A stretch of 64,000 nt of DNA, taken from NCBI GenBank assembly GCA_016182795.1, contig JACPFW010000026.1, positions 11,905 through 75,904 on the forward strand. The letters are read 5' to 3'. Origin of the DNA: Gemmatimonadota bacterium. Lineage in GTDB: Bacteria > Gemmatimonadota > Gemmatimonadetes > Gemmatimonadales > Gemmatimonadaceae. The position numbers and the translations under genes were made by a program. The notes beneath the pieces were generated by a model. The model was not told the origin of the DNA. It did not search any database and was given only the letters and a program-made list of their open reading frames with translations. Shown here piece after piece: positions 1 to 64,000 of this stretch; the stretch's first letter is position 1, and every line of letters starts with the position of its first letter.

Positions 1-263
1 TGGCTCGGTTTGAAGACGTTCTCGGCTTCTCACGTCTGGGGCTCCTGCACCTCAATGACTCCAAGGCGCCGCTCGGCTCGCGCAAGGACCGACATGAACT
101 CATCGGCGCCGGCGCCATTGGCGACGGCGCATTTCGGCGCATCATGACCGACCCCCGTCTCGCAGCCGTGCCCAAGGTTCTCGAGACACCGAAGGGCGAC
201 GACATGATCAGCAATGACCGCGCGATGCTGCGCAAACTCCGCGCCTTCGCTGCCAACCGATGA
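1..263 (+). CDS. nfo: Endonuclease IV (AP endonuclease 2 family), C-terminal fragment; the 5' end lies outside the window
   Basis: Reading from position 3 gives ...LGLLHLNDSKAPLGSRKDRHELIGAGAIGDGAFRRIMTDPRLAAVPKVLETPKGDD...RAFAANR, then TGA at 261-263. HLNDSK, DRH and ETP are conserved Nfo motifs. It is absent from the ORF track because there is no in-window start codon. Confidence 0.85.
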   Translation, partial: ARFEDVLGFSRLGLLHLNDSKAPLGSRKDRHELIGAGAIGDGAFRRIMTDPRLAAVPKVLETPKGDDMISNDRAMLRKLRAFAANR

Positions 264-292
264 GCGCGCCAACATACCGGGCGTGGGCGATG

Positions 293-328
293 ACGGGTCG
301 GGTGGGACGGGTGGGACGGGTGGGCCTA
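293..328. repeat. Short tandem 9-mer array (GTGGGACGG x2 plus degenerate flanking units)
   Basis: acgggtcgg gtgggacgg gtgggacgg gtgggccta read directly. It is G-rich on the + strand and lies 30 nt after the nfo stop. Confidence 0.7.
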
Positions 329-378
329 GGAGCGCTGGAACTGGCGTTTTGCGCTCCGGGTACATAACCTCCCTCGTG

Positions 379-738
379 ATGCGTCGCCTCCTGCCCCCTC
401 GCCGCACCTCGGTCGTGCGCGCCCGTGCGATTGCGTTCCTGTTGCTGGTCATACAGGGACTCATTGCCGTGTCGCCGCTTGGCGAGCCGCGAGGCGGCGG
501 CAACGCGCTCCAGGTCCACGTCGAAGCGCAGGGCAGTTCGCACGCCGACCTCCACAGCGACGACACCTGCGCGCTGTGTGCCGCCCGCAATGCGTTCGCC
601 GCGCCGCAGGTGCCGGTCGCCGCGCTCACTGAGGTCGGCCGGTTGGCGACGGTGCCGGTGGCCCGTGAAATCACCTCGCCGTCGGCCGACGGCACGAGCG
701 CCCACTTATCGCGCGCACCACCTGCCCCGCTGAGCTGA
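379..738 (+). CDS. Hypothetical small membrane-anchored protein with a His/Cys motif (HADLHSDDTCALC), possibly metal-related
   Basis: Internal ATG at 379 of track ORF 214-738 gives MRRLLPPRRTSVVRARAIAFLLLVIQGLIAV (basic N-terminus plus one TM segment). Third-codon positions are strongly G/C, as in the confirmed genes. It sits directly upstream of the porin/ZnuA/ZnuB genes. Its resemblance to DUF2946-type proteins comes from memory only. Confidence 0.45.
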   Translation: MRRLLPPRRTSVVRARAIAFLLLVIQGLIAVSPLGEPRGGGNALQVHVEAQGSSHADLHSDDTCALCAARNAFAAPQVPVAALTEVGRLATVPVAREITSPSADGTSAHLSRAPPAPLS

Positions 739-792
739 CGACGCCGAGCGGCACATCGCCGCCGGACGGACACTTCTGCGAGGCGGTAGTTA

Positions 793-2118
793 ATGAGACT
801 GTGTTTTCGGATCGCGACGATGGTCGCGACGTCAGTCGCGACATTCGCGCTGGGCGGTTCGCCGCTCGGCGCCCAGCAAACCCCAGACAGCACGGCGCGC
901 GCGCAGCAGCGAACGCTCGATTCGCTCACGGCATCGATGCGCGCCCTCGAGGCGCGTCTCGACAGCGCCGAACGCCTGCCGGCCCCCGCGCCGACCCGCA
1001 CGTCGGGCGCGTACATGAATGTCAGTTTCGTGGGCCTCTCCGATTTTCTCTGGTCGTCCACGCCCGACGTGGCCGGGCTGCAGCGAGGCGGGCATGAGCC
1101 CAAGGTGCGCGGCTTTTCCATTCCCAACGCCGAACTGGCGCTCGACGGCACCGTCGACCCCTACCTGAAGGCCTTCGTCAACATCGTGCACCTGCTCGAT
1201 GAGAAGGGCGAGACAAGCGTGGAACTGGAGGAGATGTACTTCCTCACGACGGGTCTGCCCAAGAACCTGCAACTCAAGGTTGGGCAGTTCTTCACCGAGT
1301 TCGGCCGGCAGAACCCGCAGCATCCGCATGCGTGGGCGTTCGGCGACCAGCCGCTGGTCCTCAATCGCATGTTCGGCGCCGACGGCCTGCGTAGTCAGGG
1401 CGCGCGCATCTCGTGGCTGCTGCCGACGTCGTTCTACGCCGAGGCGATGCTGTCGGTGATGAATAGCGCCGGCCCCACGACCTACAGCTTCCGCGCCGAT
1501 GATTCCGGCGAGATTCACGGCGGTGTGCCGATGGAGCGCGGCGTGCGCGGCGGCGGCGACATGCTCTACGTCCCGCGGATCACCGCATCATTCGATCCAA
1601 CCAGCACGCAGACGCTGCTGCTCGGCGCATCGGGCGCGTTCGGCCCAAACAACACCGGCCCCGACGCGCGCACCGCCATTTACGGCGCGGACGTGTACTG
1701 GAAGTGGAAGTCGCCGCGCGCCGCCGCGGGGTTCCCATTCGTCGCGTTCCAGAGCGAGTATCTCGCCCGCCGCTATGACGCGGCCTCGCGGCCGAGCCAG
1801 TATCCGCAGGTGGTCACCGTCAACATGCCGAGCGCCATGCTGCGCGATGACGGCGCCTACGCGCAACTCCAGTGGGGCATCAAGCCGCGCATCGTCGCCG
1901 CGCTGCGCGGCGAGTATGTGAACGGCGACCACGCGTCCCTCGAACCGCTGCGGGAGCGTCGTACGCGCGTCTCGCCCGGGCTGACGTGGTTCCCCACCGA
2001 GTACTCGAAGTTCCGCATCCAGTACAACTACGACCAGCGTCGCAGCTGGGGCGCCGACCACACGCTCCTCGTGCAGTTCGAGTTCCTGCTCGGCGCCCAC
2101 GCCGCCCACAAATTCTAG
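793..2118 (+). CDS. Outer-membrane beta-barrel/porin-like protein
   Basis: 441-aa track ORF with a signal-like N-terminus ending LGAQQ. It has alternating beta-strand-like segments and a terminal ...AHAAHKF with C-terminal Phe, typical of OM barrels. An alternative start lies at ATG 820. It is 18 nt upstream of the ZnuA-like gene. Confidence 0.6.
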   Translation: MRLCFRIATMVATSVATFALGGSPLGAQQTPDSTARAQQRTLDSLTASMRALEARLDSAERLPAPAPTRTSGAYMNVSFVGLSDFLWSSTPDVAGLQRGGHEPKVRGFSIPNAELALDGTVDPYLKAFVNIVHLLDEKGETSVELEEMYFLTTGLPKNLQLKVGQFFTEFGRQNPQHPHAWAFGDQPLVLNRMFGADGLRSQGARISWLLPTSFYAEAMLSVMNSAGPTTYSFRADDSGEIHGGVPMERGVRGGGDMLYVPRITASFDPTSTQTLLLGASGAFGPNNTGPDARTAIYGADVYWKWKSPRAAAGFPFVAFQSEYLARRYDAASRPSQYPQVVTVNMPSAMLRDDGAYAQLQWGIKPRIVAALRGEYVNGDHASLEPLRERRTRVSPGLTWFPTEYSKFRIQYNYDQRRSWGADHTLLVQFEFLLGAHAAHKF

Positions 2119-2136
2119 CCCCCGACGGATACCCAG

Positions 2137-3063
2137 ATGAACATTCTCCCGCTCCTTCAATACGCCGTCGTGGCCGCGCTCGCCGTACCGCACGACGCGC
2201 CGCCGCGCGCCGGCAAGCTCACCGTCGTGGCCACCACGCCCGACCTCGCCGCCATCGCCCGTGAAATCGGCGGCGACGCCGTGGACGTCAAGGCGCTCGC
2301 CAAGCCCACCGAAGATCCGCATTTCGTGGACGCCAAGCCCAGCCACGTCGTGACGCTCAACCGCGCCGACGTGCTCATCGAGGGCGGCGCCGAGCTCGAA
2401 CTCGGCTGGCTCCCGCCGCTGCTCGAGAGCGCGCGCAACGCCAAGATCGCCGCCGGGGCGCCCGGACGCATTGTCGCGTCGCAGGGCATCCGCATGCTCG
2501 AGATCCCCACCAGCTTCGACCGCGCCAAGGGCGACGTGCACTCGCTCGGCAACCCGCATTTCCTCGTTGACCCGTTGAACGCCAAGATTGTCGCCACGCA
2601 GATCGCCCAGCGCTTTGCGCAGCTCGCGCCGGCCTCCGCCTCGGCCATCAACGCCAACCTCGCGCGCTTCAACGCGACGGTGGACGCCAAAATGGGCGAG
2701 TGGCAGAAGCTGCTGGCCCCGTACAAGGGCGCCAAGATTGTCACGTATCACAAGGACTTCCCGTACCTCGCCGCGCGTTTCGGCCTCGACATCGTCGAGA
2801 ACCTGGAGCCCAAGCCCGGCATCGCGCCGTCGCCCGCGCACATCGCGGCCGTCATCATGCTCATGAAGACGCAGAAGGTGCGCGTGCTGGTCGTCCAGCC
2901 GTATCAGAACCGAAAGACGGCAGAGACCGTCGCCCGCCAGACGAACGGCGTGGTGCTGGACCTCTCCCAGCAGCCCGGCGCGATCAAGGGCACCGACACG
3001 TACATCGCCATGATGGATGCCATGATCAAGTCGCTCGCCACCGCGCTCGGGGAGGCCAAGTGA
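2137..3063 (+). CDS. Periplasmic metal-binding protein, ZnuA/TroA (cluster 9) family
   Basis: 308-aa ORF containing DPHFVDAKPSH, GNPHFLVDP and TYHKDFPYLA, the characteristic His-containing motifs of Zn/Mn solute-binding proteins. Confidence 0.8.
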   Translation: MNILPLLQYAVVAALAVPHDAPPRAGKLTVVATTPDLAAIAREIGGDAVDVKALAKPTEDPHFVDAKPSHVVTLNRADVLIEGGAELELGWLPPLLESARNAKIAAGAPGRIVASQGIRMLEIPTSFDRAKGDVHSLGNPHFLVDPLNAKIVATQIAQRFAQLAPASASAINANLARFNATVDAKMGEWQKLLAPYKGAKIVTYHKDFPYLAARFGLDIVENLEPKPGIAPSPAHIAAVIMLMKTQKVRVLVVQPYQNRKTAETVARQTNGVVLDLSQQPGAIKGTDTYIAMMDAMIKSLATALGEAK

Positions 3064-3905
3064 ACCCCGCCGATCTCGCCACCGTCTGGGCGGTGATGAA
3101 GTGGCCGCTCGCCGCCTGCCTCGTCTTTCCGCCGCTCCTGCTCTACATGGGCCTGCACGTCATCAAGCGCGAGGTGATCTTCGTCGACCTCGCGCTCGCG
3201 CAGGTTGCCACGCTCGGCACGTGCGTCGCCCTGCTCATGGGCTACCACTTCAACGATCAGATCACCTTTTGGATCTCGCTTGGTATCACATTCCTCGGCG
3301 CCGCGCTCTTTAGCTGGTCGCGCAGCAGCCGACAGCACCAGGTGCCGCAAGAGGCCATCATCGGCATCACGTTCGTGGTCGCGGCCGCCGGCGTCATTCT
3401 CCTGCTCAGCCGCGTGTCGGGGGGCAAGGAGGAGCTTGAGTACCTGCTCACCGGCGACATTCTGAACGTGTCGGCCGACGACGTCGGCCACCGGTCGGTG
3501 CTCTTTATGGGCCTCGCCGCGTTCTACGGCACCTTCCATTCGCGCTTCGCGCAGATCTCCAGCAGCCCCGACGAGGCCGTCGCCCAGGGCCTGCACGTGC
3601 GCGTCTGGGACTTCCTGTTTTATGCGGCGTTCGCGCTGGTAGTGGTCAGCTTTGTCCGCATTGCGGGCGTTCTGCTCACATTCGCCTACCTCATTGTGCC
3701 GGCCGTCTGCGCGGTGATGCTGGCCGCGTCGTGGAAGTCGCGGCTGATCGTCGGCGGCGTCATCTCAGCCATCGCCAGCTTTACGGGCCTCTACGCGTCG
3801 TACCGCCTCGACCTGCCGACCGGCGCCTCGATCGTCGTGGCCTGCGGGCTGCTGCTGATCCTGACCAACGTCTTCGTGGCCGTGCGCGGGGGCAGATCGG
3901 CCTGA
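3060..3905 (+). CDS. Metal ABC transporter permease, ZnuB/ABC-3 family
   Basis: An in-frame GTG at 3060 overlaps the upstream stop (GTGA). The product is a polytopic membrane protein (VNPADLATVWAVMKWPLAACLVF...IVPAVCAVMLA...). The part of the track ORF upstream of 3060 overlaps the ZnuA-like gene and is rejected. Confidence 0.75.
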   Translation: MNPADLATVWAVMKWPLAACLVFPPLLLYMGLHVIKREVIFVDLALAQVATLGTCVALLMGYHFNDQITFWISLGITFLGAALFSWSRSSRQHQVPQEAIIGITFVVAAAGVILLLSRVSGGKEELEYLLTGDILNVSADDVGHRSVLFMGLAAFYGTFHSRFAQISSSPDEAVAQGLHVRVWDFLFYAAFALVVVSFVRIAGVLLTFAYLIVPAVCAVMLAASWKSRLIVGGVISAIASFTGLYASYRLDLPTGASIVVACGLLLILTNVFVAVRGGRSA

Positions 3906-4073
3906 CGTGAGGGCCCCGCCGCCGTCGGTTCCGCCTCCCGCCGAACGCGACGCCCGGACCGTGCGTTGGGTAGTAGGGAAGGGCATCAGGATACGTCTGT
4001 AGGGGGAATTCGCAGAGATTTCGGCCCTTCCCCTGACCGTCGTGTACCTGTTGCCCTTATCTTTTTCATACCT

Positions 4074-6323
<2,250 letters not shown>

Positions 6324-6387
6324 ATTTCGCGTAGTGTCGACGGGCTCCCTCAAGGGGGCCCGTCGTATGCCCCCCCGAGGACGACGT

Positions 6388-8007
<1,620 letters not shown>

Positions 8008-8031
8008 CGAACAGGCAGCACCAACGCACGG

Positions 8032-8059
8032 AGAGGGCCGGCACCTATGCCGGCCCTCT
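8032..8059. terminator. Bidirectional intrinsic-terminator-like hairpin between the convergent pckA and lipoprotein genes
   Basis: agagggccggc-acctat-gccggccctct (11-bp perfect stem), followed by ttcat. Confidence 0.6.
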
Positions 8060-8089
8060 TTCATGGGCACCCTGCCCCTTCCCCTGCAC

Positions 8090-8626
8090 CTAGAGTCCTG
8101 TCCTCCGGCACCCTCCCACCCGCTCATCCACCAGCAGTTCGTTCCATCCCGTTCCCGATGGAATCGCGAAGGCAATATGCGCTGCCTCGTGCTCGACGCT
8201 GTGCACCACCTCGTCGAGTGACCGCCGCCCAACATTGAGCGCATCGACATCGCGCGCCACGTCGATCTCACCCGTCGATGTCGCCTGCGCCGACGCCAGC
8301 TGGGTGCCGACCCGCCACATGTACGGACGCACTACAATGCGTCGCGCCGCGAGCGAGCCCTCGAGCACCGAAGCGTACGCCTGGCAGTCGCCGCCGCGTG
8401 CCTTGAGGTCGGAGACGCGCTGCGCCAGCGCGCGGATCACCTCGTTGCTGGCCGCCTGCTCGGCGCAGGCGGCGCACGCGGCCGACGGTTCGCTCGCCAC
8501 GAGTTCCTTGCTGCGCGGCGCCTCCGGCACGGGGGCCGGCTTCGGCTTGGCCCGAACGCATCCAACGAACCCGACGCTCATCGCGGCGCACCAGATCAGC
8601 CGCACCGACCATCGCAAACCAGGCAT
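8090..8626 (-). CDS. Hypothetical lipoprotein with an HEAAH (HExxH-like) motif
   Basis: Internal ATG at 8626 is preceded by GGGAGAA. MPGLRWSVRLIWCAAMSVGFVGC is a lipobox-type signal. The C-terminal part contains VEHEAAHIAF. Confidence 0.55.
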   Translation of the reverse strand: MPGLRWSVRLIWCAAMSVGFVGCVRAKPKPAPVPEAPRSKELVASEPSAACAACAEQAASNEVIRALAQRVSDLKARGGDCQAYASVLEGSLAARRIVVRPYMWRVGTQLASAQATSTGEIDVARDVDALNVGRRSLDEVVHSVEHEAAHIAFAIPSGTGWNELLVDERVGGCRRTGL

Positions 8627-8744
8627 GAGCTTTCTCCCGAGACGGAGGGTCCGTACATACTGCCGCCGATCCGCCCGCCGACGCAACCGGCGGGTGCCCC
8701 ACCGCCAACCCTGCTGGCCCCTCTCGCCTCCCTCCCCCACCTTT

Positions 8745-8821
8745 CTACCTTCTACCTTCTACCTTCTACCATCTACCGTCTACCGTCTACCGTCTACCTT
8801 CTGCCGTCTACCTTCTGCCGT
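8745..8821. repeat. Tandem heptamer array, 11 x CT(A/G)CC(T/A/G)T
   Basis: ctacctt x3, ctaccat, ctaccgt x3, ctacctt, ctgccgt, ctacctt, ctgccgt, read contiguously. The array ends 3 nt before the ATG at 8825. Confidence 0.95.
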
Positions 8822-8824
8822 CCC

Positions 8825-10048
8825 ATGGCTTTCATCCGAGACCCCCTCTGGAACAACATCCGCATCGACGGGCCGTTCCTGCGGCTCGCCGACACTGCGG
8901 TCGTGCAGCGCTTGCGCTATGTCCGGCAGCTGGGCCTCGCGCATCTGGTGTACCCGGGGGCCACCCATTCGCGCTTCGAGCACGCCATGGGCGCCTTCCA
9001 CCTCGCCAACCGGACGCTCGCGCGGCTCGACGAAGCCGGCATGCTCGATCGCATTGCCCCCGACGAGCCCGAGGTGGTAGCCGCGGCGGCCCTGCTGCAT
9101 GACGTGGGGCACTACCCGTTCTCGCACGCCCTCGAAGAAATCGGCGCCATGCACCACGAAGCGGTCGCCGAGCCGATGATCACCGCCGGCGAGGTCGAGA
9201 AGATTCTGCGCGCCGAGATCGCCGAGGACGCCCCCGAGCGCGTCTTCGCGCTCATGCGCGGCGACAGCGTGTCGCCGCTGCAGGGGCTCATCAGTGGCTC
9301 CATTGACCTCGACAAGACCGACTACCCCAAGCGCGACGCCCTGATGTGCGGCGTCCCCTACGGCGAGATCGACGTCGACCGCCTGCTGCACGCCCTCGTC
9401 ATCGTCGACGATCCCCATCTCGGCCGCGCCGCCGTCGGCGTGCTCGAGAAGGCGCTGAGCGCCCTCGAATCGCTGCTCTTCGCCAAGTATCAGATGTACC
9501 GCAACGTGTACTGGCATCACGCCGTGCGCAGTCCGACGGCGATGTATAAGCGGCTGGTGGCCGACGCCCTGCGCGCCGGCGCCATCGAGAGCGGCGCCTT
9601 GGTGGCCCATACCGACGAGGGACTGCTGCACGCCCTGCGCGCGCGCACGCCCAGCGACCTGCTCGACGCCATCCTCTCACGGCGCCTGTACAAGCGGGCC
9701 ATGGAGTGCCCGGCCGCGGAACTCGACGGCATCGACCTCGAGTGGATCGCCGAGGATCACGATCGCGCCCGCCGCGCCGAGGATGCCATGGCCGACCGGC
9801 TGGGCCTCGCGCCGGGCGAACTGCTCATCGACTATCCGCAAAAGGAGCAGATGCTCGGCCTCGACCTCCCCGTGCTCACGCGCGACGGCCGCGTCGAACG
9901 GCTGACGAGCGAGGGGATGGCCGGCGCCATCAACCTGCCCGTGCTCGCCGACCAGCTCTACCGTTCCGCGCGGTGGCTGCGGGTCTTCACCAAGACGCGC
10001 CGGCGCATTGAGAAGCGCGACGTGCTGCGAATGCTCAGCGAGGCGTAA
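8825..10048 (+). CDS. HD-domain phosphohydrolase (COG1078, dNTP-triphosphohydrolase-like family)
   Basis: MAFIRDPLWNNIRIDGPFLRLADTAVVQRLRYVRQLG...SRFEHAMG...LLHDVGHYPFSHALEE contains the H...HD...D signature. The N-terminus matches the usual family start. Confidence 0.8.
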   Translation: MAFIRDPLWNNIRIDGPFLRLADTAVVQRLRYVRQLGLAHLVYPGATHSRFEHAMGAFHLANRTLARLDEAGMLDRIAPDEPEVVAAAALLHDVGHYPFSHALEEIGAMHHEAVAEPMITAGEVEKILRAEIAEDAPERVFALMRGDSVSPLQGLISGSIDLDKTDYPKRDALMCGVPYGEIDVDRLLHALVIVDDPHLGRAAVGVLEKALSALESLLFAKYQMYRNVYWHHAVRSPTAMYKRLVADALRAGAIESGALVAHTDEGLLHALRARTPSDLLDAILSRRLYKRAMECPAAELDGIDLEWIAEDHDRARRAEDAMADRLGLAPGELLIDYPQKEQMLGLDLPVLTRDGRVERLTSEGMAGAINLPVLADQLYRSARWLRVFTKTRRRIEKRDVLRMLSEA

Positions 10049-10883
10049 GCAGCAGCCACGACTGCGGCGTCCGGCGATGCTCCTGCATCAGCGCCTCGAG
10101 CGTCGCCGGCATGCGTGACCGCCACGGCTCGGCGATGCCCGGCGCGAGGTGGGCAAGTACGCGCGTTTCCGAGGGGAAGCGGCGGACGTCGTGAGTCCGC
10201 GCGAATCGCGCCGCCATCACCGGCTCCGTGGGCGGCTCGACGTGGCTGTGACACTCCACCAGGATCGTGACGCGGGCGAGGGCCGTCACCGCCGCTGGAT
10301 CGAGCAGGTAGAGTTCGCCGCCATCGACGTCGCATACCACCAGCGCGCGGGCCCCCGATCCCAGCGACGCGGCGAGCGCGGCGTGGTCGCACTCGCCCGC
10401 AATCGCCACGCGCCCCGCCGCTCCGTTCAGGGCAACGTTGGCGGCCAGCGCCGCCCGCGCCGAAGCGTCGGCTTCGAACGCGTGGACGCGCGCCGACGGC
10501 ATCACGCGCGCCAGTCCCACGGCGTAGTATCCGTGGCGGGCGCCAATATTGATGACGCGTTCAAACGGCGCCGCGGACAGCTCCTCAACGACGCCGGCGA
10601 GTTCGCACTCGTACGTGCCGAGCAGTTCCGGCGCCGCCGGCGAGCCGGCGAGCGGCATCCCCGCGAACGGACCACTCAGTACGCGATCATGCGCCAACGC
10701 GCGCAGTCGCCCATACAGGAAACGGCGCTTCGGTCGCAGCCCCCAGCGCACGGCGTCACGCCAGCCAGGCGGCAGGGCCTGAAACATCCGGAGCAGCGGC
10801 CCGCTCCCTTCAACCGTGCGCTGTCCGGTGAGCAGCTCCCAGAGCAGCCGCGGGACGCCAAGCTGTGGCGTCGCCGGCGTCAC
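10035..10883 (-). CDS. SAM-dependent methyltransferase, FkbM-like
   Basis: 282-aa ORF starting at GTG, with VINIGARHGYYAVGLAR...VHAFEADASA (a glycine-rich SAM loop followed by an acidic residue). The GTGA overlaps the stop of the upstream small ORF. Confidence 0.6.
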   Translation of the reverse strand: MTPATPQLGVPRLLWELLTGQRTVEGSGPLLRMFQALPPGWRDAVRWGLRPKRRFLYGRLRALAHDRVLSGPFAGMPLAGSPAAPELLGTYECELAGVVEELSAAPFERVINIGARHGYYAVGLARVMPSARVHAFEADASARAALAANVALNGAAGRVAIAGECDHAALAASLGSGARALVVCDVDGGELYLLDPAAVTALARVTILVECHSHVEPPTEPVMAARFARTHDVRRFPSETRVLAHLAPGIAEPWRSRMPATLEALMQEHRRTPQSWLLLTPR

Positions 10884-11062
10884 TCGCTCTTCGCGCGCCC
10901 GTACGCTTCAGCCAGACTGCGCGCGATGCCCCGGTAGAACGCGGCGTCCGCCGGCTTCCCCTGCCCCTCGAGCGTCAGCGCGCACGTCTCGAGCGCATAG
11001 AGGATGTTGCCCAGATACAGCTGGGCCAGCGACCCGACGCTTTCGTCCCGCTCGTCGCTCAT
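10880..11062 (-). CDS. Hypothetical 60-aa protein
   Basis: MSDERDESVGSLAQLYLGNILYALETCALTLEGQGKPADAAFYRGIARSLAEAYGRAKSE. It begins 13 nt after the PP2C stop, and its stop overlaps the methyltransferase GTG (GTGA), which suggests translational coupling. Confidence 0.4.
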   Translation of the reverse strand: MSDERDESVGSLAQLYLGNILYALETCALTLEGQGKPADAAFYRGIARSLAEAYGRAKSE

Positions 11063-11075
11063 CGGGAGTCCGTGC

Positions 11076-11831
11076 TCACTCGTCCGGAGGCGAATCGAAC
11101 CCGACCACCTGCACCACGATCGCCGTGATGTTGTCCAGGCCGCCGCGGCCGTTGGCCTCGGAGATAAGCGTGTCGACGATCCGTCCGGGTCCCGAGCGCG
11201 CAAGCAGGATTTGCTGCAGACGGCGGTCGTCCACCATGCCGGTCAGACCGTCGGACGCAACGAGGAAGACGTCGCCGATCCGTGCCTCGCCGGCATAGAG
11301 GTCGGGCTCCACCGACTCGCTCGCGCCCACGCACCGCGTGATGACATTGCTGTACGGGTGGTAGCGCGCCTGCTCCGGGGTCAGCAGTCCGGCGTCCACC
11401 TGCTCCTGCACGTACGAATGATCCTTGGTCAACTGCATCAGCGCGCCATCGCGCAGCATGTAGATGCGCGAGTCGCCAATCTGCCCCACCAGGTAGTGGC
11501 CGTCCGACAGCACGAGCACCGACGCGGTCGTTCCCATCCCCTGCTTGTCGTTCTCGGCGAGCATCCGGTCGTAGATCGCGCGGTTGGCGTCGCGCAGCGA
11601 CTGCGCGGTGCGCTCGGCGGCGTCGGGCTGCATGACGCTCTCGATCTGCAGCAGCGACCGCGCCACGATCTGCACCGCCATCTCGCTCGCGACCTCGCCC
11701 GCCGCATGGCCGCCCATGCCATCGGCGACCATGAAGACGCCACGGCGCGAATCAGCCTCGGCGAAAAACGAATCTTCGTTGCCCGATCGGACCATGCCGA
11801 CGTCGGATCGAGCGGCGACTGCGAGATGCAC
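11076..11831 (-). CDS. PP2C-family Ser/Thr protein phosphatase
   Basis: RSDVGMVRSGNEDSF...MVADGMGGHAAGEVAS...GDVFLVASDGL...GGLDNITAIVV are the PPM metal-binding motifs. The start is taken at GTG 11831, 2 nt after the FHA gene stop. The ATG at 11918 would overlap the FHA gene by 85 nt. Confidence 0.85.
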   Translation of the reverse strand: MHLAVAARSDVGMVRSGNEDSFFAEADSRRGVFMVADGMGGHAAGEVASEMAVQIVARSLLQIESVMQPDAAERTAQSLRDANRAIYDRMLAENDKQGMGTTASVLVLSDGHYLVGQIGDSRIYMLRDGALMQLTKDHSYVQEQVDAGLLTPEQARYHPYSNVITRCVGASESVEPDLYAGEARIGDVFLVASDGLTGMVDDRRLQQILLARSGPGRIVDTLISEANGRGGLDNITAIVVQVVGFDSPPDE

Positions 11832-11833
11832 GC

Positions 11834-13186
11834 CTAATGCCCCGTGGAGAGCAGGACCGCCAGCAGCGAGGCACCCGCTGCTGCAGCAGCCATGATGAAT
11901 GCGATCATTGCCCCGCACCCCTTCTTCTTCGTCTCGGCGACGACCGGAGCGGACGGCTTGTCAACGGTGGACTTGCGCGCCTGATCCACAGCCACGGCGG
12001 CGATGGCGCGCGTGCCGCCTCCCTCGTCGCCGGCCGTCGCTACCGGGCGGAAGGTCATCTTGATGCCGCCGAACCGCACGTCGGGCGCGCCCTCGACACG
12101 CTGCTCACCCTGCACGCGTCGGCCGCCAACGTACGTCCCGTCCGTCGACTCCTGGTCGACAATGTACCATCCATTGTCGCGTTTCTGGATCTTGGCGTGC
12201 GAATCGGACACGCTTTCGTCCGCCAGCACGACATCGTTATGCGCGCCGCGCCCAACATTGGTGAGCGCCGAGTGAATCTCGAACTTCGTGCCCTTGAGCG
12301 GGCCCTCATTGACGATCTCGAGCGTGGCCAGCGGCGTGCGACCGGCTGGAGCCGGCTTGGCAGCCGGGGCTGGCGTCGGGGGCGCTTGGGTCGGAGCCGG
12401 AGCTGGCGCCGGGCTCACCGCCGCCGACGCGATCGCCGACTCAAGGTGCAGCTTCACCTCAGGCTGCTTGGGCGGCGCGGCCGCTGCCGCGGGCGCCGCT
12501 GGAGCCATGGGCGCGGCCGGAGCCGCTTTCGCCTGGTCGGCGTAGAAGCGGAACTCCTCCGGACCAATCTTGATCACGTCGCCGCGACCGAGCACCTGCT
12601 TCTGCTCAACGCGCGTGCCATTCACAAACACGCCGTTGGTGCTCAGGTCGTTCAGGTGGTATCCACCGGGCATCGGCACAATTTCGGCGTGTTTGCGCGA
12701 CACTTCGGACGACGAGATCACCACGTCGTTGCCGACCTCGCGGCCAACCGACACGCCGTCATCCGGCACCACATACTCGCGCCCGTCTGTCAGCGACACC
12801 AGGCGCCCGCCGCGGGCCAGCGTCGGCTTGGCCGGCGTCGCCGCCGCCTTGGCGCGCGCCATCTCGGCCACCTGGGCCCCCGAGACGAACTGCGTGCTGC
12901 CACCCTGGTTCACATCGCCAAACCGCAGCTCCTCGCCGGCCATCTCCACCTTGTCGCCGTGCAGCAGAGGGCTCGGTTCGTCGCCCAGCTGGACGCCATT
13001 CACCAGCACCACGGCGTTGGGCGCGTCGCGCCGAATGATGGCGCTGCCATCGGCCGCCAGCGTCACGACGGCCCGCGCCGACGCATCGTCGCCCGACAGC
13101 CGCAGGGCGGCGCCGTCATAGCAGCCAACCGTCAGGCCCTCAGCGGGGACGGGATGCTGTTTTCCGTGGATCTGTAGGTACGCCAT
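11834..13186 (-). CDS. Membrane-anchored protein with three FHA domains
   Basis: Three separate FHA-like modules are visible: LTVGCYDG...LVNGVQL...LRFGD; VSVGREVGNDVVISSSEVSRKHAEI...NGVFVNG...FRFY; and TNVGRGAHNDVVLADESVSDSHAKI...DGTYVGG. There is a Pro/Ala-rich linker and a C-terminal TM segment, AMIAFIMAAAAAGASLLAVLL. Confidence 0.8.
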   Translation of the reverse strand: MAYLQIHGKQHPVPAEGLTVGCYDGAALRLSGDDASARAVVTLAADGSAIIRRDAPNAVVLVNGVQLGDEPSPLLHGDKVEMAGEELRFGDVNQGGSTQFVSGAQVAEMARAKAAATPAKPTLARGGRLVSLTDGREYVVPDDGVSVGREVGNDVVISSSEVSRKHAEIVPMPGGYHLNDLSTNGVFVNGTRVEQKQVLGRGDVIKIGPEEFRFYADQAKAAPAAPMAPAAPAAAAAPPKQPEVKLHLESAIASAAVSPAPAPAPTQAPPTPAPAAKPAPAGRTPLATLEIVNEGPLKGTKFEIHSALTNVGRGAHNDVVLADESVSDSHAKIQKRDNGWYIVDQESTDGTYVGGRRVQGEQRVEGAPDVRFGGIKMTFRPVATAGDEGGGTRAIAAVAVDQARKSTVDKPSAPVVAETKKKGCGAMIAFIMAAAAAGASLLAVLLSTGH

Positions 13187-13198
13187 AGCCCCGTGAAG

Positions 13199-15079
13199 CT
13201 ACCCCCCGCCAACAGGGGTGGCAACCCTTTTCGCCCCTCCCAAAGCCGCCCCTTCCAACCTATAGAGCCGCGAGTACAAGCCCCCCGCCTCAAGGAGCCT
13301 TTCGTGGGTGCCCCGTTCTCGCACCTCGCCATGGTGCATGACCAGGATTTCGGTGGCCGACACGATGGTGCTCAACCGGTGCGCAATGGCAAGTGTCGTG
13401 CGCCCGGCCATCAGTTCGCGCAGCGCGCGCTGGATGTCGGCCTCGATCCGGCTGTCCACGGCGCTGGTGGCTTCGTCGAGCACGAGGACGGCCGGGTCGG
13501 CCGCCACCGCCCGCGCGAACGACAGCAACTGGCGCTCGCCCACCGACACCGACGCGCCCCGTTCGGCCAGGCGATGCGCGTAGCGGCCCGGCAGTCGGGC
13601 AACGATGCGATCGGCTCCCACCCGCGCGGCGGCGGCCTCCACCGCCGCGTCCGACAGCGGCGCCGACAGCCGAATGTTGGTCGCAATGTCGTCGGCGAAC
13701 AGGAAGATGTCCTGCTGCACGTACCCGACCAGCGAGCGCAGTTCACCCACCGGCAGATCGCGGATATCCACCCCGTCCACCGTGATCCGCCCGCGCTGCG
13801 GGTCATAGAAGCGGAGCAGGAGGTTCACCACCGTGGTCTTGCCCGCCCCGGTGTGGCCAATGAGGGCGAGCGTCTCGCCCGGTCGCACCCGGAACGACAC
13901 GTCGCGCAGGACCCATCCCGTATCGCCGTCGTCCTTCGCTTGCGCCGCCTTCGCATCGGCGGGGGTCAGCCCTGCCGCCGCGGCGCGCGCGGGGTAGCGG
14001 AACCAGACGCCCTCAAATGCCACCGTCACCCCAACGCCCGCCGGCCGGCGCACCCGCACGCCGCCGGCGTCGGGGACGGTCGGTTTCGTGTCGAGCAGCG
14101 CAAAGATGCGCTCCGCCGACGCCATCGCCTGCTGCAGGATGTTGTACTTGTCCGAGAGGTCCTGCAGCGGCTGGAAGAACCGGCGCGCGAGCTGCAGGAA
14201 CGCGGCCACCGTGCCCACCGTCACCACGCCGCTGTGCACGCGGTCGACCGCGCTCACGATCAGCATCGCCAGCGCGACCGTGGTGAGAATCTCGATCACC
14301 GGAAAGTACAGGGCGTAGATCCGCACCGACGCAATCTGCGACTCCAGGTGATCGGCGTTGAGCGTGGCGAACGCCGCCGCCTCATCTCGCTCGCGCCCGA
14401 ACAACTGCACTACGCGAATGCCAGTCAGCCGTTCCTGAAGAAACGCGTTCAGCCGCGCCACCCGCGTGCGGATGTCGCGATACGCGGTGCGGACGCGCCG
14501 CTGAAACACGTGCGACACGAAGTAGATGGCCGGCACCACCGTGAAGGCCGCCAGCGTCAACCGCCAGTCGATGGTGAACATCACCACGCCAATCGCCAGC
14601 AGCGCGGCCAGATCGCCGACGGCCGCAATGACGCCCGCCGTGAACAGTTCGTTCAGCGACTCCACATCCGACGTGACGCGCGTAACCAGCCGCCCCACCG
14701 GCGTAGCATCAAAGAAGGCGATGGACAGCCGCTGCAGGTGATCGAACAGCTCGCGACGCAGGTCGTGCATCGCCCGTTGACCCAGCAGGCTCGTCAGCAC
14801 GGTCTGGCCGTAGCCGGTGGCAAACTGGGCCGCGAGCGCCGCGGCAAAGGCCACGGCGATGCGCGCCACTTCGGCGAAATCGCGGGCCGGGAGCGCAACA
14901 TCTATGACGCGGCGCGTCAGCAACGGACCCACAAGCTGCAGCAGCCCCTCGATGAGCAGCAGCGCCAGCGCCCCGACCGCCAGCGGCGCGTGCGGGCGCA
15001 CGTAGCCGGCCAGCCGCCGAGCTAATCGGCCGTCGAGGACCTTGGTGAGTCGCGGTTCTTCGAGCGCGGTGTCGGACAT
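13199..15079 (-). CDS. ABC exporter, fused permease-ATPase (MsbA/MdlB type)
   Basis: 626 aa with six N-terminal TM segments. Walker A is GHTGAGKTT, the signature is VSVGERQLLSFARA and Walker B is VLVLDEATSAVD. Confidence 0.9.
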   Translation of the reverse strand: MSDTALEEPRLTKVLDGRLARRLAGYVRPHAPLAVGALALLLIEGLLQLVGPLLTRRVIDVALPARDFAEVARIAVAFAAALAAQFATGYGQTVLTSLLGQRAMHDLRRELFDHLQRLSIAFFDATPVGRLVTRVTSDVESLNELFTAGVIAAVGDLAALLAIGVVMFTIDWRLTLAAFTVVPAIYFVSHVFQRRVRTAYRDIRTRVARLNAFLQERLTGIRVVQLFGRERDEAAAFATLNADHLESQIASVRIYALYFPVIEILTTVALAMLIVSAVDRVHSGVVTVGTVAAFLQLARRFFQPLQDLSDKYNILQQAMASAERIFALLDTKPTVPDAGGVRVRRPAGVGVTVAFEGVWFRYPARAAAAGLTPADAKAAQAKDDGDTGWVLRDVSFRVRPGETLALIGHTGAGKTTVVNLLLRFYDPQRGRITVDGVDIRDLPVGELRSLVGYVQQDIFLFADDIATNIRLSAPLSDAAVEAAAARVGADRIVARLPGRYAHRLAERGASVSVGERQLLSFARAVAADPAVLVLDEATSAVDSRIEADIQRALRELMAGRTTLAIAHRLSTIVSATEILVMHHGEVRERGTHERLLEAGGLYSRLYRLEGAALGGAKRVATPVGGG

Positions 15080-15195
15080 CTATGAGAAACTACACGCCGG
15101 TTGCGTCCTCGCCCACAGCGCGACACCGGCGTCGGTCACCGGCCGATATCATCCGACCCAATCACAATCGGCAGTCCAGATCCTAGATTGCAGAC

Positions 15196-18012
15196 GTGCC
15201 CGATTTCATCCGCGTCCGCAACGCCCGCCAGCACAACCTCAAGGGCATCAGCGTCGACCTGCCGCGTCGGGCCATCACGGTCATCACCGGCCCGTCGGGC
15301 TCCGGCAAGTCGTCCTTTGCGTTCGACACCGTCTACGCCGAGGGACAGCGCCGGTACGTCGAGTCGCTTTCGGCCTACGCGCGCCAGTTCCTCGAGCGCA
15401 TGCAGAAGCCGTTCGTCGATTCCATCGACGGCCTCTCTCCCGCCGTCGCCATCGAGCAGAAGAACCCCGTGCGCACATCGCGCTCCACGGTGGGCACGGC
15501 GACCGAGGTATACGACTACCTGCGCCTGCTCTGGGCGCGCATCGGCCGCACGGTCTGCTCCGTGTGCGGACGCGAACTTCGCCCCGACACCCCGCAGGGC
15601 GCCGCCGACCGCGTGCTCGAACTCCCGCACGGCACGCGCCTGATGGTCACTTTCCCGCTGCGCCTCTCCGATCTCGTCTCCCACGCCGTGGCGGTGGAGA
15701 ACCTGCGCGCCGAGGGCTTCGTGCGCGTCGTCGCCGACGGCGTCGCGTACCACGTGGACGACCTCGGAGGCAAGAAGCCCGATCTCACCAAGGGCAAGGA
15801 AGTTCTTGTCGTCACCGACCGCCTCTCGGTCGACGCCGCGCTGCGGACGCGCCTCACCGATGCGATCGAAACGGCGTTCCGAGAGGGCGACGGCGACTGC
15901 GTCGTCCTCGCCGATCCGCCATCCGACGTCCCCCATCCGCCATCAGCCAGCCCCACGCGCCTCAGCTTCACGACGCGATTTGAATGCCCCGAGCACCACA
16001 CCCGCGCCCCGCACCCCACCCCACAGCTCTTCTCGTTCAACAACCCGCGCGGCGCCTGCCCCACGTGCAACGGCTTCGGCGCCACACTGGAATACGACCT
16101 TGCGCTCATCGTCCCGCACCCCGAGCGCACGCTGCGCGACGGTGCCATCGATCCGTGGACCAAGCCGCGCTATGACAACAAGCGCCGCGCGCTCGCCGAG
16201 GCCTGCAAGCGAGAGGGCATCCCGATGGACCGCCCGTGGCGCGACCTCGCCGACAGCCAGCGCGAGTTTCTGCTCCGTGGCAAGGCCAAGGGATTCCAGG
16301 GCGTTGTCCGGCACCTGACGTCGCTGGAGGAGAAGAAATACAAGCAGTACATCCGCGTCTTCCTGCGGCAGTACCAGTCGGCGATGACGTGCCACGCCTG
16401 CCACGGCGCCAAGCTGCAGCCCGACGCGCTCAACGTGCGCATCGGCGGCAAGCACATCGCCGAGGTCGCGGCGATGCCGGTGGAACTGCTCAACGCGTGG
16501 CTCGACGCGCTGGTGCTCACTCCCGCCGAGCAAGCCATCGCCGCGCACATCTGGCGGGAGGCGCGCGAGCGGGTGCGCTTTCTCTGCGACGTCGGGCTCA
16601 CCTACCTCACGCTCGACCGCGCCACGCGCACGCTCTCCGGCGGCGAGGCGCAGCGCATCGGACTCGCCAACTCGCTGGGCTCGCGCCTCGTCGATGCGCT
16701 CTATGTGCTCGACGAGCCAAGCATCGGACTGCACGCCCGCGACATGGATCGCCTGCTCCAACTGCTCAAGCGCCTGCGCGACGGCGGCAACACCGTGCTG
16801 GTGGTGGAGCACGACCTCGAGGCCGCGCGCGCCGCCGACTGGATGCTCGAGTTGGGCCCCGAGAGCGGCGAACACGGAGGGCGCGTGGTGTACAGCGGGC
16901 CGGTGGCCGACGCCGGCGCCCACTCCCTGACCGGCCAGTATCTCACCGGCGCGCGCACGATTCCGCTGCCCGACAAGCGCCGCGCCCCGCGGCGCTGGAT
17001 CACGCTCGAGGGAGCGCGCGCCCACAACCTGCGCGACGTCGACTTCCAGCTGCCGCTCGGCGTGCTGACGGCGGTCACCGGCGTCTCCGGCTCGGGCAAG
17101 AGCACGCTCGTGCACGACGTCTTCTTCCACGCGCTCGAGGCGGCGCTCACCGGCGAGCACAGCGCCTCGCTGCACCTCGGCGAGACCGTCGGCGAGTTCC
17201 GCAAGTTGACCGGCACCGAGGCCGTCGAGGCGGTCGTGCTCATCGACCAGGAACCGATCGGGCGGTCGCCGCGGTCAAATCCGGTCACCTACGTGAAGGC
17301 GTACGACGAGATTCGCCGCATCTTCGCGGCCCTCCCCGAGTCGCGCGCGCGCCGCTACACGCCGGGCACCTTCTCGTTCAATGTGGCCGGCGGCCGGTGC
17401 GAGAAGTGCGAGGGGGCCGGCGCGATCGCGGTGGAGATGGTCTTTCTCGCCGACGTCTTCGTGCCGTGCGAAGAGTGCGACGGCAAGCGGTTCAAGCCCG
17501 ATGTGCTCGGCGTGAAGTATTTCGGCCGTTCCATCGTCGACGTGCTCGAGATGACGGTGGATGAGGCGATTCGGTTCTTCCCGTACGAAGAAAAGCTCGG
17601 GCAGGCGCTGTGGCATGTGCAGCAGGTTGGGCTCGGCTACCTGCGGCTCGGCCAGCCGGCCACCACGCTGTCGGGCGGTGAAGCACAGCGGCTCAAGATC
17701 GCGCGCGAACTCGCGATGTCGGCCAAGAAGTCAGGCCGCAAGCTGTACCTGCTCGACGAACCGACCACCGGCCTCCACCTCGAGGACATCCGCAAGCTCG
17801 CCGCGGTGCTCGACCGGCTCGTCGAGGCCGGCCACACGGTGGTGCTTATCGAGCACAACCTCGACGTCATCAAGCTTGCCGACTGGGTCGTCGACCTCGG
17901 CCCCGAAGGCGGCGACGGCGGCGGGCGCATCGTGGCCGCCGGCACGCCCGAGCAGGTCGCCAAGGTCGACGCCTCCCACACTGGGAGATGGCTGCGAACG
18001 GTTCTCCCCTGA
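15196..18012 (+). CDS. uvrA: Excinuclease ABC subunit A family protein (UvrA or UvrA paralogue)
   Basis: 938 aa containing NLKGISVDLPRRAITVITGPSGSGKSS, YAEGQRRYVESLSAYARQF, two LSGGEAQR signatures, CPTCNGFG, and a CEKCEGAG/CEECDG zinc module. The architecture is full length, including the region aligned with the UvrB-binding domain. Confidence 0.85.
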   Translation: MPDFIRVRNARQHNLKGISVDLPRRAITVITGPSGSGKSSFAFDTVYAEGQRRYVESLSAYARQFLERMQKPFVDSIDGLSPAVAIEQKNPVRTSRSTVGTATEVYDYLRLLWARIGRTVCSVCGRELRPDTPQGAADRVLELPHGTRLMVTFPLRLSDLVSHAVAVENLRAEGFVRVVADGVAYHVDDLGGKKPDLTKGKEVLVVTDRLSVDAALRTRLTDAIETAFREGDGDCVVLADPPSDVPHPPSASPTRLSFTTRFECPEHHTRAPHPTPQLFSFNNPRGACPTCNGFGATLEYDLALIVPHPERTLRDGAIDPWTKPRYDNKRRALAEACKREGIPMDRPWRDLADSQREFLLRGKAKGFQGVVRHLTSLEEKKYKQYIRVFLRQYQSAMTCHACHGAKLQPDALNVRIGGKHIAEVAAMPVELLNAWLDALVLTPAEQAIAAHIWREARERVRFLCDVGLTYLTLDRATRTLSGGEAQRIGLANSLGSRLVDALYVLDEPSIGLHARDMDRLLQLLKRLRDGGNTVLVVEHDLEAARAADWMLELGPESGEHGGRVVYSGPVADAGAHSLTGQYLTGARTIPLPDKRRAPRRWITLEGARAHNLRDVDFQLPLGVLTAVTGVSGSGKSTLVHDVFFHALEAALTGEHSASLHLGETVGEFRKLTGTEAVEAVVLIDQEPIGRSPRSNPVTYVKAYDEIRRIFAALPESRARRYTPGTFSFNVAGGRCEKCEGAGAIAVEMVFLADVFVPCEECDGKRFKPDVLGVKYFGRSIVDVLEMTVDEAIRFFPYEEKLGQALWHVQQVGLGYLRLGQPATTLSGGEAQRLKIARELAMSAKKSGRKLYLLDEPTTGLHLEDIRKLAAVLDRLVEAGHTVVLIEHNLDVIKLADWVVDLGPEGGDGGGRIVAAGTPEQVAKVDASHTGRWLRTVLP

Positions 18013-18023
18013 CTGCGGCACCA

Positions 18024-18042
18024 CGCGGGCGGTGAGCCCGCG
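18024..18042. terminator. Hairpin between the convergent uvrA and permease genes
   Basis: cgcgggc-ggtga-gcccgcg, 7-bp GC stem, 12 nt after the uvrA stop. Confidence 0.4.
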
Positions 18043-18065
18043 CGGCGGCTGTACACGGCCGTGCT

Positions 18066-19346
18066 CTACTCGTGCCGAATCGCGTCGATCGGACTCAGCC
18101 TCGCCGCGCGCAGCGCCGGATAAAGACCAAACCCGATCCCGACGCTCACGCTCGCGCACACCGCGAAGAGGATGGTCACTGGCGTGATCGCCGGATGCAC
18201 GGGCGCCTTCGTCTGCACCCGCATCACCCAGGCCGCGAACTCGGCCACACCGTAGCCCAGCGCGGTGCCGAACGCCGCGCCGGCGCTGGTGATCGCCACC
18301 GATTCGGCGAGGAATTGCGTGCGAATGTCGCGGTTGCGCGCGCCGAGTGCCTTGCGCACGCCGATCTCCCGGGTCCGCTCCGCCACCGACGCGAGCAGCA
18401 CGTTCATGATGCCCACGCCGCCGACCAGCAGCGACACGCCGGTGATGGCCGCCATCAGCAGCTTGAACACCGCCATCGCCTGCTGCATCTGTTGGCGCCG
18501 CTCGTCATTGGCGCGCACCTCCGCGCGCTCCTTCCACGCCGCGCCCAAGCGACCCTGCAACCAGCGTTCCGCCGAACGCTTGATGCCGGCGACGTCCTCG
18601 ATGACACGGGCGCGCACCAGCAGGCTCGCCGGATTTCGCGGCGGCGCGCCAGCCAGCGCCGGAATCGTGCCGATCGGCACATACGCCACCAGAGAGACGT
18701 CGGCGGTGTCCTGGGGCACGAGCGCGCCAATCACGGCGAAGGCCGCGCCGTTCAGCACCACGGAATCGCCAAGGGCAGGGTGTCCAAATGCCGCGTCGAG
18801 CGCACCGCCGAGCACGACGACTCGGCGACCGCCCTGCACGTCTTCAGCGCTCAGATACGCGCCGCGGGCAAGGCCGAATTGACGCGCCGCCGCGAAGCCA
18901 GCCATCGTGCCCATGAGCCGTACGTCGCGCGCCTTCCCCGAGGCGCCATGCTGGGCCAGCCCGGCCGCAACGTCCATCATGTCGACGCCCGCGACACCCG
19001 ACCATCGCGAGGCCGTCTCAACGTCGGCAATCGTGAACCGCACGGTGTCCGGCCGCGGCAGAAAGACGCCGTCTACGCGTCGCCCGGTGACCGGTTGCAC
19101 GCTGACCGCCAGCAAGTCGGTTGTGCGCTCCATCTGGTCGCGCGTGAACCGCTCCACGCCGTCGCCCATGGCCAGCACGGACACAAGCGCACCAACGCCC
19201 ATAATGACGCCGAGGGCCGAAAGGAGCGTCCGCAGCGGATTCACCCGGAGGGCCTGCAGCCCGATGACAATTGAGGTATGCACAGTTGGGTCTACGGAAT
19301 TCGCGGAATTCTGGTTTCGCCCCGCTTGAACTCGACTCAACAGCAC
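18066..19346 (-). CDS. ABC transporter permease, MacB/FtsX family
   Basis: The N-terminal TM segment (LRTLLSALGVIMGVGALVSVLAM) is followed by a large periplasmic domain and a C-terminal FtsX domain (RTREIGVRKALGARNRDIRTQFLAESV...RAARLSPIDAIRHE). No partner ATPase is adjacent. The exact start is uncertain. Confidence 0.8.
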   Translation of the reverse strand: MLLSRVQAGRNQNSANSVDPTVHTSIVIGLQALRVNPLRTLLSALGVIMGVGALVSVLAMGDGVERFTRDQMERTTDLLAVSVQPVTGRRVDGVFLPRPDTVRFTIADVETASRWSGVAGVDMMDVAAGLAQHGASGKARDVRLMGTMAGFAAARQFGLARGAYLSAEDVQGGRRVVVLGGALDAAFGHPALGDSVVLNGAAFAVIGALVPQDTADVSLVAYVPIGTIPALAGAPPRNPASLLVRARVIEDVAGIKRSAERWLQGRLGAAWKERAEVRANDERRQQMQQAMAVFKLLMAAITGVSLLVGGVGIMNVLLASVAERTREIGVRKALGARNRDIRTQFLAESVAITSAGAAFGTALGYGVAEFAAWVMRVQTKAPVHPAITPVTILFAVCASVSVGIGFGLYPALRAARLSPIDAIRHE

Positions 19347-19363
19347 GGTATTTTTATGGTTCT

Positions 19364-19435
19364 TCCCGAGTAGCTCAGGGGTAGAGCAGGCGACTGTTAA
19401 TCGCCGGGTCGGGGGTTCAAATCCCTCCTCGGGAG
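19364..19435 (+). tRNA. tRNA-Asn (anticodon GTT)
   Basis: Manual cloverleaf: acceptor TCCCGAG/CTCGGGA, D-arm GCTCAGGGGTAGAGC, anticodon stem GGCGA/TCGCC with loop CTGTTAA, and T-arm GGGGGTTCAAATCCCTC. No CCA is encoded. Confidence 0.9.
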
Positions 19436-19448
19436 CTCACACTGCAGC

Positions 19449-19474
19449 GGGGCGTCGGCCATGGCCGACGCCCC
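19449..19474 (+). terminator. Perfect 26-nt palindrome/hairpin downstream of tRNA-Asn
   Basis: ggggcgtcggccatggccgacgcccc, followed by gtttgcgtt. Confidence 0.65.
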
Positions 19475-19717
19475 GTTTGCGTTGCGCCCCGGTTCGGCCG
19501 CGGATTTTAATGAGGTATGTAATAGTCCTCTTTTATCCGACAGACCGTCCCCGAAGCCCCCGACTGCGGAGTCCGACCGGCCGCCGTACTGTCCGCTCGG
19601 TCCCGGCGCTGGGATTGCTCCTCGCGTCGCGTTCCCCACCTCGCGACGCAAAAGGCGGCCGAGGCGACCACCACGAGTCCCGTTTGGTTCCGCCACCCCA
19701 CGCCCGAGGTGTTCGCC

Positions 19718-20257
19718 ATGCGTTTGTCCCGCGCCGTCGTCCCCGCCCTGCTCGCCGTCTGCTCGCTCGCCGCCTGCGGCGGCAGCGAGTCCGTCCCCGC
19801 CGCCGACGCCGCACCCGCGGTCGGTCAGGCCAACGTGCAGGACGATGAGTCCGTCAAGGACGTCGTCAAGATCGCCGTCGGCTCCAAGGACCACACAACG
19901 CTCGTCGCCGCGCTGCAGGCGGGCGACCTCGTGAACTCGCTCGCCAACGCCGGGCCATTCACCGTCTTCGCCCCTACCAACTCCGCGTTCGATAAGCTGC
20001 CCAAGGGCACGGTAGACGACCTGCTGAAGCCCGAGAACAAGGAAAAGCTCCGCCTCGTCCTCCAGCACCACGTGACCACCTCGTCGCTCGACCTCGATCA
20101 GTTCAGCGACGGCCAGGTGATCTCAATGGCCGACGGCACCAACGCGACGATCCACAAGAAGGGCGCCGACACGTTCATCAACGACGCCAAGATCCTGGCC
20201 TCGGTGCGCGGGTCTAACGGCATGGTGCATGTCATCGATGGGGTGTTGGTGCCGTAA
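19718..20257 (+). CDS. Fasciclin (FAS1) domain lipoprotein
   Basis: MRLSRAVVPALLAVCSLAACGG is a lipobox. GPFTVFAPTNSAFDKLP...NGMVHVIDGVLVP are the FAS1 H1/H2 motifs. ATG 19718 is preceded by GAGG. The track start is GTG 19709. Confidence 0.88.
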   Translation: MRLSRAVVPALLAVCSLAACGGSESVPAADAAPAVGQANVQDDESVKDVVKIAVGSKDHTTLVAALQAGDLVNSLANAGPFTVFAPTNSAFDKLPKGTVDDLLKPENKEKLRLVLQHHVTTSSLDLDQFSDGQVISMADGTNATIHKKGADTFINDAKILASVRGSNGMVHVIDGVLVP

Positions 20258-20430
20258 CAGCAGAAGAGCACAGACAAACACGGAGTAGCACGGAGTACCA
20301 CACATCACGACGGTCGGCACCACGACCCGAGTGCTCTGTGGTACTCTGTTCTTTTCTGTGCCCTTCTGTGCCCTTCTGTGCCCTTCTGTGCCCTTCTGTG
20401 CCCTTCTGTGCCTTTCTGTGCTATTCTGTT
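20258..20430. repeat. Intergenic low-complexity palindrome whose 3' arm is a 10-mer tandem array (CCCTTCTGTG x5 perfect plus about 5 degenerate units)
   Basis: The 5' arm is cagcagaagagcacagacaaacacggagtagcacggagtaccacac. The 3' arm is gtgctctgtggtactctgttcttttctgtg followed by the 10-mer units at 20361-20410. The arms are partially complementary. The element fills the whole fasciclin-glycosyltransferase gap. Confidence 0.9.
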
Positions 20431-20438
20431 GTACATCC

Positions 20439-21497
20439 ATGCGCATCCTGCACCTCCTCAACCACGTCGACCGCATTGGCAACGGCATCGCCAATGTCGC
20501 CGTCGATCTGGCTTGTGTGCAGGCGCGCGAGGGGCACGACGTCTGGGTGGCGTCCAAGGGCGGGTCGTACGAGCCGCTCCTCGCGCGCCACGGCGTGCAT
20601 CACGTGCGCATCGACCAGACGCGGCGGCCCTTCTCCCTCGTCCGCGCGATCCTCGCGCTCCGCGCGCTGCTGCGCCGCGAACGCATCGACATCGTGCACG
20701 CGCATATGGTTACCGGCTTCGTGCTCGCGCGCTGCCTGCGCCCGCTCGCGCCGTGGCGCCTCGTGGCCAGCGTGCACAACGAGTGGCAGCGCAGCTCGAA
20801 CCTCATGCGTGGCGCCGATCGGGTGATCACGATGAGCGAAGACGCCGTCGACCGGCTCTCCGCGCGCGGCATGCGTCGCGACCGCCTGCGCGCCGTGCGC
20901 AACGGCACGGTGGGCAGTCCGCGGCTCGCCGACCTGCCGGACGAACCGGCCGCCCTGCAGCAGCCGTCCATCGTGACCGTCGCCGGGCTCTACGAGCGAA
21001 AAGGCATCGCCGATCTGATCGCGGCGTTCGATGCGCTCGCCCCTGCGCATCCCGACGCGCATCTCTACGTCGTCGGCGAAGGGCCGGACCGCGCGCGCTT
21101 CGAGGCACTGGCGCGCGCCTCAGCCGCCGGCGCGCGCATTCACTTTGAAGGTTTCCGTCCGGCGCCGCGCCCCTACCTGCGGGCCGCGACGGTCTTCGTG
21201 CTCGCCTCGCACGCGGAGCCCGGTGGACTCGTCCTTCCCGAAGCGCGCGACTGCGGCGCCGCGATCGTCTCCACGGCCGTCGACGGCTCGCCCGAACTGC
21301 TCGACCACGGCCGCGCCGGACTGCTCGTGCCGCCCGCCGACCCGCCGGCGCTGGCTGCCGCCATCAGTCGTCTGCTCGCTGACGACACCGAACGCGCCCG
21401 CTGGCGCGCCGCGGCGCGCGAGAACCTCGACTGGCTGCGCATCGATCGTCAGCACGAGGAGACGCTCGCCGTCTACCGCGACGCGCTCGCCCGCTAG
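20439..21497 (+). CDS. Glycosyltransferase family 4 (GT-B, GT1 superfamily)
   Basis: MRILHLLNHVDRIGNGIANVAVDLA...EPGGLVLPEARDCGAAIVSTAVDGSPELL carries the EX7E-type C-terminal motif. The track start at 20331 translates the 10-mer repeat and is rejected. Confidence 0.85.
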   Translation: MRILHLLNHVDRIGNGIANVAVDLACVQAREGHDVWVASKGGSYEPLLARHGVHHVRIDQTRRPFSLVRAILALRALLRRERIDIVHAHMVTGFVLARCLRPLAPWRLVASVHNEWQRSSNLMRGADRVITMSEDAVDRLSARGMRRDRLRAVRNGTVGSPRLADLPDEPAALQQPSIVTVAGLYERKGIADLIAAFDALAPAHPDAHLYVVGEGPDRARFEALARASAAGARIHFEGFRPAPRPYLRAATVFVLASHAEPGGLVLPEARDCGAAIVSTAVDGSPELLDHGRAGLLVPPADPPALAAAISRLLADDTERARWRAAARENLDWLRIDRQHEETLAVYRDALAR

Positions 21498-21500
21498 CCG

Positions 21501-22103
21501 CTACCCGCGCTTGAACTCGCCCGACGCGCGCAGCGGCGTGGTGAAGAACTCCGTGATCTCGTCGGCCGGCAGCAGTCCCCACAGCACGCGCCCGTCGGGG
21601 CGCACCAGCCGCGGCACGCCGCCGAGGCGCCGCGTCACCCACTCCATGTCCCACTCGTCGGCGAGGCGGTACCCCGCCGGTCCGTCGAGATCGACCCACC
21701 CGGGCACGCCCGACCACGCGGCCACCGAGTTGATCACCGTGCCGTCCGCAATGTCCTCGCCGCGCACCCAGAGCGCCGCGCCGAGCGCGCGGCGGAACGC
21801 CGTCGCCCGCGCCGGATGCTGACGGTGCACCGCGGCCACCGCCGCGATGGCGCGCCGCGTGTTCGGCTTGATGGGCGGCGGCGTCAGCGCCACGTCCGGC
21901 GCGAGGTGACGCACCGCGTCCACGTCGTCCTCCAGCGCGTGCATCACGCGACGATCGCCAAGCCGTGACGGCACCGGCAGACCGGGATCGTGCTGCACGC
22001 CGCGCCAGTCGCACCGGTGCAGCAGCCCCAGCACCTCGAGCCGCGCCGTCAGCGCGTAGCTGTACGGGCAGTTGAGGTCGGCGTAGAGCGTTGCGTTCAC
22101 CAT
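21501..22103 (-). CDS. DsbA-like thioredoxin-fold protein (CPYS monothiol motif)
   Basis: MVNATLYADLNCPYSYALTARLE... places the active-site-like motif at the start of helix 1, as in the DSBA / HCCA-isomerase-like family. Confidence 0.55.
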   Translation of the reverse strand: MVNATLYADLNCPYSYALTARLEVLGLLHRCDWRGVQHDPGLPVPSRLGDRRVMHALEDDVDAVRHLAPDVALTPPPIKPNTRRAIAAVAAVHRQHPARATAFRRALGAALWVRGEDIADGTVINSVAAWSGVPGWVDLDGPAGYRLADEWDMEWVTRRLGGVPRLVRPDGRVLWGLLPADEITEFFTTPLRASGEFKRG

Positions 22104-22289
22104 GCGCGCCTCACCGGCCCCGCAGACAGGCGGGCGCTGAAGGCACGACGGAAACGGCAAGCGGGTGGCGTGGCATATCAGGACGTGGGGGTCGCCTGAA
22201 AGCTACGACCAGCGCAGGCAGGCATCTACCTCGACCTCCGAGCTCGCGCCTCATTCCAAAATGACCGCCAGAGCGGCATAATTCCGCCC

Positions 22290-22778
22290 ATGTCCTCTAC
22301 ACCTCTGGTCGGCGTCATCATGGGGAGCGCCAGCGACAACGAGGCGCTCATCCCCGCCTGCGAAATGCTCGACAAGTTCGGCATTCCGTACGAGAAGGCC
22401 ATCATCTCCGCCCATCGCACGCCGGACTGGCTGTTCGAATGGGCGCAAGGCGCGGAGTCGCGCGGCCTGATGGTCATCATCGCGGCGGCGGGCGCGGCGG
22501 CGGCCTTGCCAGGAATGGTCGCGGCCCTCACGCTCGTCCCCGTGCTCGGCGTGCCCCTGCCGGCCACGGCGCTCAACGGCGTCGATGCCCTGCTCTCCAT
22601 CGTGCAGATGCCGGCCGGCGTCCCCGTCGGAACGCTCGCCATCGGCAAGCCGGGCGCCACGAACGCGGCGATCCTTGCCGCCGAGATCATTGGCGTGCGC
22701 CACCCCGAGGTGCGGGAGCGGATTCGCGACTGGCGCGCGCAGCGCGCGGCCGCGGCGCGCGACGTGAAGGTTCCGTAG
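22290..22778 (+). CDS. purE: N5-carboxyaminoimidazole ribonucleotide mutase
   Basis: VGVIMGSASDNE...SAHRTPD...IIAAAGAAAALPGMVAA...PVLGVP are canonical PurE motifs. Confidence 0.93.
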   Translation: MSSTPLVGVIMGSASDNEALIPACEMLDKFGIPYEKAIISAHRTPDWLFEWAQGAESRGLMVIIAAAGAAAALPGMVAALTLVPVLGVPLPATALNGVDALLSIVQMPAGVPVGTLAIGKPGATNAAILAAEIIGVRHPEVRERIRDWRAQRAAAARDVKVP

Positions 22779-22809
22779 CGCGCCCTCTCAGCCATCCGCT
22801 GGAACATTC

Positions 22810-23283
22810 TTGGGTCCCAGGAGCTTCATCGTGGACGTGTCGACGCCGACCTTCCGAATTCTCAGTCATGCCGAATGCATCGCCCTCTTGGCCGCGCATC
22901 ACGTAGGACGCATTGCGTTCGGCTACTTTGGGCGCGTGGACATCCAGCCCATCCACTACGTGTGGGACGACGGATTCGTCTACGGCCGCACGCGCGACGG
23001 CTCGAAGCTCCGCGCCATCTCCGCCGTGAAGCAGGTGGCCTTCGAAGTCGATGACGTCGCCGCCATGTATGACTGGCGCAGCGTGGTCGTGAAGGGGCCC
23101 CTTGAGCTGCTCACCATCGAGTCGGACGGCGCCGCCGAAGGCAACAGCGCCTGGTCGCACGGCGTCGCGCTGCTCAGGCGCATCGTACCCGACGCATTCA
23201 CGGCCCTCGACCCGACGCCGGAACGCACGACGCTGTTCCGCATCCGCGCCGAACAGCTCACCGGACGCGCGGCGTCCGTGTGA
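22810..23283 (+). CDS. Pyridoxamine 5'-phosphate oxidase-like (FMN-binding split-barrel) family protein
   Basis: FRILSHAECIALLAAHHVGRIAFGYFGRVDIQPIHYVWDDGFVYGRT...VAFEVDDV...WRSVVVKG matches the Pyridox_ox_2-type pattern. The start (TTG) is uncertain. Confidence 0.65.
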   Translation: MGPRSFIVDVSTPTFRILSHAECIALLAAHHVGRIAFGYFGRVDIQPIHYVWDDGFVYGRTRDGSKLRAISAVKQVAFEVDDVAAMYDWRSVVVKGPLELLTIESDGAAEGNSAWSHGVALLRRIVPDAFTALDPTPERTTLFRIRAEQLTGRAASV

Positions 23284-23295
23284 GCGCGGGCGCGG

Positions 23296-24420
23296 CTACT
23301 TCCCGCGCCCGTACCGCTTCAGGATCTCGCGCACCTTGTCGAGAGGAATGGCCTCCACCGTGCGTCCGTTTCCCGTGACGCTCGTCGCCTGAAACAGCGA
23401 GTTGTAGATCGCCTCTTCGGTCGCTTCGACAACCGCTTCAAAGATCCCGGAGACGTCCTCGTTGGCCAGCTCGACCGTTTCGAGCCGCCGCGCATTGAAC
23501 GCGCGACGCTGCTCCTTGGCGGTGGAGAACGCAATCACGTAGTCGCCGCTGCCGTTGGACGCCGACGACCCGGTGCGCCCCAGTCCCATCATTGCCCGTG
23601 ACGCCACGCGCTTGAGGTTGCGGTCGCTGAGCGGCGCGTCAGTGGCCACGACCATCATGATCGAGCCGTCGCCGCCGTCGCGCGAGGTCGCGTCCTTGAA
23701 CGAATACTGCCCCAGTTCGCGCCCCACGGGCGCGCCTTCCACCTGCAGGATGCCGCCAAAGTTGCTCTGCACCAGCACGCCCACCGTGTAGCCGCCCAGC
23801 GACGACGGCAGGACGCGCGACGACGTGCCGATGCCGCCCTTCCAACCGAACGCCACCGTCCCCTGCCCGGCGCCCACACTTCCCTCGGCTACCGCGCCGC
23901 TCGTGGCGCCGTCGAGCGCCGCACGCACCTGCGCCTCGGTCACCGGCCGCGCGCGGATGTCGTTGAGCACGCCGTCATTGGTCTCGCCGACCACCGGGTT
24001 GATGGAGCGCACGCGCTCCATCCCCGGCTTCTCCAGCATCCACGCCGTCATTGCGTCCGCCGCCTTCCACACACACAGCGTGCACGTGAGGAGGATGGGC
24101 GTCTCCAACTCGCCGAGTTCATTGGCCTGCGTGGAACCGATCAGCTTGCCAAAGCCGTTCCCCACCCAGATGGCTGCCGGTACGCGCTCGAGATACGCGT
24201 TGCCCTCGTGCGGCAGGATGGCCGTCACCCCCGTGCGCACACGATCGCCTTCGATGATGGTGGCATGCCCGACGCGCACCCCGGCGACGTCGGTGATGGC
24301 GTTGTTGGACCCGGGCGCAAAGACGCCGGGCGCCACGCCAAGGTCGCGCGCGCGGGCGCGCTGGGCAGCGAGCGGTGTGGTCATGGCGGCAAGCAGGAAA
24401 GCGGCGGTGAGCGCTCGCAT
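23296..24420 (-). CDS. DmpA/S58-family L-aminopeptidase
   Basis: The signal peptide is followed by NAITDVAGVRVGH...TGVTAILP...NDGVLND...GAGQGTVAFGWKGGIGTSS, which includes the self-cleavage GxS/T site typical of the peptidase S58 / P1 family. Confidence 0.8.
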   Translation of the reverse strand: MRALTAAFLLAAMTTPLAAQRARARDLGVAPGVFAPGSNNAITDVAGVRVGHATIIEGDRVRTGVTAILPHEGNAYLERVPAAIWVGNGFGKLIGSTQANELGELETPILLTCTLCVWKAADAMTAWMLEKPGMERVRSINPVVGETNDGVLNDIRARPVTEAQVRAALDGATSGAVAEGSVGAGQGTVAFGWKGGIGTSSRVLPSSLGGYTVGVLVQSNFGGILQVEGAPVGRELGQYSFKDATSRDGGDGSIMMVVATDAPLSDRNLKRVASRAMMGLGRTGSSASNGSGDYVIAFSTAKEQRRAFNARRLETVELANEDVSGIFEAVVEATEEAIYNSLFQATSVTGNGRTVEAIPLDKVREILKRYGRGK

Positions 24421-24533
24421 GGCGATTCAGTCGCGGAAGATCCGGCGAAGCGCGCCGGGCGCGGAACCGGCGCCGCCGGCTCGTGTTGAAACTGGTCAAA
24501 GTCCCTCCGACCGTCTATCGTCAGGGGGGCAAT

Positions 24534-24561
24534 CTGCCATCCGCCATCCGCCATCCGCCAT
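24534..24561. repeat. Tandem heptamer array, ctgccat + 3 x ccgccat
   Basis: Read directly. It ends 7 nt before the proposed holB TTG start. The C(Y)(R)CC(N)T word class is the same as at 8745-8821. Confidence 0.9.
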
Positions 24562-24568
24562 CACTCGC

Positions 24569-25627
24569 TTGCCTCTTCTGCCGCTCATCGGACACAGCGA
24601 TCTTCGCGCCCGCTTCGCCTCCCAATGGCGCGCCGGCCGGTTGCCCGCATCAATGCTTTTGCACGGCCCCGAAGGCGTGGGCAAGCAGCGGCTGGCGCTG
24701 TGGATCGGGCAGATGCTGCTCTGCACCGGAGATGCCGCGCCGTGCGGCGAGTGCCAGTCGTGCCGGTACGCCGTCGAGTTGCAGCATCCCGACCTCCACT
24801 GGATCTTCCCGCGTCCGAAGCTCAAGGACGATCCTGGCCCCGAGGACGTGCAGGAGGACCTCGAGCAGGCCGCGGCCGATCGCGTCAAGGCCGGCGGGCT
24901 CTACGCGCGCCCCGGCGGCGCCGAAGGGATCTACGCCTACGTCGGGCGGATGCTCGTGCAACAGGCGTCGCTCTCCCCCGCGCTCGGCCGTCGCAAGGTC
25001 TTCGTGATTGGCGACGCCGAGCGCATGGTGCCGCAGGTCTCCAGCCCCGAAGCGGCCAACGCCGTGCTCAAGCTGCTCGAGGAGCCGCCGGCCAGCGCGA
25101 CGTTCATCCTCACGTCCAGCGAACCCTCGTCGCTGCTCCCCACCATCCGGTCGCGGATGATTGCGTTTCGCGTGCCGAGACTCGGCGATGCCGACTTGCG
25201 CCGCTTCATCGCCGAACCGGCGGTCCGCGAAGCGTTGGGCGCCGGCGGCACCGACGAGGAGCGCGTGCGGATGTGCGACGGCGCGCCGGGCCGACTGCTC
25301 GGCCACGAGGAGCAGGCGGCGGTGTTCGCCCGCGCGCGCCTGTTTCTCGACGCGGCGCAGGGCGGGCGCGATCGCTGGCTGCGCGCCGCGTTCGGCCAGG
25401 GCGGCAAGGGCGCGCGCGGCGCCTTCTCCGATGTGCTCGACGCCGTGAGCGTGTTGTTGCACGAGCGGTCGCGCACCGCGGCCGCCGCCGGACACGACCA
25501 CGCGGCCCTCGCCGCCGCTCGCGCCATGCGCGCCGTCGAAGAGGCCAAGCTCGCCGCCCAGCAGAACGTCTCACCGCAGCTCCTCAGCGCGCGCCTGATG
25601 CGCGAGCTCTCGCACCTCGGATCATGA
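24569..25627 (+). CDS. holB: DNA polymerase III delta-prime subunit
   Basis: [38 protein letters not shown]...CGECQSCR carries the AAA+ clamp-loader P-loop and zinc module. The start at TTG 24569 was chosen from the usual short N-terminus. The only upstream in-frame alternative is ATG 24419, which would translate the heptamer array. Confidence 0.75.
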
Positions 25628-26118
25628 GCGAACTCTCCCACGTCAATCGCGCCGGCGAGGCGTCGATGGTCGATGTCTCCGCCAAGCCGGCCACCGCGCG
25701 CATGGCACGCGCTGAGGGGCGCATCCGCATGTCGGCCGACGCGCTGCGCGCCATTCGCGACAACACGCTCGCCAAGGGCGATGTGCTCGCCGTCGCGCGT
25801 GTCGCCGGCATTCAGGCCGCCAAGCGCACCGCCGACCTGATTCCCCTCTGCCATCCCCTCGCGCTCACCGACGTGCAGGTGCGTTTCACGCTCGACGAGG
25901 CGCTGCCCGGTGTGCGCTGCGAGGCCGACGCCCGCACGGTGGCCGGCACCGGCGTGGAGATGGAGGCCGTGACCGCCGTGTCGGTGGCGCTTCTCACCGT
26001 GTACGACATGGCGAAGAGTGTGGACAAAGCGATGCAGATTGACGGCGTGCGCCTGCTCGAGAAGAGCGGCGGCAAATCCGGACTCTGGCGCGTGGCGGGC
26101 GACGCGCGCGAACCCTAG
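25624..26118 (+). CDS. moaC: Cyclic pyranopterin monophosphate synthase
   Basis: [22 protein letters not shown]...[29 protein letters not shown]...TGVEMEA. The ATG overlaps the holB stop (ATGA). Confidence 0.92.
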
Positions 26119-27815
26119 CGAGCGGTCGGCTTCGCGCTGGTTTTGGGTTTCGGCTTCGCGCTGGACTTCGCGCTGGTCTTCGCGCCCGTCGTGGTGCTCT
26201 TCTTCGCACTGGTCGTCGCCTTCGGCTTCGTGCTCGGCTTCGCCACTGTCTTCGGCTTTGCCTTCGGCGTCGCGGCGCGCCCCGACACCACGAGCATCTG
26301 CCCCGCCAGCAGCTTGTCGCCCTTCATTCCATTCAGCCGCTTCAGCGTCGCCACGCTCGTGCCGTAGCGCTTGGCGATCGCGCCAAGCGTCTGGCCGCTG
26401 GTCACCTTGTGACGACGCACGCCGCTCGACCGTGACGGGTAGCGCTCGACCGACGGATTCGGCACGTCGCGCGCCAACGTCACCACATCGCGTCGCGGCA
26501 CGAGAATCGTCTGCCCCGCACGCAGCGCGCCGCTCTTGAGCCTGGCCGCCTTGGGGTTGTACCACGCGAGCTGCTTGGACGTCAGTCCGTGCTTCTTGGC
26601 GATCGACGCCATGGTCTGTCCCTTCTTCGTCACCACGCGCTCCACCGCGCGCCGCTCCGACTCGTCGAGCGCCGAAAACCGATCAGCGAAGTCGCCGGCG
26701 AGTCCCGTCGGCACGCGCACCCACATCGAATCGCCGAGTGGCGTCATCCCCCGCAGGAGGTGCGGATTGAGTTCCGACACCACGTCGCCGCCAATCGTGA
26801 GTGCATTGGCCACCGCCACTAGCGGCGTGCCGCCCGGCGCGCGCACGGAGTCGTACGCATACGGCGGCAGCGAATCGACGCGCACGTTGTAGCGCGCCGG
26901 CTCCTCGCCCACCAACGCGGCGCCAATGATCTTCGGCACATAGTCGCGCGTCTCGGGGCGCAGATAGCTCTTCTCGGCGAGCGCGAAGAACCGATCGTCG
27001 CCTTCCACGCCGTCGAGATCACTGGCGTAACGCGCCAGGCCGCGCGAGACACGCCCCGAGCCGCCGTTGTACGCCGCGGCCGCCAGATACAGCGAGCCAA
27101 ACTGATCGCGGAGCCCCAGCAGCAGGCGCGCCGCCGCCTCGGTGGATCGCACCGGGTCGCGGCGCTCGTCGACCCACCAGTCCACGCGCAGTCCCATCCC
27201 GCGCGCCGTCCCCGCCATGAACTGCCAGATGCCAACCGCCGCCGCCCGCGAATAGGCGTGCGGGTTGAACCAGCTCTCCACCAGCGCGAGGTAGGTGAGG
27301 TCCTCCGGCAGTCCGGTGCGCCGCAGCCGCTCGCGAATCATCGGGCCGTAGCGTGTCTGCCGCTGCAGCGCCACTTCAAAGATGTTCTTCGCGCGACCGC
27401 TGAAGATCTCCACGTACTCGCCCACGCGTTTGCGCGTCTCGTACGAGCGCACGTCGATGTCCCACACCGGGGCGCCCGGCGCTTCCATGGTATCGGTGGC
27501 CGGCGGCGGTGCCTCGCCGGCGAACATCCGCGTCGTTTCTCGCGTGACATCGGCGGCCGACACGCTGTCGGGCGCGCTCGCCGTGCCCGCGGCGCGCGTC
27601 ACGCTTGCCGTACCGTTGCCGTTGCCGTTTGCCGGTTTTGACGTCGATGCTGGTGCCGACGCACTCGAGGGCGCGCCCGTCGCCGGCGGCGTTTGCGTCG
27701 ACGCGACTGGCGCTGCCGCGCTTGGCACCGCAGACGGCGCCGGCGTCACTCGAGAGTGCACACACCCCGCGACGAGCACGGTGGAGATAGTCAGCAGGAA
27801 GGCAGCGCGGCGCAT
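26115..27815 (-). CDS. Membrane-bound lytic murein transglycosylase D-like lipoprotein with LysM domains
   Basis: Lipobox LVAGC, SLT core [21 protein letters not shown]...[12 protein letters not shown], and three LysM-like repeats (for example [28 protein letters not shown]). The C-terminal tail is Lys/Ala/Thr-rich. Confidence 0.85.
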
Positions 27816-27860
27816 CCGTGTAACCTATCCAGCGATCCCCGACAGGGATATACTCGCGGC

Positions 27861-28835
27861 ATGTCTCCGCACCGATCGCGACACCAGCTCATCTCGCCCA
27901 GCGCGCGCCTCGCGCTCGTCCTGTTTCTCCTCGTCGCCGCCAGTCTTGCGTCATGCGGACGCATCGGGCGCGCCACGACCGCTGCCCCGTCGCCAGCAGC
28001 AGCGCGCACGGACTACTCGACCCTCCGTCGCGCCATCGATCAGCGCATCGCGGGCGTTGCCGGCGCGCAGGTGGCCGTCTGGCTGCAGGATCTCGGCACC
28101 GGCGACACGCTCGCCCTCAACGCCACGACCTCGTTTCACGCGGCGTCCACCATGAAGGTGCCGGTGATGATCGAGCTGTTCCGGCGCGCCGACGCCGGGC
28201 GCCTGCGACTCGACAGCGCCATCATCCTGCAGAATCGTTTCGCCTCCATCGTCGACGGTTCGCCGTTCACGCTCGACGCCGGCGACGACTCGGACTCGTC
28301 GCTCTACGCCAAGATCGGCCAGCCGGTCACCCTGCGCGAACTCAACACGCGCATGATCATGCGGTCGAGCAACCTGGCCACCAACGCCGTCATCGAGCTG
28401 CTCGACGCGCGCACCGCCAACGCCACCGCGCACGCGCTCGGCGCCACCACCATCCAGGTGCGGCGCGGCGTCGAGGACACCAAGGCGTTCAACGCCGGTC
28501 TCAACAACACCACGTCGGCCCGCGACCTCGGCGTGCTCATGGCGGCCATCGCGCAGAACCGCGCGGCGTCCACGGCCTCCTGCGCGGCGATGCGCGACAT
28601 CCTCCTGCGGCAGGAGTTCAACACCGAAATCCCGGCCGGGGTGCCGCCCGGCACGCCAGTGGCGCACAAGACGGGATGGATTACCGGCACCACGCACGAC
28701 GCCGCCATCGTCTACCCGCCGCGTCGCGCGCCGTATGTGCTGGTCATCCACACGCGCGCCATTCCCCAGCGCGATGTCGCCGAGCGCCTGATGGCCGACA
28801 TCTCGCGCGAAGTGTGGACGGCGGTGGTGCGCTAG
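27861..28835 (+). CDS. Class A beta-lactamase-family serine hydrolase (lipoprotein)
   Basis: ATG 27861; lipobox LASCG; SxxK (STMK), S-S-N in place of SDN, and KTG (HKTGW) all occur in the expected order. Confidence 0.75.
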   Translation: MSPHRSRHQLISPSARLALVLFLLVAASLASCGRIGRATTAAPSPAAARTDYSTLRRAIDQRIAGVAGAQVAVWLQDLGTGDTLALNATTSFHAASTMKVPVMIELFRRADAGRLRLDSAIILQNRFASIVDGSPFTLDAGDDSDSSLYAKIGQPVTLRELNTRMIMRSSNLATNAVIELLDARTANATAHALGATTIQVRRGVEDTKAFNAGLNNTTSARDLGVLMAAIAQNRAASTASCAAMRDILLRQEFNTEIPAGVPPGTPVAHKTGWITGTTHDAAIVYPPRRAPYVLVIHTRAIPQRDVAERLMADISREVWTAVVR

Positions 28836-28883
28836 GCCGCGCGCCGCTCGATCGTCGCGCGCGCCCTCTGGCGCGCCGCGGCG

Positions 28884-30494
28884 CTACCTGGCGGCCGGCA
28901 GGGCGACGAAGAACGAACTGCCTTCGCCGAGCACGCTCTCCACCCAGATGCGCCCGCCGTGCGCCTCGACGATGCCGCGCGCGATCGACAGCCCCAGCCC
29001 CGATCCGCTCTTGTTGGCGCCGCGCTTGCGCGTGTAATACCGCTCGAAAATGCGCGGCAGCTGCTCGGCGGGAATGCCGCTCCCCGTGTCGCGCACGGTC
29101 AGCAGCACCTCGTCGCCGTTCGACGAGGCCGACACGGTCACCGTGCCGCCGCGCTCCGTGTACTTGAGGCTGTTGCCGAGCAGGTTGGTGAGCACCTGAA
29201 TGAGGCGCGCCGCATCGCCGTGCACCGCCGGCACCGCGGATCCGGTGTTCGCCGTCAGCGTGACGCCGCGCTGCTGGGCCTGCGGCCCCACCATTGCGAC
29301 CGCCTGCCGGATGATCGGCTCCACCTGCTCGGTGCGCCGCTCCACCGACAGCTTGCCCACTTCGATGGTCGAGACGTCGAGCAGATCCTGAATCAGCTTG
29401 GACATCCAGTCGGCGGAGTTGCCGATCGCCTGCAGCAGGTGCCTCTGCTCCTTGACGTCCGACGGCGGTGCCTCGAGCAGGGCCGCCGCGCACAGGCGAA
29501 TCGCGGCCAGCGGATTGCCAAGGTCGTGCGACACGACGCTCAGCACATCCTCGCGCGCCCGCGTCGCGCGCTGCGCAATGGTGTACAGTCGCGAATTGTC
29601 CATCGCGTACGCCGCGCGCGTCCCCAGCGCCTGCGCCAGCTTCACCTGCTCCGCCGTGAACGGCGCGCTGTTCAGCCGCACGAGCGTCAGGGCGCCAAGC
29701 ACGTGGTCGCGCGCGATCAGCGGCAGGAAGAGCGCCGACCTCGCCCTCAGCGCCTTCCAGCGCGCCAGTTCCGCCGTTGACTCCGTGTGCCCCTCGAGCC
29801 AGTCGTCGGTGATGGCGCCAATCACCTCGGCCTTCTGCGAACGCATTGCGTCGATCGCGCGCCACGGGCTGTCCCAGCTCAGCGTGTACTGCCCGACGGT
29901 CAGCAGCGCGGCGTTCAGCTCGGGCACGTCACTGCGGCTCACCTGCCGCTGCCAGGCGCCGTCGGCGCCCACGACGTCCACAATGCACGCCTCGGCGAGA
30001 TACGGCACCGGCACGCTCGCCAGCGCCTGCAGCGTGCGTCCCACGTCCAGCGACGTGCCCAGCAGTCCGCCGACTTCAGAGAGGAACCGCTCGTTGCGCT
30101 CGCGCAGCGTGCGCTCCGTGATGTCGCGCAGCACCACCGTGTAGATGGGCCCGTGGCGCGTCTCGAGCCGCGAGATCGACGCTTCCGCCGGGAACTCGGT
30201 GCCGTCCTTGCGCACGCCGTAGATCTCGCGGCGCTCGGCCATCCGCCGCGCCCGCTCCGGGCTCTTGCGGAACTGTTCGACGTGCGCGCTATGCGCGCCG
30301 CGGTAGCGGTCGGGCATCAGGAGCGCCAGCGGCCGCCCCACCACTTCCTCGGGGAGATACCCAAAGACCTGCGCCGCCCCCTGATTGAAGTGCAGCACGT
30401 GCTGCGACGACGATACGACGATGATCGCATCCGCGGCGATGTCGAGCATGCTCGCGAACAATGCGTCGGGCGCCGCGATCGTCGCGACGCTCAC
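28884..30494 (-). CDS. PAS/GAF sensor histidine kinase
   Basis: An N-terminal PAS (ADAIIVVSSSQHVLHFNQGAAQVFGY...) is followed by a GAF-like segment, HisKA (VVSHDLGNPLAAI) and HATPase_c (DTGSGIP...GSGLGLSIARGIVEAHGG). Confidence 0.85.
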   Translation of the reverse strand: MSVATIAAPDALFASMLDIAADAIIVVSSSQHVLHFNQGAAQVFGYLPEEVVGRPLALLMPDRYRGAHSAHVEQFRKSPERARRMAERREIYGVRKDGTEFPAEASISRLETRHGPIYTVVLRDITERTLRERNERFLSEVGGLLGTSLDVGRTLQALASVPVPYLAEACIVDVVGADGAWQRQVSRSDVPELNAALLTVGQYTLSWDSPWRAIDAMRSQKAEVIGAITDDWLEGHTESTAELARWKALRARSALFLPLIARDHVLGALTLVRLNSAPFTAEQVKLAQALGTRAAYAMDNSRLYTIAQRATRAREDVLSVVSHDLGNPLAAIRLCAAALLEAPPSDVKEQRHLLQAIGNSADWMSKLIQDLLDVSTIEVGKLSVERRTEQVEPIIRQAVAMVGPQAQQRGVTLTANTGSAVPAVHGDAARLIQVLTNLLGNSLKYTERGGTVTVSASSNGDEVLLTVRDTGSGIPAEQLPRIFERYYTRKRGANKSGSGLGLSIARGIVEAHGGRIWVESVLGEGSSFFVALPAAR

Positions 30495-30617
30495 ATCGTC
30501 AGAAAGTTCGTCTCGGCGCAGGCGATAGGGGGGCTGGGGTCCATGTCGGGTGCTGGTGCCTCACTCTGAAAATGCATCGCGAGCGCTCCAACGCAAGGCA
30601 TTCACGGGGGCGAAGTC

Positions 30618-30631
30618 GGGGGAATTCCCCC
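30618..30631. promoter_or_regulatory. Perfect 14-bp palindrome GGGGGAATTCCCCC in a divergent promoter region
   Basis: Read directly. It lies between the sensor kinase start (30494, minus strand) and the Usp start (30710, plus strand). It is only a candidate operator. Confidence 0.3.
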
Positions 30632-30709
30632 ACGTCGTTTGGGAACGATGCCCGACTGTCTCGCGTGGCGTGGTCCCCTAGCCTGATAATGAAAGCTCCT
30701 GGAGCCGCA

Positions 30710-31663
30710 ATGTCTGTCATTGCTGACGCGCACGACGCCACGACTATCACCGTGAGACAGCCGCAGCCCGAACACCTCCTCCGCGGACACCTCCTTCTTG
30801 CCACCGATGGCACCGCCAGCGCCGACGGCGCGGCGGGGCTCGTGGCGGAGTCGTGTCGGCGCGGCGCGGCGCAGGTCAGCGTGTTGGCGGTCTTTGAACC
30901 GGCGCCGATGCCCGTTCCCAGCGCCGATCCGTCGCTCGCCGCCATGACGACGATGAGCGGCGACACCGCGCTGCGCGACGAGTTCTTCGCGCGCGTGGAG
31001 CGGCAGGCGGAACGCTGCTTCGCGGGCTGTCCGCGCGTGGAGATCGAGCGGGTCGAGGGGTCGCCTGTGCGCGCCATCGTCGAAGCGGCGGCCACGATGG
31101 ACGCCGACCTGATCGTGACCGGCCTTCGCGTACACTCGCTGATGGACCGCCTCGTCGGCGACGAGACGGCGCTGCGCGTCACCCGGGCCACCGATCGCCC
31201 GGTCTTTGCCGTGGCGCCAAGTCTCACGCAGCTGCCGCGGCGGGCCGTGGTCGGCATCGACTTCTCCAAGGCGTCAATGCGCGCCGCGGCGGTCGCCGCC
31301 GGCCTGCTCGCCACCGGCGGCACGCTCACGCTGCTGCATGCCCTGCCGCGCTTCGACGCCACAGCGGTCAGTGAGGACGGCACCGACCTGCCGTTCGCGC
31401 GCGGCGTCACGGCGGCGCTCGACAGCCTGCGCGCGTCACTGGCCGCGTCCCATCCGGACATCACGGTTGCCATCGAGCGCCGCGACGGTGAGGCCGCCGA
31501 GGCCGTGATGAACTATGCCATCGCCGCCAAGGCCGACTTCGTCGCCGTCGGCCGCCACCGCCGCAGCGCCATCGCCCACGCCGTCCTCGGCAGTGTCGCC
31601 ACCACGCTGCTGCGCAAGGCGAAGTTGTCGGTGTTGGTGATGCCGCCGGTGGACAGCGATTGA
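30710..31663 (+). CDS. Tandem universal stress protein (two UspA domains)
   Basis: ATG 30710 is preceded by GGAG. Two repeats of the Usp pattern are present (...ADLIVTGLRVHS...; ...ADFVAVGRHRRSAIAHAVLGSVATTLLRKAKLSVLVMP). Confidence 0.8.
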   Translation: MSVIADAHDATTITVRQPQPEHLLRGHLLLATDGTASADGAAGLVAESCRRGAAQVSVLAVFEPAPMPVPSADPSLAAMTTMSGDTALRDEFFARVERQAERCFAGCPRVEIERVEGSPVRAIVEAAATMDADLIVTGLRVHSLMDRLVGDETALRVTRATDRPVFAVAPSLTQLPRRAVVGIDFSKASMRAAAVAAGLLATGGTLTLLHALPRFDATAVSEDGTDLPFARGVTAALDSLRASLAASHPDITVAIERRDGEAAEAVMNYAIAAKADFVAVGRHRRSAIAHAVLGSVATTLLRKAKLSVLVMPPVDSD

Positions 31664-31810
31664 GGATATGGACCTTGGATTGCGATTGCGGATCGCGATT
31701 CGTGATATCGATTAGCGATGAGGGGCGGCCGAATTGGCCGCCCCTCAATCGTTCATCGCAATCCTATATCGCAATCCCAAATCGCAATCCTGAGTCCAAA
31801 TCCCAAATCA
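31664..31810. repeat. About 147-bp imperfect palindrome of 13-nt words (ATCGCAATCCnnn) with a central perfect GC hairpin
   Basis: The left arm is ggatatggaccttggattgcgattgcggatcgcgattcgtgatatcgattagcgat. The centre is gaggggcggcc-gaatt-ggccgcccctc (31720-31746). The right arm is aatcgttcatcgcaatcctatatcgcaatcccaaatcgcaatcctgagtccaaatcccaaatc. The element fills the entire gap between the convergent genes. Confidence 0.9.
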
Positions 31811-32473
31811 CGCTTCAGGAGTCAGCAGCCCCAACCGCAGCGCCAGCTGCACGTACTCGTGCCGGTGCGACAGCCCCAGCTTGTCCTGTATCCGCTGCTT
31901 GTACGTGTCCACCGTCTTCGGGCTGATGAACAGCTTCTCGCCAATCTCCGGGGCGCTGAAGCCCTGCGCGGTGAGGCGCAGCACGTCGCGCTCGCGCTCG
32001 GTGAGCTTCTCGAAGCGCGTGCGCTCCTCGTGCAGCGGATCCTTGCGCGTGTACCCCTTGGCCAGGATGCGGGCCGCGTCGGGGCGCACATAGACCTCGC
32101 CGCGCGCCACCGTGCGCACCGCGTCGAGCAGCTCGCGATCGGCGGCCGTCTTCAGCACGTAGCCGGCGGCCCCCGCCTCGAGCATCGGCACCAGGTAGTC
32201 TTCCTCGGCGTGCATCGTCAGCGTCAGCACGCGCGACGGCAGCCCCTTGGCCACCATCTGGCGGGTCACCGCCATGCCGTCGGTGTCGCCCAGCGAGATG
32301 TCCATCACCATCACATCCGGCTTCAGGCGCTCGGCCATCGCGAGGGCTTCCGCCCCCGATCCCGCCTCACCCACGACGTGCACGTCCTTGGCGGCGCCGA
32401 GCACCGCCTTGACGCCCGCGCGAACGACTGCATGGTCATCCACCAGCAGCACGCGAATCAGGTCTCCGGTCAT
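31808..32473 (-). CDS. NarL/FixJ (LuxR-type HTH) response regulator
   Basis: IRVLLVDDHAVVRAGV...DVMVMDISLGDTDG is the receiver domain. LTERERDVLRLTAQGFSAPEIGEKLFISPKTVDTYKQRI is the GerE HTH. Confidence 0.9.
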   Translation of the reverse strand: MTGDLIRVLLVDDHAVVRAGVKAVLGAAKDVHVVGEAGSGAEALAMAERLKPDVMVMDISLGDTDGMAVTRQMVAKGLPSRVLTLTMHAEEDYLVPMLEAGAAGYVLKTAADRELLDAVRTVARGEVYVRPDAARILAKGYTRKDPLHEERTRFEKLTERERDVLRLTAQGFSAPEIGEKLFISPKTVDTYKQRIQDKLGLSHRHEYVQLALRLGLLTPEA

Positions 32474-33561
32474 CGTCCGTCCTCGTCATCGAGAGCCACC
32501 GTGGCGACGACACGCGTGCCGTCCCCCGGCTTGCTCTCCAGTTCAAAAGTCCCATTGACCAACGCCACGCGCTCGCGCATGGAGAACAGCCCAAAGCCGC
32601 CGCGTTCGGCCTCGCCGACGTCCATCCCGTGCCCGTCGTCACGCACGTCCAGTCGGGCCCTACCCTGCTCCGTGGTGAGATGCACCTCCACGTGAGCCGG
32701 CGCCGCGTGCCGCGCGGCATTCGCCACGGCCTCGCGCGCCACATCGTATAGCACACTCGCCACATGCGCCGGAATCGGCGCGTCGGCGCCCGCCGTATCA
32801 GCCGTTGTCGCCACGCCGCGCTCGGTGGTCTTCCGCGCCAGATGCTGCAGCGCCGGCGCCAGGCCGAGGTCGTCGAGGACGCGCGGATGCAGCGTCTCCG
32901 ACAGCGTGCGCACTTGTTCCATCACCTGCTGGGCCATCTGCTGCATGCGCTGCAGCTGGGCCCGAGATTCGTCGTCCTTGGCGTCGCGCGCCACCGCCGA
33001 CAGCTCGAGCGTGAGGCCCGCCAAATACTGCGCCGATGACTCGTGCAGCTCGCGCCCCACACGCGCCCGCTCGCGGTCGCCCACTGTGATGGCATGCAGC
33101 GCCAGCCGGCGCATGCGCGCCCGGTCGTGGTGCATGCCGTCGAGCAGCAGGTTGATGGCCGACCGCACGCGCCCCAGATCGGGATCTTCTGTTTCCGTGG
33201 GGCGCGCGCGCACCGTCAGATCGCCGGCCCACACGCGCTGCGCCGTCCGCTCCAGTTCACGCAACGGACGCAGGGCAACGGTCACCAATGCGATGTTCGC
33301 GGCAATCGAGAACACGACCGCCGCCACCGACACCACCAGACTGCTCGTCAGCGTCTCTTCCAGCGGACGCGCAATGAACAGCGAGGCCACCGCGATGAGC
33401 GCGACCAGCAAGTTCGCCCCGAGGAGCTTCCCCGACAGCGGAACCCTGAACACGCGATCGGTCCAGCGCGTATGTCGAACGCGCAACGGCACGCGCTGCT
33501 CATCCCCCGTCGTACTCTGTTGAGTGGACGCGGTGTCCGTGATATCCCGAATGGCTGGCAT
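32470..33561 (-). CDS. Sensor histidine kinase (HAMP + HisKA_3 + HATPase)
   Basis: One TM pair, a HAMP-like linker, ELHESSAQYLAGL (the HisKA_3 His box) and DDGHGM...GGFGLFSMRERVALVNG. It overlaps the regulator start by 4 nt. Confidence 0.85.
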   Translation of the reverse strand: MPAIRDITDTASTQQSTTGDEQRVPLRVRHTRWTDRVFRVPLSGKLLGANLLVALIAVASLFIARPLEETLTSSLVVSVAAVVFSIAANIALVTVALRPLRELERTAQRVWAGDLTVRARPTETEDPDLGRVRSAINLLLDGMHHDRARMRRLALHAITVGDRERARVGRELHESSAQYLAGLTLELSAVARDAKDDESRAQLQRMQQMAQQVMEQVRTLSETLHPRVLDDLGLAPALQHLARKTTERGVATTADTAGADAPIPAHVASVLYDVAREAVANAARHAAPAHVEVHLTTEQGRARLDVRDDGHGMDVGEAERGGFGLFSMRERVALVNGTFELESKPGDGTRVVATVALDDEDGR

Positions 33562-33721
33562 AGCACATCTAGGTTATCGGGAAACGCCCCGCACCATCCA
33601 TCAGGTTGTGTCGGATTTTCCCTGAGGGATTACCCGACCACCCTTACTCTTTTCCCTTACAGAACAATTAAGAGACTTTAGTGCCCAGAGTCAACGAAGG
33701 CGAGCCCCTGTCGGCCCGCCT

Positions 33722-33776
33722 CTGTTGTCTTTCTGTTGTCTCTCTGTTGTCTGTCTGTTGTTTCTCTGTCGTTCCA
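33722..33776. repeat. Tandem 11-mer array x5 (CTGTTGTnTnT; on the minus strand AnAnACAACAG) abutting the tRNA-Lys 3' end
   Basis: ctgttgtcttt ctgttgtctct ctgttgtctgt ctgttgtttct ctgtcgttcca. The array ends at 33776 and the tRNA discriminator base is at 33777. Confidence 0.92.
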
Positions 33777-33849
33777 TGACCCGGGTGGGAATCGAACCCA
33801 CGACCTGGCGGTTAAAAGCCGCATGCTCTACCGACTGAGCTACCGGGTC
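33777..33849 (-). tRNA. tRNA-Lys (anticodon TTT)
   Basis: The reverse complement folds manually: acceptor GACCCGG/CCGGGTC, D-arm GCTCAGTCGGTAGAGC, anticodon stem TGCGG/CCGCC with loop CTTTTAA, and T-arm GTGGGTTCGATTCCCAC. No CCA is encoded. Confidence 0.9.
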
Positions 33850-33874
33850 GCCGTGCGCGAACTGTACTAAGATA

Positions 33875-35386
33875 ATGCGTCGCGGCATCAACAGAGGTTA
33901 CCCGCACGTGCCCACCCGCTCCGCCCTGCACGAACTCAATCGACGGCTCGGATGGGCGTTTCCCGCCTTGGCCGCGCTCGCGTTCGGCATCTTCCGCCTC
34001 CCGGAACTCACGCGGAGCCCGCTCTGGTACGACGAGCTCTTCTCGCTCGGTGTCGCCGACCTCCCCATCGGTGACTCCCTGCGGCGCATCATTGCCGACC
34101 ACACGAATCCGCCGTTGTTCTACCTGTTGCTCAAGGGTTGGATGGCCGTGGGCGGCGAGAGCGATCACTGGGTGCGCCTGCTCCCCTGCCTCTTCGCAAT
34201 GCTGTTCGGCGCCGCGCTCGTCTGGCTCGCGCGCGAGGCGCGCGCTGGCGGACAGGCCGGCTTGCTCGGCGTCGCGCTCGCCGCGGCGAGTCCGCTGTCG
34301 GTCGACCTCTCCAACGAGGTGCGCGGCTACTCGCTGCTCGCGCTGCTCGCCTGTCTGTCGCTGGCAGCCACCCTGCACGACCGCACGCACCGGACACGCG
34401 GCACCTTTGCCCTGCTCACCGGCATCAACATCGCGCTGGTGCACACGCACTACTTCGGCTGGCTCACGGTCGCCGCGGCCTGCCTCACGGCGCTCCTCGC
34501 CTGGCCGCGCGACGACGCGCGCCGCGTCTTACGCAGCGCGCTGTACACGCTGCTCGCGTTTGTCCCCTGGGCGGCCGCCGTACTCGCCCACGCCGTGCAG
34601 AATCCCGCCCCCCTGCGCAACGTGGCGTGGATCACGCCCCCCGACATTGCCGACCCGCTCTGGCTGGTGCGCGACCTCACCGGGCGGAGCGGCAGCGCGG
34701 CGGTCGACCTCGCCTGGCTCGCCCTGCTGGGCGTGGCGCTCGTCTCGTTGGCCGTGACGGCCGTGCGCCGGCTTCAGGCGCCTGGCACCGCACCCAAGGC
34801 GCCGTTGGCCCGTCCGCTGGCCGCAGGGCCCACACCAGGGTCGGTAGCCCTGCTGGCGGTGGCGGGTTTCGCGATGCCGGCCGCCGTGTGGGCAGTCTCG
34901 CTCGCCACTGGCCACTCGGTGTGGGTGCAGCGCTACCTGATCGGCGCGGCGGCGCCCGTGGCGCTTCTCGCCGGCATCGCCGTCTCCGCCATGCCCCCGC
35001 GGCGCTGGAGGTTCTCGGCGGTCGTCGGCTTTGTGTGGGTGGCGGTGGCCTGCGCGGCGCTGCCGCAGCGCGCGCCCGTCAAGTTCGACTGGCGCCGGTT
35101 CGCGCGCCGCATCGATCTCGCCGCCGGCAGTCCGCGCGACGTCTTTGCGCTCGAGGCGTTCACCGCGGCGCCGTTGCAGCGATACGCGCTTACCGGAATG
35201 CGTGTGCAAATGGTGCACGCCCTCGCCGAACTCCCCTCGGGAGACATCTGGCTTGTCTATCGGCGCCAGTCGTTCAGCTCCGGCTCGCCGGCCGAGGCGC
35301 TTCGCGATCTCGGCTTCACCACGGTGTCATCACTCGCGGCGGAGACGGCCGGGCAACAGTTCGTTGCCACGCGCATCAGGCGCTAG
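33875..35386 (+). CDS. Membrane glycosyltransferase, ArnT/PMT (GT39/GT83-like) family
   Basis: 503 aa and polytopic. The N-terminal loop SPLWYDELFSLGVA...HTNPPLFYLLLKGW is typical of dolichyl/undecaprenyl-phosphate sugar transferases. Confidence 0.7.
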   Translation: MRRGINRGYPHVPTRSALHELNRRLGWAFPALAALAFGIFRLPELTRSPLWYDELFSLGVADLPIGDSLRRIIADHTNPPLFYLLLKGWMAVGGESDHWVRLLPCLFAMLFGAALVWLAREARAGGQAGLLGVALAAASPLSVDLSNEVRGYSLLALLACLSLAATLHDRTHRTRGTFALLTGINIALVHTHYFGWLTVAAACLTALLAWPRDDARRVLRSALYTLLAFVPWAAAVLAHAVQNPAPLRNVAWITPPDIADPLWLVRDLTGRSGSAAVDLAWLALLGVALVSLAVTAVRRLQAPGTAPKAPLARPLAAGPTPGSVALLAVAGFAMPAAVWAVSLATGHSVWVQRYLIGAAAPVALLAGIAVSAMPPRRWRFSAVVGFVWVAVACAALPQRAPVKFDWRRFARRIDLAAGSPRDVFALEAFTAAPLQRYALTGMRVQMVHALAELPSGDIWLVYRRQSFSSGSPAEALRDLGFTTVSSLAAETAGQQFVATRIRR

Positions 35387-35583
35387 GCGGCAGACAGGCC
35401 TCTCTCGATCTGGCAGAAGTGCTGGCTGAGCACGGCACTGATCTCGCCGCGAAGTACTAATGCAGCAGGTTGTTGGACCACATGGCTTGGCTCGCCCGTC
35501 CATTCTTTGACTCACTCGGCGCGGCGCGGGGTACCAGACCGCTCTTCATGCGGAGCGCGAGCGCTGGTGCCGCGAAAGACAAA

Positions 35584-35607
35584 GGGCCCGGGCTTGCGCC
35601 CGGACCC
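35584..35607. terminator. Bidirectional terminator-like hairpin between convergent genes
   Basis: gggcccgggc-ttgc-gcccggaccc (9 of 10 bp paired), flanked by aaagacaaa upstream and tcgtcttt downstream. Confidence 0.55.
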
Positions 35608-35644
35608 TCGTCTTTAGCCTTCAAGCTAGCTCGATCTTCTGAGA

Positions 35645-38452
35645 CTACTTGATGATGTTCAGCGTGTAGGCCAAGGCGTTGACGTAGCCGATCGTGCCCG
35701 CGGCGTTGTAGCCAACCGCAATCACGTTCGTCGTATTCGTCGCCGTGAAGCCGAGCTGCGAGTACAGCGTGGCGCCGCTGATCGCGGCCGACCACGTGAA
35801 CGTACGCACCGCACCGTTGTCCGTCAGCACCGGCGTCGTCGCCGTGCCGATGAGGCGCATTTCGGTGCCCGCAGCGCCGCCGTTGTTGGCAGCCCAGAAC
35901 TCAACACGCGAGAACGGGTTGTTGTACGTGGCCGTCGGGCCCGTCGAAACAACACTGAGCGTCCCCGAAGCCGGGTTGGCCGTCGTCGCGGCAGTGGTGA
36001 CGCCGGACGAAATGTTGTTCGACGCGATGCTGTTGGTAACCGCCGGGAAGGTCGCCAGACCCGTCGGGGCGAACACGGCGAGCGCCGGCGAAACGGCCGG
36101 AGCGGCAGCCGCGGCACCCGTCACCAGCATGAGACCCTGGTTGGTCGCATTCGCTTCCACGGTGGCCAGCGGATAGAGCGTACCACCGAACTGCAGCGCA
36201 AGCGGCAGGTTGAACACCGCCGACACGGCGTAGTTCGTGTTGACGAAGGTCGCGGCATTGAAGCCGTTGACCGTCGTCGGGGTCGTGTTCGCAAAGCGGA
36301 CCGGCTGCGCCGACGGACCAACCACGAAGGTGCTAACACCACCGATCGCAGCGTAGTCGCCGGAGAACCAGTAGTTCGCGATATCGAGCGCGTCGTTCAG
36401 GAAGGCACTGCCGGTCCAGCCGATCGTCGAAACCGTGATCGGAGTGGAAACATTGCCGACCGTCAGCGCGCCGTTGTCGAGGACAATGGTACGCGCCGAA
36501 ACCGAGGCCGAGTTGCCGGCCGCGTCGAACGCCGTCGCGTTGAACGAGTAGTACGCGTCCGTCGTGAGAGCCGTAACCGCCGTCGAATACAGCGGGGCAG
36601 CCGCAACGACACCCGTCGCCGACAACACGCCAGCGGTGGTCGCAGCCGTGCCGTTCGCGTTGAGCGGGTTGTTCGTGCCCGCGCTGTTCGCCGTGCCAGC
36701 CACGCGCTGCGTGATCTGCATCGTAACCGGGGCCGTCGGGGCCATACCAGAGTTGCCGACCAGACCCGTGTCGTTCACCGTCACCACGAACTCACCAGCG
36801 ATCGTGGCCGTGCTCTTCTGCGCGTTCGCAGCAAGCGACGTCGCATCGTAGGCGATGGTCGGAGCCGCGCGGTCAACGCCGAACGGAACCGAGGCGGAGC
36901 CAGCAACCGGCAGGGCATAACCAGCCACCGCGGTCGGAGCGGCGCACGTGCCACCCGGGTTCGCCGTCTGCGTGTTACCAAGCACGTCGGCCGTGTAGAC
37001 GATACCGCAATAGCTCGCGTTCGTCGCCGAAGCGGCAAGCGTCGTCGGGTCGGCGATCGCCGCAGCCGTCTTCGCCGCAGTGTAGGTCGCACCAACGCGA
37101 ACGTTGTAGGTGATTGCGCCACCGATGCCAGCGTCAACGACCGTCGCGGCGATCGCGCCGTTCGGGTTGCCCGCCGCCGTCACGGTGTTGAGGCTCACCG
37201 CATCATTGATCCAGTTGCCGGTACGACCGTTGACCGCGAGGGCGGCGATGAGGCCGGCCGTCGGCGGAGCAACGTTGTCCCAGCGCAGGCCGGTCTGCGT
37301 GCCGATGATGCCGGCAGGCGTCGTGGCCGTGCCGGCCAGCGTCAGGTTGTCGCCGGCCGAGTTGGTCGCGGTAACGGTGACCACGTTCGGGAACGTGGTG
37401 ACGCAGCCAGCAGGCGACTGAAGGCCAGCCAGCGTGCCCGTGATCACGTAGACGTTGTCCGTCTTGGTCGTCGCGGTGCCGATAGCGCCAACTGCGCCGA
37501 CGCAGGTCGAGCCAGTCGCGGGATTGGCCGAAAGCGCGGCAGCAACCGTACCGATCGACGAGCCAGAGTACAGCACCGGAAGCGCGTTAACCGTGAGCGA
37601 GCCGTTGCCCGTCCAACGATAGCCGGTGCCGTCAACCGCCGACGTGCCACCGCTCGTCGTAATGGCAAAGCCGTCAACGTTAGCGAGCGTCAGGGTCTGC
37701 GTGACCGAGGCGCTGGCCGCCTGCGACGAACCGCTGGCGACGGTGTAAACCTTCGCCTGCAGCGTCGTGGCGCCGTTCAGCCAGGTCGGGACGCCCGTGG
37801 TGGCGTTGAACGCCGCCGTGTTGATCATGGCAACGATCTGCGGGAACGTCGTCTGCGCCGCAGCGGCCTCGTCGGCCGCATAACGGAGCGCGGCAGCCTG
37901 GGCCGCCGTGAACGTCTGCGAGTAGGCGACAACGCTTCCGAACAGCACTTCAACCTTGCTGATCGTCTGGTTGCCCGGGTTGACGTTGACCGTCACGTCG
38001 ATCGGGCCGGCGACGGCAGCCGGGTTGACCGTGCCGTTCAGGTTGCCCGAAGCGGTGATCGAGTTGATCGACACCGTCGCCGGGATCGTGGCGACCGGCG
38101 GCGACACGACGACTGTAGCGCAGCCCTTCTTGCCCGTATCAACCGTGGACGTCGCGCAAACGGCGATGCCCGGGTTGCCCGTGGCCGGAGCCGTGAAGAC
38201 ACCAGCGGACGTGATCGTGCCGGCCGAGGCCGTCCACGTCACCGTCGTCGCCAGGCCCGCGTCCGCGTTGACCGCGGCCGTGAACGTGATCGACTGACCA
38301 GTCGAGACCGTAGCCGTCGCCGGCGACACTTCGACCGAGTTGACCTTTGACTGCGTCGGCGGCGGCGTGTACTCCTGCACCGTCACCTTGTCGCCGCACG
38401 CTGCGAGCAACGCAGCGCCAACGACGAGAATCGTCTTACGAGAGAAGTTCAT
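35645..38452 (-). CDS. Large Thr/Ala/Gly/Val/Asn-rich surface lipoprotein with an N-terminal bacterial Ig-like (Big_2-type) domain; possible S-layer or adhesin protein
   Basis: ATG 38452 gives MNFSRKTILVVGAALLAACGD (lipobox). VNSVEVSPATATVSTGQSITFTAAVNADAGLATTVTWTASAGTITSAGVFTAPATG matches the Big_2 pattern. The remaining roughly 800 aa are low-complexity and beta-rich. The track start at 38647 is rejected. Confidence 0.7.
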   Translation of the reverse strand: MNFSRKTILVVGAALLAACGDKVTVQEYTPPPTQSKVNSVEVSPATATVSTGQSITFTAAVNADAGLATTVTWTASAGTITSAGVFTAPATGNPGIAVCATSTVDTGKKGCATVVVSPPVATIPATVSINSITASGNLNGTVNPAAVAGPIDVTVNVNPGNQTISKVEVLFGSVVAYSQTFTAAQAAALRYAADEAAAAQTTFPQIVAMINTAAFNATTGVPTWLNGATTLQAKVYTVASGSSQAASASVTQTLTLANVDGFAITTSGGTSAVDGTGYRWTGNGSLTVNALPVLYSGSSIGTVAAALSANPATGSTCVGAVGAIGTATTKTDNVYVITGTLAGLQSPAGCVTTFPNVVTVTATNSAGDNLTLAGTATTPAGIIGTQTGLRWDNVAPPTAGLIAALAVNGRTGNWINDAVSLNTVTAAGNPNGAIAATVVDAGIGGAITYNVRVGATYTAAKTAAAIADPTTLAASATNASYCGIVYTADVLGNTQTANPGGTCAAPTAVAGYALPVAGSASVPFGVDRAAPTIAYDATSLAANAQKSTATIAGEFVVTVNDTGLVGNSGMAPTAPVTMQITQRVAGTANSAGTNNPLNANGTAATTAGVLSATGVVAAAPLYSTAVTALTTDAYYSFNATAFDAAGNSASVSARTIVLDNGALTVGNVSTPITVSTIGWTGSAFLNDALDIANYWFSGDYAAIGGVSTFVVGPSAQPVRFANTTPTTVNGFNAATFVNTNYAVSAVFNLPLALQFGGTLYPLATVEANATNQGLMLVTGAAAAAPAVSPALAVFAPTGLATFPAVTNSIASNNISSGVTTAATTANPASGTLSVVSTGPTATYNNPFSRVEFWAANNGGAAGTEMRLIGTATTPVLTDNGAVRTFTWSAAISGATLYSQLGFTATNTTNVIAVGYNAAGTIGYVNALAYTLNIIK

Positions 38453-38792
38453 GGAACCCCCAGTGGAGTAAACTGCAAAAAACCATCGCGAAAACCTGCC
38501 CTTGCTCACGTGCAACGTCTCCATCCACGGTAAGACGTCCTGGCAAGGTAAAAACACACTGCTGGCCAATCTCGTGGAATATGACGACGGTGCGGACAAC
38601 TCGCAACCCCAATTGGGGTCGCGGCTTGGCCCGCTCCACCGACACATTTCCGTCGCCCAGACCGGCCAGCCACCCTTATAGTGGTGATCGGACCGGGAGC
38701 CAAAACCTACGACTCCCGAAAACTCCCGTCAAGCAAGTTGGCGGTAGACAGGCACAACGTAGGGACGAACAGCCTAGGCCTGGGTAACTGCT

Positions 38793-38909
38793 CGGAACGG
38801 GGAGGGGGCCGGGACTCAGGGACGGGTGAAGTGAGGGGGGACGGGCGAGGCGTTTCTCGGTCCCCCTCACGTCCCCCCTCGCCTAGTCTCGGCCCCCCTC
38901 CTCGTTCCG
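38793..38909. repeat. Copy 1 of a 117-127-bp G-tract/C-tract palindromic element (termini CGGAACGrGGAGGGGGGCCGGGACT ... AGTCyCGGCCCCCCTCCyCGTTCCG)
   Basis: cggaacggggagggggccgggact...agtctcggcccccctcctcgttccg read directly. The right arm overlaps the last 9 codons (including the stop) of rnhB. Confidence 0.9.
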
Positions 38910-39533
38910 AGCGCCGTTCGTCTCGGCGTTCCGCAGAATCCCCTCACAGAACTTGGGCCGATGATGCGCTGTCATCCCCCTCGCTCTCAGCGCACTCATA
39001 TGCACCGGCGTTCCGTACCCGGCGTTCTGCTCCCACCCGTACCCAGGGTGCCGCGCGGCGAGCGAACGCATCAGGCAATCGCGCGCCACCTTGGCCACAA
39101 TGCTCGCGCACGCAATTGAATAGATGCGCGAGTCGCCCCCCACGAAGGCACGGTGTGTCACCCCCAGCGTCTTGATGGGCTTGCCGTCCACCAGCACTTC
39201 ATCGGGATGTTCACGCAGGCGGCGCAGCGCACGGCGCATGGCGAGTGCCGTCGCCTGATAGATGTTGAGCGCCTCGATCTCGCGGACGCTTGCCGCCCCG
39301 AGCGCCACACACAACGCCGCACCGCGGATCTTCGCCGCGAGCCGTTCGCGCTGGGCGGCGCTCAGCTGCTTGGAGTCGGCGACGCCAGCGATGGCGCGGG
39401 CCTCGGGCGGCATGATGACGGCGCAAGCAAAGACGGGGCCCGCAAGCGGGCCCCGTCCGACTTCATCTACTCCGGCAATAAGCCGGGCGCCATCGGCGCG
39501 CAGCGAGCGCTCCACCGCGCTCCAGCGCGCCAT
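38883..39533 (-). CDS. rnhB: Ribonuclease HII
   Basis: IAGVDEVGRGPLAGPV...ADSKQLS...IVAKVARD...GYGT are the RNase HII catalytic motifs. The C-terminal ...ARNEEGGRD and the stop are encoded by the repeat element. Confidence 0.9.
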   Translation of the reverse strand: MARWSAVERSLRADGARLIAGVDEVGRGPLAGPVFACAVIMPPEARAIAGVADSKQLSAAQRERLAAKIRGAALCVALGAASVREIEALNIYQATALAMRRALRRLREHPDEVLVDGKPIKTLGVTHRAFVGGDSRIYSIACASIVAKVARDCLMRSLAARHPGYGWEQNAGYGTPVHMSALRARGMTAHHRPKFCEGILRNAETNGARNEEGGRD

Positions 39534-39539
39534 GCGCGA

Positions 39540-39920
39540 TTACGCCTGTTCCGCCGAGCCGGTGACCGGCACCGCGACACGCACCTTCTTTTCCTTGATG
39601 CGCGTGGCCTTGCCGGTGAGTTCGCGGAGATAGAACAGCTTGGCGCGGCGGACACGGCCGCGGCGCACGACGCTGATCGACTCGAGCATCGGCGAATGCA
39701 GCGGGAAGATGCGCTCGACGCCGACGCCGTTGCTGATCTTCCGCACGGTGAACGTGGCGCTGACGCCCGCTCCCTTGCGCGCGATCACGACGCCTTCGAA
39801 CGCCTGCACGCGCTCCTTGTCGCCTTCCTTCACCTTGACGTTCACGCGCACCGTGTCGCCGGCGCGGAACGGAGGAACTTCCTTGAGCCACTCTTTCTGC
39901 GTTTCCATGAAGACATGCAT
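39540..39920 (-). CDS. rplS: 50S ribosomal protein L19
   Basis: ...[35 protein letters not shown]...[22 protein letters not shown]...RRAKLFYLR. The start is ATG 39920 or ATG 39908. The track ORF start at 40178 translates the repeat element and is rejected. Confidence 0.9.
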
Positions 39921-40024
39921 ATGACGATTCCAGCGTGAGGAGGCGTTAGTCGAGCCTTGAAAGCTATTCGGAGCCTGGCCTATCGTCAAGCGCTGCAATT
40001 GCTTGGGGTTAGACAAAACGGCTA

Positions 40025-40141
40025 CGGAACGGGGAGGGGGGCCGGGACTAAGCGAGGGGGGACGGGAGGGGGAACGAGGTACGCCTCGCCCGTCCCACCT
40101 CACTTCACCCGTTCCTGAGTCCCGGCCCCCTCCTCGTTCCG
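40025..40141. repeat. Copy 2 of the G-tract/C-tract palindromic element, with an extra C-rich tail to about 40173
   Basis: cggaacggggaggggggccgggactaag...gagtcccggccccctcctcgttccg. It lies between the protease 3' end (40175) and the rplS start. Confidence 0.9.
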
Positions 40142-40174
40142 AGGCCTCCTCGCTCCCCGCCCGTCCCTCCTCGC

Positions 40175-41350
40175 TCAATACGCCGTGAACAGCAAGTGAT
40201 TATTCGCCGTCTTCGCGCTCGTCACTATCCCCTTGGTCGTCTCCGCGTACAGCGCGTCGCGCACCTGCTGCGCCGTCGCCGTCGGATTGCCCTGCAGATA
40301 GAGGGCGGCCACTCCGGCCACGTGCGGCGTCGCCATCGACGTGCCGCTGATGGTGTTGGTGGCCACGTCGCTCGTGTACCACGACGACGTGATACCCAGC
40401 CCCGGCGCGAACCAGTCGACGCAGTTGCCGTAGTTGGACCACGACGTCTTCCGGTCGCTGCTGTCCGTGGCACCGATGGTCATCGCCGTGCTCACGCGCG
40501 CCGGCGAGTACCGGCACGCGTCCTGCGCGACGCCCGCCTTGTTGCCGTTGCCGGCGGCGACGGCATACGCCACGCCGCTCGCGATCGAGTTGGACACGGC
40601 CTGGTCAAGCGCCGTCGACGCGCCGCCGCCAAGGCTCATGTTGGCCACCGCGGGCTTGGCGGCGTTGGCCGTCACCCAGTCGATGCCGGCGATCACCCCA
40701 GAGGTCGTGCCGCTCCCTGAGCAGTTGAGCACGCGCACGGCAACGAGGCTCACCGCCTTGGCCACGCCGTACGTCGCACCGCCCACCGTGCCGGCCACGT
40801 GCGTGCCGTGCCCGTTGCAGTCGATGCCGTTCTTGCCGTCGCCGATGGCGTCGTAGCCCACCGCCGCGCGCCCGCCGAACTCGCTGTGTGAGGTGCGAAT
40901 TCCGGTGTCGACGATGTACGCGTGCACTCCGCTGCCCGTCGCCGTGTACGTGTAGGAGCCGTCGAGCGGACGCGCGCGCTGGTCGATGCGATCGAGTCCC
41001 CACGTCGCGCCGGTCTGCGTCGTGAAGGCCGTCATCTCCTGGTCGCGCTCGACGTACGCCACCGACGGATCGCGCGCGAGGTCGGCGATCGCCGTCCCGC
41101 TGAACTCGCCGGAGAACCCCTTGAGCGCCGCGCCGTACGTGTGCGTCACACTGCCACCAAACCGCTGCGCGAGACCGACCGCCCTGCCGCGCGGATCGGC
41201 GACATCATCGGTGAAGACGACGATGTAATCAGCGCGGTCGGCAACGGACGCGACGCGAGTCCGGGCGACTGCCGATTCGGTCGGTGAGGATGCGTCGTTG
41301 GCGCAGGCGGCCGCCGCGAGCACGGCGACGGAAAGCACGATTCTCCGCAT
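40175..41350 (-). CDS. Secreted subtilisin-like serine protease (peptidase S8, proteinase K-like) with an I9 propeptide
   Basis: Lipobox/signal LAAAAC. The propeptide is YIVVF...[10 protein letters not shown]...VAYVERD. The catalytic triad contexts are YIVDTGI (Asp), GHGTHVAGT (His) and [12 protein letters not shown] (Ser). Confidence 0.9.
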
Positions 41351-41435
41351 TGGGGGGCTCCAGTGAGGGGAAATGGGAGGGGCGCGAGGGCCCTATTTTG
41401 GACACAATAGGAGACGACTGTGCGATGCACAAGAC

Positions 41436-41562
41436 CGGAACGAGGAGGGGGGCCGGGACTTGGGAACGGGCGAAGAGAGGCGGAACGGGGAGGGCGGTTA
41501 TCGCGTCCCCCTCCATCTCTCTCGGTCGTCGTTCCTTAGTCCCGGCCCCCCTCCCCGTTCCG
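41436..41562. repeat. Copy 3 of the G-tract/C-tract palindromic element
   Basis: cggaacgaggaggggggccgggact...agtcccggcccccctccccgttccg. The right arm overlaps the last 9 codons (including the stop) of trmD. Confidence 0.9.
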
Positions 41563-42204
41563 TTTCTTTGTGAGTCGTACGCCTTCACTCTTCCTCCACT
41601 TCTCAATCTCCGCATGGTGCCCACTCAGCAGCACATCCGGGACCATATGCCCGCGGAAATCGGGAGGGCGCGTGTAACTCGGCGCCGAGAGGCCGCGCCC
41701 GTAGAACGAGTCGCCACGCGCGCTGTCGTGGTCGTTCATCGCGCCGGGGAGTAGCCGCACCACGGCGTCCACAATGCACAGCGCCGCCGGCTCGCCGCCG
41801 GAGAGCACAAAGTCGCCGACGGACATTTCCTCGGTGGCCAGGTGATCGGCGACGCGCTGGTCGACATCCTTGTAATGGCCGCACAGCAGCGTGAGTTCAT
41901 CACCCGCCGCAAAACGCTCGGCGTCGGCATGCGAAAAGACCTTGCCGCGCGGCGAGAGGAGTACGATGGGCGCTTTGGCGCCAAGCGACTCGACGCACTC
42001 GAAGAACGGCCCGGGCTTCATCACCATGCCGGCGCCGCCGCCGTACGGATAGTCGTCGACGGTGCGGTGCTTGTCGTGCGTGTAGTCGCGCAGATCCACA
42101 ACATTGTACGTGACGCTGCCCGCTTCGCGCGCCTTGTCGGGAATGCTCAGCGACAGCGGCCCGGCGAAGAACTCGGGGAAGATCGTGACGATGTTGATCT
42201 TCAT
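41536..42204 (-). CDS. trmD: tRNA (guanine37-N1)-methyltransferase
   Basis: MKINIVTIFPEFF...DDYPYGGGAGMVM...LLCGHYKDVDQRV...SVGDFVLSGGE. The C-terminal ...KRNGEGGRD and the stop are encoded by the repeat element. Confidence 0.92.
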   Translation of the reverse strand: MKINIVTIFPEFFAGPLSLSIPDKAREAGSVTYNVVDLRDYTHDKHRTVDDYPYGGGAGMVMKPGPFFECVESLGAKAPIVLLSPRGKVFSHADAERFAAGDELTLLCGHYKDVDQRVADHLATEEMSVGDFVLSGGEPAALCIVDAVVRLLPGAMNDHDSARGDSFYGRGLSAPSYTRPPDFRGHMVPDVLLSGHHAEIEKWRKSEGVRLTKKRNGEGGRD

Positions 42205-42746
42205 TGGAGCAGTCCGTCGGGAACATCGAGCGTGATGACGCGCGCGTCGCGGTCGAACGCGACGACGAACGCATCGTTGAACGGCACGTCGCGCAGGCCG
42301 CGCGCGGTCTCGATCTCGAGCACGAGCCCCTGCGGCAGCTCGTACGAACCGCGCACCTCGCCGAGCGGCGCGCCCTGCGGATCGACGGCGCGCATGCCGG
42401 GGAGTTCGTGCACCCACACCTCATCATCGGCGGGCGGCTCGAGTTCATCCATCGGGACGAGCAGCGTGATGCCGCGCCACCGCTCGGCGGTGGTGCGGTC
42501 GACGACGCCTTCGAAGCGCACGAGGAGGCCGTCCTGAAAGTCGCGCGCGGTAGCGACAATCAGCTCGCGCGGAGTGCCGGACGCCGGGTCGGGGGCGAGA
42601 TCGCCAGCGGGCGTGCCCACCAAGACACGCGCGCCGGGCGCGAAGATCGCGTCCGGCGCGTCAGTCTGGAGCGCCACCACCACTTCGCCCTTGATGCCGT
42701 GGGCGCGACGAACGCGCCCGACGACGGCGGAGGAACCGCTGGTCAC
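42201..42746 (-). CDS. rimM: 16S rRNA processing protein RimM
   Basis: VGRVRRAHGIKGEVVV... is the N-terminal RimM motif, followed by a PRC-barrel-like C-terminus. It overlaps the trmD start by 4 nt. Confidence 0.85.
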   Translation of the reverse strand: MTSGSSAVVGRVRRAHGIKGEVVVALQTDAPDAIFAPGARVLVGTPAGDLAPDPASGTPRELIVATARDFQDGLLVRFEGVVDRTTAERWRGITLLVPMDELEPPADDEVWVHELPGMRAVDPQGAPLGEVRGSYELPQGLVLEIETARGLRDVPFNDAFVVAFDRDARVITLDVPDGLLQ

Positions 42747-42747
42747 G

Positions 42748-43062
42748 CTACGCGTTGGTCTCCGAGACGGGGACCGCGGAGGCGGCGAGCTTGGCGGCCA
42801 GGCGCTGCTCGTGGCGGGCCTTGAGCACGCCCGCCTTGCGTAGCAGCGAGCGGACCGTGTCGGACGGCTGGGCGCCGTTGTTGAGCCAGTAGTTGGCGCG
42901 ATCGGTGTTCAGCGTCACCGCCTTCTCGCCCGTGCGGGGCGCGTACTGGCCGATGACTTCAATGAACTTGCCGTCCCGCGGCATGCGCGAGTCGGCGACG
43001 ACGATGCGGTACATCGGGGCCTTCTTGCGGCCCGCGCGGCGGAGACGAATGCAAACGGCCAT
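42748..43062 (-). CDS. rpsP: 30S ribosomal protein S16
   Basis: [45 protein letters not shown] 43062 is preceded by GGAG. Confidence 0.92.
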
Positions 43063-43366
43063 CGGAGGTACTCCAGAAATGCGGTAAGACGCTGCCACCT
43101 GGCTCATCGCGCCACCGGAATGTCCGGAGCGCACCTGGGGCCGACCCTAAAGGGGCGGCTAGCGCAGCGAGCCAAGAAAGTTATGCGAGGCCGGCGCGGG
43201 ACTCAAGTGATAGCGAACAAAGAATTTGCTGGCCGAAGTGTTCACGAAAAGACGAGCCGATATGGGTGCCGTCGCAGATAGCGGCGTGCTCGCCCTTGCG
43301 GTGCGGTTCTTTTGGGGCAATCTTGGTGGTCCCGAATAAATACCGAAGCACACCTAGGAGGCTGGT

Positions 43367-43837
43367 ATGTCGAGCACGACGTTCATGTCCCCGGAAGCCG
43401 CGCTGGAACACTGGCAGGGTCATCGCCGCCTCACGCGGCGCGTGATCGAGGCATTTCCCGAGGACCAGCTGTTCTCGTTCTCCGTGGGCGGGATGCGCAG
43501 CTTTGGAGAGATGTGCAATGAGCTGCTCGCCATGGCGGTGCCGATGACGGAGGGCACGGTGTCTGAGGCATGGGGATCGTACACGCCCGGCAAGGCCACG
43601 TCGAAGTCAGCGCTACTCGCGGCGTGGGACGCTGACACGGCAAAACTCAGCGCGCTGTGGCCCAAGATTCCCGCCGCGCGGTTCGCCGACACGGTGACGG
43701 CGTTCGACGCGTACACGGGGAAGCTGCACGATCTCTTCCTTTACGTGATCGACAACGAGATCCACCATCGCGGGCAGGGGTACGTGTACCTGCGCGCGCT
43801 GGGCGTTGAACCGCCGCCGTTCTATGAGCGCGGCTAA
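43367..43837 (+). CDS. DinB-family (four-helix-bundle, metal-dependent) protein
   Basis: ALEHWQGHRRLT...NEIHHRGQGYVYLRALGVEPPPFY is the DinB_2-type His triad pattern. There is a strong AGGAGG upstream of the ATG. Confidence 0.7.
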   Translation: MSSTTFMSPEAALEHWQGHRRLTRRVIEAFPEDQLFSFSVGGMRSFGEMCNELLAMAVPMTEGTVSEAWGSYTPGKATSKSALLAAWDADTAKLSALWPKIPAARFADTVTAFDAYTGKLHDLFLYVIDNEIHHRGQGYVYLRALGVEPPPFYERG

Positions 43838-43867
43838 GGCGCGCTGCGCCGTGCCGGCCGCGGCGCG

Positions 43868-44503
43868 TTAGCGCCGCCGCATCGCACCCGGGTGCGCCTT
43901 CACGTACGCCGCGAAGGCGTAGCCGGTGGTCGTGCCGGGCTGAGGTTGCAGGTCGGTGAGCCCGTTGTGCATCACAACGGCAAGCTGCACCCAGTCCTTG
44001 CTGCGAAAATGCGCCTCGACGCCGAGTCCGGCGACCAGCGACAGCTCGAACGGACGGATGGCGTCGTACTCGGTGCCGCGCCCGCCATTGGTGCTCAGGC
44101 GTACACCGGCACTGGCGCCGCCGATCAGGACGGGGCGCACCCACGTGCCGACGCGGCGCGGCGCGAGCGGCGTGTACTGCAGTAGCAGCGGCACCTGCAG
44201 AAAGCCGATGGCGTAGCGCGCACCATCGTCGCCCTTCAGGTCGAAGACGGTCTGCACTTCGGCGTGAAGCGAGCGCGTGAGGGAGCGACGCGCGAACAGC
44301 CCGACGTAGGGCGACGTGCCGTTGCCGCTGGCCGACGTGAAGCCCTCAGGTTGCCCGGGGAACGACTGGGTCAGCCCGCTGGCGGCGATGCCGAGGATGG
44401 GGCCGAACTGAAGGCGCGAGGCGAAGGGAGTGGACTGCGGTGCTTGGGCGTGCAGCGCGACGGAGGAGCACAGGATGAACCCGAGTGTGATCAACCGTCG
44501 CAT
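43868..44503 (-). CDS. Outer-membrane beta-barrel protein (small porin-family barrel)
   Basis: MRRLITLGFILCSSVALHAQ is the signal. Alternating beta segments are present. ATG 44503 is preceded by GGAG and lies 11 nt after the ffh stop. Confidence 0.6.
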   Translation of the reverse strand: MRRLITLGFILCSSVALHAQAPQSTPFASRLQFGPILGIAASGLTQSFPGQPEGFTSASGNGTSPYVGLFARRSLTRSLHAEVQTVFDLKGDDGARYAIGFLQVPLLLQYTPLAPRRVGTWVRPVLIGGASAGVRLSTNGGRGTEYDAIRPFELSLVAGLGVEAHFRSKDWVQLAVVMHNGLTDLQPQPGTTTGYAFAAYVKAHPGAMRRR

Positions 44504-44514
44504 GCGCTGACTCC

Positions 44515-45834
44515 TCACCTCATTCCAGGAAACTGCGGTCGTCCCCCGCCCTTCATCGACTTCATCATCTTCTGCATGCCGCGGAACTGCTCGAGCAGCT
44601 TGTTGACTTCGCTGATCGGGCGGCCGCTGCCCTTGGCGATGCGCGCGCGGCGCGAGCCGTTGAGCAGGTCGGGCTGCTTGCGCTCTTCGAGGGTCATGCT
44701 GAGCACGATGGCCTCGAGATGCTTCATCCGCTTGGGATCGGTGTTCACCTGCTTCAGCATCTTGGCGTTGACGCCGGGGAGGAGCTTGAGGATCCCCTCC
44801 ATGGGCCCAAGGCGCTGAATCTGCTTCATGGCGGCGAGGAAATCGCCGAGGTCCATCCCTTCCTTGCGGACCTTCTTGTCGAGGCGCTTGGCCTCTTCGG
44901 CGTCGATGGCGCCCTGCGCCTTCTCCACGAGGGTGAGGACGTCGCCCTGCTGGAGAATGCGCCCGGCCATACGGTCGGGGTGGAACTCCTCGAGCGCGTC
45001 GCTCTTTTCGCCGACACCGATGTACTTGATGGGCTTCTTGGTGACGCCGTAGATGCTGAGCGCGGCGCCGCCGCGGGCGTCGCCATCCATCTTGGTGAGG
45101 ATCACGCCAGTGACGCCGAGCGCGCTGTCGAAGCCCTGCGCGATCTTCACGGCGTCCTGGCCGGTCATGCCGTCGGCGACGAGAAGGATTTCGTCGGGGC
45201 GCACGGCCTCCTTGAGGCGCGCGAGTTCGCCCATCATCTCGTCGTCGATCTGCAGTCGGCCGGCGGTATCGATGAGAACCACGCGGTCGCGCTCGCGGCG
45301 CGACTGGTCGAGTCCGGCGCGCGCGATCTTCACCACGTCCGTCGTCGAGCGGTCGGCGTAGACGGGGATGTCGAGATCCTTGCCGAGCGTCTCGAGCTGA
45401 TCGATGGCGGCGGGGCGATAGACGTCGGCGGCGATGAGGCGCACCTGGCGCCCTTCGCCCTTGAGCCTGCGCGCGAGCTTGGCGGCGGTGGTCGTCTTGC
45501 CGGAGCCCTGGAGGCCGACCATCAGCACCACGGTGGGCGGCACGGACGACAGCTTGAGCCCTTCCTTGCGCTCGCCGAGCATGGCGGTGAGTTCGTCATA
45601 GACGATCTTGACGAGCTGCTGCGCGGGCGAGACGGTGCGAATCTGTGAGACACCAACGGCCTTCTTCTCGACGCGCTCGAGGAACTCGCGCGTGAGCTGG
45701 AAGTTGACGTCGGCCTCGAGGAGGACGCGGCGGACTTCGCGGAGGCCGTCCTTGATGTCGGCTTCGGTGAGAACGCCGCGGCCGCGAAGCTTCGCGAAGG
45801 TGTTTTCGAGTTTGTCGGAGAGTTCCTGGAACAT
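44515..45834 (-). CDS. ffh: Signal recognition particle protein
   Basis: MFQELSDKLENTFAKLRGRG...GLQGSGKTTTAAKLA...DTAGRL..., followed by a Met-rich M domain (GMQKMMKSMKGG). Confidence 0.95.
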   Translation of the reverse strand: MFQELSDKLENTFAKLRGRGVLTEADIKDGLREVRRVLLEADVNFQLTREFLERVEKKAVGVSQIRTVSPAQQLVKIVYDELTAMLGERKEGLKLSSVPPTVVLMVGLQGSGKTTTAAKLARRLKGEGRQVRLIAADVYRPAAIDQLETLGKDLDIPVYADRSTTDVVKIARAGLDQSRRERDRVVLIDTAGRLQIDDEMMGELARLKEAVRPDEILLVADGMTGQDAVKIAQGFDSALGVTGVILTKMDGDARGGAALSIYGVTKKPIKYIGVGEKSDALEEFHPDRMAGRILQQGDVLTLVEKAQGAIDAEEAKRLDKKVRKEGMDLGDFLAAMKQIQRLGPMEGILKLLPGVNAKMLKQVNTDPKRMKHLEAIVLSMTLEERKQPDLLNGSRRARIAKGSGRPISEVNKLLEQFRGMQKMMKSMKGGGRPQFPGMR

Positions 45835-45888
45835 CGTTCAAAGATAAGCGGTCGGGGCCGGGTTTTGGGCCGGCGTCCGAGCTATTCA

Positions 45889-46052
45889 GGACACTGAATT
45901 CACGGAGGGCACGGAGGACACGGAGATCACGGAGGACGGCAACTTCTTGGGGGAACAACGAACACCACGCGGGGCATTGCGCGGCGCGCGCAGTTCCTCC
46001 AAGAAGTTGTAGTCCTCCGTGTCCTCCGTGTCCTCCGTGAATTCTGTGTCCT
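45889..46052. repeat. 164-bp imperfect palindrome with arms made of 9-mer tandem units (CACGGAGGA x4 / TCCTCCGTG x3)
   Basis: ggacactgaattc CACGGAGGG CACGGAGGA CACGGAGAT CACGGAGGA cggcaacttcttgg ... ccaagaagttgtag TCCTCCGTG x3 aattctgtgtcc. It lies in the divergent ffh/lon intergenic region. Confidence 0.92.
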
Positions 46053-46112
46053 TGAGCCCCGCACCAGACCCCCAGCCTTTCGCGAAATTGCGCAATTGCT
46101 ACCTTAGTACGC

Positions 46113-48638
46113 GTGACCGTGCCCGGGGCCTCCTCACCCACTGACTCCGCCCGACTCGAGCGACCGCTCTTGGTGCTGCGGTCGACGGCGGTCTTCCCGC
46201 GCGGCACGGTGGCGGTGCAGATGGGCGCGCCGGAGAACGTCGCGCTGCTCACCGCGCGCCCGGAGCCCGACCTCGAGGTGATTGTCGCGGTGGCGCCGGT
46301 GCGCGACGCGGCCGGCGAACCGGCGGGTCTGGAGGGGCGCATTGGCGTGCTGGCGCGCGTGGTGTCGCGCGCAGCGGTGCCCGGCGACACGCTGCAGATC
46401 ACGCTCGAAGGACTGGCCCGTGTGCGCATCACGACCGTCGCGCGTCGCGGCGCGCTGACCTTTGCGAGCGCCGAGTCGGTGAGCGAGAGCGCGGCTGATG
46501 TCCCGGGTCTGCGCATGCTGCTGGTGCAGTTGGCCGACGCCGCGGACCGGCTGGTGGAGACCAACGAGACCACGCCGCCGGAACTGTCGGCGCTGGTGCG
46601 GCTCAATGCGGCCAACCCGGGCTACGCGGCCGACGTTGTTGCCGCGCGCGGGCCGTTCCGCGCCGCCGACAAGGACGAAGTGTTGCAGCGGCTCGACGTC
46701 TCCGACCGCGTGACGTACGTGCTGGCGCGCCTCGAAAAGGAGCTCACCCGCTCGGCGGTGCTCGAGGACGTACGCACGCAGACCGACGCGAACATCGAGC
46801 GGCATCATCGCGAGTTCTACCTGCGGCAGCAGCTGCGCGCGATCCAGGCGGAACTGGGCGAGGGCGACCCGCAGGACGGCGAGGTGGGCGAGCTGCTGCG
46901 GCAAATCGAGGAAGCGCCGCTGCCGCCGACCGTCGCCGCCGAGGCACGGCGCGAAGTGGCGCGCCTGCGCGGGCTGTCGAGCGCGTCGAGCGAGTATCAG
47001 GTGCTGCGCAATTATCTCGAGTGGGTGCTGGCGCTCCCGTGGGGGCGCAGCGGCGACGTCACCGACATTGCGCTCGACCGCGTGGAGGCGGCACTCGATG
47101 ACCGGCACTGGGGGCTGCGCGAGGCGAAGGACCGCATTCTCGAGCATCTGGCGGTGCACAAGCTGCGCGGCGGTCACGCGCCGGGGCCGATCCTCTGCTT
47201 CGTGGGACCGCCGGGCACAGGCAAGACGTCGCTGGGCGAGGCGATTGCGGCGGCGATCGGCCGCAAGTTCTACCGCATCTCGGTGGGCGGCGTGCGCGAC
47301 GAAGCCGAGATCCGCGGACATCGCCGCACGTACGTGGGCTCGCTCCCCGGCCTGCTGGTGCAGGCGTTGCGCCGCGTCGGCGTGAGCGACCCGGTGTTCC
47401 TGATTGACGAGATCGACAAGATGGCCGCCGGCGGCCCGGTGGGCGATCCGGCGGCGGCGATGCTCGAAGTGCTCGATCCGTCGCAGAACGCGTCGTTCGT
47501 GGATCACTTCCTGAATCTGCCGGTCGATCTGTCGTCGGTGCTGTTCATCGCGACGGCCAACAACCTGTTCGACATTCCCGTTGCGCTGCGCGATCGCCTC
47601 GAAGTGATCCGCATTGCGGGCTACACGATCGAGGAAAAGGTCGAGATCGCCTGGCGCTACCTGCTGCCGCGGCTGCTCGACGAGCACGGCATCTCCGACC
47701 TCGACCTGCAGTTCACCGACGAGGCGCTGGGCTTTTTGGCGAGCGGCTACTCGCGCGAGGCGGGGCTGCGCAACTTCGAGCGCAATCTGGCCGCGCTCAT
47801 GCGCAAGCGCGCCCGTCGCAAAGCCGATGGCGAGCTAGGGGCGTGGGTGGTGGACCAGGCGCGCATCGAAGAAGTGCTCGGCCCGCCGCGCTACGCGGAC
47901 GAGGCCGCCGAGCAGCGGCCCGAGATTGGGGCCGTGACCGGGCTCGCGTGGACGGCGGCCGGCGGTGAACTGATGACCATCGAAGTGCTGCAGATGGACG
48001 GCCGCGGACGCCTGACGGTGACGGGTCAGCTGGGCGACGTCATGCGTGAATCTGTGGACGCCGCGTGCTCGTATGTACGGTCACGCGCGCGCACGCTGCG
48101 TCTGCGCGACCCCGAGTTCGTGAGCACTGACTTGCACATCCACTTCCCCGCCGCATCGGTACCGAAGGACGGCCCCAGCGCCGGCGTCGCCGTGACCTTG
48201 GCGATCGCCAGCGCGATGAGCCGACGCAAGGTACGCCGCGACGTGGCCGTCACGGGGGAGATTTCGCTGCGCGGCAAGGTGCGCGAAGTGGGCGGCGTAA
48301 AGGAGAAGGTGCTCGCCGCCTACCGCAGCGGTCTGCGCGAAGTGATGCTCCCGGCGGCGAACGAAAAGGACCTGCGCGAACTGCCCGACGAAGTGCGCGC
48401 GCAGGTGCGGTTCACGTTCGTGCACACGCTGGACGAGGCGATCGAACGCGTGCTGCTTCCCGCGCAGCCGCTCGGCTTTGCGGACGATTTACCGCTCTTC
48501 GAAGGGGGCGATGGCGGACGTCAGATGGCGGATGGCGGATGGCGGCCGGCGGATGGCGGACCTCGCGTCGAGGAGCGGCCATTACCGCCTGCCGCGAGGC
48601 CCGCAGACGGGCCCGACGCGGCTGACGGTCCGCGCTGA
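46113..48638 (+). CDS. lon: ATP-dependent Lon protease (LonA) with an unusual C-terminal extension of about 60 aa
   Basis: The LON N-domain is followed by AAA+ (GPPGTGKTSLGEAIA, FLIDEIDK) and the protease domain (PKDGPSAGVAVTLAIASA ... K). The tail GGDGGRQMADGGWRPADGG... is translated from the heptamer array. Confidence 0.92.
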   Translation: MTVPGASSPTDSARLERPLLVLRSTAVFPRGTVAVQMGAPENVALLTARPEPDLEVIVAVAPVRDAAGEPAGLEGRIGVLARVVSRAAVPGDTLQITLEGLARVRITTVARRGALTFASAESVSESAADVPGLRMLLVQLADAADRLVETNETTPPELSALVRLNAANPGYAADVVAARGPFRAADKDEVLQRLDVSDRVTYVLARLEKELTRSAVLEDVRTQTDANIERHHREFYLRQQLRAIQAELGEGDPQDGEVGELLRQIEEAPLPPTVAAEARREVARLRGLSSASSEYQVLRNYLEWVLALPWGRSGDVTDIALDRVEAALDDRHWGLREAKDRILEHLAVHKLRGGHAPGPILCFVGPPGTGKTSLGEAIAAAIGRKFYRISVGGVRDEAEIRGHRRTYVGSLPGLLVQALRRVGVSDPVFLIDEIDKMAAGGPVGDPAAAMLEVLDPSQNASFVDHFLNLPVDLSSVLFIATANNLFDIPVALRDRLEVIRIAGYTIEEKVEIAWRYLLPRLLDEHGISDLDLQFTDEALGFLASGYSREAGLRNFERNLAALMRKRARRKADGELGAWVVDQARIEEVLGPPRYADEAAEQRPEIGAVTGLAWTAAGGELMTIEVLQMDGRGRLTVTGQLGDVMRESVDAACSYVRSRARTLRLRDPEFVSTDLHIHFPAASVPKDGPSAGVAVTLAIASAMSRRKVRRDVAVTGEISLRGKVREVGGVKEKVLAAYRSGLREVMLPAANEKDLRELPDEVRAQVRFTFVHTLDEAIERVLLPAQPLGFADDLPLFEGGDGGRQMADGGWRPADGGPRVEERPLPPAARPADGPDAADGPR
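48510..48565. repeat. Tandem heptamer array (GATGGCG x5 plus 3 degenerate units), the reverse-complement word of the array at 24534-24561
   Basis: gatggcg gacgtca gatggcg gatggcg gatggcg gccggcg gatggcg gacctcg. It lies inside the 3' extension of the lon ORF. Confidence 0.92.
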
Positions 48639-48645
48639 CGCGCTC

Positions 48646-49200
48646 ATGCCGCGCCGCCCGCACAAGACACGCGTTTCCGCGCTTCCGCTCGCCGCACCGG
48701 CGCAGTTTCGGCGGCGGGCGTCAACGCGCCACGGGCTGGGCGTCTTCGCGGTGAAGCCGATCGCCGCCGGCACGCGCATTATCGAGTACACGGGCGAGCT
48801 GATCTCGCACGCAGAGGGCGAGCGGCGGTACCCGACGGCGCCCGACGGCCACGAGGAGCCGGAGCACACGTATCTGCTGCAGCTCGACGAGGACCGCGTG
48901 ATTGACGCCAACGTCGGCGGCAACGACGCGCGCTACATCAACCATTCGTGCGCGCCAAACTGCGAGCCGCTGCCGGCCGGTGATCACATGTGGATCGTGA
49001 GCGTGCGCGCGATTCGCCCGGGCGAAGAGCTGGGCTACGACTACGCGATCGAACTCGATGAGCCGCACACGCCGGCGCGCAAGAAGCGCTTTCCGTGCCG
49101 GTGCGGCGCGCGCAGCTGCCGCGGGTCAATGCTCAAGCCGAAGCACGCGCCGCACCATCCGCTCATTCGCGCCGCGCGGCGGCGGTGGGACTTGTCGTGA
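48646..49200 (+). CDS. SET-domain protein (putative protein-lysine methyltransferase)
   Basis: HGLGVFAVKPIAAGTRIIEYTGELIS...ARYINHSCAPNCE...GEELGYDY...CRCGARSCRG covers the SET core (NHSC, ELxYDY) and a post-SET Cys cluster. Confidence 0.85.
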   Translation: MPRRPHKTRVSALPLAAPAQFRRRASTRHGLGVFAVKPIAAGTRIIEYTGELISHAEGERRYPTAPDGHEEPEHTYLLQLDEDRVIDANVGGNDARYINHSCAPNCEPLPAGDHMWIVSVRAIRPGEELGYDYAIELDEPHTPARKKRFPCRCGARSCRGSMLKPKHAPHHPLIRAARRRWDLS

Positions 49201-49213
49201 GGCGCGGCCGTCG

Positions 49214-50473
49214 ATGACCCCCGAACTGCTCCCGGCCCCCGACGACGCCGCGCGGCAGGCGCGGCTGAACAAGATGCGCTCGCGCGCCACCGGACTACTG
49301 GTGGCCGCGGCCCTCATCTTCCTGGTGTCGCGGCATTACACACCGGTGTATCCGTGGCTCGACTGGGTGCGGGCCGCGACCGAGGCGGCGATGGTGGGCG
49401 GCCTCGCCGACTGGTTCGCCGTGACGGCGCTTTTCCGGCGTCCGCTTGGCCTGCCGATCCCGCACACCGCGATCATCATGACTCAGCGCGACCGCATCGG
49501 TCGCGTCCTCGGCAACTTCGTGCAGCGGCACTTTCTCACGCGCGACGTGGTGGAGGCCGAGCTGCGGCGGCTCCATCCGTCGGAACGGCTGGCGCGGTGG
49601 CTGGCGACACCGGACAACAGCGCCCGCGTCGCGGGGCTGCTGCAGAGCGGGTTTGCGCGCACCGTGCAGGCCGTGCCCGACGAGGAGTTCCGCGCGCTCA
49701 TTCGGCGCGCCGCCGTGGACCGCGTGGAGCGGACCCTCGTTGCGCCGATTCTTGGCGATGTGCTCGAGCTGGTGACGAGCGACGACCGGCACCACGAGTT
49801 CCTCGATCAGGCGCTCCAACTCGTGCTAACGGCGCTCAACGAACATCGCGAGACGATCCGGGCGCAGATCCGCAAAGAGAGTCCGTGGTATGTGCCGGGC
49901 GTGGTGGACAACGCGATCTACAAGCAGCTGCTGCGCGCCACGGAGAAGACGCTCGCCGACGTGCGGGGCGACGCGGCGCACCCGTTGCGCGTGAAGCTCG
50001 ACGCGGAACTGCGCGCCTTCGCCGAGAAGCTCCGGCATTCGCCCGACGTGGGTGCCAAGGCTGAACAGATCAAGAGCCAGTTGCTGCGCGCCGAGGTTGT
50101 GGAGGGGATTGTGGACGGCGTCTGGGACTCGGTGCGCGCCTCGGCGCTGAAATACGGCACGGACGGCGAGGCCCCTGCGGCCGGGCTCGTGCGCGGGCTC
50201 TCGGCTGCGGGCACGGCGCTGCTGGCCAACGAGGCGGTGCTGGCCGAACTCGACGAGACGCTCATTGACGCCGTGGCCGACGCGGCCGAACGGAATCGCG
50301 ATCATGTGGGCGCGCTCATCGCCCGCACTGTGCAGGCGTGGGATCCATCCGTCGCCGCCGCGCGCCTCGAACTCGCGGTGGGTCCGGATCTGCAGTACAT
50401 CCGGATCAACGGCACTCTCGTGGGCGCGCTGGCGGGGTTGGGGCTGCATGCGCTGGCTAAGGTGCTGCCTTAG
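49214..50473 (+). CDS. DUF445-family membrane protein
   Basis: ATG 49214. EAAMVGGLADWFAVTALFRRPLGLPIPHTAII is the signature stretch of the YjiN/DUF445 family. The C-terminus INGTLVGALAGLGLHAL is also typical. Confidence 0.7.
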   Translation: MTPELLPAPDDAARQARLNKMRSRATGLLVAAALIFLVSRHYTPVYPWLDWVRAATEAAMVGGLADWFAVTALFRRPLGLPIPHTAIIMTQRDRIGRVLGNFVQRHFLTRDVVEAELRRLHPSERLARWLATPDNSARVAGLLQSGFARTVQAVPDEEFRALIRRAAVDRVERTLVAPILGDVLELVTSDDRHHEFLDQALQLVLTALNEHRETIRAQIRKESPWYVPGVVDNAIYKQLLRATEKTLADVRGDAAHPLRVKLDAELRAFAEKLRHSPDVGAKAEQIKSQLLRAEVVEGIVDGVWDSVRASALKYGTDGEAPAAGLVRGLSAAGTALLANEAVLAELDETLIDAVADAAERNRDHVGALIARTVQAWDPSVAAARLELAVGPDLQYIRINGTLVGALAGLGLHALAKVLP

Positions 50474-50531
50474 AAGAGAAACAACAGAGAAACAACAGAG
50501 AAACAACAGAAAAACAACAGAGAGACAACAG
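50474..50531. repeat. Tandem 11-mer array x5 (ACAACAGAGAA type), the same word family as 33722-33776
   Basis: ACAACAG recurs at 50481, 50492, 50503, 50514 and 50525, an exact 11-nt period. The array begins 1 nt after the stop (TAG 50471-50473) of the DUF445 gene. Confidence 0.92.
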
Positions 50532-50619
50532 TGCGCGCGGATTGGGCGCTGAGTTTGCGGCTTCAGCGCTCAGCGCAGGCGTGAGCGGGCGCGCAACGAC
50601 ACGCTGAGGAGTTGACGCC

Positions 50620-51903
50620 TCAGGGCGTGCCCGCCGCATCCGCCAACTTCAGCTTGGCGGCATCAATGAGCCGCGTACCATTCCCCGCCGGCACGTCGGT
50701 CCAGATAATCGCGGCCTTGCCCTGCACCGTGGCGGTGGCGATCTGCACCACGCGCCCCTTGCCCTCAAATCGCCTCACCTCTGCCGTGCCGCTCCCCGCG
50801 CCTCCCATCCGCCGCTGGGCCGCGCGCTGGGCCGCCTCGCGGAACTCGCCGGCATCGATTGGCGTGTCCCACACCGACACCCAGACAATGCCCGCGCCGC
50901 CCGGCAAGTTGGCGACGACGTACCGGTCGCCCGCCCATCCGTCGGCCGACCGCGCCGACGTTCCGAGGTCTTGCAGCGCCTGAAACAGGAAGAGGCGCGT
51001 CTCGAACTCGCCGAGGTTGTTCTCGTATACCTTCGCGCCAGTAAGCAGCGGCGGCATTTCCACGCGCACCGGCTGTTCCCCGGCCGCGTACTTCTCAAAA
51101 TGCAGCACCTGCTCCGTGCTGGCCGGCAGCGGCTGCCACGGCGGCGTGCCGCGCTTGGCCTTCTTGTATCGATTGATGAACTCGGCGCCGCTCAGGTACG
51201 GAAAGAGCAGCGTCTCCTGCAGCAGCATTGGCGCGCTGGCGAAGACAGGCATCGCGGTCTGATTCTCGCGAATCATCTCGCGCACCCGGTCCCACCCGCC
51301 GGGCATGCGCACGCCGAGGTCGCCGCCGAGCATTGTCGACAGCTGTTCGTACGTCGCCTGCCCTTCCATCACGGCCTGCGCGGCCGTCAGCCGATCGTTG
51401 TCATCCCGCTGTTTCTGCAGCGAGTCGAGATTGAAGTACTGGTCCTGCAAGGCATGCACCAGCTCGTGCGCGACCGTCACTTCGACCAACGACGCGCGCG
51501 CGGCGGAGGTGTCGTTCACCACATACAGGACCTTCGTGGCCGGATCGTAGTACCCGATCACCTGCTCGCCCAACAGGCGCAGCATGAAGCGCCGCAGGTC
51601 CATGGTGTCGGGGAGGAAGCCCAGCAGCTTGTACGCGCGCGACGCTCCCTCCAACTCGAGGGCCGGGAGGTTGTCGTTGAACTCCTTCTCGAGGAAGGCC
51701 CGCACCTCCTCGGTGCTGCGCTGCTCGACCTTGGGCGGCGTCTTGAACGTGAGTCCCGTGGCCTTTTCGACCTGCGGGACGTACTTGGCCATCAGCTTGG
51801 CGTACGGTCCGGAGTACTTGCCGGCATCGGCGCCACGGCAGGCCGGCAGGACAGTCAGCGCCGCGGCGATCAGGATGGCCGCGCGACGAGTGATGAAACG
51901 CAT
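50620..51903 (-). CDS. Putative zinc metallopeptidase lipoprotein (HExxH)
   Basis: MRFITRRAAILIAAALTVLPAC is a lipobox. VTVAHELVHALQDQ is an HExxH motif. Family assignment is uncertain. Confidence 0.55.
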   Translation of the reverse strand: MRFITRRAAILIAAALTVLPACRGADAGKYSGPYAKLMAKYVPQVEKATGLTFKTPPKVEQRSTEEVRAFLEKEFNDNLPALELEGASRAYKLLGFLPDTMDLRRFMLRLLGEQVIGYYDPATKVLYVVNDTSAARASLVEVTVAHELVHALQDQYFNLDSLQKQRDDNDRLTAAQAVMEGQATYEQLSTMLGGDLGVRMPGGWDRVREMIRENQTAMPVFASAPMLLQETLLFPYLSGAEFINRYKKAKRGTPPWQPLPASTEQVLHFEKYAAGEQPVRVEMPPLLTGAKVYENNLGEFETRLFLFQALQDLGTSARSADGWAGDRYVVANLPGGAGIVWVSVWDTPIDAGEFREAAQRAAQRRMGGAGSGTAEVRRFEGKGRVVQIATATVQGKAAIIWTDVPAGNGTRLIDAAKLKLADAAGTP

Positions 51904-51940
51904 TTCGCCTCTCAAGGTTGGCGCGGCAGCGGGCCGCAAC

Positions 51941-52777
51941 TCAGCCGAACACCCGACTCAGATACCAGTTGAGCAGGGCATTGCCGAAAAGCAACGTGAC
52001 GATCGCGGCCGGCGCAAGGAAGACGCCAAACGGGACCAGCGGCGGCGTGAATTCCGCGCCGGCGCGACGGGCGCGGATCCACCCGATCGGGTAGACGATC
52101 GCCACGAACAGCACCGCGGCAAGCGCGGCGCCGACGAACACCGTCAACAGCGCCCGTACCGGTCCGACGAGCGCGCCAACGAACGCCATCAGGGTGGCGT
52201 CGCCGTACCCCATCGCCTCCTTTTTGAGCGCCACCTCGCCGAGCCAGCCCATGATCGTGATCGCGCCGGCGCCCACGCATGCGCCAAGCACCGCGTCCCA
52301 CGGGCCGACGAACGGCAGCTGCTCACCGAGCACGGCACCGACCAGCGCGCCGATGAGGGCGATCGCCAGTCCACTCACCGTGAAGCCGTCGGGAATCAGG
52401 TAGCTCTGCGCATCGGTGACCGCGACGCCGAGCAGAATCGTCGCCACCAACGCCAGCCGCACCGCCACCACGCTCGGCCCGAGCAGCCAGAGCGCCGACA
52501 CCCAGATGAGCGCCGTGATCGCCTCCACCAGCGGGTACTGCCAGCTGATGGGCTGGCCGCAGGTGCGGCATTTGGCCCGCAGCACGAGCCAGCTGATGAC
52601 GGGCACGTTGTCGTACCAGGCAATCGCGCCGCCGCAGCCCGGACAGCGCGATCGCGGACGCACCACCGACTCGTCCTTGGGCCACCGAGCGATGCAGACG
52701 TTCAGAAAGGACCCGAAGATCGCGCCGAGCACGGCGAACAGCGGCGCATAGGCGGCAAACCAGGCGGCGGAGCTCAC
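51941..52777 (-). CDS. pilD: Type IV prepilin peptidase (A24 family)
   Basis: GSFLNVCIARWP...CPGCGGAIAWYDNVPVISWLVLRAKCRTCG is the zinc-finger-like N-domain. The protein is polytopic, with GYGDATLM (the catalytic Asp context). Confidence 0.85.
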   Translation of the reverse strand: MSSAAWFAAYAPLFAVLGAIFGSFLNVCIARWPKDESVVRPRSRCPGCGGAIAWYDNVPVISWLVLRAKCRTCGQPISWQYPLVEAITALIWVSALWLLGPSVVAVRLALVATILLGVAVTDAQSYLIPDGFTVSGLAIALIGALVGAVLGEQLPFVGPWDAVLGACVGAGAITIMGWLGEVALKKEAMGYGDATLMAFVGALVGPVRALLTVFVGAALAAVLFVAIVYPIGWIRARRAGAEFTPPLVPFGVFLAPAAIVTLLFGNALLNWYLSRVFG

Positions 52778-53556
52778 GGGCGGAGGGCGTAGAGGGTGAT
52801 GCCGGCGGCCACCGCGACGTTGAATGATTCCACGTCCGGTGACATCGGCAACGAGACGACGGCCGAGCAGCGCGCGCGCAACGCGTCAGAGAGGCCGGCG
52901 CCTTCATTGCCGACCGCCACGGCCAGCCGGGCCGGGGGGCGCGCGGAGTCGATGGGCGTGCCATCGGCCGCGGTCCCCCAGAGCGCCACATCGTGGCGAT
53001 CGAGATACTCAAAGAGTTCCGCGACCGACGCGTCGATCGCCGGAAAACGGAACTGCGTGCCGGCCGCGCTGCGCACCACCTTGGCGTTCCACAGATCCAC
53101 CGTGCCCGGGAGCGCGACGACCGCGGTGGCCCCCAACGCGGCGGCGGTGCGCACGAGCACGCCGACATTGCCGGGATCCTGAATGGCGTCGAGCACGAGC
53201 ACCCGCGCGTGTGCGCCGGGATCGAGCGACGCGAGCAGGCGCTTGGGCTGCCGCGCGATGGCCAGCACGCCCTGCGGATGCTCGGTGTCGGCCGCGGAGT
53301 CGAACTCGGCGTCGGTCACCTGCAGCGCGGGAACGCCGCGCGCGGCGAGTCCGGCGACCACCGCACCGGCGCGCGTGTCCGCGGCGGCGCGCCCGGTGTA
53401 CAACACCGCGTCAACCGTCAGCGGCGAGCGCGCGAGCTCCTCAACCGTTCGCACGCCCTCGGCGACGAACCGCTCGTTCCGTTCGCGGGCCTTGCGGCGC
53501 CGCAGGTCCCTTGCCGTGGTCAGCCAATTCACTGATAGATTGTCTCCATGGGCCAT
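52774..53556 (-). CDS. TrmH/SpoU-family RNA 2'-O-methyltransferase (RlmB-like)
   Basis: LDAIQDPGNVGVLVRTAAALGA...GNEGAGLS...ESFNVAVAAGITLY are SPOUT motifs 1-3. An alternative GTG start at 53532 would remove the 9-nt divergent overlap with the next gene. Confidence 0.85.
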   Translation of the reverse strand: MAHGDNLSVNWLTTARDLRRRKARERNERFVAEGVRTVEELARSPLTVDAVLYTGRAAADTRAGAVVAGLAARGVPALQVTDAEFDSAADTEHPQGVLAIARQPKRLLASLDPGAHARVLVLDAIQDPGNVGVLVRTAAALGATAVVALPGTVDLWNAKVVRSAAGTQFRFPAIDASVAELFEYLDRHDVALWGTAADGTPIDSARPPARLAVAVGNEGAGLSDALRARCSAVVSLPMSPDVESFNVAVAAGITLYALRP

Positions 53557-54366
53557 TCCGTCATCCGACTTGCGCGCAGTGTCGTTCCCTGCCTCTTGCT
53601 CTGCACTTCAGCTTGTGCTGTCTCGACGCAGCAGGAAGTCGAGATCGGCACCAACTACGCCTCGCAGATTGCCAAGGAACTGCCCCTCATTCAGGACGCC
53701 GAGGTCAACCGGTACATCACGACGCTCGGCCTGTCGCTGGCCCGTGTCGCCGACCAGCGAAATCTCGACTGGCACTTCCACGTTGTCGATAGCAAAGAGG
53801 TAAATGCTTTCGCCGTCCCCGGGGGCTACATCTACGTCAATCGCGGACTGATCGAACGCGCCACCAATATGTCGCAGGTCGCCGGGGTGCTCGGCCACGA
53901 AATAGGCCACGTCACCCGCCGGCACAGCGTCAAGCAGATGCAGAAGGCCCAGGGGACGAACATCGGCGCCACCCTGCTCTGCACACTGACGGCGGCGTGC
54001 AACTCGGGGCTCGCGCAAACCGCCGCGCAGATTGGCGCCAGCGCCGCGTTTGCGAAGTTCAGTCGGACCGACGAGGCCGAGGCTGACGACGAAGGACTGC
54101 GCTACGTGGTGAAGGCCGGGATCGACCCCAACGGCATCCCCGAGATGTTCGAGATCCTGGAGAAAGAGCGGAAGGAGAAGCCGACGTCGATGGACCTGTG
54201 GTTCGCGTCGCACCCAATGGAGGAATCACGCATCGCCGACACGCGGGCCGCGATCGCCAAGCTGCCGCCTGACCAGCTGAAGGGACTGGTGAAGGACACG
54301 AAGGAGTTTCAGGCGTTCAAGAAGCGGGTGATGGCACTGCCGGCGCCGCCCCCGACGAAGAAGTGA
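53548..54366 (+). CDS. M48-family zinc metalloprotease lipoprotein
   Basis: Lipobox LLCTSAC. NAFAVPGGYIYVNRGL...GVLGHEIGHVTRRH (HExxH)...EAEADDEG. Confidence 0.88.
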   Translation: MGHSVIRLARSVVPCLLLCTSACAVSTQQEVEIGTNYASQIAKELPLIQDAEVNRYITTLGLSLARVADQRNLDWHFHVVDSKEVNAFAVPGGYIYVNRGLIERATNMSQVAGVLGHEIGHVTRRHSVKQMQKAQGTNIGATLLCTLTAACNSGLAQTAAQIGASAAFAKFSRTDEAEADDEGLRYVVKAGIDPNGIPEMFEILEKERKEKPTSMDLWFASHPMEESRIADTRAAIAKLPPDQLKGLVKDTKEFQAFKKRVMALPAPPPTKK

Positions 54367-54456
54367 GGGTAGAAGCTAGAAGGTAGAGGGTGGATGGTTG
54401 AAGGTAGAGACTTCCTACCATCTGCCATCCACCTTCTACCATCGGCCTTCCGCCAC
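54366..54456. repeat. Palindromic pair of heptamer arrays (6 x AAGGTAG type, 7-nt spacer, 6 x CTACCAT type)
   Basis: agggtag aagctag aaggtag agggtgg atggttg aaggtag / ctaccat ctgccat ccacctt ctaccat cggcctt ccgccac. The pair fills the whole gap between convergent genes (stops at 54364-54366 and 54459-54461). Confidence 0.92.
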
Positions 54457-54458
54457 CA

Positions 54459-55295
54459 CTAAAGTCCCGCCACGAATTCCGTCACCAACGCCACGAACTT
54501 CTCACCGGCGGCCTCGGCGGCGCGCATCACGTCGGCGTGGCTGAGCTTCTCGGGTGACAGGCCGGCCGCGGGGTTGGAGATGAGCGAAACGCCGACGACC
54601 TCGAGCCCCATCGCGTTGGCGAGAATCACCTCGGGCACGGTGCTCATGCCGGTGGCGTCGGCTCCCATCCGCTCGAGCATGCGCACTTCCGCGAGCGTCT
54701 CGTAGGTCGGCCCGAGCAGGCCGACGTACACGCCCGCCTGCAGCGGCAGATGCAGCCGCTGCGCTGCCTCGCGAAGCAACGCCTTGAGCCGCGGAGAGTA
54801 CGGCGCGCTCATGTCGGGGAATCGCTCGTCCGTCGACTCCACCGGCCCGGCGAGCGGGTTCACGAACTGCAGGTTGATGTGGTCCTCGATGACCATCAGG
54901 TCGCCGGCGCTGAACGTGCGGCGGATGCCGCCGGCGGCGTTGGACACAAAGAGGCACTTGGCGCCGAGGGCATGCACAACACGAACGGGGAACGCGCTGA
55001 CCTGCGGAGAATGCCCTTCGTACATGTGGAACCGGCCGGCGAGCGCCACGACTTCGCGGCCGCCGAGCGTCCCGGCAATGAATTGCCCTTTGTGCCCCAC
55101 GACATTGGTCGTGTGGAAGCCGGGGATCTCCGCGTACGGCAGGCGCTTGGCATTCTCGATGCGATCGGCGAGTCCGCCCAGACCGGAGCCGAGGATGATG
55201 GCGCAGGCCGGCGCGTTGACGCCGAGCCGTTCGCGAATGACGGCAGCCGCCTCGCGTGCGGCCACGACGCCGTGGGTCCCCTGGGCAGCACTCAC
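54459..55295 (-). CDS. Purine nucleoside phosphorylase (trimeric PNP/MTAP family)
   Basis: ILGSGLG...GHKGQFIAG...GRFHMYEGH...NAAGG...GPTYET.AE...GADATGMSTVPE are typical PNP-I family motifs. Confidence 0.9.
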   Translation of the reverse strand: MSAAQGTHGVVAAREAAAVIRERLGVNAPACAIILGSGLGGLADRIENAKRLPYAEIPGFHTTNVVGHKGQFIAGTLGGREVVALAGRFHMYEGHSPQVSAFPVRVVHALGAKCLFVSNAAGGIRRTFSAGDLMVIEDHINLQFVNPLAGPVESTDERFPDMSAPYSPRLKALLREAAQRLHLPLQAGVYVGLLGPTYETLAEVRMLERMGADATGMSTVPEVILANAMGLEVVGVSLISNPAAGLSPEKLSHADVMRAAEAAGEKFVALVTEFVAGL

Positions 55296-56338
55296 TTGCG
55301 CACCTCCGCCATCAATGTGGCAATGTCGCGGTCAACCGTCTCGAGTAGGGCGCGACGTTCGTTCTCGTGCAGAAATGCGCTGCGGAAGCCGTTGCGCGCA
55401 ACGTGCGCCAGCTCCTCGAAGCTGAAACCGAGGTGCCGCGCCGCCTTCTGGTACTCGTCCACCAGCGTCACGCCGCTCATCAACCGGTTGTCCGTGCTGA
55501 GCGCGACGTTGAGTCCGCGGTCATAGTACGCGCGCAGCGGATGCGCGTCGTACGACGATGCCGCGTGCGTCTGCACGTTGCTCGTGAGGCAGCACTCCAC
55601 CGTGATTTGCCGGTCGGCGATGTACTGCGTGAGCGATTCGTCTTCAATGAGGCGGGTGCCGTGGCCAATGCGGCAGGCGCAAAGGCCGTGCACGGCGTCG
55701 CGCACCGAAGATGGACCGTCGCCCTCACCGGCGTGGCACGTGCACGGCAAATCGTGCTCGCGCGCGTAGTCGAAGGCCGCCTTGTGCCGCGACGCCGGGT
55801 TGCCTGCCTCGCCGCCGGCGAGATCGAAGCCGACGACGCCACGGTGCTTGAAGCCGACGGCCAGCTTGGCCAGCTCGAGCGAGACTTCGGGAGCCATGTT
55901 GCGGATGGCGCAGATGATGACGCGGCCGACAATGCCGTACTCCTGCTGAGCCCGCGCCAGTCCGCGCAGCGGCGCCTCGACGGATTCCTCGAGCGACAGG
56001 CCGCCGCGCACGTTGAGCACGGGGGCGTAGCGCGTCTCGAGATAGCGCACGCCCTCGCGGGCCGCGTCTTCCGCCAGCTCGTACGTGATGCGCTCGAGGG
56101 CTTCGCTGGTCTGCATCACGGAGAGCGTCACCGAGAAGCGTTCGAGGTAGTCCTCGAGATTCTCGGCGTCATCCACCAGCATGTAGCGGGCGAGCTGCTC
56201 CTCGTCATCCGCGGGCATCGGCTTGTCGTATTCGGCCGCCAGTTCGAGCAAGGTGGCCGGACGCACACAGCCATCGAGGTGGCAGTGCAGCTCCGTTTTC
56301 GGCAGCCGTCGCAGCAGATCAGACGTCGCGACGGTCAC
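55292..56338 (-). CDS. add: Adenosine deaminase
   Basis: LPKTELHCHLDGC...FDLAGGE...CHAGE...ALSTDNRLMS are the metal and catalytic motifs. It overlaps both neighbours by 4 nt. Confidence 0.92.
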   Translation of the reverse strand: MTVATSDLLRRLPKTELHCHLDGCVRPATLLELAAEYDKPMPADDEEQLARYMLVDDAENLEDYLERFSVTLSVMQTSEALERITYELAEDAAREGVRYLETRYAPVLNVRGGLSLEESVEAPLRGLARAQQEYGIVGRVIICAIRNMAPEVSLELAKLAVGFKHRGVVGFDLAGGEAGNPASRHKAAFDYAREHDLPCTCHAGEGDGPSSVRDAVHGLCACRIGHGTRLIEDESLTQYIADRQITVECCLTSNVQTHAASSYDAHPLRAYYDRGLNVALSTDNRLMSGVTLVDEYQKAARHLGFSFEELAHVARNGFRSAFLHENERRALLETVDRDIATLMAEVRK

Positions 56339-56571
56339 TCGGACCCCTCGGCGCGGGCGGCGCGAGCGGAGACGAGTCGGAAGATCGCGCCGCCGTGCAC
56401 GGGTGCGGTGGGGGCGACGGGCAGTCCGCGGCTATCGGTCACGCCGCGCGTACCGGCGGCGAACGCGTCGCCCTCGGCGGCATCGAACGCGCGGACGGCG
56501 TCGAGCACGGTCGCGCCGGCCGCGACCTGCACGGTGCGCGCGTTCACAAAGACGGTCAGGGGGTCAGTCAT
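56335..56571 (-). CDS. Hypothetical 78-aa protein, translationally coupled on both sides
   Basis: MTDPLTVFVNARTVQVAAGATVLDAVRAFDAAEGDAFAAGTRGVTDSRGLPVAPTAPVHGGAIFRLV... has ATGA-type 4-nt overlaps with the nucleotidase stop and the add start. The pattern is vaguely beta-grasp-like, with no cysteines. Confidence 0.5.
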   Translation of the reverse strand: MTDPLTVFVNARTVQVAAGATVLDAVRAFDAAEGDAFAAGTRGVTDSRGLPVAPTAPVHGGAIFRLVSARAARAEGSE

Positions 56572-59500
56572 GGGCGGGGGTAGATGAGGCGCGGCGTGTC
56601 GTCGGCGACAATAACGCCGCCGGGAAGGGCGCGCACGTACGAGATGAGCGCGTCGAGGTCCTGCACGTTCAACGGCTCCACACGCTTGGCGGCGTCACCC
56701 AAGCCAAGGCCGTCGCCGCCAGTGAGCATGAAGTCGCTGAGCACGAGCGTGTAGTCACGCGCGTCGTCGAGCGGCTGGCCGTTGGGCAGGCGCGCATCGG
56801 TGAGGCGCTGTCCGGCCGGCTTGGTGTTGTCCCAGGTCAGCGTGATGCCACTCACGTGCACGCGCGGCGCGCGCTGACCGTTGTACATCCTCTCGAAGTA
56901 CGCGCGCAGGGCGCCGCCGCCGGCCGTCACGCGATACAGCACATTGCCGAACGGCTGCACTTCGAACAAGGCGCTGTACGTCACGGTGCCCGCCTGCAGG
57001 TTGGCGCGAATGCCGCCGTTGTTCATCACGGCGAAATCGGCGCGCCCCGCGGCGCGCTGCGCATCGGCGATCAGGTGGCCCAGCGCATATTCCTCGCCGC
57101 GGCGAAGCAATGGCGCCGGCAGCTCGGCGACATGCTGGTTGACGCGCGCCGCGACCGAAGCCGTGGCGTCGCGCACGAGCGCGGCAACCTCTGGATCAGC
57201 CGCCAGGGTGTCGCTGCCCACGTCGCGCACCGTCCCGTGGGCACGACCCGAGACCGTACCGTCGGCGCCGAGGGGAAGGTCGAGCACGGCGATGGCGCGT
57301 CCGCTCGACCGCGCCTGCACCACCGGAATGCCGTTCACCTCGGTGTTGAGCATCGAGTGCGTGTGGCCGCTGACGAGCGCATCCACCTTCTCGGTAACGC
57401 CCTGCGCCATCGAAAACACTTCGCCGTTGCAGGCGGGAGCCGCGCCGCGGGTGTCGCAGAATCCGCCGTCGTGCGCCGTGACGATAATCACCGTCGCGCC
57501 GCGGGCGCGAAGAGCGCGGGCACGCGCGTTGATGACGGGCGCCGGCGGCGCGAACCGGAGGTTGGCGACGTTCGACGCCATCGTCACGCGCGGCGTCAGC
57601 GGCGACGCAACACCGATGATGCCAATGCGCACCCCGCCGCGTTCGACGATCGTGTCGGCGCGCACCCACGGCACCGGGCGGCCGTTCACGTCGGTGACGT
57701 TGGCGCCAAGCACCGCGTGATGCAGATCCTTCATCCGGGCGCGCAGGGTGTCCTGCCACCAGTCAAAATCGTGGTTGCCGAGGGCGCCGGCGGCAAAGTC
57801 GAGCGCGTTGTAGAACCTCGTCACCGGCCGACCGAAGGCGAGGTTCGACGCGGCCGTGCCCTGGAACATGTCGCCGCCGTCGATGAGCACAGTCACGCAG
57901 CTCACGCCGCATTCCGCCTGCGCGCGGCGAATGGCGGTGGCCACAAACGCGGCGCCGCCGCGGTTGCCCTGATTGCCGTCGGGACGCGGCTCGAGCGCAC
58001 CGTGGAAGTCGTTGATGCTGATGATGCGCAGGGTGGTCGGGTGTGCCGACGTTGGGGCGGCATTCCGCGGCGCCGGCGCCGCGGCCGGTCCACGACCGCC
58101 CGTGCTGTGCAGCACGCGATAGGCGGCCGCCGCGTAGGCGGCCGGCTCGATGCGCCAGTGACGGTCCGTGAAGTCGTGCGAGGTAATTGACTTTCGCCGC
58201 TCGACGTCGGCGATCAGCAGGTCGCGGATCTCCACCTGCGTGTCGCGCAGAACGCGCGCGCCGCGGAGCATCGGGTACCCGCCGCCACCGGCCGCCCGGT
58301 AGTTGTTCACGGCGAGCGTGAAGGAGTCGGTGGGCGATACCGCGCGCCCCTTCACGCGCAGGGTAGTGATGCGATCGCCCATCGGCCGCGACAGGTCGAT
58401 CACGTACTCCGCGCCGCCAATGATGTCGAAGTTGTAGCCGGGGATGTTGGGATCGGTGGTCACCACCGGCTCCGCCCCGGGCCGCACCACGAAATAGCGG
58501 GCGCTCTGCTCGAGGTAGGCGCGCAGTGCGGCGCCGCTGAGCTTCACCATCTGCAGCGTGTTCTCGTACGGATACAGCCGCGCGAGCTGCGCGACGGTGA
58601 TCTTGTCGGGGCCGAGCGTGGCGCCGAGGTCGAAGGCGGCCGTGGACGCGAGATCGGCGCCGACAGCGCGGCGCTCGACATCGAGGATCCAGTCGACGAT
58701 TGGCGTGTCGTGCGTGCGCGCCGAGTCGGAGCGCCACCGCGCATTCGTGGTGCCGATCGCGCGGCTGGTCTCGCGCCGCGCGGCGTCGTGTGCCGCGGCA
58801 ACCGTTTGTTCAACGGCCGGCGACTCTGCGTGGCTGCGGGCGCGAATCAGCTGGCCGCGCTTCTCGATGACGCTCCAGTTCGCGCCGCGATTCTGCAGCC
58901 GGATGGTCGCCACGCCCAGACTGCCGGCCCACTGCCGCGGCTGCATCAGCATCACGCCGTTGATCGTCGTGTCCGCGACTTCGCGATGCGAGTGGCCGAA
59001 GATGATGAGATCGATGCCTGGCACCTGCCGCGCGACATCGGCCGCCACGTTCTCGCCGCCGGCGCCGGTGGTGTCGTAGCTGCTGGCGCCGTCGAGCCCG
59101 GCGTGCACGATGGCGACGACGAGTTCAGCTCCCGCGGCGCGCGCCGAATCGACAGCGACGCGCATGGCTGGGATGATGTCGGAAACGACGAGTCGCCCGC
59201 GCAGATTCGCGCGGTCCCAGGTGTTGGCGCCCGGATTGGTGACGCCGACAATGCCGACCTTTACGCCCGCGCGCTCGAGCAGCGTGAACGCCGGGAAGGC
59301 GCGTGATCCGTCGGGGCGCCGGGCGTTGGCAGCCAGGAACGGAAAGTGGGCCTGCGCGACCGAGCGCTCGAGAAACGGCAGACCGTAGTTGAACTCGTGG
59401 TTGCCGACGGCGGCCGCGTCGTACTGCATCGCGTTCATGGCGGCCATCACCGGATGCGGCGACGCCGGATTGCGCGACGCCACAAAGGTCATTGGATTGC

Positions 59501-59762
59501 CCTGCAGCAGGTCGCCGCCGTCGAGCAGGATGACGCGGCCCGGATTGGCGCGGCGCAGGGAGTCGACGGCGGTGGCGAGGCGCGCCAGACCGCGCGTGGT
59601 CTCCGCCGTGTCGGCGAAGTAGTCCCACCCGCGCAGGCGGCCGTGCACATCGGTGGTCGCCGCGACGACGAGATCCACCGGGATACCCTGCGCCCGGACG
59701 GGCGACGGGGCGGCGATGAGGACGGCGCCCGCAAGGAGCGCCGTGCGAAGCGATGGCAACAT
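56568..59762 (-). CDS. Secreted tandem (duplicated) metallophosphatase/5'-nucleotidase, UshA/CpdB family
   Basis: A signal peptide is followed by two complete modules. Module 1 has TTDVHG...DGGDLLQGNP...GNHEFNYG. Module 2 has INDFHG...DGGDMFQG...GNHDFD. Each module is followed by a 5'-nucleotidase C-terminal-like domain. Total length is 1064 aa. Confidence 0.85.
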   Translation of the reverse strand: MLPSLRTALLAGAVLIAAPSPVRAQGIPVDLVVAATTDVHGRLRGWDYFADTAETTRGLARLATAVDSLRRANPGRVILLDGGDLLQGNPMTFVASRNPASPHPVMAAMNAMQYDAAAVGNHEFNYGLPFLERSVAQAHFPFLAANARRPDGSRAFPAFTLLERAGVKVGIVGVTNPGANTWDRANLRGRLVVSDIIPAMRVAVDSARAAGAELVVAIVHAGLDGASSYDTTGAGGENVAADVARQVPGIDLIIFGHSHREVADTTINGVMLMQPRQWAGSLGVATIRLQNRGANWSVIEKRGQLIRARSHAESPAVEQTVAAAHDAARRETSRAIGTTNARWRSDSARTHDTPIVDWILDVERRAVGADLASTAAFDLGATLGPDKITVAQLARLYPYENTLQMVKLSGAALRAYLEQSARYFVVRPGAEPVVTTDPNIPGYNFDIIGGAEYVIDLSRPMGDRITTLRVKGRAVSPTDSFTLAVNNYRAAGGGGYPMLRGARVLRDTQVEIRDLLIADVERRKSITSHDFTDRHWRIEPAAYAAAAYRVLHSTGGRGPAAAPAPRNAAPTSAHPTTLRIISINDFHGALEPRPDGNQGNRGGAAFVATAIRRAQAECGVSCVTVLIDGGDMFQGTAASNLAFGRPVTRFYNALDFAAGALGNHDFDWWQDTLRARMKDLHHAVLGANVTDVNGRPVPWVRADTIVERGGVRIGIIGVASPLTPRVTMASNVANLRFAPPAPVINARARALRARGATVIIVTAHDGGFCDTRGAAPACNGEVFSMAQGVTEKVDALVSGHTHSMLNTEVNGIPVVQARSSGRAIAVLDLPLGADGTVSGRAHGTVRDVGSDTLAADPEVAALVRDATASVAARVNQHVAELPAPLLRRGEEYALGHLIADAQRAAGRADFAVMNNGGIRANLQAGTVTYSALFEVQPFGNVLYRVTAGGGALRAYFERMYNGQRAPRVHVSGITLTWDNTKPAGQRLTDARLPNGQPLDDARDYTLVLSDFMLTGGDGLGLGDAAKRVEPLNVQDLDALISYVRALPGGVIVADDTPRLIYPRP

Positions 59763-59913
59763 GGAAGAAAACTATAGAGTCGGCGCCACCGTGGGGAGCT
59801 ATGCCGGTTGGCCGGCCCCTGCGGTTTCCGATACAATTCTGTGACTGACCCGCCACTTACGGTCTGGCGGCCACGCGGACATCCTGCACCCATCGCCCCG
59901 ACATCTCTCCTTT

Positions 59914-60537
59914 ATGAAGCCTCTCATCATCGGCATCGCGGGTGGCACTGGCTCGGGCAAGTCCACCGTCGCCCGGCGCATCGCCGAGGCCATGCCGTCG
60001 TCCGTGGCGTTCATCGACATGGACGCCTATTACCGGAACTTCACGAACCTCACGATCGACGAGCGCCGCAAGGTCAACTGGGACCATCCGGACGCCTTTG
60101 ACCTGGATCTGCTCGTCACGCATCTCGATCAGCTCGGGGCGCGCGTGCCCATCGAGAAGCCGACGTACGACTTCGTGCGCCACCTGCGCTCGGAGGAGAG
60201 CACGCAGATCGCCCCCACCGACGTCATCGTGGTGGACGGCATCTTGCTGTTCGTGGATGAGCGCGTGCGCGAACGCTGCGACGTCAAGGTGTTCGTCGAC
60301 ACCGACGCCGACGAGCGGCTCATCCGCCGCATCCGGCGCGACATGAAGGTGCGCGGCCGGCCGCTGGAGGAGATATTGAACCAGTATCTCACCACCGTGC
60401 AGCCCATGCACCTGCAGTTTGTGGAACCGAGCAAACGGTATGCCGACCTCGTGATTCCGCGCGGCGGCCACAACACCGTCGCCATCGACCTGATCATCGC
60501 AACGATTCTTCGCCGCCTGCAGGAGCAGCCGACGTGA
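59914..60537 (+). CDS. udk: Uridine kinase
   Basis: IGIAGGTGSGKST...NWDHPDAFD...VDGIL...VFVDTDADERLIRRIRRD...GR....QY...V.P. Confidence 0.92.
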   Translation: MKPLIIGIAGGTGSGKSTVARRIAEAMPSSVAFIDMDAYYRNFTNLTIDERRKVNWDHPDAFDLDLLVTHLDQLGARVPIEKPTYDFVRHLRSEESTQIAPTDVIVVDGILLFVDERVRERCDVKVFVDTDADERLIRRIRRDMKVRGRPLEEILNQYLTTVQPMHLQFVEPSKRYADLVIPRGGHNTVAIDLIIATILRRLQEQPT

Positions 60538-61241
60538 CCGAGGCCAAGCCGAGAGAGCGCATCCTGGTGGTGGACGACGAGCCCGATATCGTGGCGCTCG
60601 TCGTGTACCATCTGGCCAAGGAAGGGTACCGCGTCTCCTCGGCGTCCAATGGCAGCGAGGCACTGGCCACCGCTCGGCGCGACCGCCCGGCGCTCATCGT
60701 GCTCGACCTGATGCTGCCGGGGCTTTCGGGGTTTGAAGTGCTCGAGCAGCTCCGCGCGGACGACTCCACGGCCGGCATCGCCGTGCTGATGCTGACCGCG
60801 CGCAAGGAAGAGCACGACCGCATCGAGGGGCTCTCGCTGGGGGCCGACGACTACCTGACCAAGCCGTTCAGTCCGCAGGAGCTGGTGCTGCGCGTGCGCG
60901 CGATCCTGCGCCGCAGCGCGGCGGCCCCGACGGCGGGTGAGCTGCTGACCATCGGCGCGCTGTCGATTGACCGCGCCGCGCATCAGGTGCGGGTGCAGGG
61001 ACACGACATCGACCTGACCCCGACAGAGTTCAAACTGCTGCTTCTGCTTGCCGAACGGCGCGGGCGGGTGCAGGGGCGCGCGCAGCTACTGGAAAGCGTG
61101 TGGGACGCGGCGCCCGACATTCAGACGCGCACGGTGGACATGCACGTGCAGCGCCTGCGCACCAAGCTCGAGGCGGCGGGCGATCTCATTGAGACGGTGC
61201 GCGGGTTCGGCTACCGGCTCAAGGCGCCGCGCGACAAATGA
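60534..61241 (+). CDS. phoB: OmpR/PhoB-family response regulator (PhoB-like)
   Basis: ILVVDDEPDIV...LDLMLPGLSGFEV...ADDYLTKPFSPQEL, followed by a winged-helix domain (TPTEFKLLLLLAE...VDMHVQRLRTKLE). The PhoR-like kinase and pstS lie directly downstream. Confidence 0.7.
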   Translation: MTEAKPRERILVVDDEPDIVALVVYHLAKEGYRVSSASNGSEALATARRDRPALIVLDLMLPGLSGFEVLEQLRADDSTAGIAVLMLTARKEEHDRIEGLSLGADDYLTKPFSPQELVLRVRAILRRSAAAPTAGELLTIGALSIDRAAHQVRVQGHDIDLTPTEFKLLLLLAERRGRVQGRAQLLESVWDAAPDIQTRTVDMHVQRLRTKLEAAGDLIETVRGFGYRLKAPRDK

Positions 61242-62950
61242 AGCTCGCACACCGACTCCTGCTCGGCGCGCTGGGCGTCGTCGGCGTGCTCGTCGTGCTG
61301 ATGACGATTTCGGTCGACCGCAAACTCGCCCAGCGGTTGACCGCGGAGACGACCGCGCGCCTGACGACTGAGGCGCGACTGGTCGCCGGGCAGTGGACGC
61401 CGGTGGTGGACCCCGACGCGCTGGCGAACCGGCTGGGCCGCGAGTCGGAGCACCGCATCACGCTCATCGATTCAACTGGGCGGGTGATCGGCGATTCGGA
61501 GTTCGACCGCCCCGAACTGGATCAACTGGAGAACCACGCCACCCGGCCCGAGGTGGTCGCCGCGCGCACGGATGGCGTCGGATCGTCGCGCCGGCGCAGC
61601 CCGTCGGCCGGCAACGAGGAACTCTACGTCGCGGTGCGGGCGCCGCTGGGTTTTGCGCGCGTCTCACTCGTGACCACCTCGCTCGATGAGATTGTGAGCG
61701 CCGCACGGCGTGACGTGGCGTTCTCAGGGCTGGTGGCCCTGCTGGCGGCGCTGGCGCTGGCGTGGCTCTTTGCCCGAGGCGTCTCGCAGCCGGTCGTGGA
61801 GCTCAGCGCGGTGGCGCGCGCCCTCGCGGCCGGCGATTTCACGCAGCGCCCGGCGCGCGCGGGTGCCGGCGAAGTGGGCGACCTGGCGGTGGCCGTGAGC
61901 CGGCTCGCCGAGCAGCTGAGCGCGCGCGTCGATGCCCTGCGCGCCGAAGAGACGCTGGTGCGCGAACTCACCGAGGCGCTCAACGAGGGCGTGCTGGCGC
62001 TCGACGCGCGGCAGCAGGTGGTGCGCGTCAACGAGACCGCGCGCACGCTGCTGGCGATTCGCGCCGCGGTGCCGTTCGGCGCGGAGCTGCTGCCGCGCGA
62101 CCGCGGCTTCCGCGATGCCATGGCCGCCGCCCTCGCCGGAGGGACGGTACACGACCTCGCAGTGACGCTTGGAGGCCGCATCCTGAACGTGACGGCGCGC
62201 CCGCTCGATCACGGCGGCGCGGTGCTCGCGTTGCTCGACCTCACCCGACTGCGGCGACTGGAGACGGTGCGCCGTGACTTCGTAGCCAACGTGTCGCACG
62301 AACTCAAGACACCGCTGACCGTCGTCCGCGGTTTCGCCGAAACGCTGGCCGACGACGATCCGCCGGTGGACACGCGCCGTCAGTTTGCCCACAGCATCGC
62401 GACGCACACGCGGCGCATGCAGCGGCTGGTGGACGATCTGCTCGACCTGTCGCGCATCGAATCGGGCGGCTGGGTGCCGGAGCCGCAGGAGGTCGACCTC
62501 GCCGCGGTGGTCGGCGACGACATCAGCGCCGCGCGCGCGACCGCCGACCGCAAGGGGATCCGGCTCGATGTCGTCGTCGCCGCCGATGCCACGACTGTCT
62601 TTGCTGACGCGACCGCCCTGCGCCAGGTGATCGGCAACCTGGTGGAGAACGCCATTCGGCACACCGTCACCGGCGCGGTGACGCTGCGGGCCGCGCGCGA
62701 GGGGCACGGCGTGACCGTCAGCGTCAGCGACACTGGCTGCGGCATCGCCTCGGAGCACCTGCCGCGCATCTTTGAGCGCTTCTATCGCGCCGATCCCGCG
62801 CGCTCGCGCGAGGAAGGCGGCACCGGGCTCGGGCTGTCGATCGTGAAGCATCTGGTGGACGCCCATGGCGGACGCGTCCACGCCGACAGCGCGCTCGGCG
62901 CCGGAACGACCGTCACCGCCTGGTTCCCCGACCGAGCGCCCACCGCATAG
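61238..62950 (+). CDS. phoR: PhoR-like sensor histidine kinase
   Basis: TM/HAMP and PAS-like segments are followed by DFVANVSHELKTPLTVVRGFAETL (the PhoR-type H box) and HATPase (DTGCGIA...GGTGLGLSIVKHLVDAHGG). Confidence 0.7.
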   Translation: MKLAHRLLLGALGVVGVLVVLMTISVDRKLAQRLTAETTARLTTEARLVAGQWTPVVDPDALANRLGRESEHRITLIDSTGRVIGDSEFDRPELDQLENHATRPEVVAARTDGVGSSRRRSPSAGNEELYVAVRAPLGFARVSLVTTSLDEIVSAARRDVAFSGLVALLAALALAWLFARGVSQPVVELSAVARALAAGDFTQRPARAGAGEVGDLAVAVSRLAEQLSARVDALRAEETLVRELTEALNEGVLALDARQQVVRVNETARTLLAIRAAVPFGAELLPRDRGFRDAMAAALAGGTVHDLAVTLGGRILNVTARPLDHGGAVLALLDLTRLRRLETVRRDFVANVSHELKTPLTVVRGFAETLADDDPPVDTRRQFAHSIATHTRRMQRLVDDLLDLSRIESGGWVPEPQEVDLAAVVGDDISAARATADRKGIRLDVVVAADATTVFADATALRQVIGNLVENAIRHTVTGAVTLRAAREGHGVTVSVSDTGCGIASEHLPRIFERFYRADPARSREEGGTGLGLSIVKHLVDAHGGRVHADSALGAGTTVTAWFPDRAPTA

Positions 62951-62963
62951 CGCGGCGCGCGTA

Positions 62964-62987
62964 ATGGGCGGCCCTCAGGCCGCCCAT
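62964..62987 (+). terminator. Hairpin after phoR
   Basis: atgggcggcc-ctca-ggccgcccat, a 10-bp perfect stem 14 nt after the phoR stop. Confidence 0.55.
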
Positions 62988-62989
62988 CG

Positions 62990-63011
62990 TTGTAACACGA
63001 TCGTTACACGG
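62990..63011 (+). promoter_or_regulatory. Candidate Pho box (two 7-nt direct repeats with 11-nt periodicity) upstream of pstS
   Basis: TTGTAAC-acga-TCGTTAC-acgg. GTAACAC and GTTACAC start 11 nt apart. The site is about 100 nt upstream of the pstS GTG. Confidence 0.4.
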
Positions 63012-63107
63012 CCGAGACATGCGCGTGGCCTGCGCGTGGGATTGTTCGTTCGTCGGACGGCCGCACAAGGCGTCCGCTCACCCGACGACACCATCCCGGA
63101 GCTACCT

Positions 63108-64000
63108 GTGCGTCTTCGCACTCTCGCTGCGTTCATTGCCCCCCTGGCCATCGCCACGGCTGCCGACGCCCAGTCGGTGGACCTCACGGGCGCCGGCGCG
63201 ACGTTCCCGTATCCCATCTACTCCAAGTGGTTCTCCGATTATGCCGCGAAGGCCGGCGTTCGGATCAACTATCAGTCGATTGGCTCCGGCGGCGGCATCC
63301 GCCAGCTCTCGGAGCAGACCGTCGACTTTGGCGCGTCGGACGCGCCAATGAGCGACGCGGAACTGGCCAAGGCGAAGGGCGGCAAGGTGCTGCACTTCCC
63401 GATGGTGCTCGGCGCCGTGGTCGTGACCTACAACCTCCCCGGGGTGCCCAAGGCGCTGAAGCTCTCGGGCGTGGTGCTCGGCGACATCTTCCTGGGCAAG
63501 ATCACCAAGTGGAATGACCCGCGCATCGCGGCGCTCAACGCCGGCGTAAAGCTCCCGGCCAAGGACATCCTCGTCGTGCATCGTTCCGACGGCAGCGGCA
63601 CGACGTTCATTTTCACTGACTACCTGACGGCCGCGAGCCCCGCTTGGGCAGCTGGCCCGGGAACCGGCAAGGAAGTGCGCTGGCCGGTTGGGCTCGGCGG
63701 CAAGGGCAACGAGGGCGTTGCCGGCCAGGTGCGGCAGATCGTCGGCTCCATCGGTTACGTGGAACTCGCCTATGCGCGCCAGAACAAGCTCGCGTACGCG
63801 GAGGTGCAGAACTCCACCGGCGCGTTTGTCGCGCCGACGATCGAAGCCATCACCGAGGCCGCGGCCTCGGCGGCCAAGAAGCTGGGCAAGGACACCGATT
63901 ATCGCGTGTCGATCGTGAACGCCGCCGGCAAGAAGGCGTATCCGATCTCGTCGTTCACCTGGCTGCTCGTCTACCAGCGGATGACCGACGCCGCGAAGGC
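63108..64000 (+). CDS. pstS: Phosphate ABC transporter substrate-binding protein, N-terminal about 297 aa; the 3' end lies outside the window
   Basis: GTG 63108 is preceded by GGAG. A signal peptide is followed by LTGAGATFPYPIYSKWF...INYQSIGSGGGI...FGASDAPM...VVHRSDGSGTTFIFT. It is absent from the ORF track because there is no in-window stop. Confidence 0.9.
   Translation, partial: MRLRTLAAFIAPLAIATAADAQSVDLTGAGATFPYPIYSKWFSDYAAKAGVRINYQSIGSGGGIRQLSEQTVDFGASDAPMSDAELAKAKGGKVLHFPMVLGAVVVTYNLPGVPKALKLSGVVLGDIFLGKITKWNDPRIAALNAGVKLPAKDILVVHRSDGSGTTFIFTDYLTAASPAWAAGPGTGKEVRWPVGLGGKGNEGVAGQVRQIVGSIGYVELAYARQNKLAYAEVQNSTGAFVAPTIEAITEAAASAAKKLGKDTDYRVSIVNAAGKKAYPISSFTWLLVYQRMTDAAK

Follow-up and report, generated by a model that had tools for sequence, protein, structure and literature searches.

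The polarity of intergenic repeat elements is absolute for long hairpins and paired arrays in related Gemmatimonadaceae DNA. Across 1.6 Mb of such DNA, long intergenic hairpins were purine-first in 73 cases, pyrimidine-first in none, and neutral in 24 (purine-first 28:0 in one external census and 45:0 in the other). Paired arrays ran purine-then-pyrimidine 45 times and in the simple reverse order never (12:0 and 33:0 per census, the latter set with one additional spacer each of YYR, YY, and RR). The rule was also obeyed by 27 of 32 single arrays (18/22 and 9/10 per census) and by G-poor words. An earlier note on one stretch of DNA had claimed that the G/purine-rich version of every element follows gene ends and the C/pyrimidine-rich version precedes gene starts; the polarity evidence is suggestive in that window alone and overwhelming with the external censuses. 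As worded, however, the rule is blind to gene orientation and shows no tie to it in any of the four gene-pair arrangements; a G-first inverted repeat also reads G-first on the opposite strand. The dependence on gene orientation is genuine but is a different fact, namely that hairpins are placed against stop codons and in convergent spacers.

Elements of the window

The window, a stretch of 64,000 nucleotides, comes from a soil or lake bacterium of the family Gemmatimonadaceae. Its elements were located with Tandem Repeats Finder and by direct reading, and the palindromes with a hairpin search (Table 1). All 13 elements catalogued earlier were present. Each of the seven palindromes has its G-rich arm first, as described: the left-arm purine fraction is 0.66-0.81 in six, and 31656-31811 (0.57) reads G-first by its G-C skew of +0.37. 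RNA folds of the palindromes gave z-scores of -5 to -15.

Table 1. Positions and settings of elements in the window (HS, recovered by the hairpin search).
Element	Position	Strand	Setting
GGGACGGGT x3.3 array	295-324	+	G-rich on sense strand; 31 nt 3' of stop (261-263) of xylose-isomerase-like TIM-barrel gene fragment; hairpin 329-357 (GGAGCGC...GCGCTCC) next; Tandem Repeats Finder, direct reading
Hairpin GAGAGGGCCGGC-ACCTAT-GCCGGCCCTCTT, then TCATGG	8031-8060	+	Ordinary gene-end type, after PEPCK stop
TTCTACC/GTCTACC x10.6 array	8743-8822	+	Pyrimidine-rich on sense strand; ends 2 nt before ATG (8825) of HD-domain gene; divergent spacer, opposite lipoprotein gene 8090-8628 (-)
Purine-first hairpin, CACGGAGTA words (HS)	20261-20378	+	Runs into next array, the two filling the spacer from fasciclin gene stop (20257) to glycosyltransferase ATG (20439)
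TTCTGTGCCC x7.6 pyrimidine array	20335-20429	+	Ends 9 nt before ATG at 20439
ATCCGCC x4.4 array	24532-24562		Mid divergent spacer, S58 peptidase gene (-) / DNA pol III delta'-like gene (+); 111 and 96 nt from the two starts
Palindrome of GGATTGCGAT-type 13-mer words (HS)	31656-31811		GC core hairpin GAGGGGCGGCC...GGCCGCCCCTC; 13-mer array 31755-31809; fills convergent spacer, Usp gene (+) / response-regulator gene (-)
AGACAACAGAG x4.5 array (plus-strand unit CTCTGTTGTCT)	33720-33769	-	Purine-rich on tRNA strand; 7 nt from 3' end of tRNA-Lys (33777-33849, -); GC hairpin next
G/C-tract palindrome, copy 1 (HS 38807-38894)	38793-38908		Terminus 38885-38908 (-) is last 8 codons and stop of rnhB (...RNEEGGRD*)
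G/C-tract palindrome, copy 2 (HS)	40020-40146		28 nt after stop of S8 subtilase gene (-)
G/C-tract palindrome, copy 3 (HS 41451-41547)	41437-41561		Terminus 41538-41561 (-) is last 8 codons and stop of trmD (...RNGEGGRD*)
Palindrome, CACGGAGGA x4 (45901-45937) / GTCCTCCGT x3 (46012-46039) (HS)	45901-46048		Divergent ffh-lon spacer
GATGGCG x7 array	48510-48561	+	Within C-terminal tail of Lon reading frame (...DDLPLFEGGDGGRQMADGGWRPADGG...); stop at 48636-48638
AGAGAAACAAC x5.2 array	50475-50531	+	Starts 1 nt past stop of DUF445 gene; convergent spacer; hairpins next
GGTAGAA/TTCTACC palindrome (HS)	54362-54460		Array 54365-54443 (Tandem Repeats Finder); fills convergent spacer, M48 peptidase gene (+) / purine nucleoside phosphorylase-like gene (-)

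Flush contacts with gene boundaries are real at 50475, 8822, 20429, and 33769, and two palindromes fill convergent spacers. The placement of one-armed arrays given in the earlier note needed amendment. Among those said to directly follow a stop codon or tRNA end, the arrays at 50475 and 33769 do so, but the one at 48510 lies inside the Lon frame, and the array at 295-324, although G-rich on the sense strand, is not directly after its gene. Of those said to directly precede a start, 8743-8822 and 20335-20429 stand, but 24532-24562 sits in the middle of a divergent spacer and its orientation is therefore uninformative. Its word, reverse-complemented, is that of the 48510 array.

An orientation set by replication strand (leading versus lagging) rather than by genes receives practically no credence from us. 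In the window alone, five of the six single arrays tabulated agree in sign with the local GC skew, whose flip lies near 36-42 kb. Over the window plus 80 loci, however, single arrays matched the skew in 10 of 17 cases and the spacer-side rule in 18 of 22; palindromes are strand-symmetric, and in many species the purine arrays 3' of the ffh stop are found on the sense strand of ffh irrespective of skew. The strand rule is not an effect of the replication strand.

The three G/C-tract palindromes share identical 24-nt termini and are one family, so they do not count as independent cases. The same eight codons and stop (RN[G/E]EGGRD*) are appended to the unrelated trmD and rnhB genes, which requires copying, and this palindrome family, at least, spreads in that way. 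REP/BIME-type repetitive extragenic palindromes and MITEs are likewise dispersed and genome-specific, with conserved termini, at gene 3' ends. The G/C-tract palindromes differ in being about 120 nt long and lacking a GTAG head, and the word arrays are not copies of one element. A scan of 30 proteins of the window showed no reverse transcriptase and no transposase, RAYT (the mobilising enzyme of REP elements) included, and no target-site duplication was noticed.

Comparison with L001 shows turnover at the elements, where breaks in alignment and synteny coincide with them. The 48510 region fails to align (76 nt in the window versus 23 nt in L001), synteny ends inside the 50475-50531 array, and a gene inverted relative to L001 is flanked by inverted arrays. 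The 45901-46048 palindrome has a positional orthologue in which the CACGGAG words are kept and the filler is different. One could read the arrays as scars of DNA breaks or rearrangements, in which purine words were added telomere-fashion to both 3' ends before rejoining; this would give purine-first, pyrimidine-second arrays of the same word, exactly the geometry of head-to-head telomere fusions, and would suit the coincidence with the inversion and synteny break. We find it scarcely plausible, since no enzyme candidate was found, each genome holds many different words, and neither the strong gene-end preference nor the central GC hairpins are predicted.

Hairpins at gene ends

Within co-directional spacers, the hairpin was nearer the upstream stop than the downstream start in 49 of 56 cases (29/30 and 20/26), typically at -12 to +33 nt from the stop. 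Long hairpins occupied 32 of 70 convergent (46%), 56 of 363 co-directional, and 9 of 134 divergent (7%) spacers, being about seven times commoner per convergent than per divergent spacer (p = 1e-10). Ordinary gene-end hairpins show the same purine-first bias as the array elements: the purine fraction was 0.52 in the 10 nt upstream and 0.42 in the 10 nt downstream (T, 0.28), and perfect stems of at least 9 bp at gene ends were G-first in 33 cases and C-first in 15 (12 versus 2 in the strongly skewed subset). The stem base of the ordinary hairpin at 8031-8060 (AGAGG...CCTCT) is the same as that of array-linked hairpins. Strict hairpin-plus-T-tract terminators were not enriched in the window (5 found, 11 expected), so a different terminator design would be needed; tails behind long hairpins are only mildly T-rich (0.26).

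In several genomes, at more than 50 loci in all, the AGAGAAACAAC 11-mer follows a stop codon and stands beside unrelated hairpins. After de-duplication, the 5' neighbouring gene could be called for 49 arrays; in 35 of them the 5' side lay no more than 20 nt from a gene boundary, which was a gene end in 32 of the 35. A GC hairpin beginning CAGAGG forms in the 3' flank (mean free energy -24.4 versus -18.0 kcal/mol for shuffles, p = 1e-6), often followed by a T-rich tail or a complementary CTCTGTTGT array, which lay 3' in 24 of 59 loci and 5' in none. Four units were present in 29 of 57 arrays and three units in 4, a sharp preference that slippage alone does not predict.

This preference, and the recurrence of the 11-mer next to unrelated hairpins, would suit arrays that serve as multi-site platforms for a word-specific trans-acting factor (an RNA- or single-strand-binding protein or a small RNA) controlling mRNA 3'-end stability or translation initiation. 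So would the return of ATCCGCC and GTCTACC in other genomes (L126, L127), again flush with ATG codons, and the retention of the CACGGAG word in the ffh-lon palindrome of L001; the same idea was put forward for TAACTGA repeats (MacGregor, 2015; PMC4679880). We consider it improbable. Dozens of unrelated words share one polarity, and a given site carries different words in different species, so that one factor could not read all of them; nor was a candidate factor identified.

Possible terminator-like hairpins or tolerated repeats

The reading we put first, tentatively, is that the elements are a lineage-specific form of transcription terminator: slippage-expanded, bidirectional terminator-like hairpins with an obligatory pyrimidine-rich 3' arm. 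What we observed is position, polarity, fold stability, and turnover; termination itself, a hybrid-stability reason for the polarity, and an origin by slippage we infer. A short GC-rich stem-loop lies just 3' of a stop codon, with a stop-to-stem stretch that is purine-rich on the sense strand and a pyrimidine-rich stretch after the stem, the layout of A-tract, hairpin, and U-tract in a bidirectional intrinsic terminator. Replication slippage would expand the flanks into tandem words of 7-13 nt, and template switching between the arms would keep both sides complementary, giving hairpins of great length that take up the spacer as far as the coding boundaries. The 3' arm and tail of the RNA would have to be pyrimidine-rich. 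Hybrids of purine RNA with pyrimidine DNA are more stable than the opposite combination; the weak hybrid of pyrimidine RNA with purine DNA could be pulled out of the polymerase by the hairpin, as happens at a U-tract. The purine arm, as mirror image, would give the same property to transcripts from the opposite side, and tandem words may let the hairpin close in many registers. One-armed purine arrays would be expanded 5' flanks. The start-flush pyrimidine arrays would be pyrimidine-rich leaders, poor in start codons and Shine-Dalgarno motifs, in a clade where Shine-Dalgarno sites see little use and their signal is weak.

Bidirectional intrinsic (Rho-independent) terminators, with an A-tract 5' and a U-tract 3', share with our elements the gene-end position, the enrichment between convergent genes, and the GC-rich stem-loop with 5' purines and 3' pyrimidines, the same on both strands, whose flanks can pair and extend the stem. 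Here, in contrast, the flanks consist of long tandem arrays of words, in many cases rich in C instead of U, and the strict T-tract is mostly missing. Several observations count against a terminator. The ffh-lon palindrome is kept in a divergent spacer without a gene end, and some elements lie inside the normally single trmD-rplS operon, where efficient termination would be awkward. Tails are only mildly T-rich, the recurrence of the 11-mer beside unrelated hairpins with its four-unit preference is not predicted by slippage alone, and at the orthologous site after ffh and before rpsP a hairpin was present in only about one third of species. Finally, hairpins in co-directional spacers held 190 G·U and 187 A·C mismatches. 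Had selection acted on the sense RNA alone, G·U should be in excess, so the purely sense-transcript version of the transcript-level selection proposed in the earlier note is weakened; the equal counts fit a bidirectional or DNA-level constraint, or none.

Equal mismatch counts would also fit elements that are selfish or neutral DNA, that is, slippage-prone arrays and copy-and-paste palindromes (REP/MITE-like) tolerated only where harmless, at gene ends and not in promoters. We judge this unlikely, while giving it real weight. Polarity would then be a filter: the purine strand can supply stop codons at ORF-end overlaps, and the pyrimidine strand beside a start avoids false start codons and Shine-Dalgarno-like motifs. 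The identical G/C-tract termini, the protein tail shared by trmD and rnhB, the different sequences at the same sites in L001, the breaks and inverted gene there, and the patchy presence at orthologous spacers all fit, and purifying selection on selfish elements would also deplete divergent spacers. Stop codons are about twice as frequent in purine arms as in pyrimidine arms (3.9 versus 2.1 per 100 nt), and ATG/GTG three times as frequent. The stop-codon asymmetry is, however, too weak for a 73:0 polarity, as 6 of 28 purine arms close all three frames and 7 of 28 contain no stop. T-less words (AGAGAAACAAC, GAGAGAG) and elements 20-30 nt past a stop still obey the rule, and the negative findings on transposases, reverse transcriptases, and target-site duplications argue in the same direction.

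Known repeats and the place of these elements

Comparable heptamer arrays in spacers include the cyanobacterial STRR arrays. The earlier note knew of no described repeat family with this architecture, but one exists: the purine-first rule had already been reported for a single repeat of Xanthomonas and Nostoc, where it never received an explanation. In these genomes, intergenic arrays of the heptamers GGGAATC and GGGGA(C/T)T (GGGGAYT) turn the 5' side of the G-rich strand towards the closest ORF "irrespective of the ORF's orientation", form 70-75 convergent (G-first) inverted pairs per genome, can overlap stop codons, and are depleted between divergent ORFs (Rehm et al., 2015, PLoS One; PMC4692102). 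Their position is conserved among related species while length and sequence vary, four units are preferred, and the repeats were ascribed to G-quadruplexes (Rehm et al., 2015). The positional and strand rule is the same as ours, but those heptamers are one word type in two other phyla, whereas Gemmatimonadaceae have dozens of words, 7-13 nt long and in many cases G-poor, in long arms (30-100 nt) around GC core hairpins.

G-quadruplex or i-motif structures, with the G-rich strand placed for quadruplexes beside ORFs, could be proposed here as well, given that the 295-324 array and the three G/C-tract palindromes each hold at least four G3 runs and that the Xanthomonas and Nostoc repeats form quadruplexes in vitro (Rehm et al., 2015). 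We regard this as very unlikely, and as a general explanation it is strongly argued against: most words cannot form a quadruplex (AGAGAAACAAC, GGTAGAA, GATGGCG, CACGGAGGA, GTGAACA, AAGACGT, CAGAATT) and obey the rule, and four units, to Rehm et al. the signature of a quadruplex, are preferred in the G-poor 11-mer too. With so many G-poor words, the polarity is one of purine and pyrimidine.

The start-flush arrays at 8743 and 20335 have a parallel in the TAACTGA direct repeats of Beggiatoaceae, cyanobacteria, and Bacteroidetes, heptamer spacer arrays that mostly lie a few nucleotides upstream of start codons (MacGregor, 2015). TAACTGA is a single purine-mixed word with neither a palindromic partner nor a gene-end class, whereas the start-flush arrays here are pyrimidine-rich and a minority class. 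Taken as a whole, the elements are gene-boundary repeats typical of Gemmatimonadaceae, most of them built around gene-end hairpins. For most of them, a role in termination or at the 3' end, as the earlier note had suggested, is the best-supported function.

Polarity of arrays and hairpins in gene spacers

The window is a 68% GC chromosomal stretch with housekeeping genes, including PEPCK, two tRNAs, ffh, lon, rpsP-rimM-trmD, rplS, and rnhB. Its Ffh shares 95% protein identity with a homologue from a Gemmatimonadaceae metagenome-assembled genome, and the best 80 related loci were all from Gemmatimonadota. Genes were mapped with a codon-likelihood caller, with a Pfam check around every element. 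Using Tandem Repeats Finder, direct reading, and a hairpin search, we found again every word array and palindrome listed in the earlier note. The words include GGGACGGGT, TTCTACC (the complement of the word in the 54366 palindrome), ATCCGCC (the complement of the word in the 48510 array), AGAGAAACAAC, and CACGGAGGA, among others. One 11-mer is common to the arrays at 33720 and 50475, and CACGGAG is present at 20279 and at 45901. An Rfam scan of the window matched only the two tRNAs, which places the elements outside known RNA families.

All seven palindromes read the purine or G arm first, as had been reported, with left-arm purine fractions of 0.66-0.81 except at 31656 (0.57, G-C skew +0.37). 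Folded as single strands, they gave z-scores of -5 to -15. Two of them indeed fill convergent spacers, and the tight contacts with coding boundaries hold for 50475, 8822, 20429, and 33769. Two placements need correction: the array at 48510, described as following a stop codon, lies within the Lon reading frame, 75-128 nt upstream of the Lon stop, and the array at 24532, described as directly preceding a start codon, lies at the centre of a divergent spacer. The rule had also been read as tied to gene orientation. For each of the four gene-pair orientations it gives one and the same polarity statement, and a G-first inverted repeat reads G-first on both strands. As worded, the rule therefore cannot reveal such a link; it describes polarity inside the spacer.

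The observation itself is real and generalises strongly. Our census combined Tandem Repeats Finder, our own gene caller, and a dynamic-programming hairpin search, and covered the window with 80 ffh loci (set 1, 1.12 Mb) and 84 further loci that a metagenome scan had retrieved by two exact AGAGAAACAAC units, of which only those of at least 60% GC were analysed (set 2); the window and its relatives together came to about 1.6 Mb. In set 1, paired skewed arrays ran purine-then-pyrimidine in 12/12 spacers, single skewed arrays obeyed the rule in 18/22 cases, and the 45 long hairpins comprised 28 purine-first, no pyrimidine-first, and 17 neutral examples. Set 2 gave 33 purine-then-pyrimidine pairs and no simple reverse, plus one spacer each with the array order YYR, YY, and RR (Y, pyrimidine; R, purine); other single arrays obeyed the rule in 9/10 cases, and long hairpins were purine-first in 45, pyrimidine-first in none, and neutral in seven. 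Both sets together show a strict purine-then-pyrimidine order (hairpins 73:0, paired arrays 45:0) that is bound neither to G-quadruplexes nor to one word; the census includes orthologous and near-identical-genome cases, so that nominal p-values overstate independence, but the words are nonetheless widely different.

A general compositional gradient does not account for this order. Purine content was flat downstream of stop codons (0.50-0.52), so the polarity is a property of discrete elements; upstream of starts it was 0.44-0.47, a mild pyrimidine excess that was the same with arrays masked. Tracking of the replication strand, which the earlier note had named as one outcome that would count against its rule, was not seen. 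Single arrays matched local GC skew in only 10/17 cases, so the arrays are not driven by the direction of replication, and a replication-strand explanation is unlikely.

Elements at gene ends

The distribution of the elements centres on gene ends. In co-directional spacers, 29/30 and 20/26 hairpins lay nearer to the upstream stop than to the downstream start, and overlaps of as much as 12 nt with the stop were frequent. Hairpins occupied 32/70 convergent, 56/363 co-directional, and 9/134 divergent spacers. Ordinary short gene-end hairpins share the bias, with purine upstream, pyrimidine or T downstream, and G-first stems. For the AGAGAAACAAC arrays, the purine strand's 5' side was the closer one in 39/47; of the 49 arrays with a callable 5' neighbour, 35 had this side at most 20 nt from a gene boundary, and 32 of these 35 boundaries were gene ends. 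The 3' side leads into a GC hairpin that starts with CAGAGG and differs at each locus; a T-rich tail or a complementary CTCTGTTGT array often comes next. Some spacers hold two words (see the table), with a purine array of one word at the upstream stop and the pyrimidine array of an unrelated word towards or flush with the next ATG; the pyrimidine words, GTCTACC, ATCCGCC, and TCCACCG, are also window words.

Coordinates of features in the window and in related or metagenome loci
Feature	Position	Remarks
PEPCK gene-end hairpin	window 8031-8060	ordinary hairpin with the same bias
36-nt repeat, 3.9 copies	window 26126-26266	within gene 26115-27602(-); coding, unrelated to intergenic arrays
GC skew sign change	window 36000-42000	cumulative minimum near 40-42 kb; could be a replication landmark or just a gene-strand change
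Shared rnhB and trmD ends	window 38883-38908, 41536-41561	
S8 subtilase gene	window 40175-41350	between trmD and rplS, bracketed by two G/C-tract copies; likewise in L001
OMP-like gene region beside ffh	window 43367-44514; L001 11335-12209	gene inverted in L001
GATTTGGATTCGC array	L001 11335-11389	inverted, flanks OMP-like gene
ATCCAAATCCCCA array	L001 12174-12209	inverted, flanks OMP-like gene
Block upstream of lon, ~45 nt	window 46085-46130; L001 9690-9735	identical; short palindromes TTGCGCAATT, TTCGCGAA
Lon C-terminal tail	window 48459-48638	low-complexity extension, partly GATGGCG-array-encoded
AGAGAAACAAC array	window 50475-50531; L001 5358-5384	synteny with L001 stops inside the array
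TTGGGGATTGGGGA array	L063 about 1410-1455	hairpin directly 3' of ffh stop; Nostoc/Xanthomonas-type word
Two-word spacer	L126 about 1408-1450	
Two-word spacer	L127 about 2103-2150	
Two-word spacer	L109 2271-2446	
Two-word spacer	L101 6360-6586	

The three G/C-tract palindromes form one family of 100-125 nt elements with GGAACGRGGAGGGGGGCCGGGACT termini, present in three copies within 64 kb, whose 24-nt termini are identical. The unrelated genes rnhB and trmD share their last eight residues, RN[G/E]EGGRD*, and the last eight codons and stop of both are a terminus of this palindrome. Judged from this shared sequence, the family must spread by copying and not by local slippage. The 24-nt terminus was absent from all 164 fetched loci, and the positional counterparts in the related locus L001 are a different G-rich sequence. 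A MITE would have terminal inverted repeats plus a target-site duplication; the family has conserved inverted termini, and on reading the flanks no duplication was noticed. REP/BIME elements are imperfect palindromes of 20-40 nt with a conserved GTAG-type head and many copies, a description that does not fit the G/C-tract elements; nor are the word arrays, as REP/BIME elements are, many copies of one sequence. No RAYT, the Y1 transposase that mobilises REP elements, was found among 30 scanned proteins of the 64-kb window.

The array within lon was also considered as a clean insertion, an idea that found no support: L001 has the proto-repeats GACGGCGG and GACGGTGG at the same site, a pattern that suggests growth in situ. 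For annotation, these cases are a warning: an element may run into the end of an ORF and provide its C-terminal codons and stop, as for trmD, rnhB, and Lon here.

Relatives and described repeats

Genes of L001 are about 83% identical to those of the window at the nucleotide level. The alignment is interrupted exactly at the elements, whose positions are often kept while their sequences are replaced. The ffh-lon palindrome of L001, for example, retains CACGGAG words with new filler. Of 65 species, roughly a third have a stop-flush hairpin behind ffh, and its word differs from species to species. Where synteny breaks in the AGAGAAACAAC array, the DUF445 gene is shared, and in L001 it is followed by two remaining units of the word and then by a different gene. 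The window's DinB gene, a neighbour of the OMP-like gene, is missing from L001. The conserved block upstream of lon may be the lon promoter or operator.

The earlier note knew of no repeat family with this architecture, but it is not undescribed, given two published accounts. Rehm 2015 (PMC4692102) reported GGGAATC/GGGGAYT arrays in Xanthomonas and Nostoc that obey the same positional rule "irrespective of the ORF's orientation". These overlap stop codons, form inverted pairs in convergent orientation, and are depleted between divergent ORFs; their positions are conserved, and their length is variable with four units preferred. G-quadruplexes were the explanation preferred by the authors, who found no function. 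MacGregor 2015 (PMC4679880) described start-flush heptamer arrays in a setting with few ribosome-binding sites. Our literature search on GGGAATC or heptameric repeats returned Rehm 2015 alone, and one on Gemmatimonadetes repeats found nothing relevant.

The Rehm-type rule also holds for the single arrays of both sets (18/22 and 9/10): whichever way the nearest ORF points, the G/purine strand has its 5' side against it, and arrays overlap or follow the stop. Inverted pairs in convergent (G-first) orientation, with few elements between divergent ORFs, recur here as well. The words themselves are unlike the GGGNATC or GGGGAYT unit, which appeared only as the TTGGGGATTGGGGA array in L063. At least four G3 tracts, as for a G-quadruplex, occur just at 295-324 and in the G/C-tract palindromes, and most words lack a G3 run. 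The preference for four units was seen with AGAGAAACAAC, the single word tested (29 of 57 complete arrays in L081-L164, with three units in 4); as this 11-mer is G-poor, the preference argues against G-quadruplexes as its cause, and we consider them an unlikely explanation. Phase-variation repeats lie in coding frames or promoter spacers of contingency or surface genes, whereas the arrays here mostly follow stops and are flanked by housekeeping genes (ffh, lon, trmD, rnhB, PEPCK, tRNA-Lys). The phenomenon is of a known but unexplained kind. New here are the phylum, now the third with this rule, the many G-poor words that share the polarity, and an anatomy of array / GC hairpin / array.

Candidate explanations and termination

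The reading we favour, quite possible if tentative, is that the elements are terminator-like gene-end hairpins. Slippage would have expanded the purine 5' flank and the pyrimidine 3' flank while complementarity was maintained. The fixed polarity would come from a requirement that the RNA 3' arm and tail be pyrimidine-rich and so make a weak RNA:DNA hybrid, a generalised form of the A-tract/U-tract logic of bidirectional terminators. Start-flush pyrimidine arrays would be leaders free of SD sites and poor in AUG, in a clade whose SD signal is weak: over positions -70 to -1 of 529 predicted starts in the window and L001-L080, GGAG peaked at no more than about 0.013 per position at -10 to -6. The earlier interpretation was right in part: the transcript-end function it proposed is plausible, but not the logic given for it or the claim of novelty.

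Like intrinsic terminators, the elements place a stable GC-rich stem-loop shortly past the gene end. Their tails are only mildly T-rich (T 0.26-0.28 against about 0.18 background, pyrimidine 0.58), and many AGAGAAACAAC-linked hairpins have T-rich tails that are interrupted. A consensus scan for strict hairpin-plus-T-tract terminators showed no enrichment (5 found, 11 expected). Besides the mild T content of the tails, evidence against termination comes from the equal numbers of sense-direction G·U and A·C mismatches (190 and 187), where an asymmetry would have pointed to the functional strand, the patchy presence at orthologous sites, and the recurrence of one word beside unrelated hairpins. 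Moreover, some elements lie in the divergent ffh-lon spacer or between trmD and rplS, which are usually neighbours within one operon.

The main rival, which we regard as unlikely, sees the elements as selfish or neutral DNA that persists only where it is compatible with ORF boundaries. It relies on a stop-codon asymmetry that is only twofold, and stop-codon supply was rejected as the cause of polarity since this is too weak. A word-specific binding factor would account for word recurrence and the four-unit mode but leaves the diversity of words unexplained, and we think it improbable. Telomere-like end-addition of the repeats is likewise unlikely.

Doubtful, but still candidates, are two further possibilities: a distinct class of U-tract-free, any-register terminators in high-GC bacteria, of which the absolute purine-first polarity would be the mark, or a four-site, word-specific trans-acting factor that reads the arrays. 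In such a terminator class, the hairpin could close at any of the tandem words while a weak pyrimidine-RNA:purine-DNA hybrid sat in the polymerase. If true, one physical rule would also explain the Xanthomonas and Nostoc repeats. The finding turns a curiosity into a testable hypothesis on polarity and termination, and bears both on how high-GC bacteria without canonical U-tract terminators end transcription and on why the heptamer repeats of Xanthomonas and cyanobacteria obey their odd positional rule.

Follow-up and report, generated by a model that had tools for sequence, protein, structure and literature searches.

A heptamer array in front of an HD-domain gene of a Gemmatimonadaceae bacterium is a solitary arm of a dispersed repeat family and probably an unstructured mRNA leader

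Heptamer repeats described in other bacteria

Direct repeats of the heptamer TAACTGA occur in marine Beggiatoaceae, some Cyanobacteria and Bacteroidetes (MacGregor 2015, PMC4679880), and S1, Csp and CsrA were discussed in connection with them. The array studied here precedes a gene for an HD-domain phosphohydrolase (hereafter the HD gene) within a window of 64,000 nucleotides, the whole stretch of DNA that was analysed. The two systems are alike in that tandem heptamers mostly precede start codons by a few nucleotides, overlapping the position of the ribosome-binding site, with the Shine-Dalgarno (SD) sequence mostly absent, and in that many loci per genome are involved and the downstream genes have no functional theme. 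In contrast, the HD unit, CTACCNT, is pyrimidine-rich, unrelated in sequence and found in another phylum, and the Gemmatimonadaceae arrays form the arms of palindromes that are associated with PF05635 genes. Moreover, TAACTGA is common across phyla, whereas the CTACCNT-type unit differs from species to species within a single genus. Considered by itself, the HD array belongs as an ordinary case to a class already described but unexplained, the heptamer repeats abutting start codons.

The G-rich heptameric repeats GGGNATC of Xanthomonas and Nostoc have a G3-4 tract in every unit and form G-quadruplexes, prefer about four units with a variable copy number, and are mostly transcribed (Rehm et al. 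2015, PMC4692102). Abundant intergenic heptamers and the same strand rule were recognised in both systems; for GGGNATC, the G-rich repeats are in sense orientation within 50 bp after stops and in antisense orientation within 50 bp upstream of ORFs. However, the purine-strand complements of the HD units (AAGGTAG, ACGGTAG and ACGGCAG) contain at most GG and no G3 tract, the array comprises 11 units, and a link to PF05635 is unreported for the GGGNATC repeats.

In the intervening sequence (IVS) of the 23S rRNA of Coxiella burnetii, an S23p (PF05635) ORF is flanked by terminal inverted repeats, which fold into a long stem; the purine-rich 5' arm contains GACAGAT tandem heptamers, two or three by strain (Warrier et al. 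2016, PMC4990558). This element is regarded as selfish, and its stem is cleaved by RNase III (PMC4990558). A PF05635 ORF between inverted arms and tandem heptamers of variable number in the arm are shared with the Gemmatimonadaceae elements; however, the IVS is inside rRNA helix 45, whereas the latter are located between protein-coding genes and mostly do not carry that ORF. At the HD locus the unit and its polarity were found, but neither a PF05635 ORF nor an inverted stem partner. Because only one arm is present in the HD copy, with no stem partner, excision by RNase III cannot apply.

The genes hmw1A and hmw2A of Haemophilus carry 7-bp repeats between promoter and start codon. The poly-G repeat of UspA1 and the AGAT repeat of UspA2 in Moraxella are contingency loci of the same position, as summarised in PMC4679880. 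These loci and the HD array have in common that the repeat between promoter and start is prone to slippage and that its copy number can change by unit steps. Nevertheless, the contingency loci are single-locus devices of surface proteins with measured expression effects, whereas the CTACCNT-type arrays are found at hundreds of loci, including housekeeping genes. The STRR of cyanobacteria are heptamer repeats as well. Long simple sequence repeats (LSSR) of prokaryotes, an excess of 5-11-nt tandem repeats across the genomes of certain lineages, with heptamers commonest and an intergenic bias, were reported by Mrazek et al. (2007), as summarised in PMC4679880; the genomes discussed do not include Gemmatimonadota. 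The CTACCNT-type arrays resemble LSSR and STRR as a lineage-wide, heptamer-rich, intergenic excess of short tandem repeats, but LSSR is a descriptive statistical class and not a mechanism. A literature search for tandem or intergenic repeats of Gemmatimonas found no paper.

The array and its locus

The array extends from 8745 to 8821 on the plus strand and consists of exactly 11 in-phase heptamers (CTACCKT, CTACCAT and CTGCCGT), as had been counted in the preliminary description. The units are arranged in the order CTACCTT (three times), CTACCAT, CTACCGT (three times), CTACCTT, CTGCCGT, CTACCTT and CTGCCGT, the last of which, at the outer end, adjoins the HD start codon. Tandem Repeats Finder (TRF) called the array at 8743-8816 (period 7, 10.6 copies, score 106) and again at 8743-8822 (period 14, score 118). 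The base counts (A10 C33 G7 T27) correspond to 78% pyrimidine, 43% C and 9% G over 77 nt. The two-unit word CTACCNTCTACC, allowing one mismatch at most, was present 16 times in the window compared with 0.10 expected from shuffles; ten of these matches were in the HD array and six in a palindrome at 54368-54440. Identical neighbouring units were observed as three CTACCTT, three CTACCGT and two copies of the 14-mer CTACCTTCTGCCGT, and such runs are characteristic of recent slippage.

The HD gene (8825-10048, plus strand) encodes a protein of 407 aa with PF01966 (HD) and PF19276 (HD_assoc_2) domains, and its N-terminus showed weak similarity to the dGTP triphosphohydrolase TIGR01353. The array end and the ATG at 8825 are separated by 3 nt (CCC, 8822-8824), and this stretch up to the end of the start codon (8822-8827) is without SD-like sequence. 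The start codon, which had been regarded as solid from the N-terminus, was supported by 11 close orthologues beginning with M/V/L-[APT]-FIRDPLWNNIRI at the same codon. Two further claims were likewise verified. No SD-like purine run exists from the array to ATG 8825, where GGAG, GAGG and AGGA are absent between -20 and -4, and the spacer is divergent, since the minus-strand gene can start at 8626 (CAT at 8624-8626, with GGGAGAAAGCTC upstream of it on the minus strand). This neighbour (8090-8626, minus strand) is a small ORF whose N-terminus is lipoprotein-like; it has an SD-like site of its own, GGGAG, and gave no Pfam or NCBIfam match.

No inverted partner of 8745-8821 was detected within 7900-10300, where AGACGG at 8641-8646 was the sole complementary word, and no PF05635 ORF is present at the locus. 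The Rfam scan of 8300-9200 at E<=1 gave no match, and the scan of 8400-9000 for intrinsic terminators gave none. An upstream ORF in the leader was ruled out because ATG, GTG and TTG are all absent from the array, and H-DNA or triplex formation was ruled out because the units are direct repeats and not mirror repeats. In the search for same-species contigs, an exact-protein look-up returned none, and a metagenome scan returned nothing closer than 88% aa identity.

Repeat families and PF05635 cassettes

About six tandem-repeat arm families fill the intergenic spacers in the Gemmatimonadaceae genus studied. The 3.1-Mb genome contains 87 intergenic heptamer arrays with a median of 4.6 copies, among which the HD array ranks third (10.6 copies by TRF), in addition to 74 11-mer, 36 13-mer and 25 10-mer arrays and a 24/25-mer family. 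The idea of a device specific to this locus was therefore abandoned, as the HD array is one of the 87 heptamer arrays and of about 260 short-period arrays in the genome. Apart from the HD array, about 25 heptamer arrays terminate 0-18 nt upstream of starts. In annotation, these arrays give rise to spurious N-terminal extensions and spurious ORFs, and masking is advised.

The complete elements are palindromes composed of a purine arm, a centre and a pyrimidine arm on either strand, and the paired arms fold at an average of -79 kcal/mol per 137 nt. The two-armed form of the HD heptamer family, with GGTAGAA-type units facing CTACCAT-type units, fills a convergent gap at 54366-54443 (unstranded). 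Within 20 nt of starts, the arrays are pyrimidine-rich on the sense strand by 38:4, whereas purine-rich arrays prevail by 87:15 within 20 nt of stops, and paired arrays are in the order purine to pyrimidine in 30 of 31 spacers. Since the palindromic element has a fixed polarity, the strand rule is automatic and is by itself no evidence of a role in translation. The arms are also polar in their units: CTGCC is the last unit in 26 and the first in 8 of 51 arrays (p = 4e-7), and the HD array is arranged alike. The comparison of sense and antisense stem stability in the paired arms (MFE, G-U versus A-C, tandem contexts) gave 8 versus 9 (p = 0.49), a null result with respect to selection at the RNA level. 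The HD array was shown to be a slippage-prone solo pyrimidine arm of the CTACCNT/CTGCCNT family.

PF05635 ('23S rRNA IVS protein', an S23p/Avd-like four-helix-bundle family) is represented by seven genes in the genome, and six of them are flanked by purine-left and pyrimidine-right arms, each of a different repeat family. The cassette of the HD family was found at C8:77795-78330 with GATGGTA and CTACCAT arms around a PF05635 ORF (C8:77942-78238), and the units CTACCAT and CTACCGT are common to its arm and the HD array. In eight other genomes, 25 PF05635 loci with full flanks were available, of which 14 had both arms, 11 some array and none was without an array. The unit of the HD leader was the same as that of the cassette arm of its own genome in all four comparable genomes, with one match of 35/36 nt, and tandem dimers of those foreign units were not found in the studied genome. 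In five of nine genomes, which are incomplete MAGs, the loci fetched contained no PF05635 cassette carrying the HD unit, and one incomplete MAG (G045) has an HD array and no PF05635 match. Outside DGR papers, the literature hardly mentions PF05635.

Of 147 HD orthologues, 25 carry a period-7 array no more than 25 nt from the start, one has an array of period 8, and none has any other period; when the orthologues classed as following the upstream gene by 45 nt or less are set aside, 64 remain, of which 21 have a period-7 array. The orthologous arrays of other species occupy the same place with the same period, and their unit is the cassette unit of their own genome. Two contigs (L007 and L083) were 100% identical over 1600 nt except for a 14-nt indel, i.e. 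two units, at the orthologous array; the indel might stem from the assembly or from heterogeneity within the sample. The comparison showed that copy number at the HD leader varies by steps of 7 nt, and that its unit is kept like those of the other arrays of its own genome, the PF05635 cassette arms included.

The association with cassettes raises the possibility of a protein-binding array, in which phased putative sites would be read by the PF05635 pentamer of the matching cassette, or by a cold-shock-domain protein with a footprint of about 7 nt, for regulation or processing of the leader. A separate PF05635 gene is enclosed by the arms of each repeat family, the HD unit co-varies with the cassette of the same genome, and the median of 3.5-4.6 copies per arm (7-, 10-, 11- and 13-mers) is near the pentamer number. 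The S23p protein of Xanthomonas is a homopentamer (Lin 2006, cited in PMC4990558), and binding of CspB to heptamer repeats with one protein per unit is described in PMC4679880 (citing Sachs 2012 and Morgan 2007). However, the HD array has 11 units and not about five, G045 combines an HD array with no PF05635 match, and S23p of Coxiella is apparently not even expressed (PMC4990558). We consider this binding role distinctly improbable.

The same dispersal would also suit a tolerated passenger, the decayed half of a selfish palindromic element that inserted beside the start codon and is maintained by slippage and homogenisation between loci, with no role in HD expression. The geometry of the element alone gives the strand rule and the position at gene ends, the same families are present in about 260 spacers of convergent, tandem and divergent type, the units track the cassettes of the genome and not the gene, and many HD orthologues are without an array. 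The sequences between array and start codon, which bear on this reading, are described below.

Promoter-like motif, leader and initiation of translation

A -10-like hexamer, CACCTT (8738-8743, plus strand), is located directly 5' of the array and 81 nt before the ATG. It is preceded, after exactly 18 variable nt, by a -35-like hexamer, CTGGCC (8714-8719, plus strand), of the form CT[GA]G[CT][CG], in the window and in eight related species. The spacer is exactly 18 nt in all nine species, and the distance from the -10-like word to the ATG, which is filled by the array, ranges from 28 to 81 nt with no preferred value. We infer a promoter function for CTGGCC, and transcription of the HD gene is predicted to start at about 8750-8752. 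The scan of 8400-9000 for the sigma-70 consensus returned no promoter, CTGGCC/CACCTT being a conserved but weak match to the consensus, and a sigma-54 reading of CTGGCC was ruled out by inspection, with no GC at the required 10-nt offset. In L009, a more distant group, the repeat arm itself supplies the -10-like word, and the promoter reading is accordingly limited to nine close relatives. An origin of the array from a duplicated -10 heptamer (CCACCTT matches CTACCTT at 6/7 positions) was weakened, since the unit is that of a genome-wide family and matches PF05635 cassette arms; the fact that the TACCTT word of L009 belongs to the arm is a further point against it.

As the promoter-like motif touches the inner end of the array, transcription would start in its first units, and the array would probably form essentially the whole 5'UTR of about 75 nt, a view that draws on the conservation of the motif. 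The preliminary description had expected a change in copy number to alter both leader length and promoter spacing. The former expectation stands, but the latter does not, because the conserved -35/-10 pair precedes the array. The proposed resemblance to the anti-SD tail of 16S rRNA was dropped as unnecessary, because the pyrimidine strand of purine/pyrimidine palindrome arms accounts for this look and CACCTT, conserved as a -10-like word, is better explained as a -10 element; the 16S 3' end is absent from the assembly.

Along the lines of that description, the array could be read as a contingency switch, in which frequent slippage would switch or grade HD expression. The runs of identical adjacent units and the two-unit difference between otherwise identical contigs are in keeping with such a switch, and there are precedents with repeats between promoter and start codon, such as the AGAT repeat of Moraxella UspA2 (PMC4679880). 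On the other hand, hundreds of like arrays are found at unrelated housekeeping genes, the location 3' of the putative -10 element leaves promoter spacing unaffected, no distance from -10 to ATG is preferred among species, and the HD-domain phosphohydrolase is outside the surface/antigen class typical of contingency loci. Moreover, the array is non-coding, so that a change in copy number has no effect on frame. A dedicated switch is therefore very unlikely in our judgement.

The array-less HD orthologues have a [TC]AnnTT word 5-11 nt before the start, i.e. a leaderless geometry, and across the studied genome TAnnTT peaks 6-9 nt before starts (27, 16, 11 and 19 genes at 6, 7, 8 and 9 nt, respectively, versus 6 genes at 10 nt). 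An internal TACCTT could accordingly be supposed to drive a leaderless mRNA starting at or just before the ATG, with the array as an untranscribed promoter spacer acting only at the DNA level. TACCTT is present in five units, the last ending 10 nt before the ATG; this class of leaderless genes exists in the genome, and the array-less orthologues look leaderless. However, 10 nt falls in the tail of the genomic distribution, the last box has no -35-like word 17-18 nt upstream of it, unlike CACCTT, which is paired with the conserved CTGGCC over exactly 18 nt, and orthologous arrays (CCGTCTG, GTCCATC and CCGTCTT) contain no TA-containing box near the ATG. An untranscribed array is thus very doubtful. 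Given the leaderless geometry of the array-less orthologues, the array would have arisen by expansion or insertion in the interval from the -10 element to the ATG.

RNA folding of the HD gene from -80 to +45 gave an MFE of -10.3 kcal/mol, compared with -41.2 +/- 10.7 for 400 other genes, which places it among the least-structured 0.75%, and the first 46 nt of the array RNA were unpaired. The 38 array-preceded genes had a mean MFE of -5.1 over -40 to +20, versus -15.0. These genes are likewise without an SD where the repeat sits. A 4-mer of AGGAGG between -20 and -4 was found in 32% of 2577 predicted genes; the lack of an SD at the HD gene, which had been singled out, is therefore true but not unusual, being the majority condition in this genome. 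For the control gene ahcY, all 14 same-genus orthologues are without SD-like words and have G-poor leaders, and arrays with species-specific units were detectable in ten of them, whereas SD-like sites were found in four of eight ahcY genes of other genera.

These results bear on the passenger reading. Array-bearing HD and ahcY orthologues keep no SD between array and start, whereas their array-less counterparts have an SD or a leaderless geometry instead, indicating that initiation must now work through the array. The G-poor leaders kept in 14/14 same-genus ahcY genes and the exceptionally open HD leader, which has the lack of structure that SD-independent initiation needs, likewise argue against a mere passenger, and we consider that explanation unlikely, albeit a serious one. 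Instead, the array would act as an open, G-poor, SD-less leader on which the 30S subunit may load, probably via protein S1. This route would be SD-independent initiation, as needed by about two-thirds of the genes of the genome.

Rut sites are C-rich, G-poor, unstructured RNA. The HD leader has the features of such a site (about 70-80 nt, C-rich, G-poor and unstructured, with a Rho gene present) and might recruit Rho, causing early termination unless initiation is prompt, which would couple HD expression to translation capacity. The composition (43% C and 9% G over 77 unstructured nt) is rut-like, and the rho gene is bona fide (607 bits, over the cut-off). However, the start codon directly follows the array, so that the untranslated window is short, and the same arrays stand before genes, ahcY among them, that are presumably well expressed. 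The chance of a Rho-dependent attenuator at this locus appears slight.

In summary, the HD array is probably an unstructured, SD-less mRNA leader rather than a dedicated switch. The account as a whole, of a slippage-prone family arm that now serves as an open SD-less leader of about 75 nt for the HD gene, is somewhat favoured. Much more tentatively, and with a rather low probability, the dispersed arms of the genus might be non-autonomous copies of PF05635 cassettes, kept uniform by active copying or conversion, with the pentamer reading about five phased repeats and with the pyrimidine arms co-opted genus-wide in place of the ribosome-binding site (HD, ahcY). If true, this would join rRNA intervening sequences, the start-adjacent heptamer repeats of bacteria and the orphan PF05635 family in one mechanism.

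The value of the HD array lies in its context. Its repeats are traceable to palindromic, PF05635-carrying cassettes in its genus, the unit at a given gene shifts together with the cassettes of its own genome, and the array-bearing genes have lost the SD (ahcY) or the leaderless geometry (HD). The system can accordingly be used for asking how SD-less leadered mRNAs are recognised where SD use is low, and what the PF05635/IVS proteins and heptamer-armed stems do.

The array and its gene

The array upstream of the HD-domain gene consists of exactly eleven in-phase heptamers on the forward strand between positions 8745 and 8821 (CTACCTT x3, CTACCAT, CTACCGT x3, CTACCTT, CTGCCGT, CTACCTT, CTGCCGT), followed directly by CCC and the ATG at 8825, as the preliminary description had stated. 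Tandem Repeats Finder (TRF) gave a score of 106 at period 7 (10.6 copies) and 118 at period 14, and a two-unit word had 16 matches in the window, where 0.1 would be expected by chance. The array is rich in pyrimidine (78%) and poor in G (9%), and contains no ATG, GTG or TTG. The downstream gene codes for a 407-aa protein with an HD domain (PF01966 and PF19276), and earlier confidence in its start was borne out by 11 close orthologues that start at the same codon, with the N-terminus [MVL]-[APT]-FIRDPLWNNIRI. The minus-strand neighbour can start at 8626, so that the 198-bp spacer is divergent, as had been proposed.

Spurious long ORFs enclose the array on both strands (8235-9080, plus; 8780-9631, minus; e.g. 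...LPSTFYLLPSTVYRLPSTF...), and such repeat-made ORFs are typical annotation traps in a high-GC genome. About 22 nt past the pckA stop codon (8005-8007), a GC-rich hairpin of the classical type (GAGAGGGCCGGCA-cctA-TGCCGGCCCTCT, then TTC) lies at 8029-8062. Next comes a fragment of the 24/25-mer family on the pyrimidine strand (8067-8091), just before the stop codon (8090-8092) of a convergent minus-strand ORF.

Repeat families and PF05635 cassettes

TRF was run on the whole assembly (G000; 3.13 Mb, GC 67.7%; the window is C37:11905-75904), and its output was set against 2611 genes (89% coding) predicted with a home-made codon-bias method. Intergenic short-period arrays numbered 215 at the stricter score cut-off and 262 in the more sensitive set, the latter including 87 heptamer, 74 11-mer (AGAGAAACAAC / CTCTGTTGTCT), 36 13-mer and 25 10-mer arrays; about 19 arrays of a 24/25-mer were counted in the stricter set. 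The HD array is one of many like arrays and is not specific to its locus. It belongs to the unit class CC[AG]TC[TC][AG] common to the heptamer arrays of the genome (median 4.6 copies), among which it ranks third in length. Matches to the three-unit word CTACCNTCTACCNTCTACC are plentiful in most same-genus genomes (0-425). Outside the genus the word occurs in one further genus of the same family, and other members of the order essentially lack it.

Arrays within 20 nt of start codons are pyrimidine-rich on the sense strand (38:4), and those within 20 nt of stop codons are purine-rich (87:15). When two arrays share a spacer, the purine array precedes the pyrimidine array in 30 of 31 cases, and such pairs form very stable palindromes (mean -79 kcal/mol per 137 nt); a two-armed copy of the HD heptamer is located at 54366-54443 of the window. 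For a palindromic element with fixed polarity the strand rule is automatic, in paired arms and remnants alike, and so cannot by itself be taken as evidence of a translational function.

Six of the seven genes in the genome for PF05635, the 23S rRNA intervening sequence (IVS) protein S23p, are flanked by a purine array on the left and a pyrimidine array on the right, of a different family each time. Their arms cover all main intergenic repeat families: 11-mer (C24:90777-91373), 10-mer (C26:31389-32003), 13-mer (C49:86300-86900), 26-mer (C27:47200-47800), 24/25-mer (C40:60103-60735) and heptamer (C8:77795-78330), the last with arms GATGGTA/GAGGGTA ... CTACCAT/CTACCGT, which is the family of the HD array. 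Among 25 PF05635 loci with full flanks in eight other Gemmatimonadaceae genomes, 14 had both arms, 11 had some array and none was without one. The same ingredients are found in the Coxiella IVS, in which an S23p/PF05635 ORF is accompanied by tandem GACAGAT heptamers of strain-dependent copy number and by a terminal stem that RNase III cleaves (PMC4990558). A literature search returned almost nothing on PF05635 outside DGR papers.

Of 51 arrays read on the pyrimidine strand, 26 have the variant CTGCC as their last unit and 8 have it as their first (p = 4e-7). Because CTGCCGT likewise ends the HD array, the latter is read as a pyrimidine arm of this heptamer family whose outer end meets the start codon and whose partner arm is missing; no inverted match was found within 7900-10300. 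The array thus differs from a complete IVS-type cassette, both the ORF and the partner arm being absent.

A PF05635 gene is also located immediately 5' of ychF in G000 (C7:39951-40265) and in locus L174 of another genome, G048 (G048:C190:713-1024). In G048 it has CACCTCC heptamer arms, of which the pyrimidine arm finishes right at the ychF ATG, and in G000 arrays are absent. Since the adjacency is shared and only G048 has arrays, the cassette at ychF appears to be old, with arms that come and go. The unit in front of the HD orthologue (L033) of genome G045, CCGAGTG (8.6 copies), is not pyrimidine-rich; a PF05635 search of this 5.5-Mb genome gave no match, and it is possibly an exception to the cassette link.

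Arrays at orthologous genes

Orthologous loci were drawn from Gemmatimonadaceae MAGs. HD orthologues with a period-7 array that ends no more than 25 nt from the start numbered 25 of 147. With genes classed as lying within 45 nt behind an upstream gene left out, the count was 21 of 64; period 8 was found in one of the 147 and any further period in none. The units vary by lineage (CCGTCTG, TCGTCTA, GTCCATC, CACCTCC, CCTGTTT, CCGTCTT, CATCGCC, CCCCAGT and others). The HD-leader unit was that of the same-genome PF05635 arm in all four genomes with a comparable heptamer-armed cassette: CTACCNT in G000, TCGTCTA together with the odd variant TCGACTA in G041, and CCTGTTT in G049, while leader and arm in G048 were identical at 35 of 36 nt, flanks included. 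Not even one tandem dimer of the foreign units (G041, G048 and G049) was present in G000, and GTCYRYC-type sub-variants at the HD locus recur at numerous loci elsewhere in that genome. Accordingly, the arrays are homogenised within each genome, by conversion or re-insertion, with their position at the gene kept. The HD array would be kept like the other arrays of G000 in this manner.

Two loci (L007 and L083) were 100% identical over 1600 nt apart from a 14-nt gap, corresponding to two units, in the array. This gap fits slippage, with an assembly effect as an alternative; the HD array would similarly lengthen or shorten in 7-nt steps. Another pair (L005 and L008) shares 94% identity in the HD coding region, but the upstream context is rearranged, with pckA immediately preceding the HD gene in L008. 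In both, the HD start nevertheless adjoins a short heptamer array, indicating that the array moves with the 5' end of the gene.

The array-preceded gene ahcY (C21:336184-337674) was compared with orthologues from loci L199-L220. All 14 same-genus orthologues were devoid of Shine-Dalgarno (SD)-like words, and their leaders were poor in G (0-4 among the final 30 nt). Arrays were detectable in 10 of the 14, with a species-specific unit and period; in two species the period differs, the unit being a 24-26-mer. In other genera, SD-like sites (AAGGAG, AGAGG) were present in 4 of 8 orthologues. The behaviour of array leaders is general and not HD-specific.

Promoter-like words and translation initiation

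Just 5' of the HD array, the window and eight related species share the bipartite word CT[GA]G[CT][CG], exactly 18 variable nt, [TC]AnnnT, represented in the window by the -35-like CTGGCC (8714-8719) and the -10-like CACCTT (8738-8743). Across these species the -10-like word lies 28-81 nt from the HD start, and this segment is occupied by the array or its relics. A sigma-70 consensus scan of 8400-9000 found no promoter, and in a more distant group TACCTT forms part of the repeat arm itself (L009 versus L174). From the conservation of these words we infer that the HD array takes up the stretch from the -10 element to the ATG and would be transcribed as a 5'UTR of about 75 nt. Changes in copy number had been expected to alter both leader length and promoter spacing; the former expectation agrees with this position, but the latter does not, as the array does not affect promoter spacing. 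Nor does it affect the reading frame, and the HD gene is not a surface gene, so that the defining features of a contingency locus are absent and a contingency switch is only a minor alternative.

At least 11 array-less HD orthologues carry CACCTT, TAACTT, TAAGTT, TACCTT or the like 5-11 nt before the start, a leaderless geometry. G000 has a clear leaderless-type gene class: TAnnTT ends 6-9 nt upstream of 73 start codons, compared with a background near 3 per position. The HD mRNA might alternatively be leaderless and driven by the most downstream of the TACCTT words inside the array, whose end is 10 nt from the ATG, with the array as an untranscribed spacer. This minor reading is less likely, as that TACCTT has no -35 partner, its distance is off the genomic TAnnTT peak, and orthologous HD arrays have no such boxes.

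The array with the first 45 nt of the gene folded at -12.2 kcal/mol (z = -0.2), the first 46 nt being unpaired. The minimum free energy of the region from -80 to +45 was -10.3 kcal/mol, compared with -41.2 +/- 10.7 for 400 genes with comparable spacers (least-structured 0.75%). Array-preceded genes (n=38) were far more open at the start (-40 to +20; -5.1 versus -15.0 kcal/mol). SD-like 4-mers peak at a spacing of 5-10 nt in G000, indicating that SD sites are in use, but were found between -20 and -4 in only 32% of genes; the SD-less state is therefore that of the majority and no anomaly. In both the HD and ahcY comparisons, the SD is gone wherever arrays adjoin the start codon; the case for present-day initiation via the array leader, and not via an intact ribosome-binding site downstream, rests mainly on this. 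The main rival, in which the same solo arm is merely tolerated without a role, is considered rather unlikely.

The composition of the HD array is rut-like, and G000 has a bona fide rho gene (C13:33095-34333). Rho could possibly act on the HD leader as an extra layer, judging from sequence, and the array as a Rho attenuator in its own right is a minor alternative. A second Rho-like ORF (C40:112930-113997; open frame, 569 aa) scored 430 bits, under the TIGR00767 cut-off.

The closest described parallels, besides the S23p-bearing IVS, are two kinds of heptamer repeat. Those with the unit TAACTGA, known from Beggiatoaceae, cyanobacteria and Bacteroidetes, lie just 5' of start codons that mostly have no SD, and S1, Csp and CsrA were considered as their possible readers (PMC4679880); for the HD array, a protein-binding array is a minor alternative. 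GGGNATC heptamers of Xanthomonas and Nostoc, with about four units preferred, are mostly transcribed and form G-quadruplexes (PMC4692102). They share the strand rule with the arrays of G000, whereas the HD units cannot form G-quadruplexes. No paper on such repeats in Gemmatimonadota was found in the literature search. The HD array has the descriptive features of heptamer repeats before start codons, and was rated as belonging to this known, unexplained kind.

In summary, we lean towards the reading that a solo pyrimidine arm of a genome-wide, PF05635-linked family forms, from a conserved promoter to the ATG, a 5'UTR that is unstructured and has no SD, and that this arm is subject to 7-nt slippage and homogenised with the other arrays of the genome. 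Its interest comes chiefly from the link to PF05635 cassettes and from the genus-wide use of repeat leaders that replace SD or leaderless starts.

Follow-up and report, generated by a model that had tools for sequence, protein, structure and literature searches.

Repeats and hairpins at the ends of bacterial genes

The ERIC/IRU and Correia (NEMIS) elements are imperfect palindromes of 100-155 nt that are co-transcribed with flanking genes. Their RNAs form long hairpins that affect mRNA stability and are substrates of RNase III, and the elements are MITE-like, with terminal inverted repeats and a TA target duplication. The REP/BIME elements of Enterobacteria and the GTAG- and CGTC-tagged REP superfamilies are built of shorter units, of 20-40 nt (Di Nocera et al. 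2013, PMC3733652). REPINs, described mainly in Gammaproteobacteria, are hairpins of about 100 nt whose defining partner is a RAYT transposase, encoded by a single-copy gene that has repeats on both sides (Bertels and Rainey 2011, PMC3116915; Bertels et al. 2017, PMC5581495). We found no report of REPINs in Gemmatimonadota, nor did literature searches turn up anything relevant on the motif described below or, for Gemmatimonadota and Sphingomonas, on palindromic repeats, REPs or RAYTs.

Here we describe three copies of a long palindrome in a 64-kb stretch of a Gemmatimonadota genome (the window). We put at roughly 0.6 the probability that they are a lineage-specific subtype of a REP/BIME/REPIN-like family of non-coding imperfect palindromes in the Gemmatimonadaceae. 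They are a fresh instance of genomic punctuation of a kind already known, comparable to the REPs of E. coli, and no new system; a REP-like repeat family would thereby be added for a little-studied phylum, for which we found no such report in the literature.

Sequence and folding of the three copies

A sequence-only reading of the window had placed three palindromic copies close together, and its coordinates are borne out: copy 1 lies at 38793..38909 (117 nt; slot C, after rnhB), copy 2 at 40025..40141 (117 nt; slot B, between the rplS promoter and the stop codon of the S8 protease gene) and copy 3 at 41436..41562 (127 nt; slot A, after trmD). All three are related imperfect palindromes with the common ends CGGAACGRGGAGGGGG(G)CCGGGACT. 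Copies 1 and 3 run in one orientation and copy 2 in the other; copy 1 is 92% identical over 119 nt to the reverse complement of copy 2, and copy 3 shares 79-82% identity with each of them. The ends of copy 3 are those of the others, and its interior, with an internal CGGAACGGGGAGGG at 41481, differs yet is self-complementary. The proposed sharing of termini of about 25 nt was recovered as well, a 25-nt terminus being present at four of the six ends with at most one mismatch (expectation 0.00 from 100 shuffles); at the remaining two, the left end of copy 1 and the right end of copy 2, the sole difference is a G run shorter by one G.

Strong hairpin potential had been claimed from the letters, and when folded, every copy on both strands gave a single long hairpin with an MFE of -82.1 to -99.4 kcal/mol (-82/-89 for copy 1, -82/-85 for copy 2 and -98/-99 for copy 3). 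The z-scores ranged from -6.4 to -10.5 across copies and strands (-9 to -10.5 for copy 3), and none of 200 shuffles folded as well. The palindromic architecture and the conserved inverted ends were confirmed in all three copies, the two ends being inverted copies of a conserved module as in REPs and REPINs, and self-complementarity extends beyond these terminal repeats to the entire element. Across subtypes of the family, 13 of 40 consensus pairs have changed on both sides (for example, TAGAGGC/GCCTCTA versus GCCGGGAC/GTCCCGGC), which indicates that pairing has been maintained.

A covariance model of the family, run over the 64 kb, found the three copies only, at 82-105 bits (93-98 for copy 1, 100-105 for copy 2 and 82-92 for copy 3), with the next match at 27 bits. 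All three lie within 2.8 kb and the other 61 kb of the window are free of copies, which counts against a REP-like reading. In Rfam searches, two tRNAs alone reached the gathering score in the window and the copies matched no family; nothing reached it in 15 related loci, and a relaxed E-value brought up just generic miRNA-precursor hairpin models, far under threshold. The elements have no coding capacity, as first supposed: the junk ORF that had been named, by 11 protein letters, is a translation of copy 1, and stop-free translations of the elements found no match in a protein database at E<=1.

Could the elements act mainly through G-quadruplexes of their G-rich arms? The sequence-only reading had given each strand a half with G-quadruplex potential. 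The arms do carry G-runs of 3-6, but the canonical motif (four runs of at least three G, with loops of 1-7 nt) is present in two of the six G-rich arms and missing in the other four. Moreover, every G-arm faces a fully complementary C-arm 10-60 nt away, and the predicted hairpin of -82 to -99 kcal/mol competes with any quadruplex. The G-quadruplex potential is thus partial, and action mainly through it is scarcely credible.

Position at the ends of transcription units

The copies close three consecutive transcription units: rpsP-rimM-trmD, the S8 protease gene and rplS-rnhB. They had been described as lying between genes, which is true of copy 2, but copies 1 and 3 include the last 27 nt, stop codon included, of rnhB and trmD. 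One end of copy 3 encodes the last eight codons and the stop of trmD (RNGEGGRD; 41536..41562, minus strand), with the stop ending at +27 from the element end, and one end of copy 1 encodes those of rnhB (RNEEGGRD; 38883..38909, minus strand), the element being read in the same frame in both genes. These element-encoded C-termini share the form RN[GE]EGGRD, and the true length of TrmD is 222 aa. In 13 of 20 elements the stop of a long ORF falls between -9 and +27 of the element end; proximity to stop codons has been reported for GTAG REPs (PMC3733652).

At or a few bases from the stop codons that end the units, the copies also stand upstream of the conserved promoter-like site that comes next. 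A short way downstream of copy 2 is TTGACG-N17-TAGCTT (39961..39989, minus strand), the putative promoter of rplS-rnhB; downstream of copy 1, TTGACG-N17-TAGGTT (38704..38732, minus strand) would serve a gene for a 1000-aa surface protein. A weaker site downstream of copy 3, CTTGTG-N18-TATTGT (41404..41433, minus strand), lies upstream of the S8 protease gene and may be its promoter; a similar sequence is found in the relative L004. The rplS-rnhB site is kept in eight genomes (invariant GCTTGAC and TAnCTT), with any palindrome type or none before it, and the surface-protein site at slot C is kept in seven, with the palindrome present or absent. A terminator scan called none of the three copies, whose stems are not followed by a T-run or U-tract; a canonical short terminator is present elsewhere in the window (35582-35609).

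An alternative is that the copies are non-mobile terminal hairpins of the host, serving this cluster as terminators, insulators or RNA-stability elements, evolving fast by slippage and hairpin-templated repair, and kept alike by gene conversion over 1.2-1.4 kb. Unique long hairpins with a purine arm and a pyrimidine arm, in which short purine-rich units are repeated, stand after other stop codons of the window (20258-20430, 31660-31810 and 54364-54460) and are also found in relatives, so long terminal hairpins may be a host feature with no need of mobility. The short tandem arrays that are common in spacers point the same way. Against this alternative, orientation is variable, as copy 2 illustrates, and relatives that have no palindrome retain the same promoters, which makes the hairpins dispensable.

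The same slots in related genomes

In relatives, too, these three places are taken by long G-arm/C-arm palindromes, and some relatives lack any. The slots hold the window type, a TAGAGGC type (L004, L069, L001 and L204), an L007 type, an L259 type, or none (L258, L006 and L260, the palindrome-free relatives mentioned above). The sequence-only reading had set a dispersed element against an ancient conserved feature of the operon. Part of the latter description stands, in that the three positions are kept in at least six related genomes, and by this conservation we judge the slots to be an old feature of the gene cluster; the sequence of the occupant, however, varies by genome. Occupation of three slots in so many genomes would suit host hairpins, as would the finding of the window, L007 and L259 types in the cluster only (for L007 and L259, within their 14-18-kb loci). 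The differences between occupants, together with the dispersal of the wider family, argue against a simply inherited operon feature.

Copies within one genome are more alike than same-slot copies of different genomes. Both copies in L204 carry a common idiosyncratic partial 5' duplication, and L047 shows a nested insertion, a complete copy flanked on both sides by the arms of an older one. In the window, a G-rich partial arm (GCGAGGAGGGACGGGCGGGGAGCGAGGAGG; 40143..40178, minus strand) lies between the S8 stop codon and copy 2. The pattern of a partial G-piece with a complete element recurs in L204, L047 and L037, and the partial arm is probably what remains of an earlier copy. The likeness within genomes could arise without transposition, by gene conversion among hairpins that lie close together.

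The gap between trmD and rplS is empty in some relatives and in others holds the S8 protease gene, a 408-aa ORF, or both, and the genes inserted there are usually bounded by palindromes. This turnover would be explained if the palindromes were attC-like sites of a cassette system. The attC core consensus is RYYYAAC...GTTRRRY. We rejected this reading as highly improbable because the ends ACGGAAC...GTTCCGT fit that consensus at five of seven positions per end, the window holds no integrase, and single family members stand dispersed after ordinary housekeeping genes; the presence of the 408-aa ORF without palindromes in L258 also speaks against it. A small protein tree did not separate gain from loss of the S8 gene in L204.

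Dispersal of the wider family

The wider family, with members of 95-140 nt and the ends CGGAACGRGGAGGGGG...CCCCCTCCYCGTTCCG, is dispersed in related Gemmatimonadota. A two-ended gapped pattern search found copies on at least four contigs of the genome from which L001 derives, and also in several other MAGs and metagenome contigs. Copies that are 80-91% identical occur at unrelated loci in several Gemmatimonadota genomes, in keeping with the REP-like nature first proposed, and a 138-nt subtype shows this identity across loci and genomes. The neighbours of dispersed copies include accC, hslV, hslU, ftsK and genes for an SRPBCC protein, a GFO/IDH/MocA oxidoreductase, a MacB-type permease and PAP2, and the copies usually lie at, or a few bases from, a stop codon. 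TAGAGGC-type copies with 80-91% identity at unrelated loci in different genomes require copying between distant sites. This weighs against non-mobile hairpins of the host, an explanation that we consider unlikely though not negligible.

How widespread is the window subtype itself within the dispersed, REP-like family that we favour? Restriction of the motif to the three loci, the outcome least favourable to that family, describes the window subtype, which was matched nowhere else, but not the wider family in relatives. An exact 23-mer of the window subtype had no match in GTDB representative genomes and none in JGI metagenomes, so the subtype appears to be rare; we infer its dispersal in its own genome from the relatives. 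An exact-sequence look-up of the window S8 protease and of a 100%-identical TrmD had nothing on record. All statements about gene context rest on Pfam-checked ORFs and on gene calls supplied with the loci; two GC3-based gene callers were dropped as unreliable, and a codon-usage version was usable only after manual correction.

Mobility and partner genes

The conserved inverted ends of about 25 nt, the small size and the lack of coding capacity would fit MITEs, that is, deletion derivatives of insertion sequences with a DDE transposase and matching terminal inverted repeats. Such a structure had been suggested from the letters, but in the strict sense it fails: the flanks of the three copies share no common direct repeat, an absence of target-site duplication that is also a mark of REPs, and the parent insertion sequence is not known. 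We rejected a MITE origin on the missing duplications and regard it as very improbable, the more so as the window encodes no transposase, self-complementarity spans the whole element and the changes in its arms are compensatory. The absence of a transposase, already remarked upon, was upheld by Pfam, which found no transposase, integrase, Y1/RAYT or DUF559 domain among about 52 ORFs of the window.

A search of the window and about 1.6 Mb of collected loci by tblastn, with IS200 TnpA and E. coli RAYT queries, and by an HxH...YxxNP regular expression found nothing, a result that is weak either way because any partner gene would be present just once in a genome. Clustering of about 1,475 repeat-adjacent ORFs for a recurrent partner returned conserved neighbourhoods (the imuA-imuB-dnaE2 cluster) and DUF559 in seven loci, all of which belong to the Sphingomonadales-type set.

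The Sphingomonadales have a hairpin-repeat family whose 15-nt ends, GGAACGGGGAGGGGG / CCCCCTCCCCGTTCC, are identical to those of the window family. Its members resemble the window family in their size (about 100-130 nt), palindromic form, variable paired interior and position directly after stop codons. They differ in an extra outer pairing (TCCTCCCC...GGGGAGGA) that gives local mini-hairpins and in internal GGTGGAGGGG/CCCCTCCACC stems with two side hairpins, and they belong to another phylum; the family is associated with DUF559 genes, and its homology with the window family is a candidate only. Sphingomonas parapaucimobilis carries three divergent DUF559 genes, each in or between copies of a separate abundant hairpin-repeat family, and these families occupy 101-189 places each in a plasmid collection, mostly on this strain's replicons. 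DUF559 genes bracketed by repeats were also seen in Sphingobium, Novosphingobium, Azospirillum, Deinococcus, Picosynechococcus and Sinorhizobium.

It is conceivable, if decidedly doubtful, that the window elements belong, as short non-autonomous members, to a class of hairpin repeats that spans phyla, and that the partner of this class would be a DUF559 gene, coding for a small Vsr-like PD-(D/E)xK nuclease and lying within one master copy. This nuclease, and not a RAYT, would then maintain or move the repeats, and the 15-nt end would reflect common ancestry. The occurrence of GGAACGGGGAGGGGG at both ends of the Sphingomonadales family too and the bracketing of DUF559 genes in S. parapaucimobilis and six other genera are consistent with such a partnership. 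However, no DUF559 gene is present in the window or in any fetched Gemmatimonadota locus, and the local CTCCCC-loop-GGGGAG mini-hairpin seen at the Sphingomonadales ends is missing from those of the Gemmatimonadota. Furthermore, the common 15-mer is G-rich and was selected by the search pattern, so that convergence or chance is plausible. If the idea holds, nuclease and repeat would be partners in the manner of RAYT and REPIN, the second such pairing and one not yet described, and repeat-embedded DUF559 genes, in a RAYT-like arrangement, could give a function to a widespread domain.

A model for the REP-like family

How might a REP-like family come to fill these slots? Copies would be propagated or homogenised within a genome by hairpin-dependent copying, for which the candidate routes are RAYT or IS200-IS605-type single-strand transposition, or gene conversion between copies. 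They may land preferentially at gene 3' ends or at existing terminal hairpins, and such a preference would lead to the same slots being re-occupied by the family active in each lineage. In mRNA, each copy would fold, right behind the stop codon, into a G:C-rich stem some 55 bp long. This stem might end or insulate the unit, shield the upstream message from 3'-5' exonucleases and possibly offer a site for RNase III, with separate expression of rpsP-rimM-trmD, the inserted S8 protease gene and rplS-rnhB as the result. These RNA-level roles are conjecture, since the hairpins are not followed by a U-tract.

For annotation, the repeats matter in that they generate junk ORFs and give conserved genes (trmD and rnhB) altered C-termini and stop codons. 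They are also likely points of breakage or chimera formation in MAG assemblies; in L005, trmD is joined to ftsK at a copy. Moreover, they mark the borders of a hypervariable insertion spot within the otherwise universal trmD-rplS linkage, and the re-occupation of slots by different families in each lineage bears on whether such repeats are selfish, domesticated or both.

Comparison with known systems

The copies show no sequence similarity to ERIC/IRU or Correia elements and, unlike them, have no target-site duplication. With intrinsic (Rho-independent) terminators they share a G:C-rich hairpin at the end of a unit and upstream of the next promoter, but terminator stems are 5-15 bp, against about 55 bp here, and the U-tract is absent. 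REP/BIME elements and the GTAG and CGTC REP superfamilies are likewise non-coding extragenic palindromes at gene 3' ends, often near stop codons or running across them and in some cases providing the stop itself; they too are species- or lineage-specific and clustered, form nested or tandem mosaics and lack target-site duplications. The units here are longer, at 95-140 nt. The GTAG and CGTC superfamilies have a head tetranucleotide, whereas the window copies start with CGGAACG and lack it; GTAG is found only internally, in the TAGAGGC subtype of relatives. No RAYT, the partner that defines REPINs, was found in the window or in the 1.6 Mb of loci. REPINs are likewise hairpins with inverted conserved end modules and a less conserved but paired interior, and they likewise form lineage-specific, vertically inherited populations.

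Repeat architecture

Three palindromic repeats of about 120 nt occupy the ends of neighboring genes in the window: copy 1 (38793-38909, 117 nt) follows rnhB, copy 2 (40025-40141, 117 nt) follows an S8 protease gene and copy 3 (41436-41562, 127 nt) follows trmD, with coordinates and lengths just as the sequence-only reading had placed them. Copy 2 matches the reverse complement of copy 1 at 92% over 119 nt, while copy 3 has ends in common with the other two and a different interior, giving an overall identity of 79-82%. The 25-nt end CGGAACGRGGAGGGGGGCCGGGACT was found, with at most one mismatch, at four of the six copy ends and in none of 100 shuffles; the remaining two ends differ from it by one G fewer in the G run. 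Neither motif searches nor a covariance model derived from 16 members of the wider family revealed further copies in the 64-kb window; the three copies score 82-105 bits and the next best match 27 bits. No Rfam family matches the repeats.

The hairpin potential noted earlier was borne out, as each copy is predicted to fold on either strand into a single long hairpin (-82 to -99 kcal/mol, z-scores of -6.4 to -10.5). The consensus of the 16 aligned copies is also one long hairpin, and at 13 of its 40 pairs both sides are altered with pairing kept in at least one sequence. Differences between subtypes are mirrored in the two arms, and orientation relative to transcription is variable, copy 2 being inverted relative to copies 1 and 3. 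Together, these observations point to a symmetric property, either the hairpin or the two ends, rather than an oriented RNA motif. The accompanying proposal of G-quadruplex formation held in part: two of the six G-rich arms carry a canonical motif and the other four do not. The idea is weak for these copies, as a quadruplex would compete with the fully complementary C-arm.

Gene setting and stop codons

The window derives from a Gemmatimonadota MAG, and its TrmD has 100% identity to a protein listed by NCBI under a Gemmatimonadetes bacterium. All genes around the copies lie on the minus strand, comprising ffh (44515-45834), rpsP (start at about 43062-43134, end at 42748), rimM (42201-42746), trmD (41536-42204), the S8 protease gene with an I9 propeptide (40175-41350), rplS (39540-39920), rnhB (38883-39533) and a gene for a 1000-residue surface protein (35645-38647). 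In the direction of transcription, trmD precedes copy 3, the protease gene precedes copy 2 and rnhB precedes copy 1. Both trmD and rnhB run into the element, which contains their final 27 nt in the same frame; these encode RNGEGGRD* and RNEEGGRD*, respectively. Between the protease stop codon and copy 2 is a G-rich partial arm, probably the relic of an older copy.

We refer to the places after trmD, the protease gene and rnhB as slots A, B and C. Each is followed by a promoter-like site. The site before rplS, GCTTGAC-N17-TAnCTT, is invariant in eight genomes, and that before the surface-protein gene, CTTGAC-N17-TAGsTT, in seven; both are present with any preceding palindrome or with none. The copies thus sit between a stop codon and the next promoter-like site, at the ends of three successive transcription units.

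Two further features of this region were observed. The surface-protein gene has a highly conserved leader (38594-38705, minus strand) downstream of the slot C site, with GGCTCCCGGTCCGATCACCACTATAAGnGTGGCTGGCCGGTCTGGGC followed by a CCCCAATTGGGG palindrome. It does not vary across seven genomes, including one in which it comes after a Fic gene (L258; L numbers denote loci fetched from other genomes or metagenome contigs). Rfam has no matching family, and the leader may therefore represent a 5' UTR element not described before. Between ffh and rpsP (43367-44503) are a DinB-family gene on the plus strand and a weakly matching OMP beta-barrel gene on the minus strand; the corresponding gap holds only a spacer of about 300 nt in L001 and L004 and one 210-residue gene in L007.

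Slot occupancy in related genomes

How are the slots occupied in relatives? We compared the trmD region from eleven related contigs. L004 and L257 carry three 140-nt palindromes at the slots, with CGGAACGRGGAGGGGG ends as in the window, TAGAGGC in place of the window's GCCGGGAC, and a nested inner hairpin starting with the same motif. The same type, partly truncated, is found in L069 and in L001; slot C of L001 retains only a remnant, CGGAACGG|CCGTTCCG, plus a C-arm. L204, which is without the protease gene, has one element between trmD and rplS and another after rnhB; both belong to a 115-nt subtype and carry the same odd partial 5' duplication. L007 and L008 have four G-arm/C-arm palindromes of one, quite different kind (GAGGAGGGGTGCAGGGG...), and L259 has two of a further kind, composed of GGTTCGGGGTGGCGGGTGCAAGTG units. 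No palindromes were found at the slots of L258 or of the more distant L006 and L260. Copies are alike inside one genome; the occupants of one slot can be unrelated between genomes. A single ancestral insertion per slot, passed on by simple vertical descent, would not be expected to give this pattern; explaining it takes copying within genomes, whether through gene conversion or re-insertion.

The trmD-rplS linkage itself, normally tight, is a variable insertion spot in this clade (39921-41535 compared with L001, L004, L007, L069, L204, L258 and L259). Depending on the relative, the gap contains nothing, the S8 protease gene, a weakly AAA-like ORF of 408 residues, or both, and L001 and L069 retain remnants of the start and end of the 408-residue ORF.

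Other hairpins and tandem arrays

Other spacers in the window contain long, very stable hairpins whose sequences are unrelated to the three copies. The 5' arm of each is purine-rich and made up of short repeat units, and the 3' arm is complementary to it. They are located after a fasciclin gene (20258-20430), between convergent usp and response-regulator genes (31660-31810), between convergent M48 peptidase and nucleoside phosphorylase genes (54364-54460), and in the divergent lon/ffh spacer (45897-46052, arms of (CACGGAGGA)n); a further hairpin of this kind lies at 8008-8089. Most begin right at a stop codon. The lon/ffh hairpin has orthologous copies in L007 and L204 and is absent from L001 and L004, and relatives carry comparable long hairpins after ffh and after the surface-protein gene. 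Short, strand-asymmetric tandem arrays with periods of 7-14 nt, such as (TTCTACC)n and (TTCTGTGCCC)n, are also frequent in the window's spacers (8743-8822, 20354-20429, 33720-33769, 48510-48561 and 50475-50531), and heptamer arrays in the lon/ffh spacer differ between relatives, with (CTGCCGT)n in L001 and (CATCTGC)n in L004.

Given these other hairpins at gene ends, the three copies are the multi-copy part of a wider habit of capping genes with long hairpins. The same observation, made in both the window and its relatives, lends some weight to an alternative in which the copies are host hairpins kept alike by concerted evolution, an explanation that we consider unlikely.

Dispersal of the family

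An exact 23-mer of the window subtype was found in no GTDB representative genome and no JGI metagenome. A gapped two-ended pattern, GGAACGRGGASGG-N68-98-CCSTCCYCGTTCC, was run on the same two collections, and among the matches listed about 25 of 256 were Gemmatimonadota elements. These occur on at least four contigs of the genome containing L001, in other MAGs and on metagenome contigs, between convergent or tandem genes. Their neighbors include accC, hslV, hslU, ftsK (on the short contig L005) and genes for an SRPBCC protein, an oxidoreductase, a MacB-type permease, PAP2 and Big_2 proteins. The presence of elements at many unrelated loci indicates that the family is dispersed; by analogy, the window subtype is probably dispersed in its own genome. 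At 13 of 20 elements the stop codon of a long ORF falls at -9 to +27 from an element end, often abutting the element's first C (TGA|CGGAACG, TAG|CGGAACG) or coinciding with its TAG at +27. A 138-nt subtype retains 80-91% identity across loci and genomes, and in L047 a complete copy lies inside an older one, with an arm of the latter on either side.

Two loci deserve separate mention. TrmD is identical in L005 and L004, and the contigs diverge exactly at the element end (L005 1790-1937 compared with L004 10643-10790), past which L005 continues with the 3' end of ftsK, encoded on the other strand. Either the repeat was the site of a genuine rearrangement or it caused a chimeric assembly; in both cases, that population has a copy next to ftsK. 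In L037 (3207-3960), an ORF resembling the 23S-rRNA-IVP four-helix bundle (PF05635) lies between a half element, with the G-arm only, and a complete element, the same layout as that of the 408-residue ORF in L007.

Sphingomonadales repeats and DUF559

Most of the listed gapped-pattern matches are repeats of about 100-130 nt from an abundant Sphingomonadales family (most loci in L009-L247, for example L015 4185-4312) with the consensus (AAAT)TCCTCCCCGGAACGGGGAGGGGGACC...GGTCCCCCTCCCCGTTCCGGGGAGGA(ATTT). Its 15-nt ends, GGAACGGGGAGGGGG/CCCCCTCCCCGTTCC, also occur in the window family; the common 15-mer may reflect convergence. Pairing in the Sphingomonadales repeats extends further outward, and they contain two side hairpins and a variable center. 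In L248 such a repeat directly follows the stop codon of pntA, and the repeat end GGGGAGGA acts as a Shine-Dalgarno-like sequence for the next gene.

At several loci, a gene for a DUF559 protein (PF04480, a Vsr-like nuclease) sits in the central loop of a Sphingomonadales repeat or adjoins a copy. DUF559 genes within or bracketed by palindromic repeats were found in L248 (1501-1948), L249-L256, L219, L233, L234, L237 and L240. Sphingomonas parapaucimobilis has three divergent DUF559 paralogs, each bracketed by a different abundant hairpin-repeat family present at 101-189 places in the plasmid collection, mostly on the strain's own replicons. DUF559 genes are bracketed in a similar way in Sphingobium, Novosphingobium, Azospirillum, Deinococcus, Picosynechococcus and Sinorhizobium. 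This arrangement is reminiscent of RAYTs and REPINs; we found no literature linking DUF559 to repeats, and no DUF559 gene was seen in the Gemmatimonadota loci fetched.

Possible copying and function, and known systems

What kind of element are these repeats? The flanks of the three copies contain no target-site duplication, a defining feature of MITEs, so the MITE half of the sequence-only reading is not supported. Membership among attC sites and among intrinsic terminators was also rejected, each for want of a defining feature. The best-supported reading is a REP/BIME/REPIN-like family of non-coding palindromic repeats, copied within genomes and accumulating at gene 3' ends. In line with the earlier reading, a Pfam scan of about 52 window ORFs revealed no transposase, integrase or DUF559. 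A Y1 transposase, the kind to which the RAYT partners that define REPIN systems belong, was found neither there nor in 1.6 Mb of fetched loci, a weak test.

Copying might proceed by hairpin-dependent single-strand transposition or by gene conversion, with a preference for stop-codon-proximal sites or existing hairpins. Once transcribed, the predicted stem, rich in G:C pairs and about 55 bp long, would immediately follow the stop codon and should block 3'-5' exonucleases; it may also terminate or attenuate read-through, and would be a plausible RNase III substrate. The effect would be to separate three units from one another: rpsP-rimM-trmD, the inserted protease gene and rplS-rnhB.

In other bacteria, some REPs supply stop codons and some located at most 15 nt from a stop codon affect translation (PMC3733652; PMC12306157). 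We found no literature reports of such repeats in Gemmatimonadota. The family is thus new in a neglected phylum but of a known kind, and its instructive pattern is the re-occupation of slots. The window subtype is without the GTAG/CGTC head. The REP-like half of the earlier reading is supported: the repeats resemble REPs and REPINs in architecture, in placement and in having no target-site duplication.
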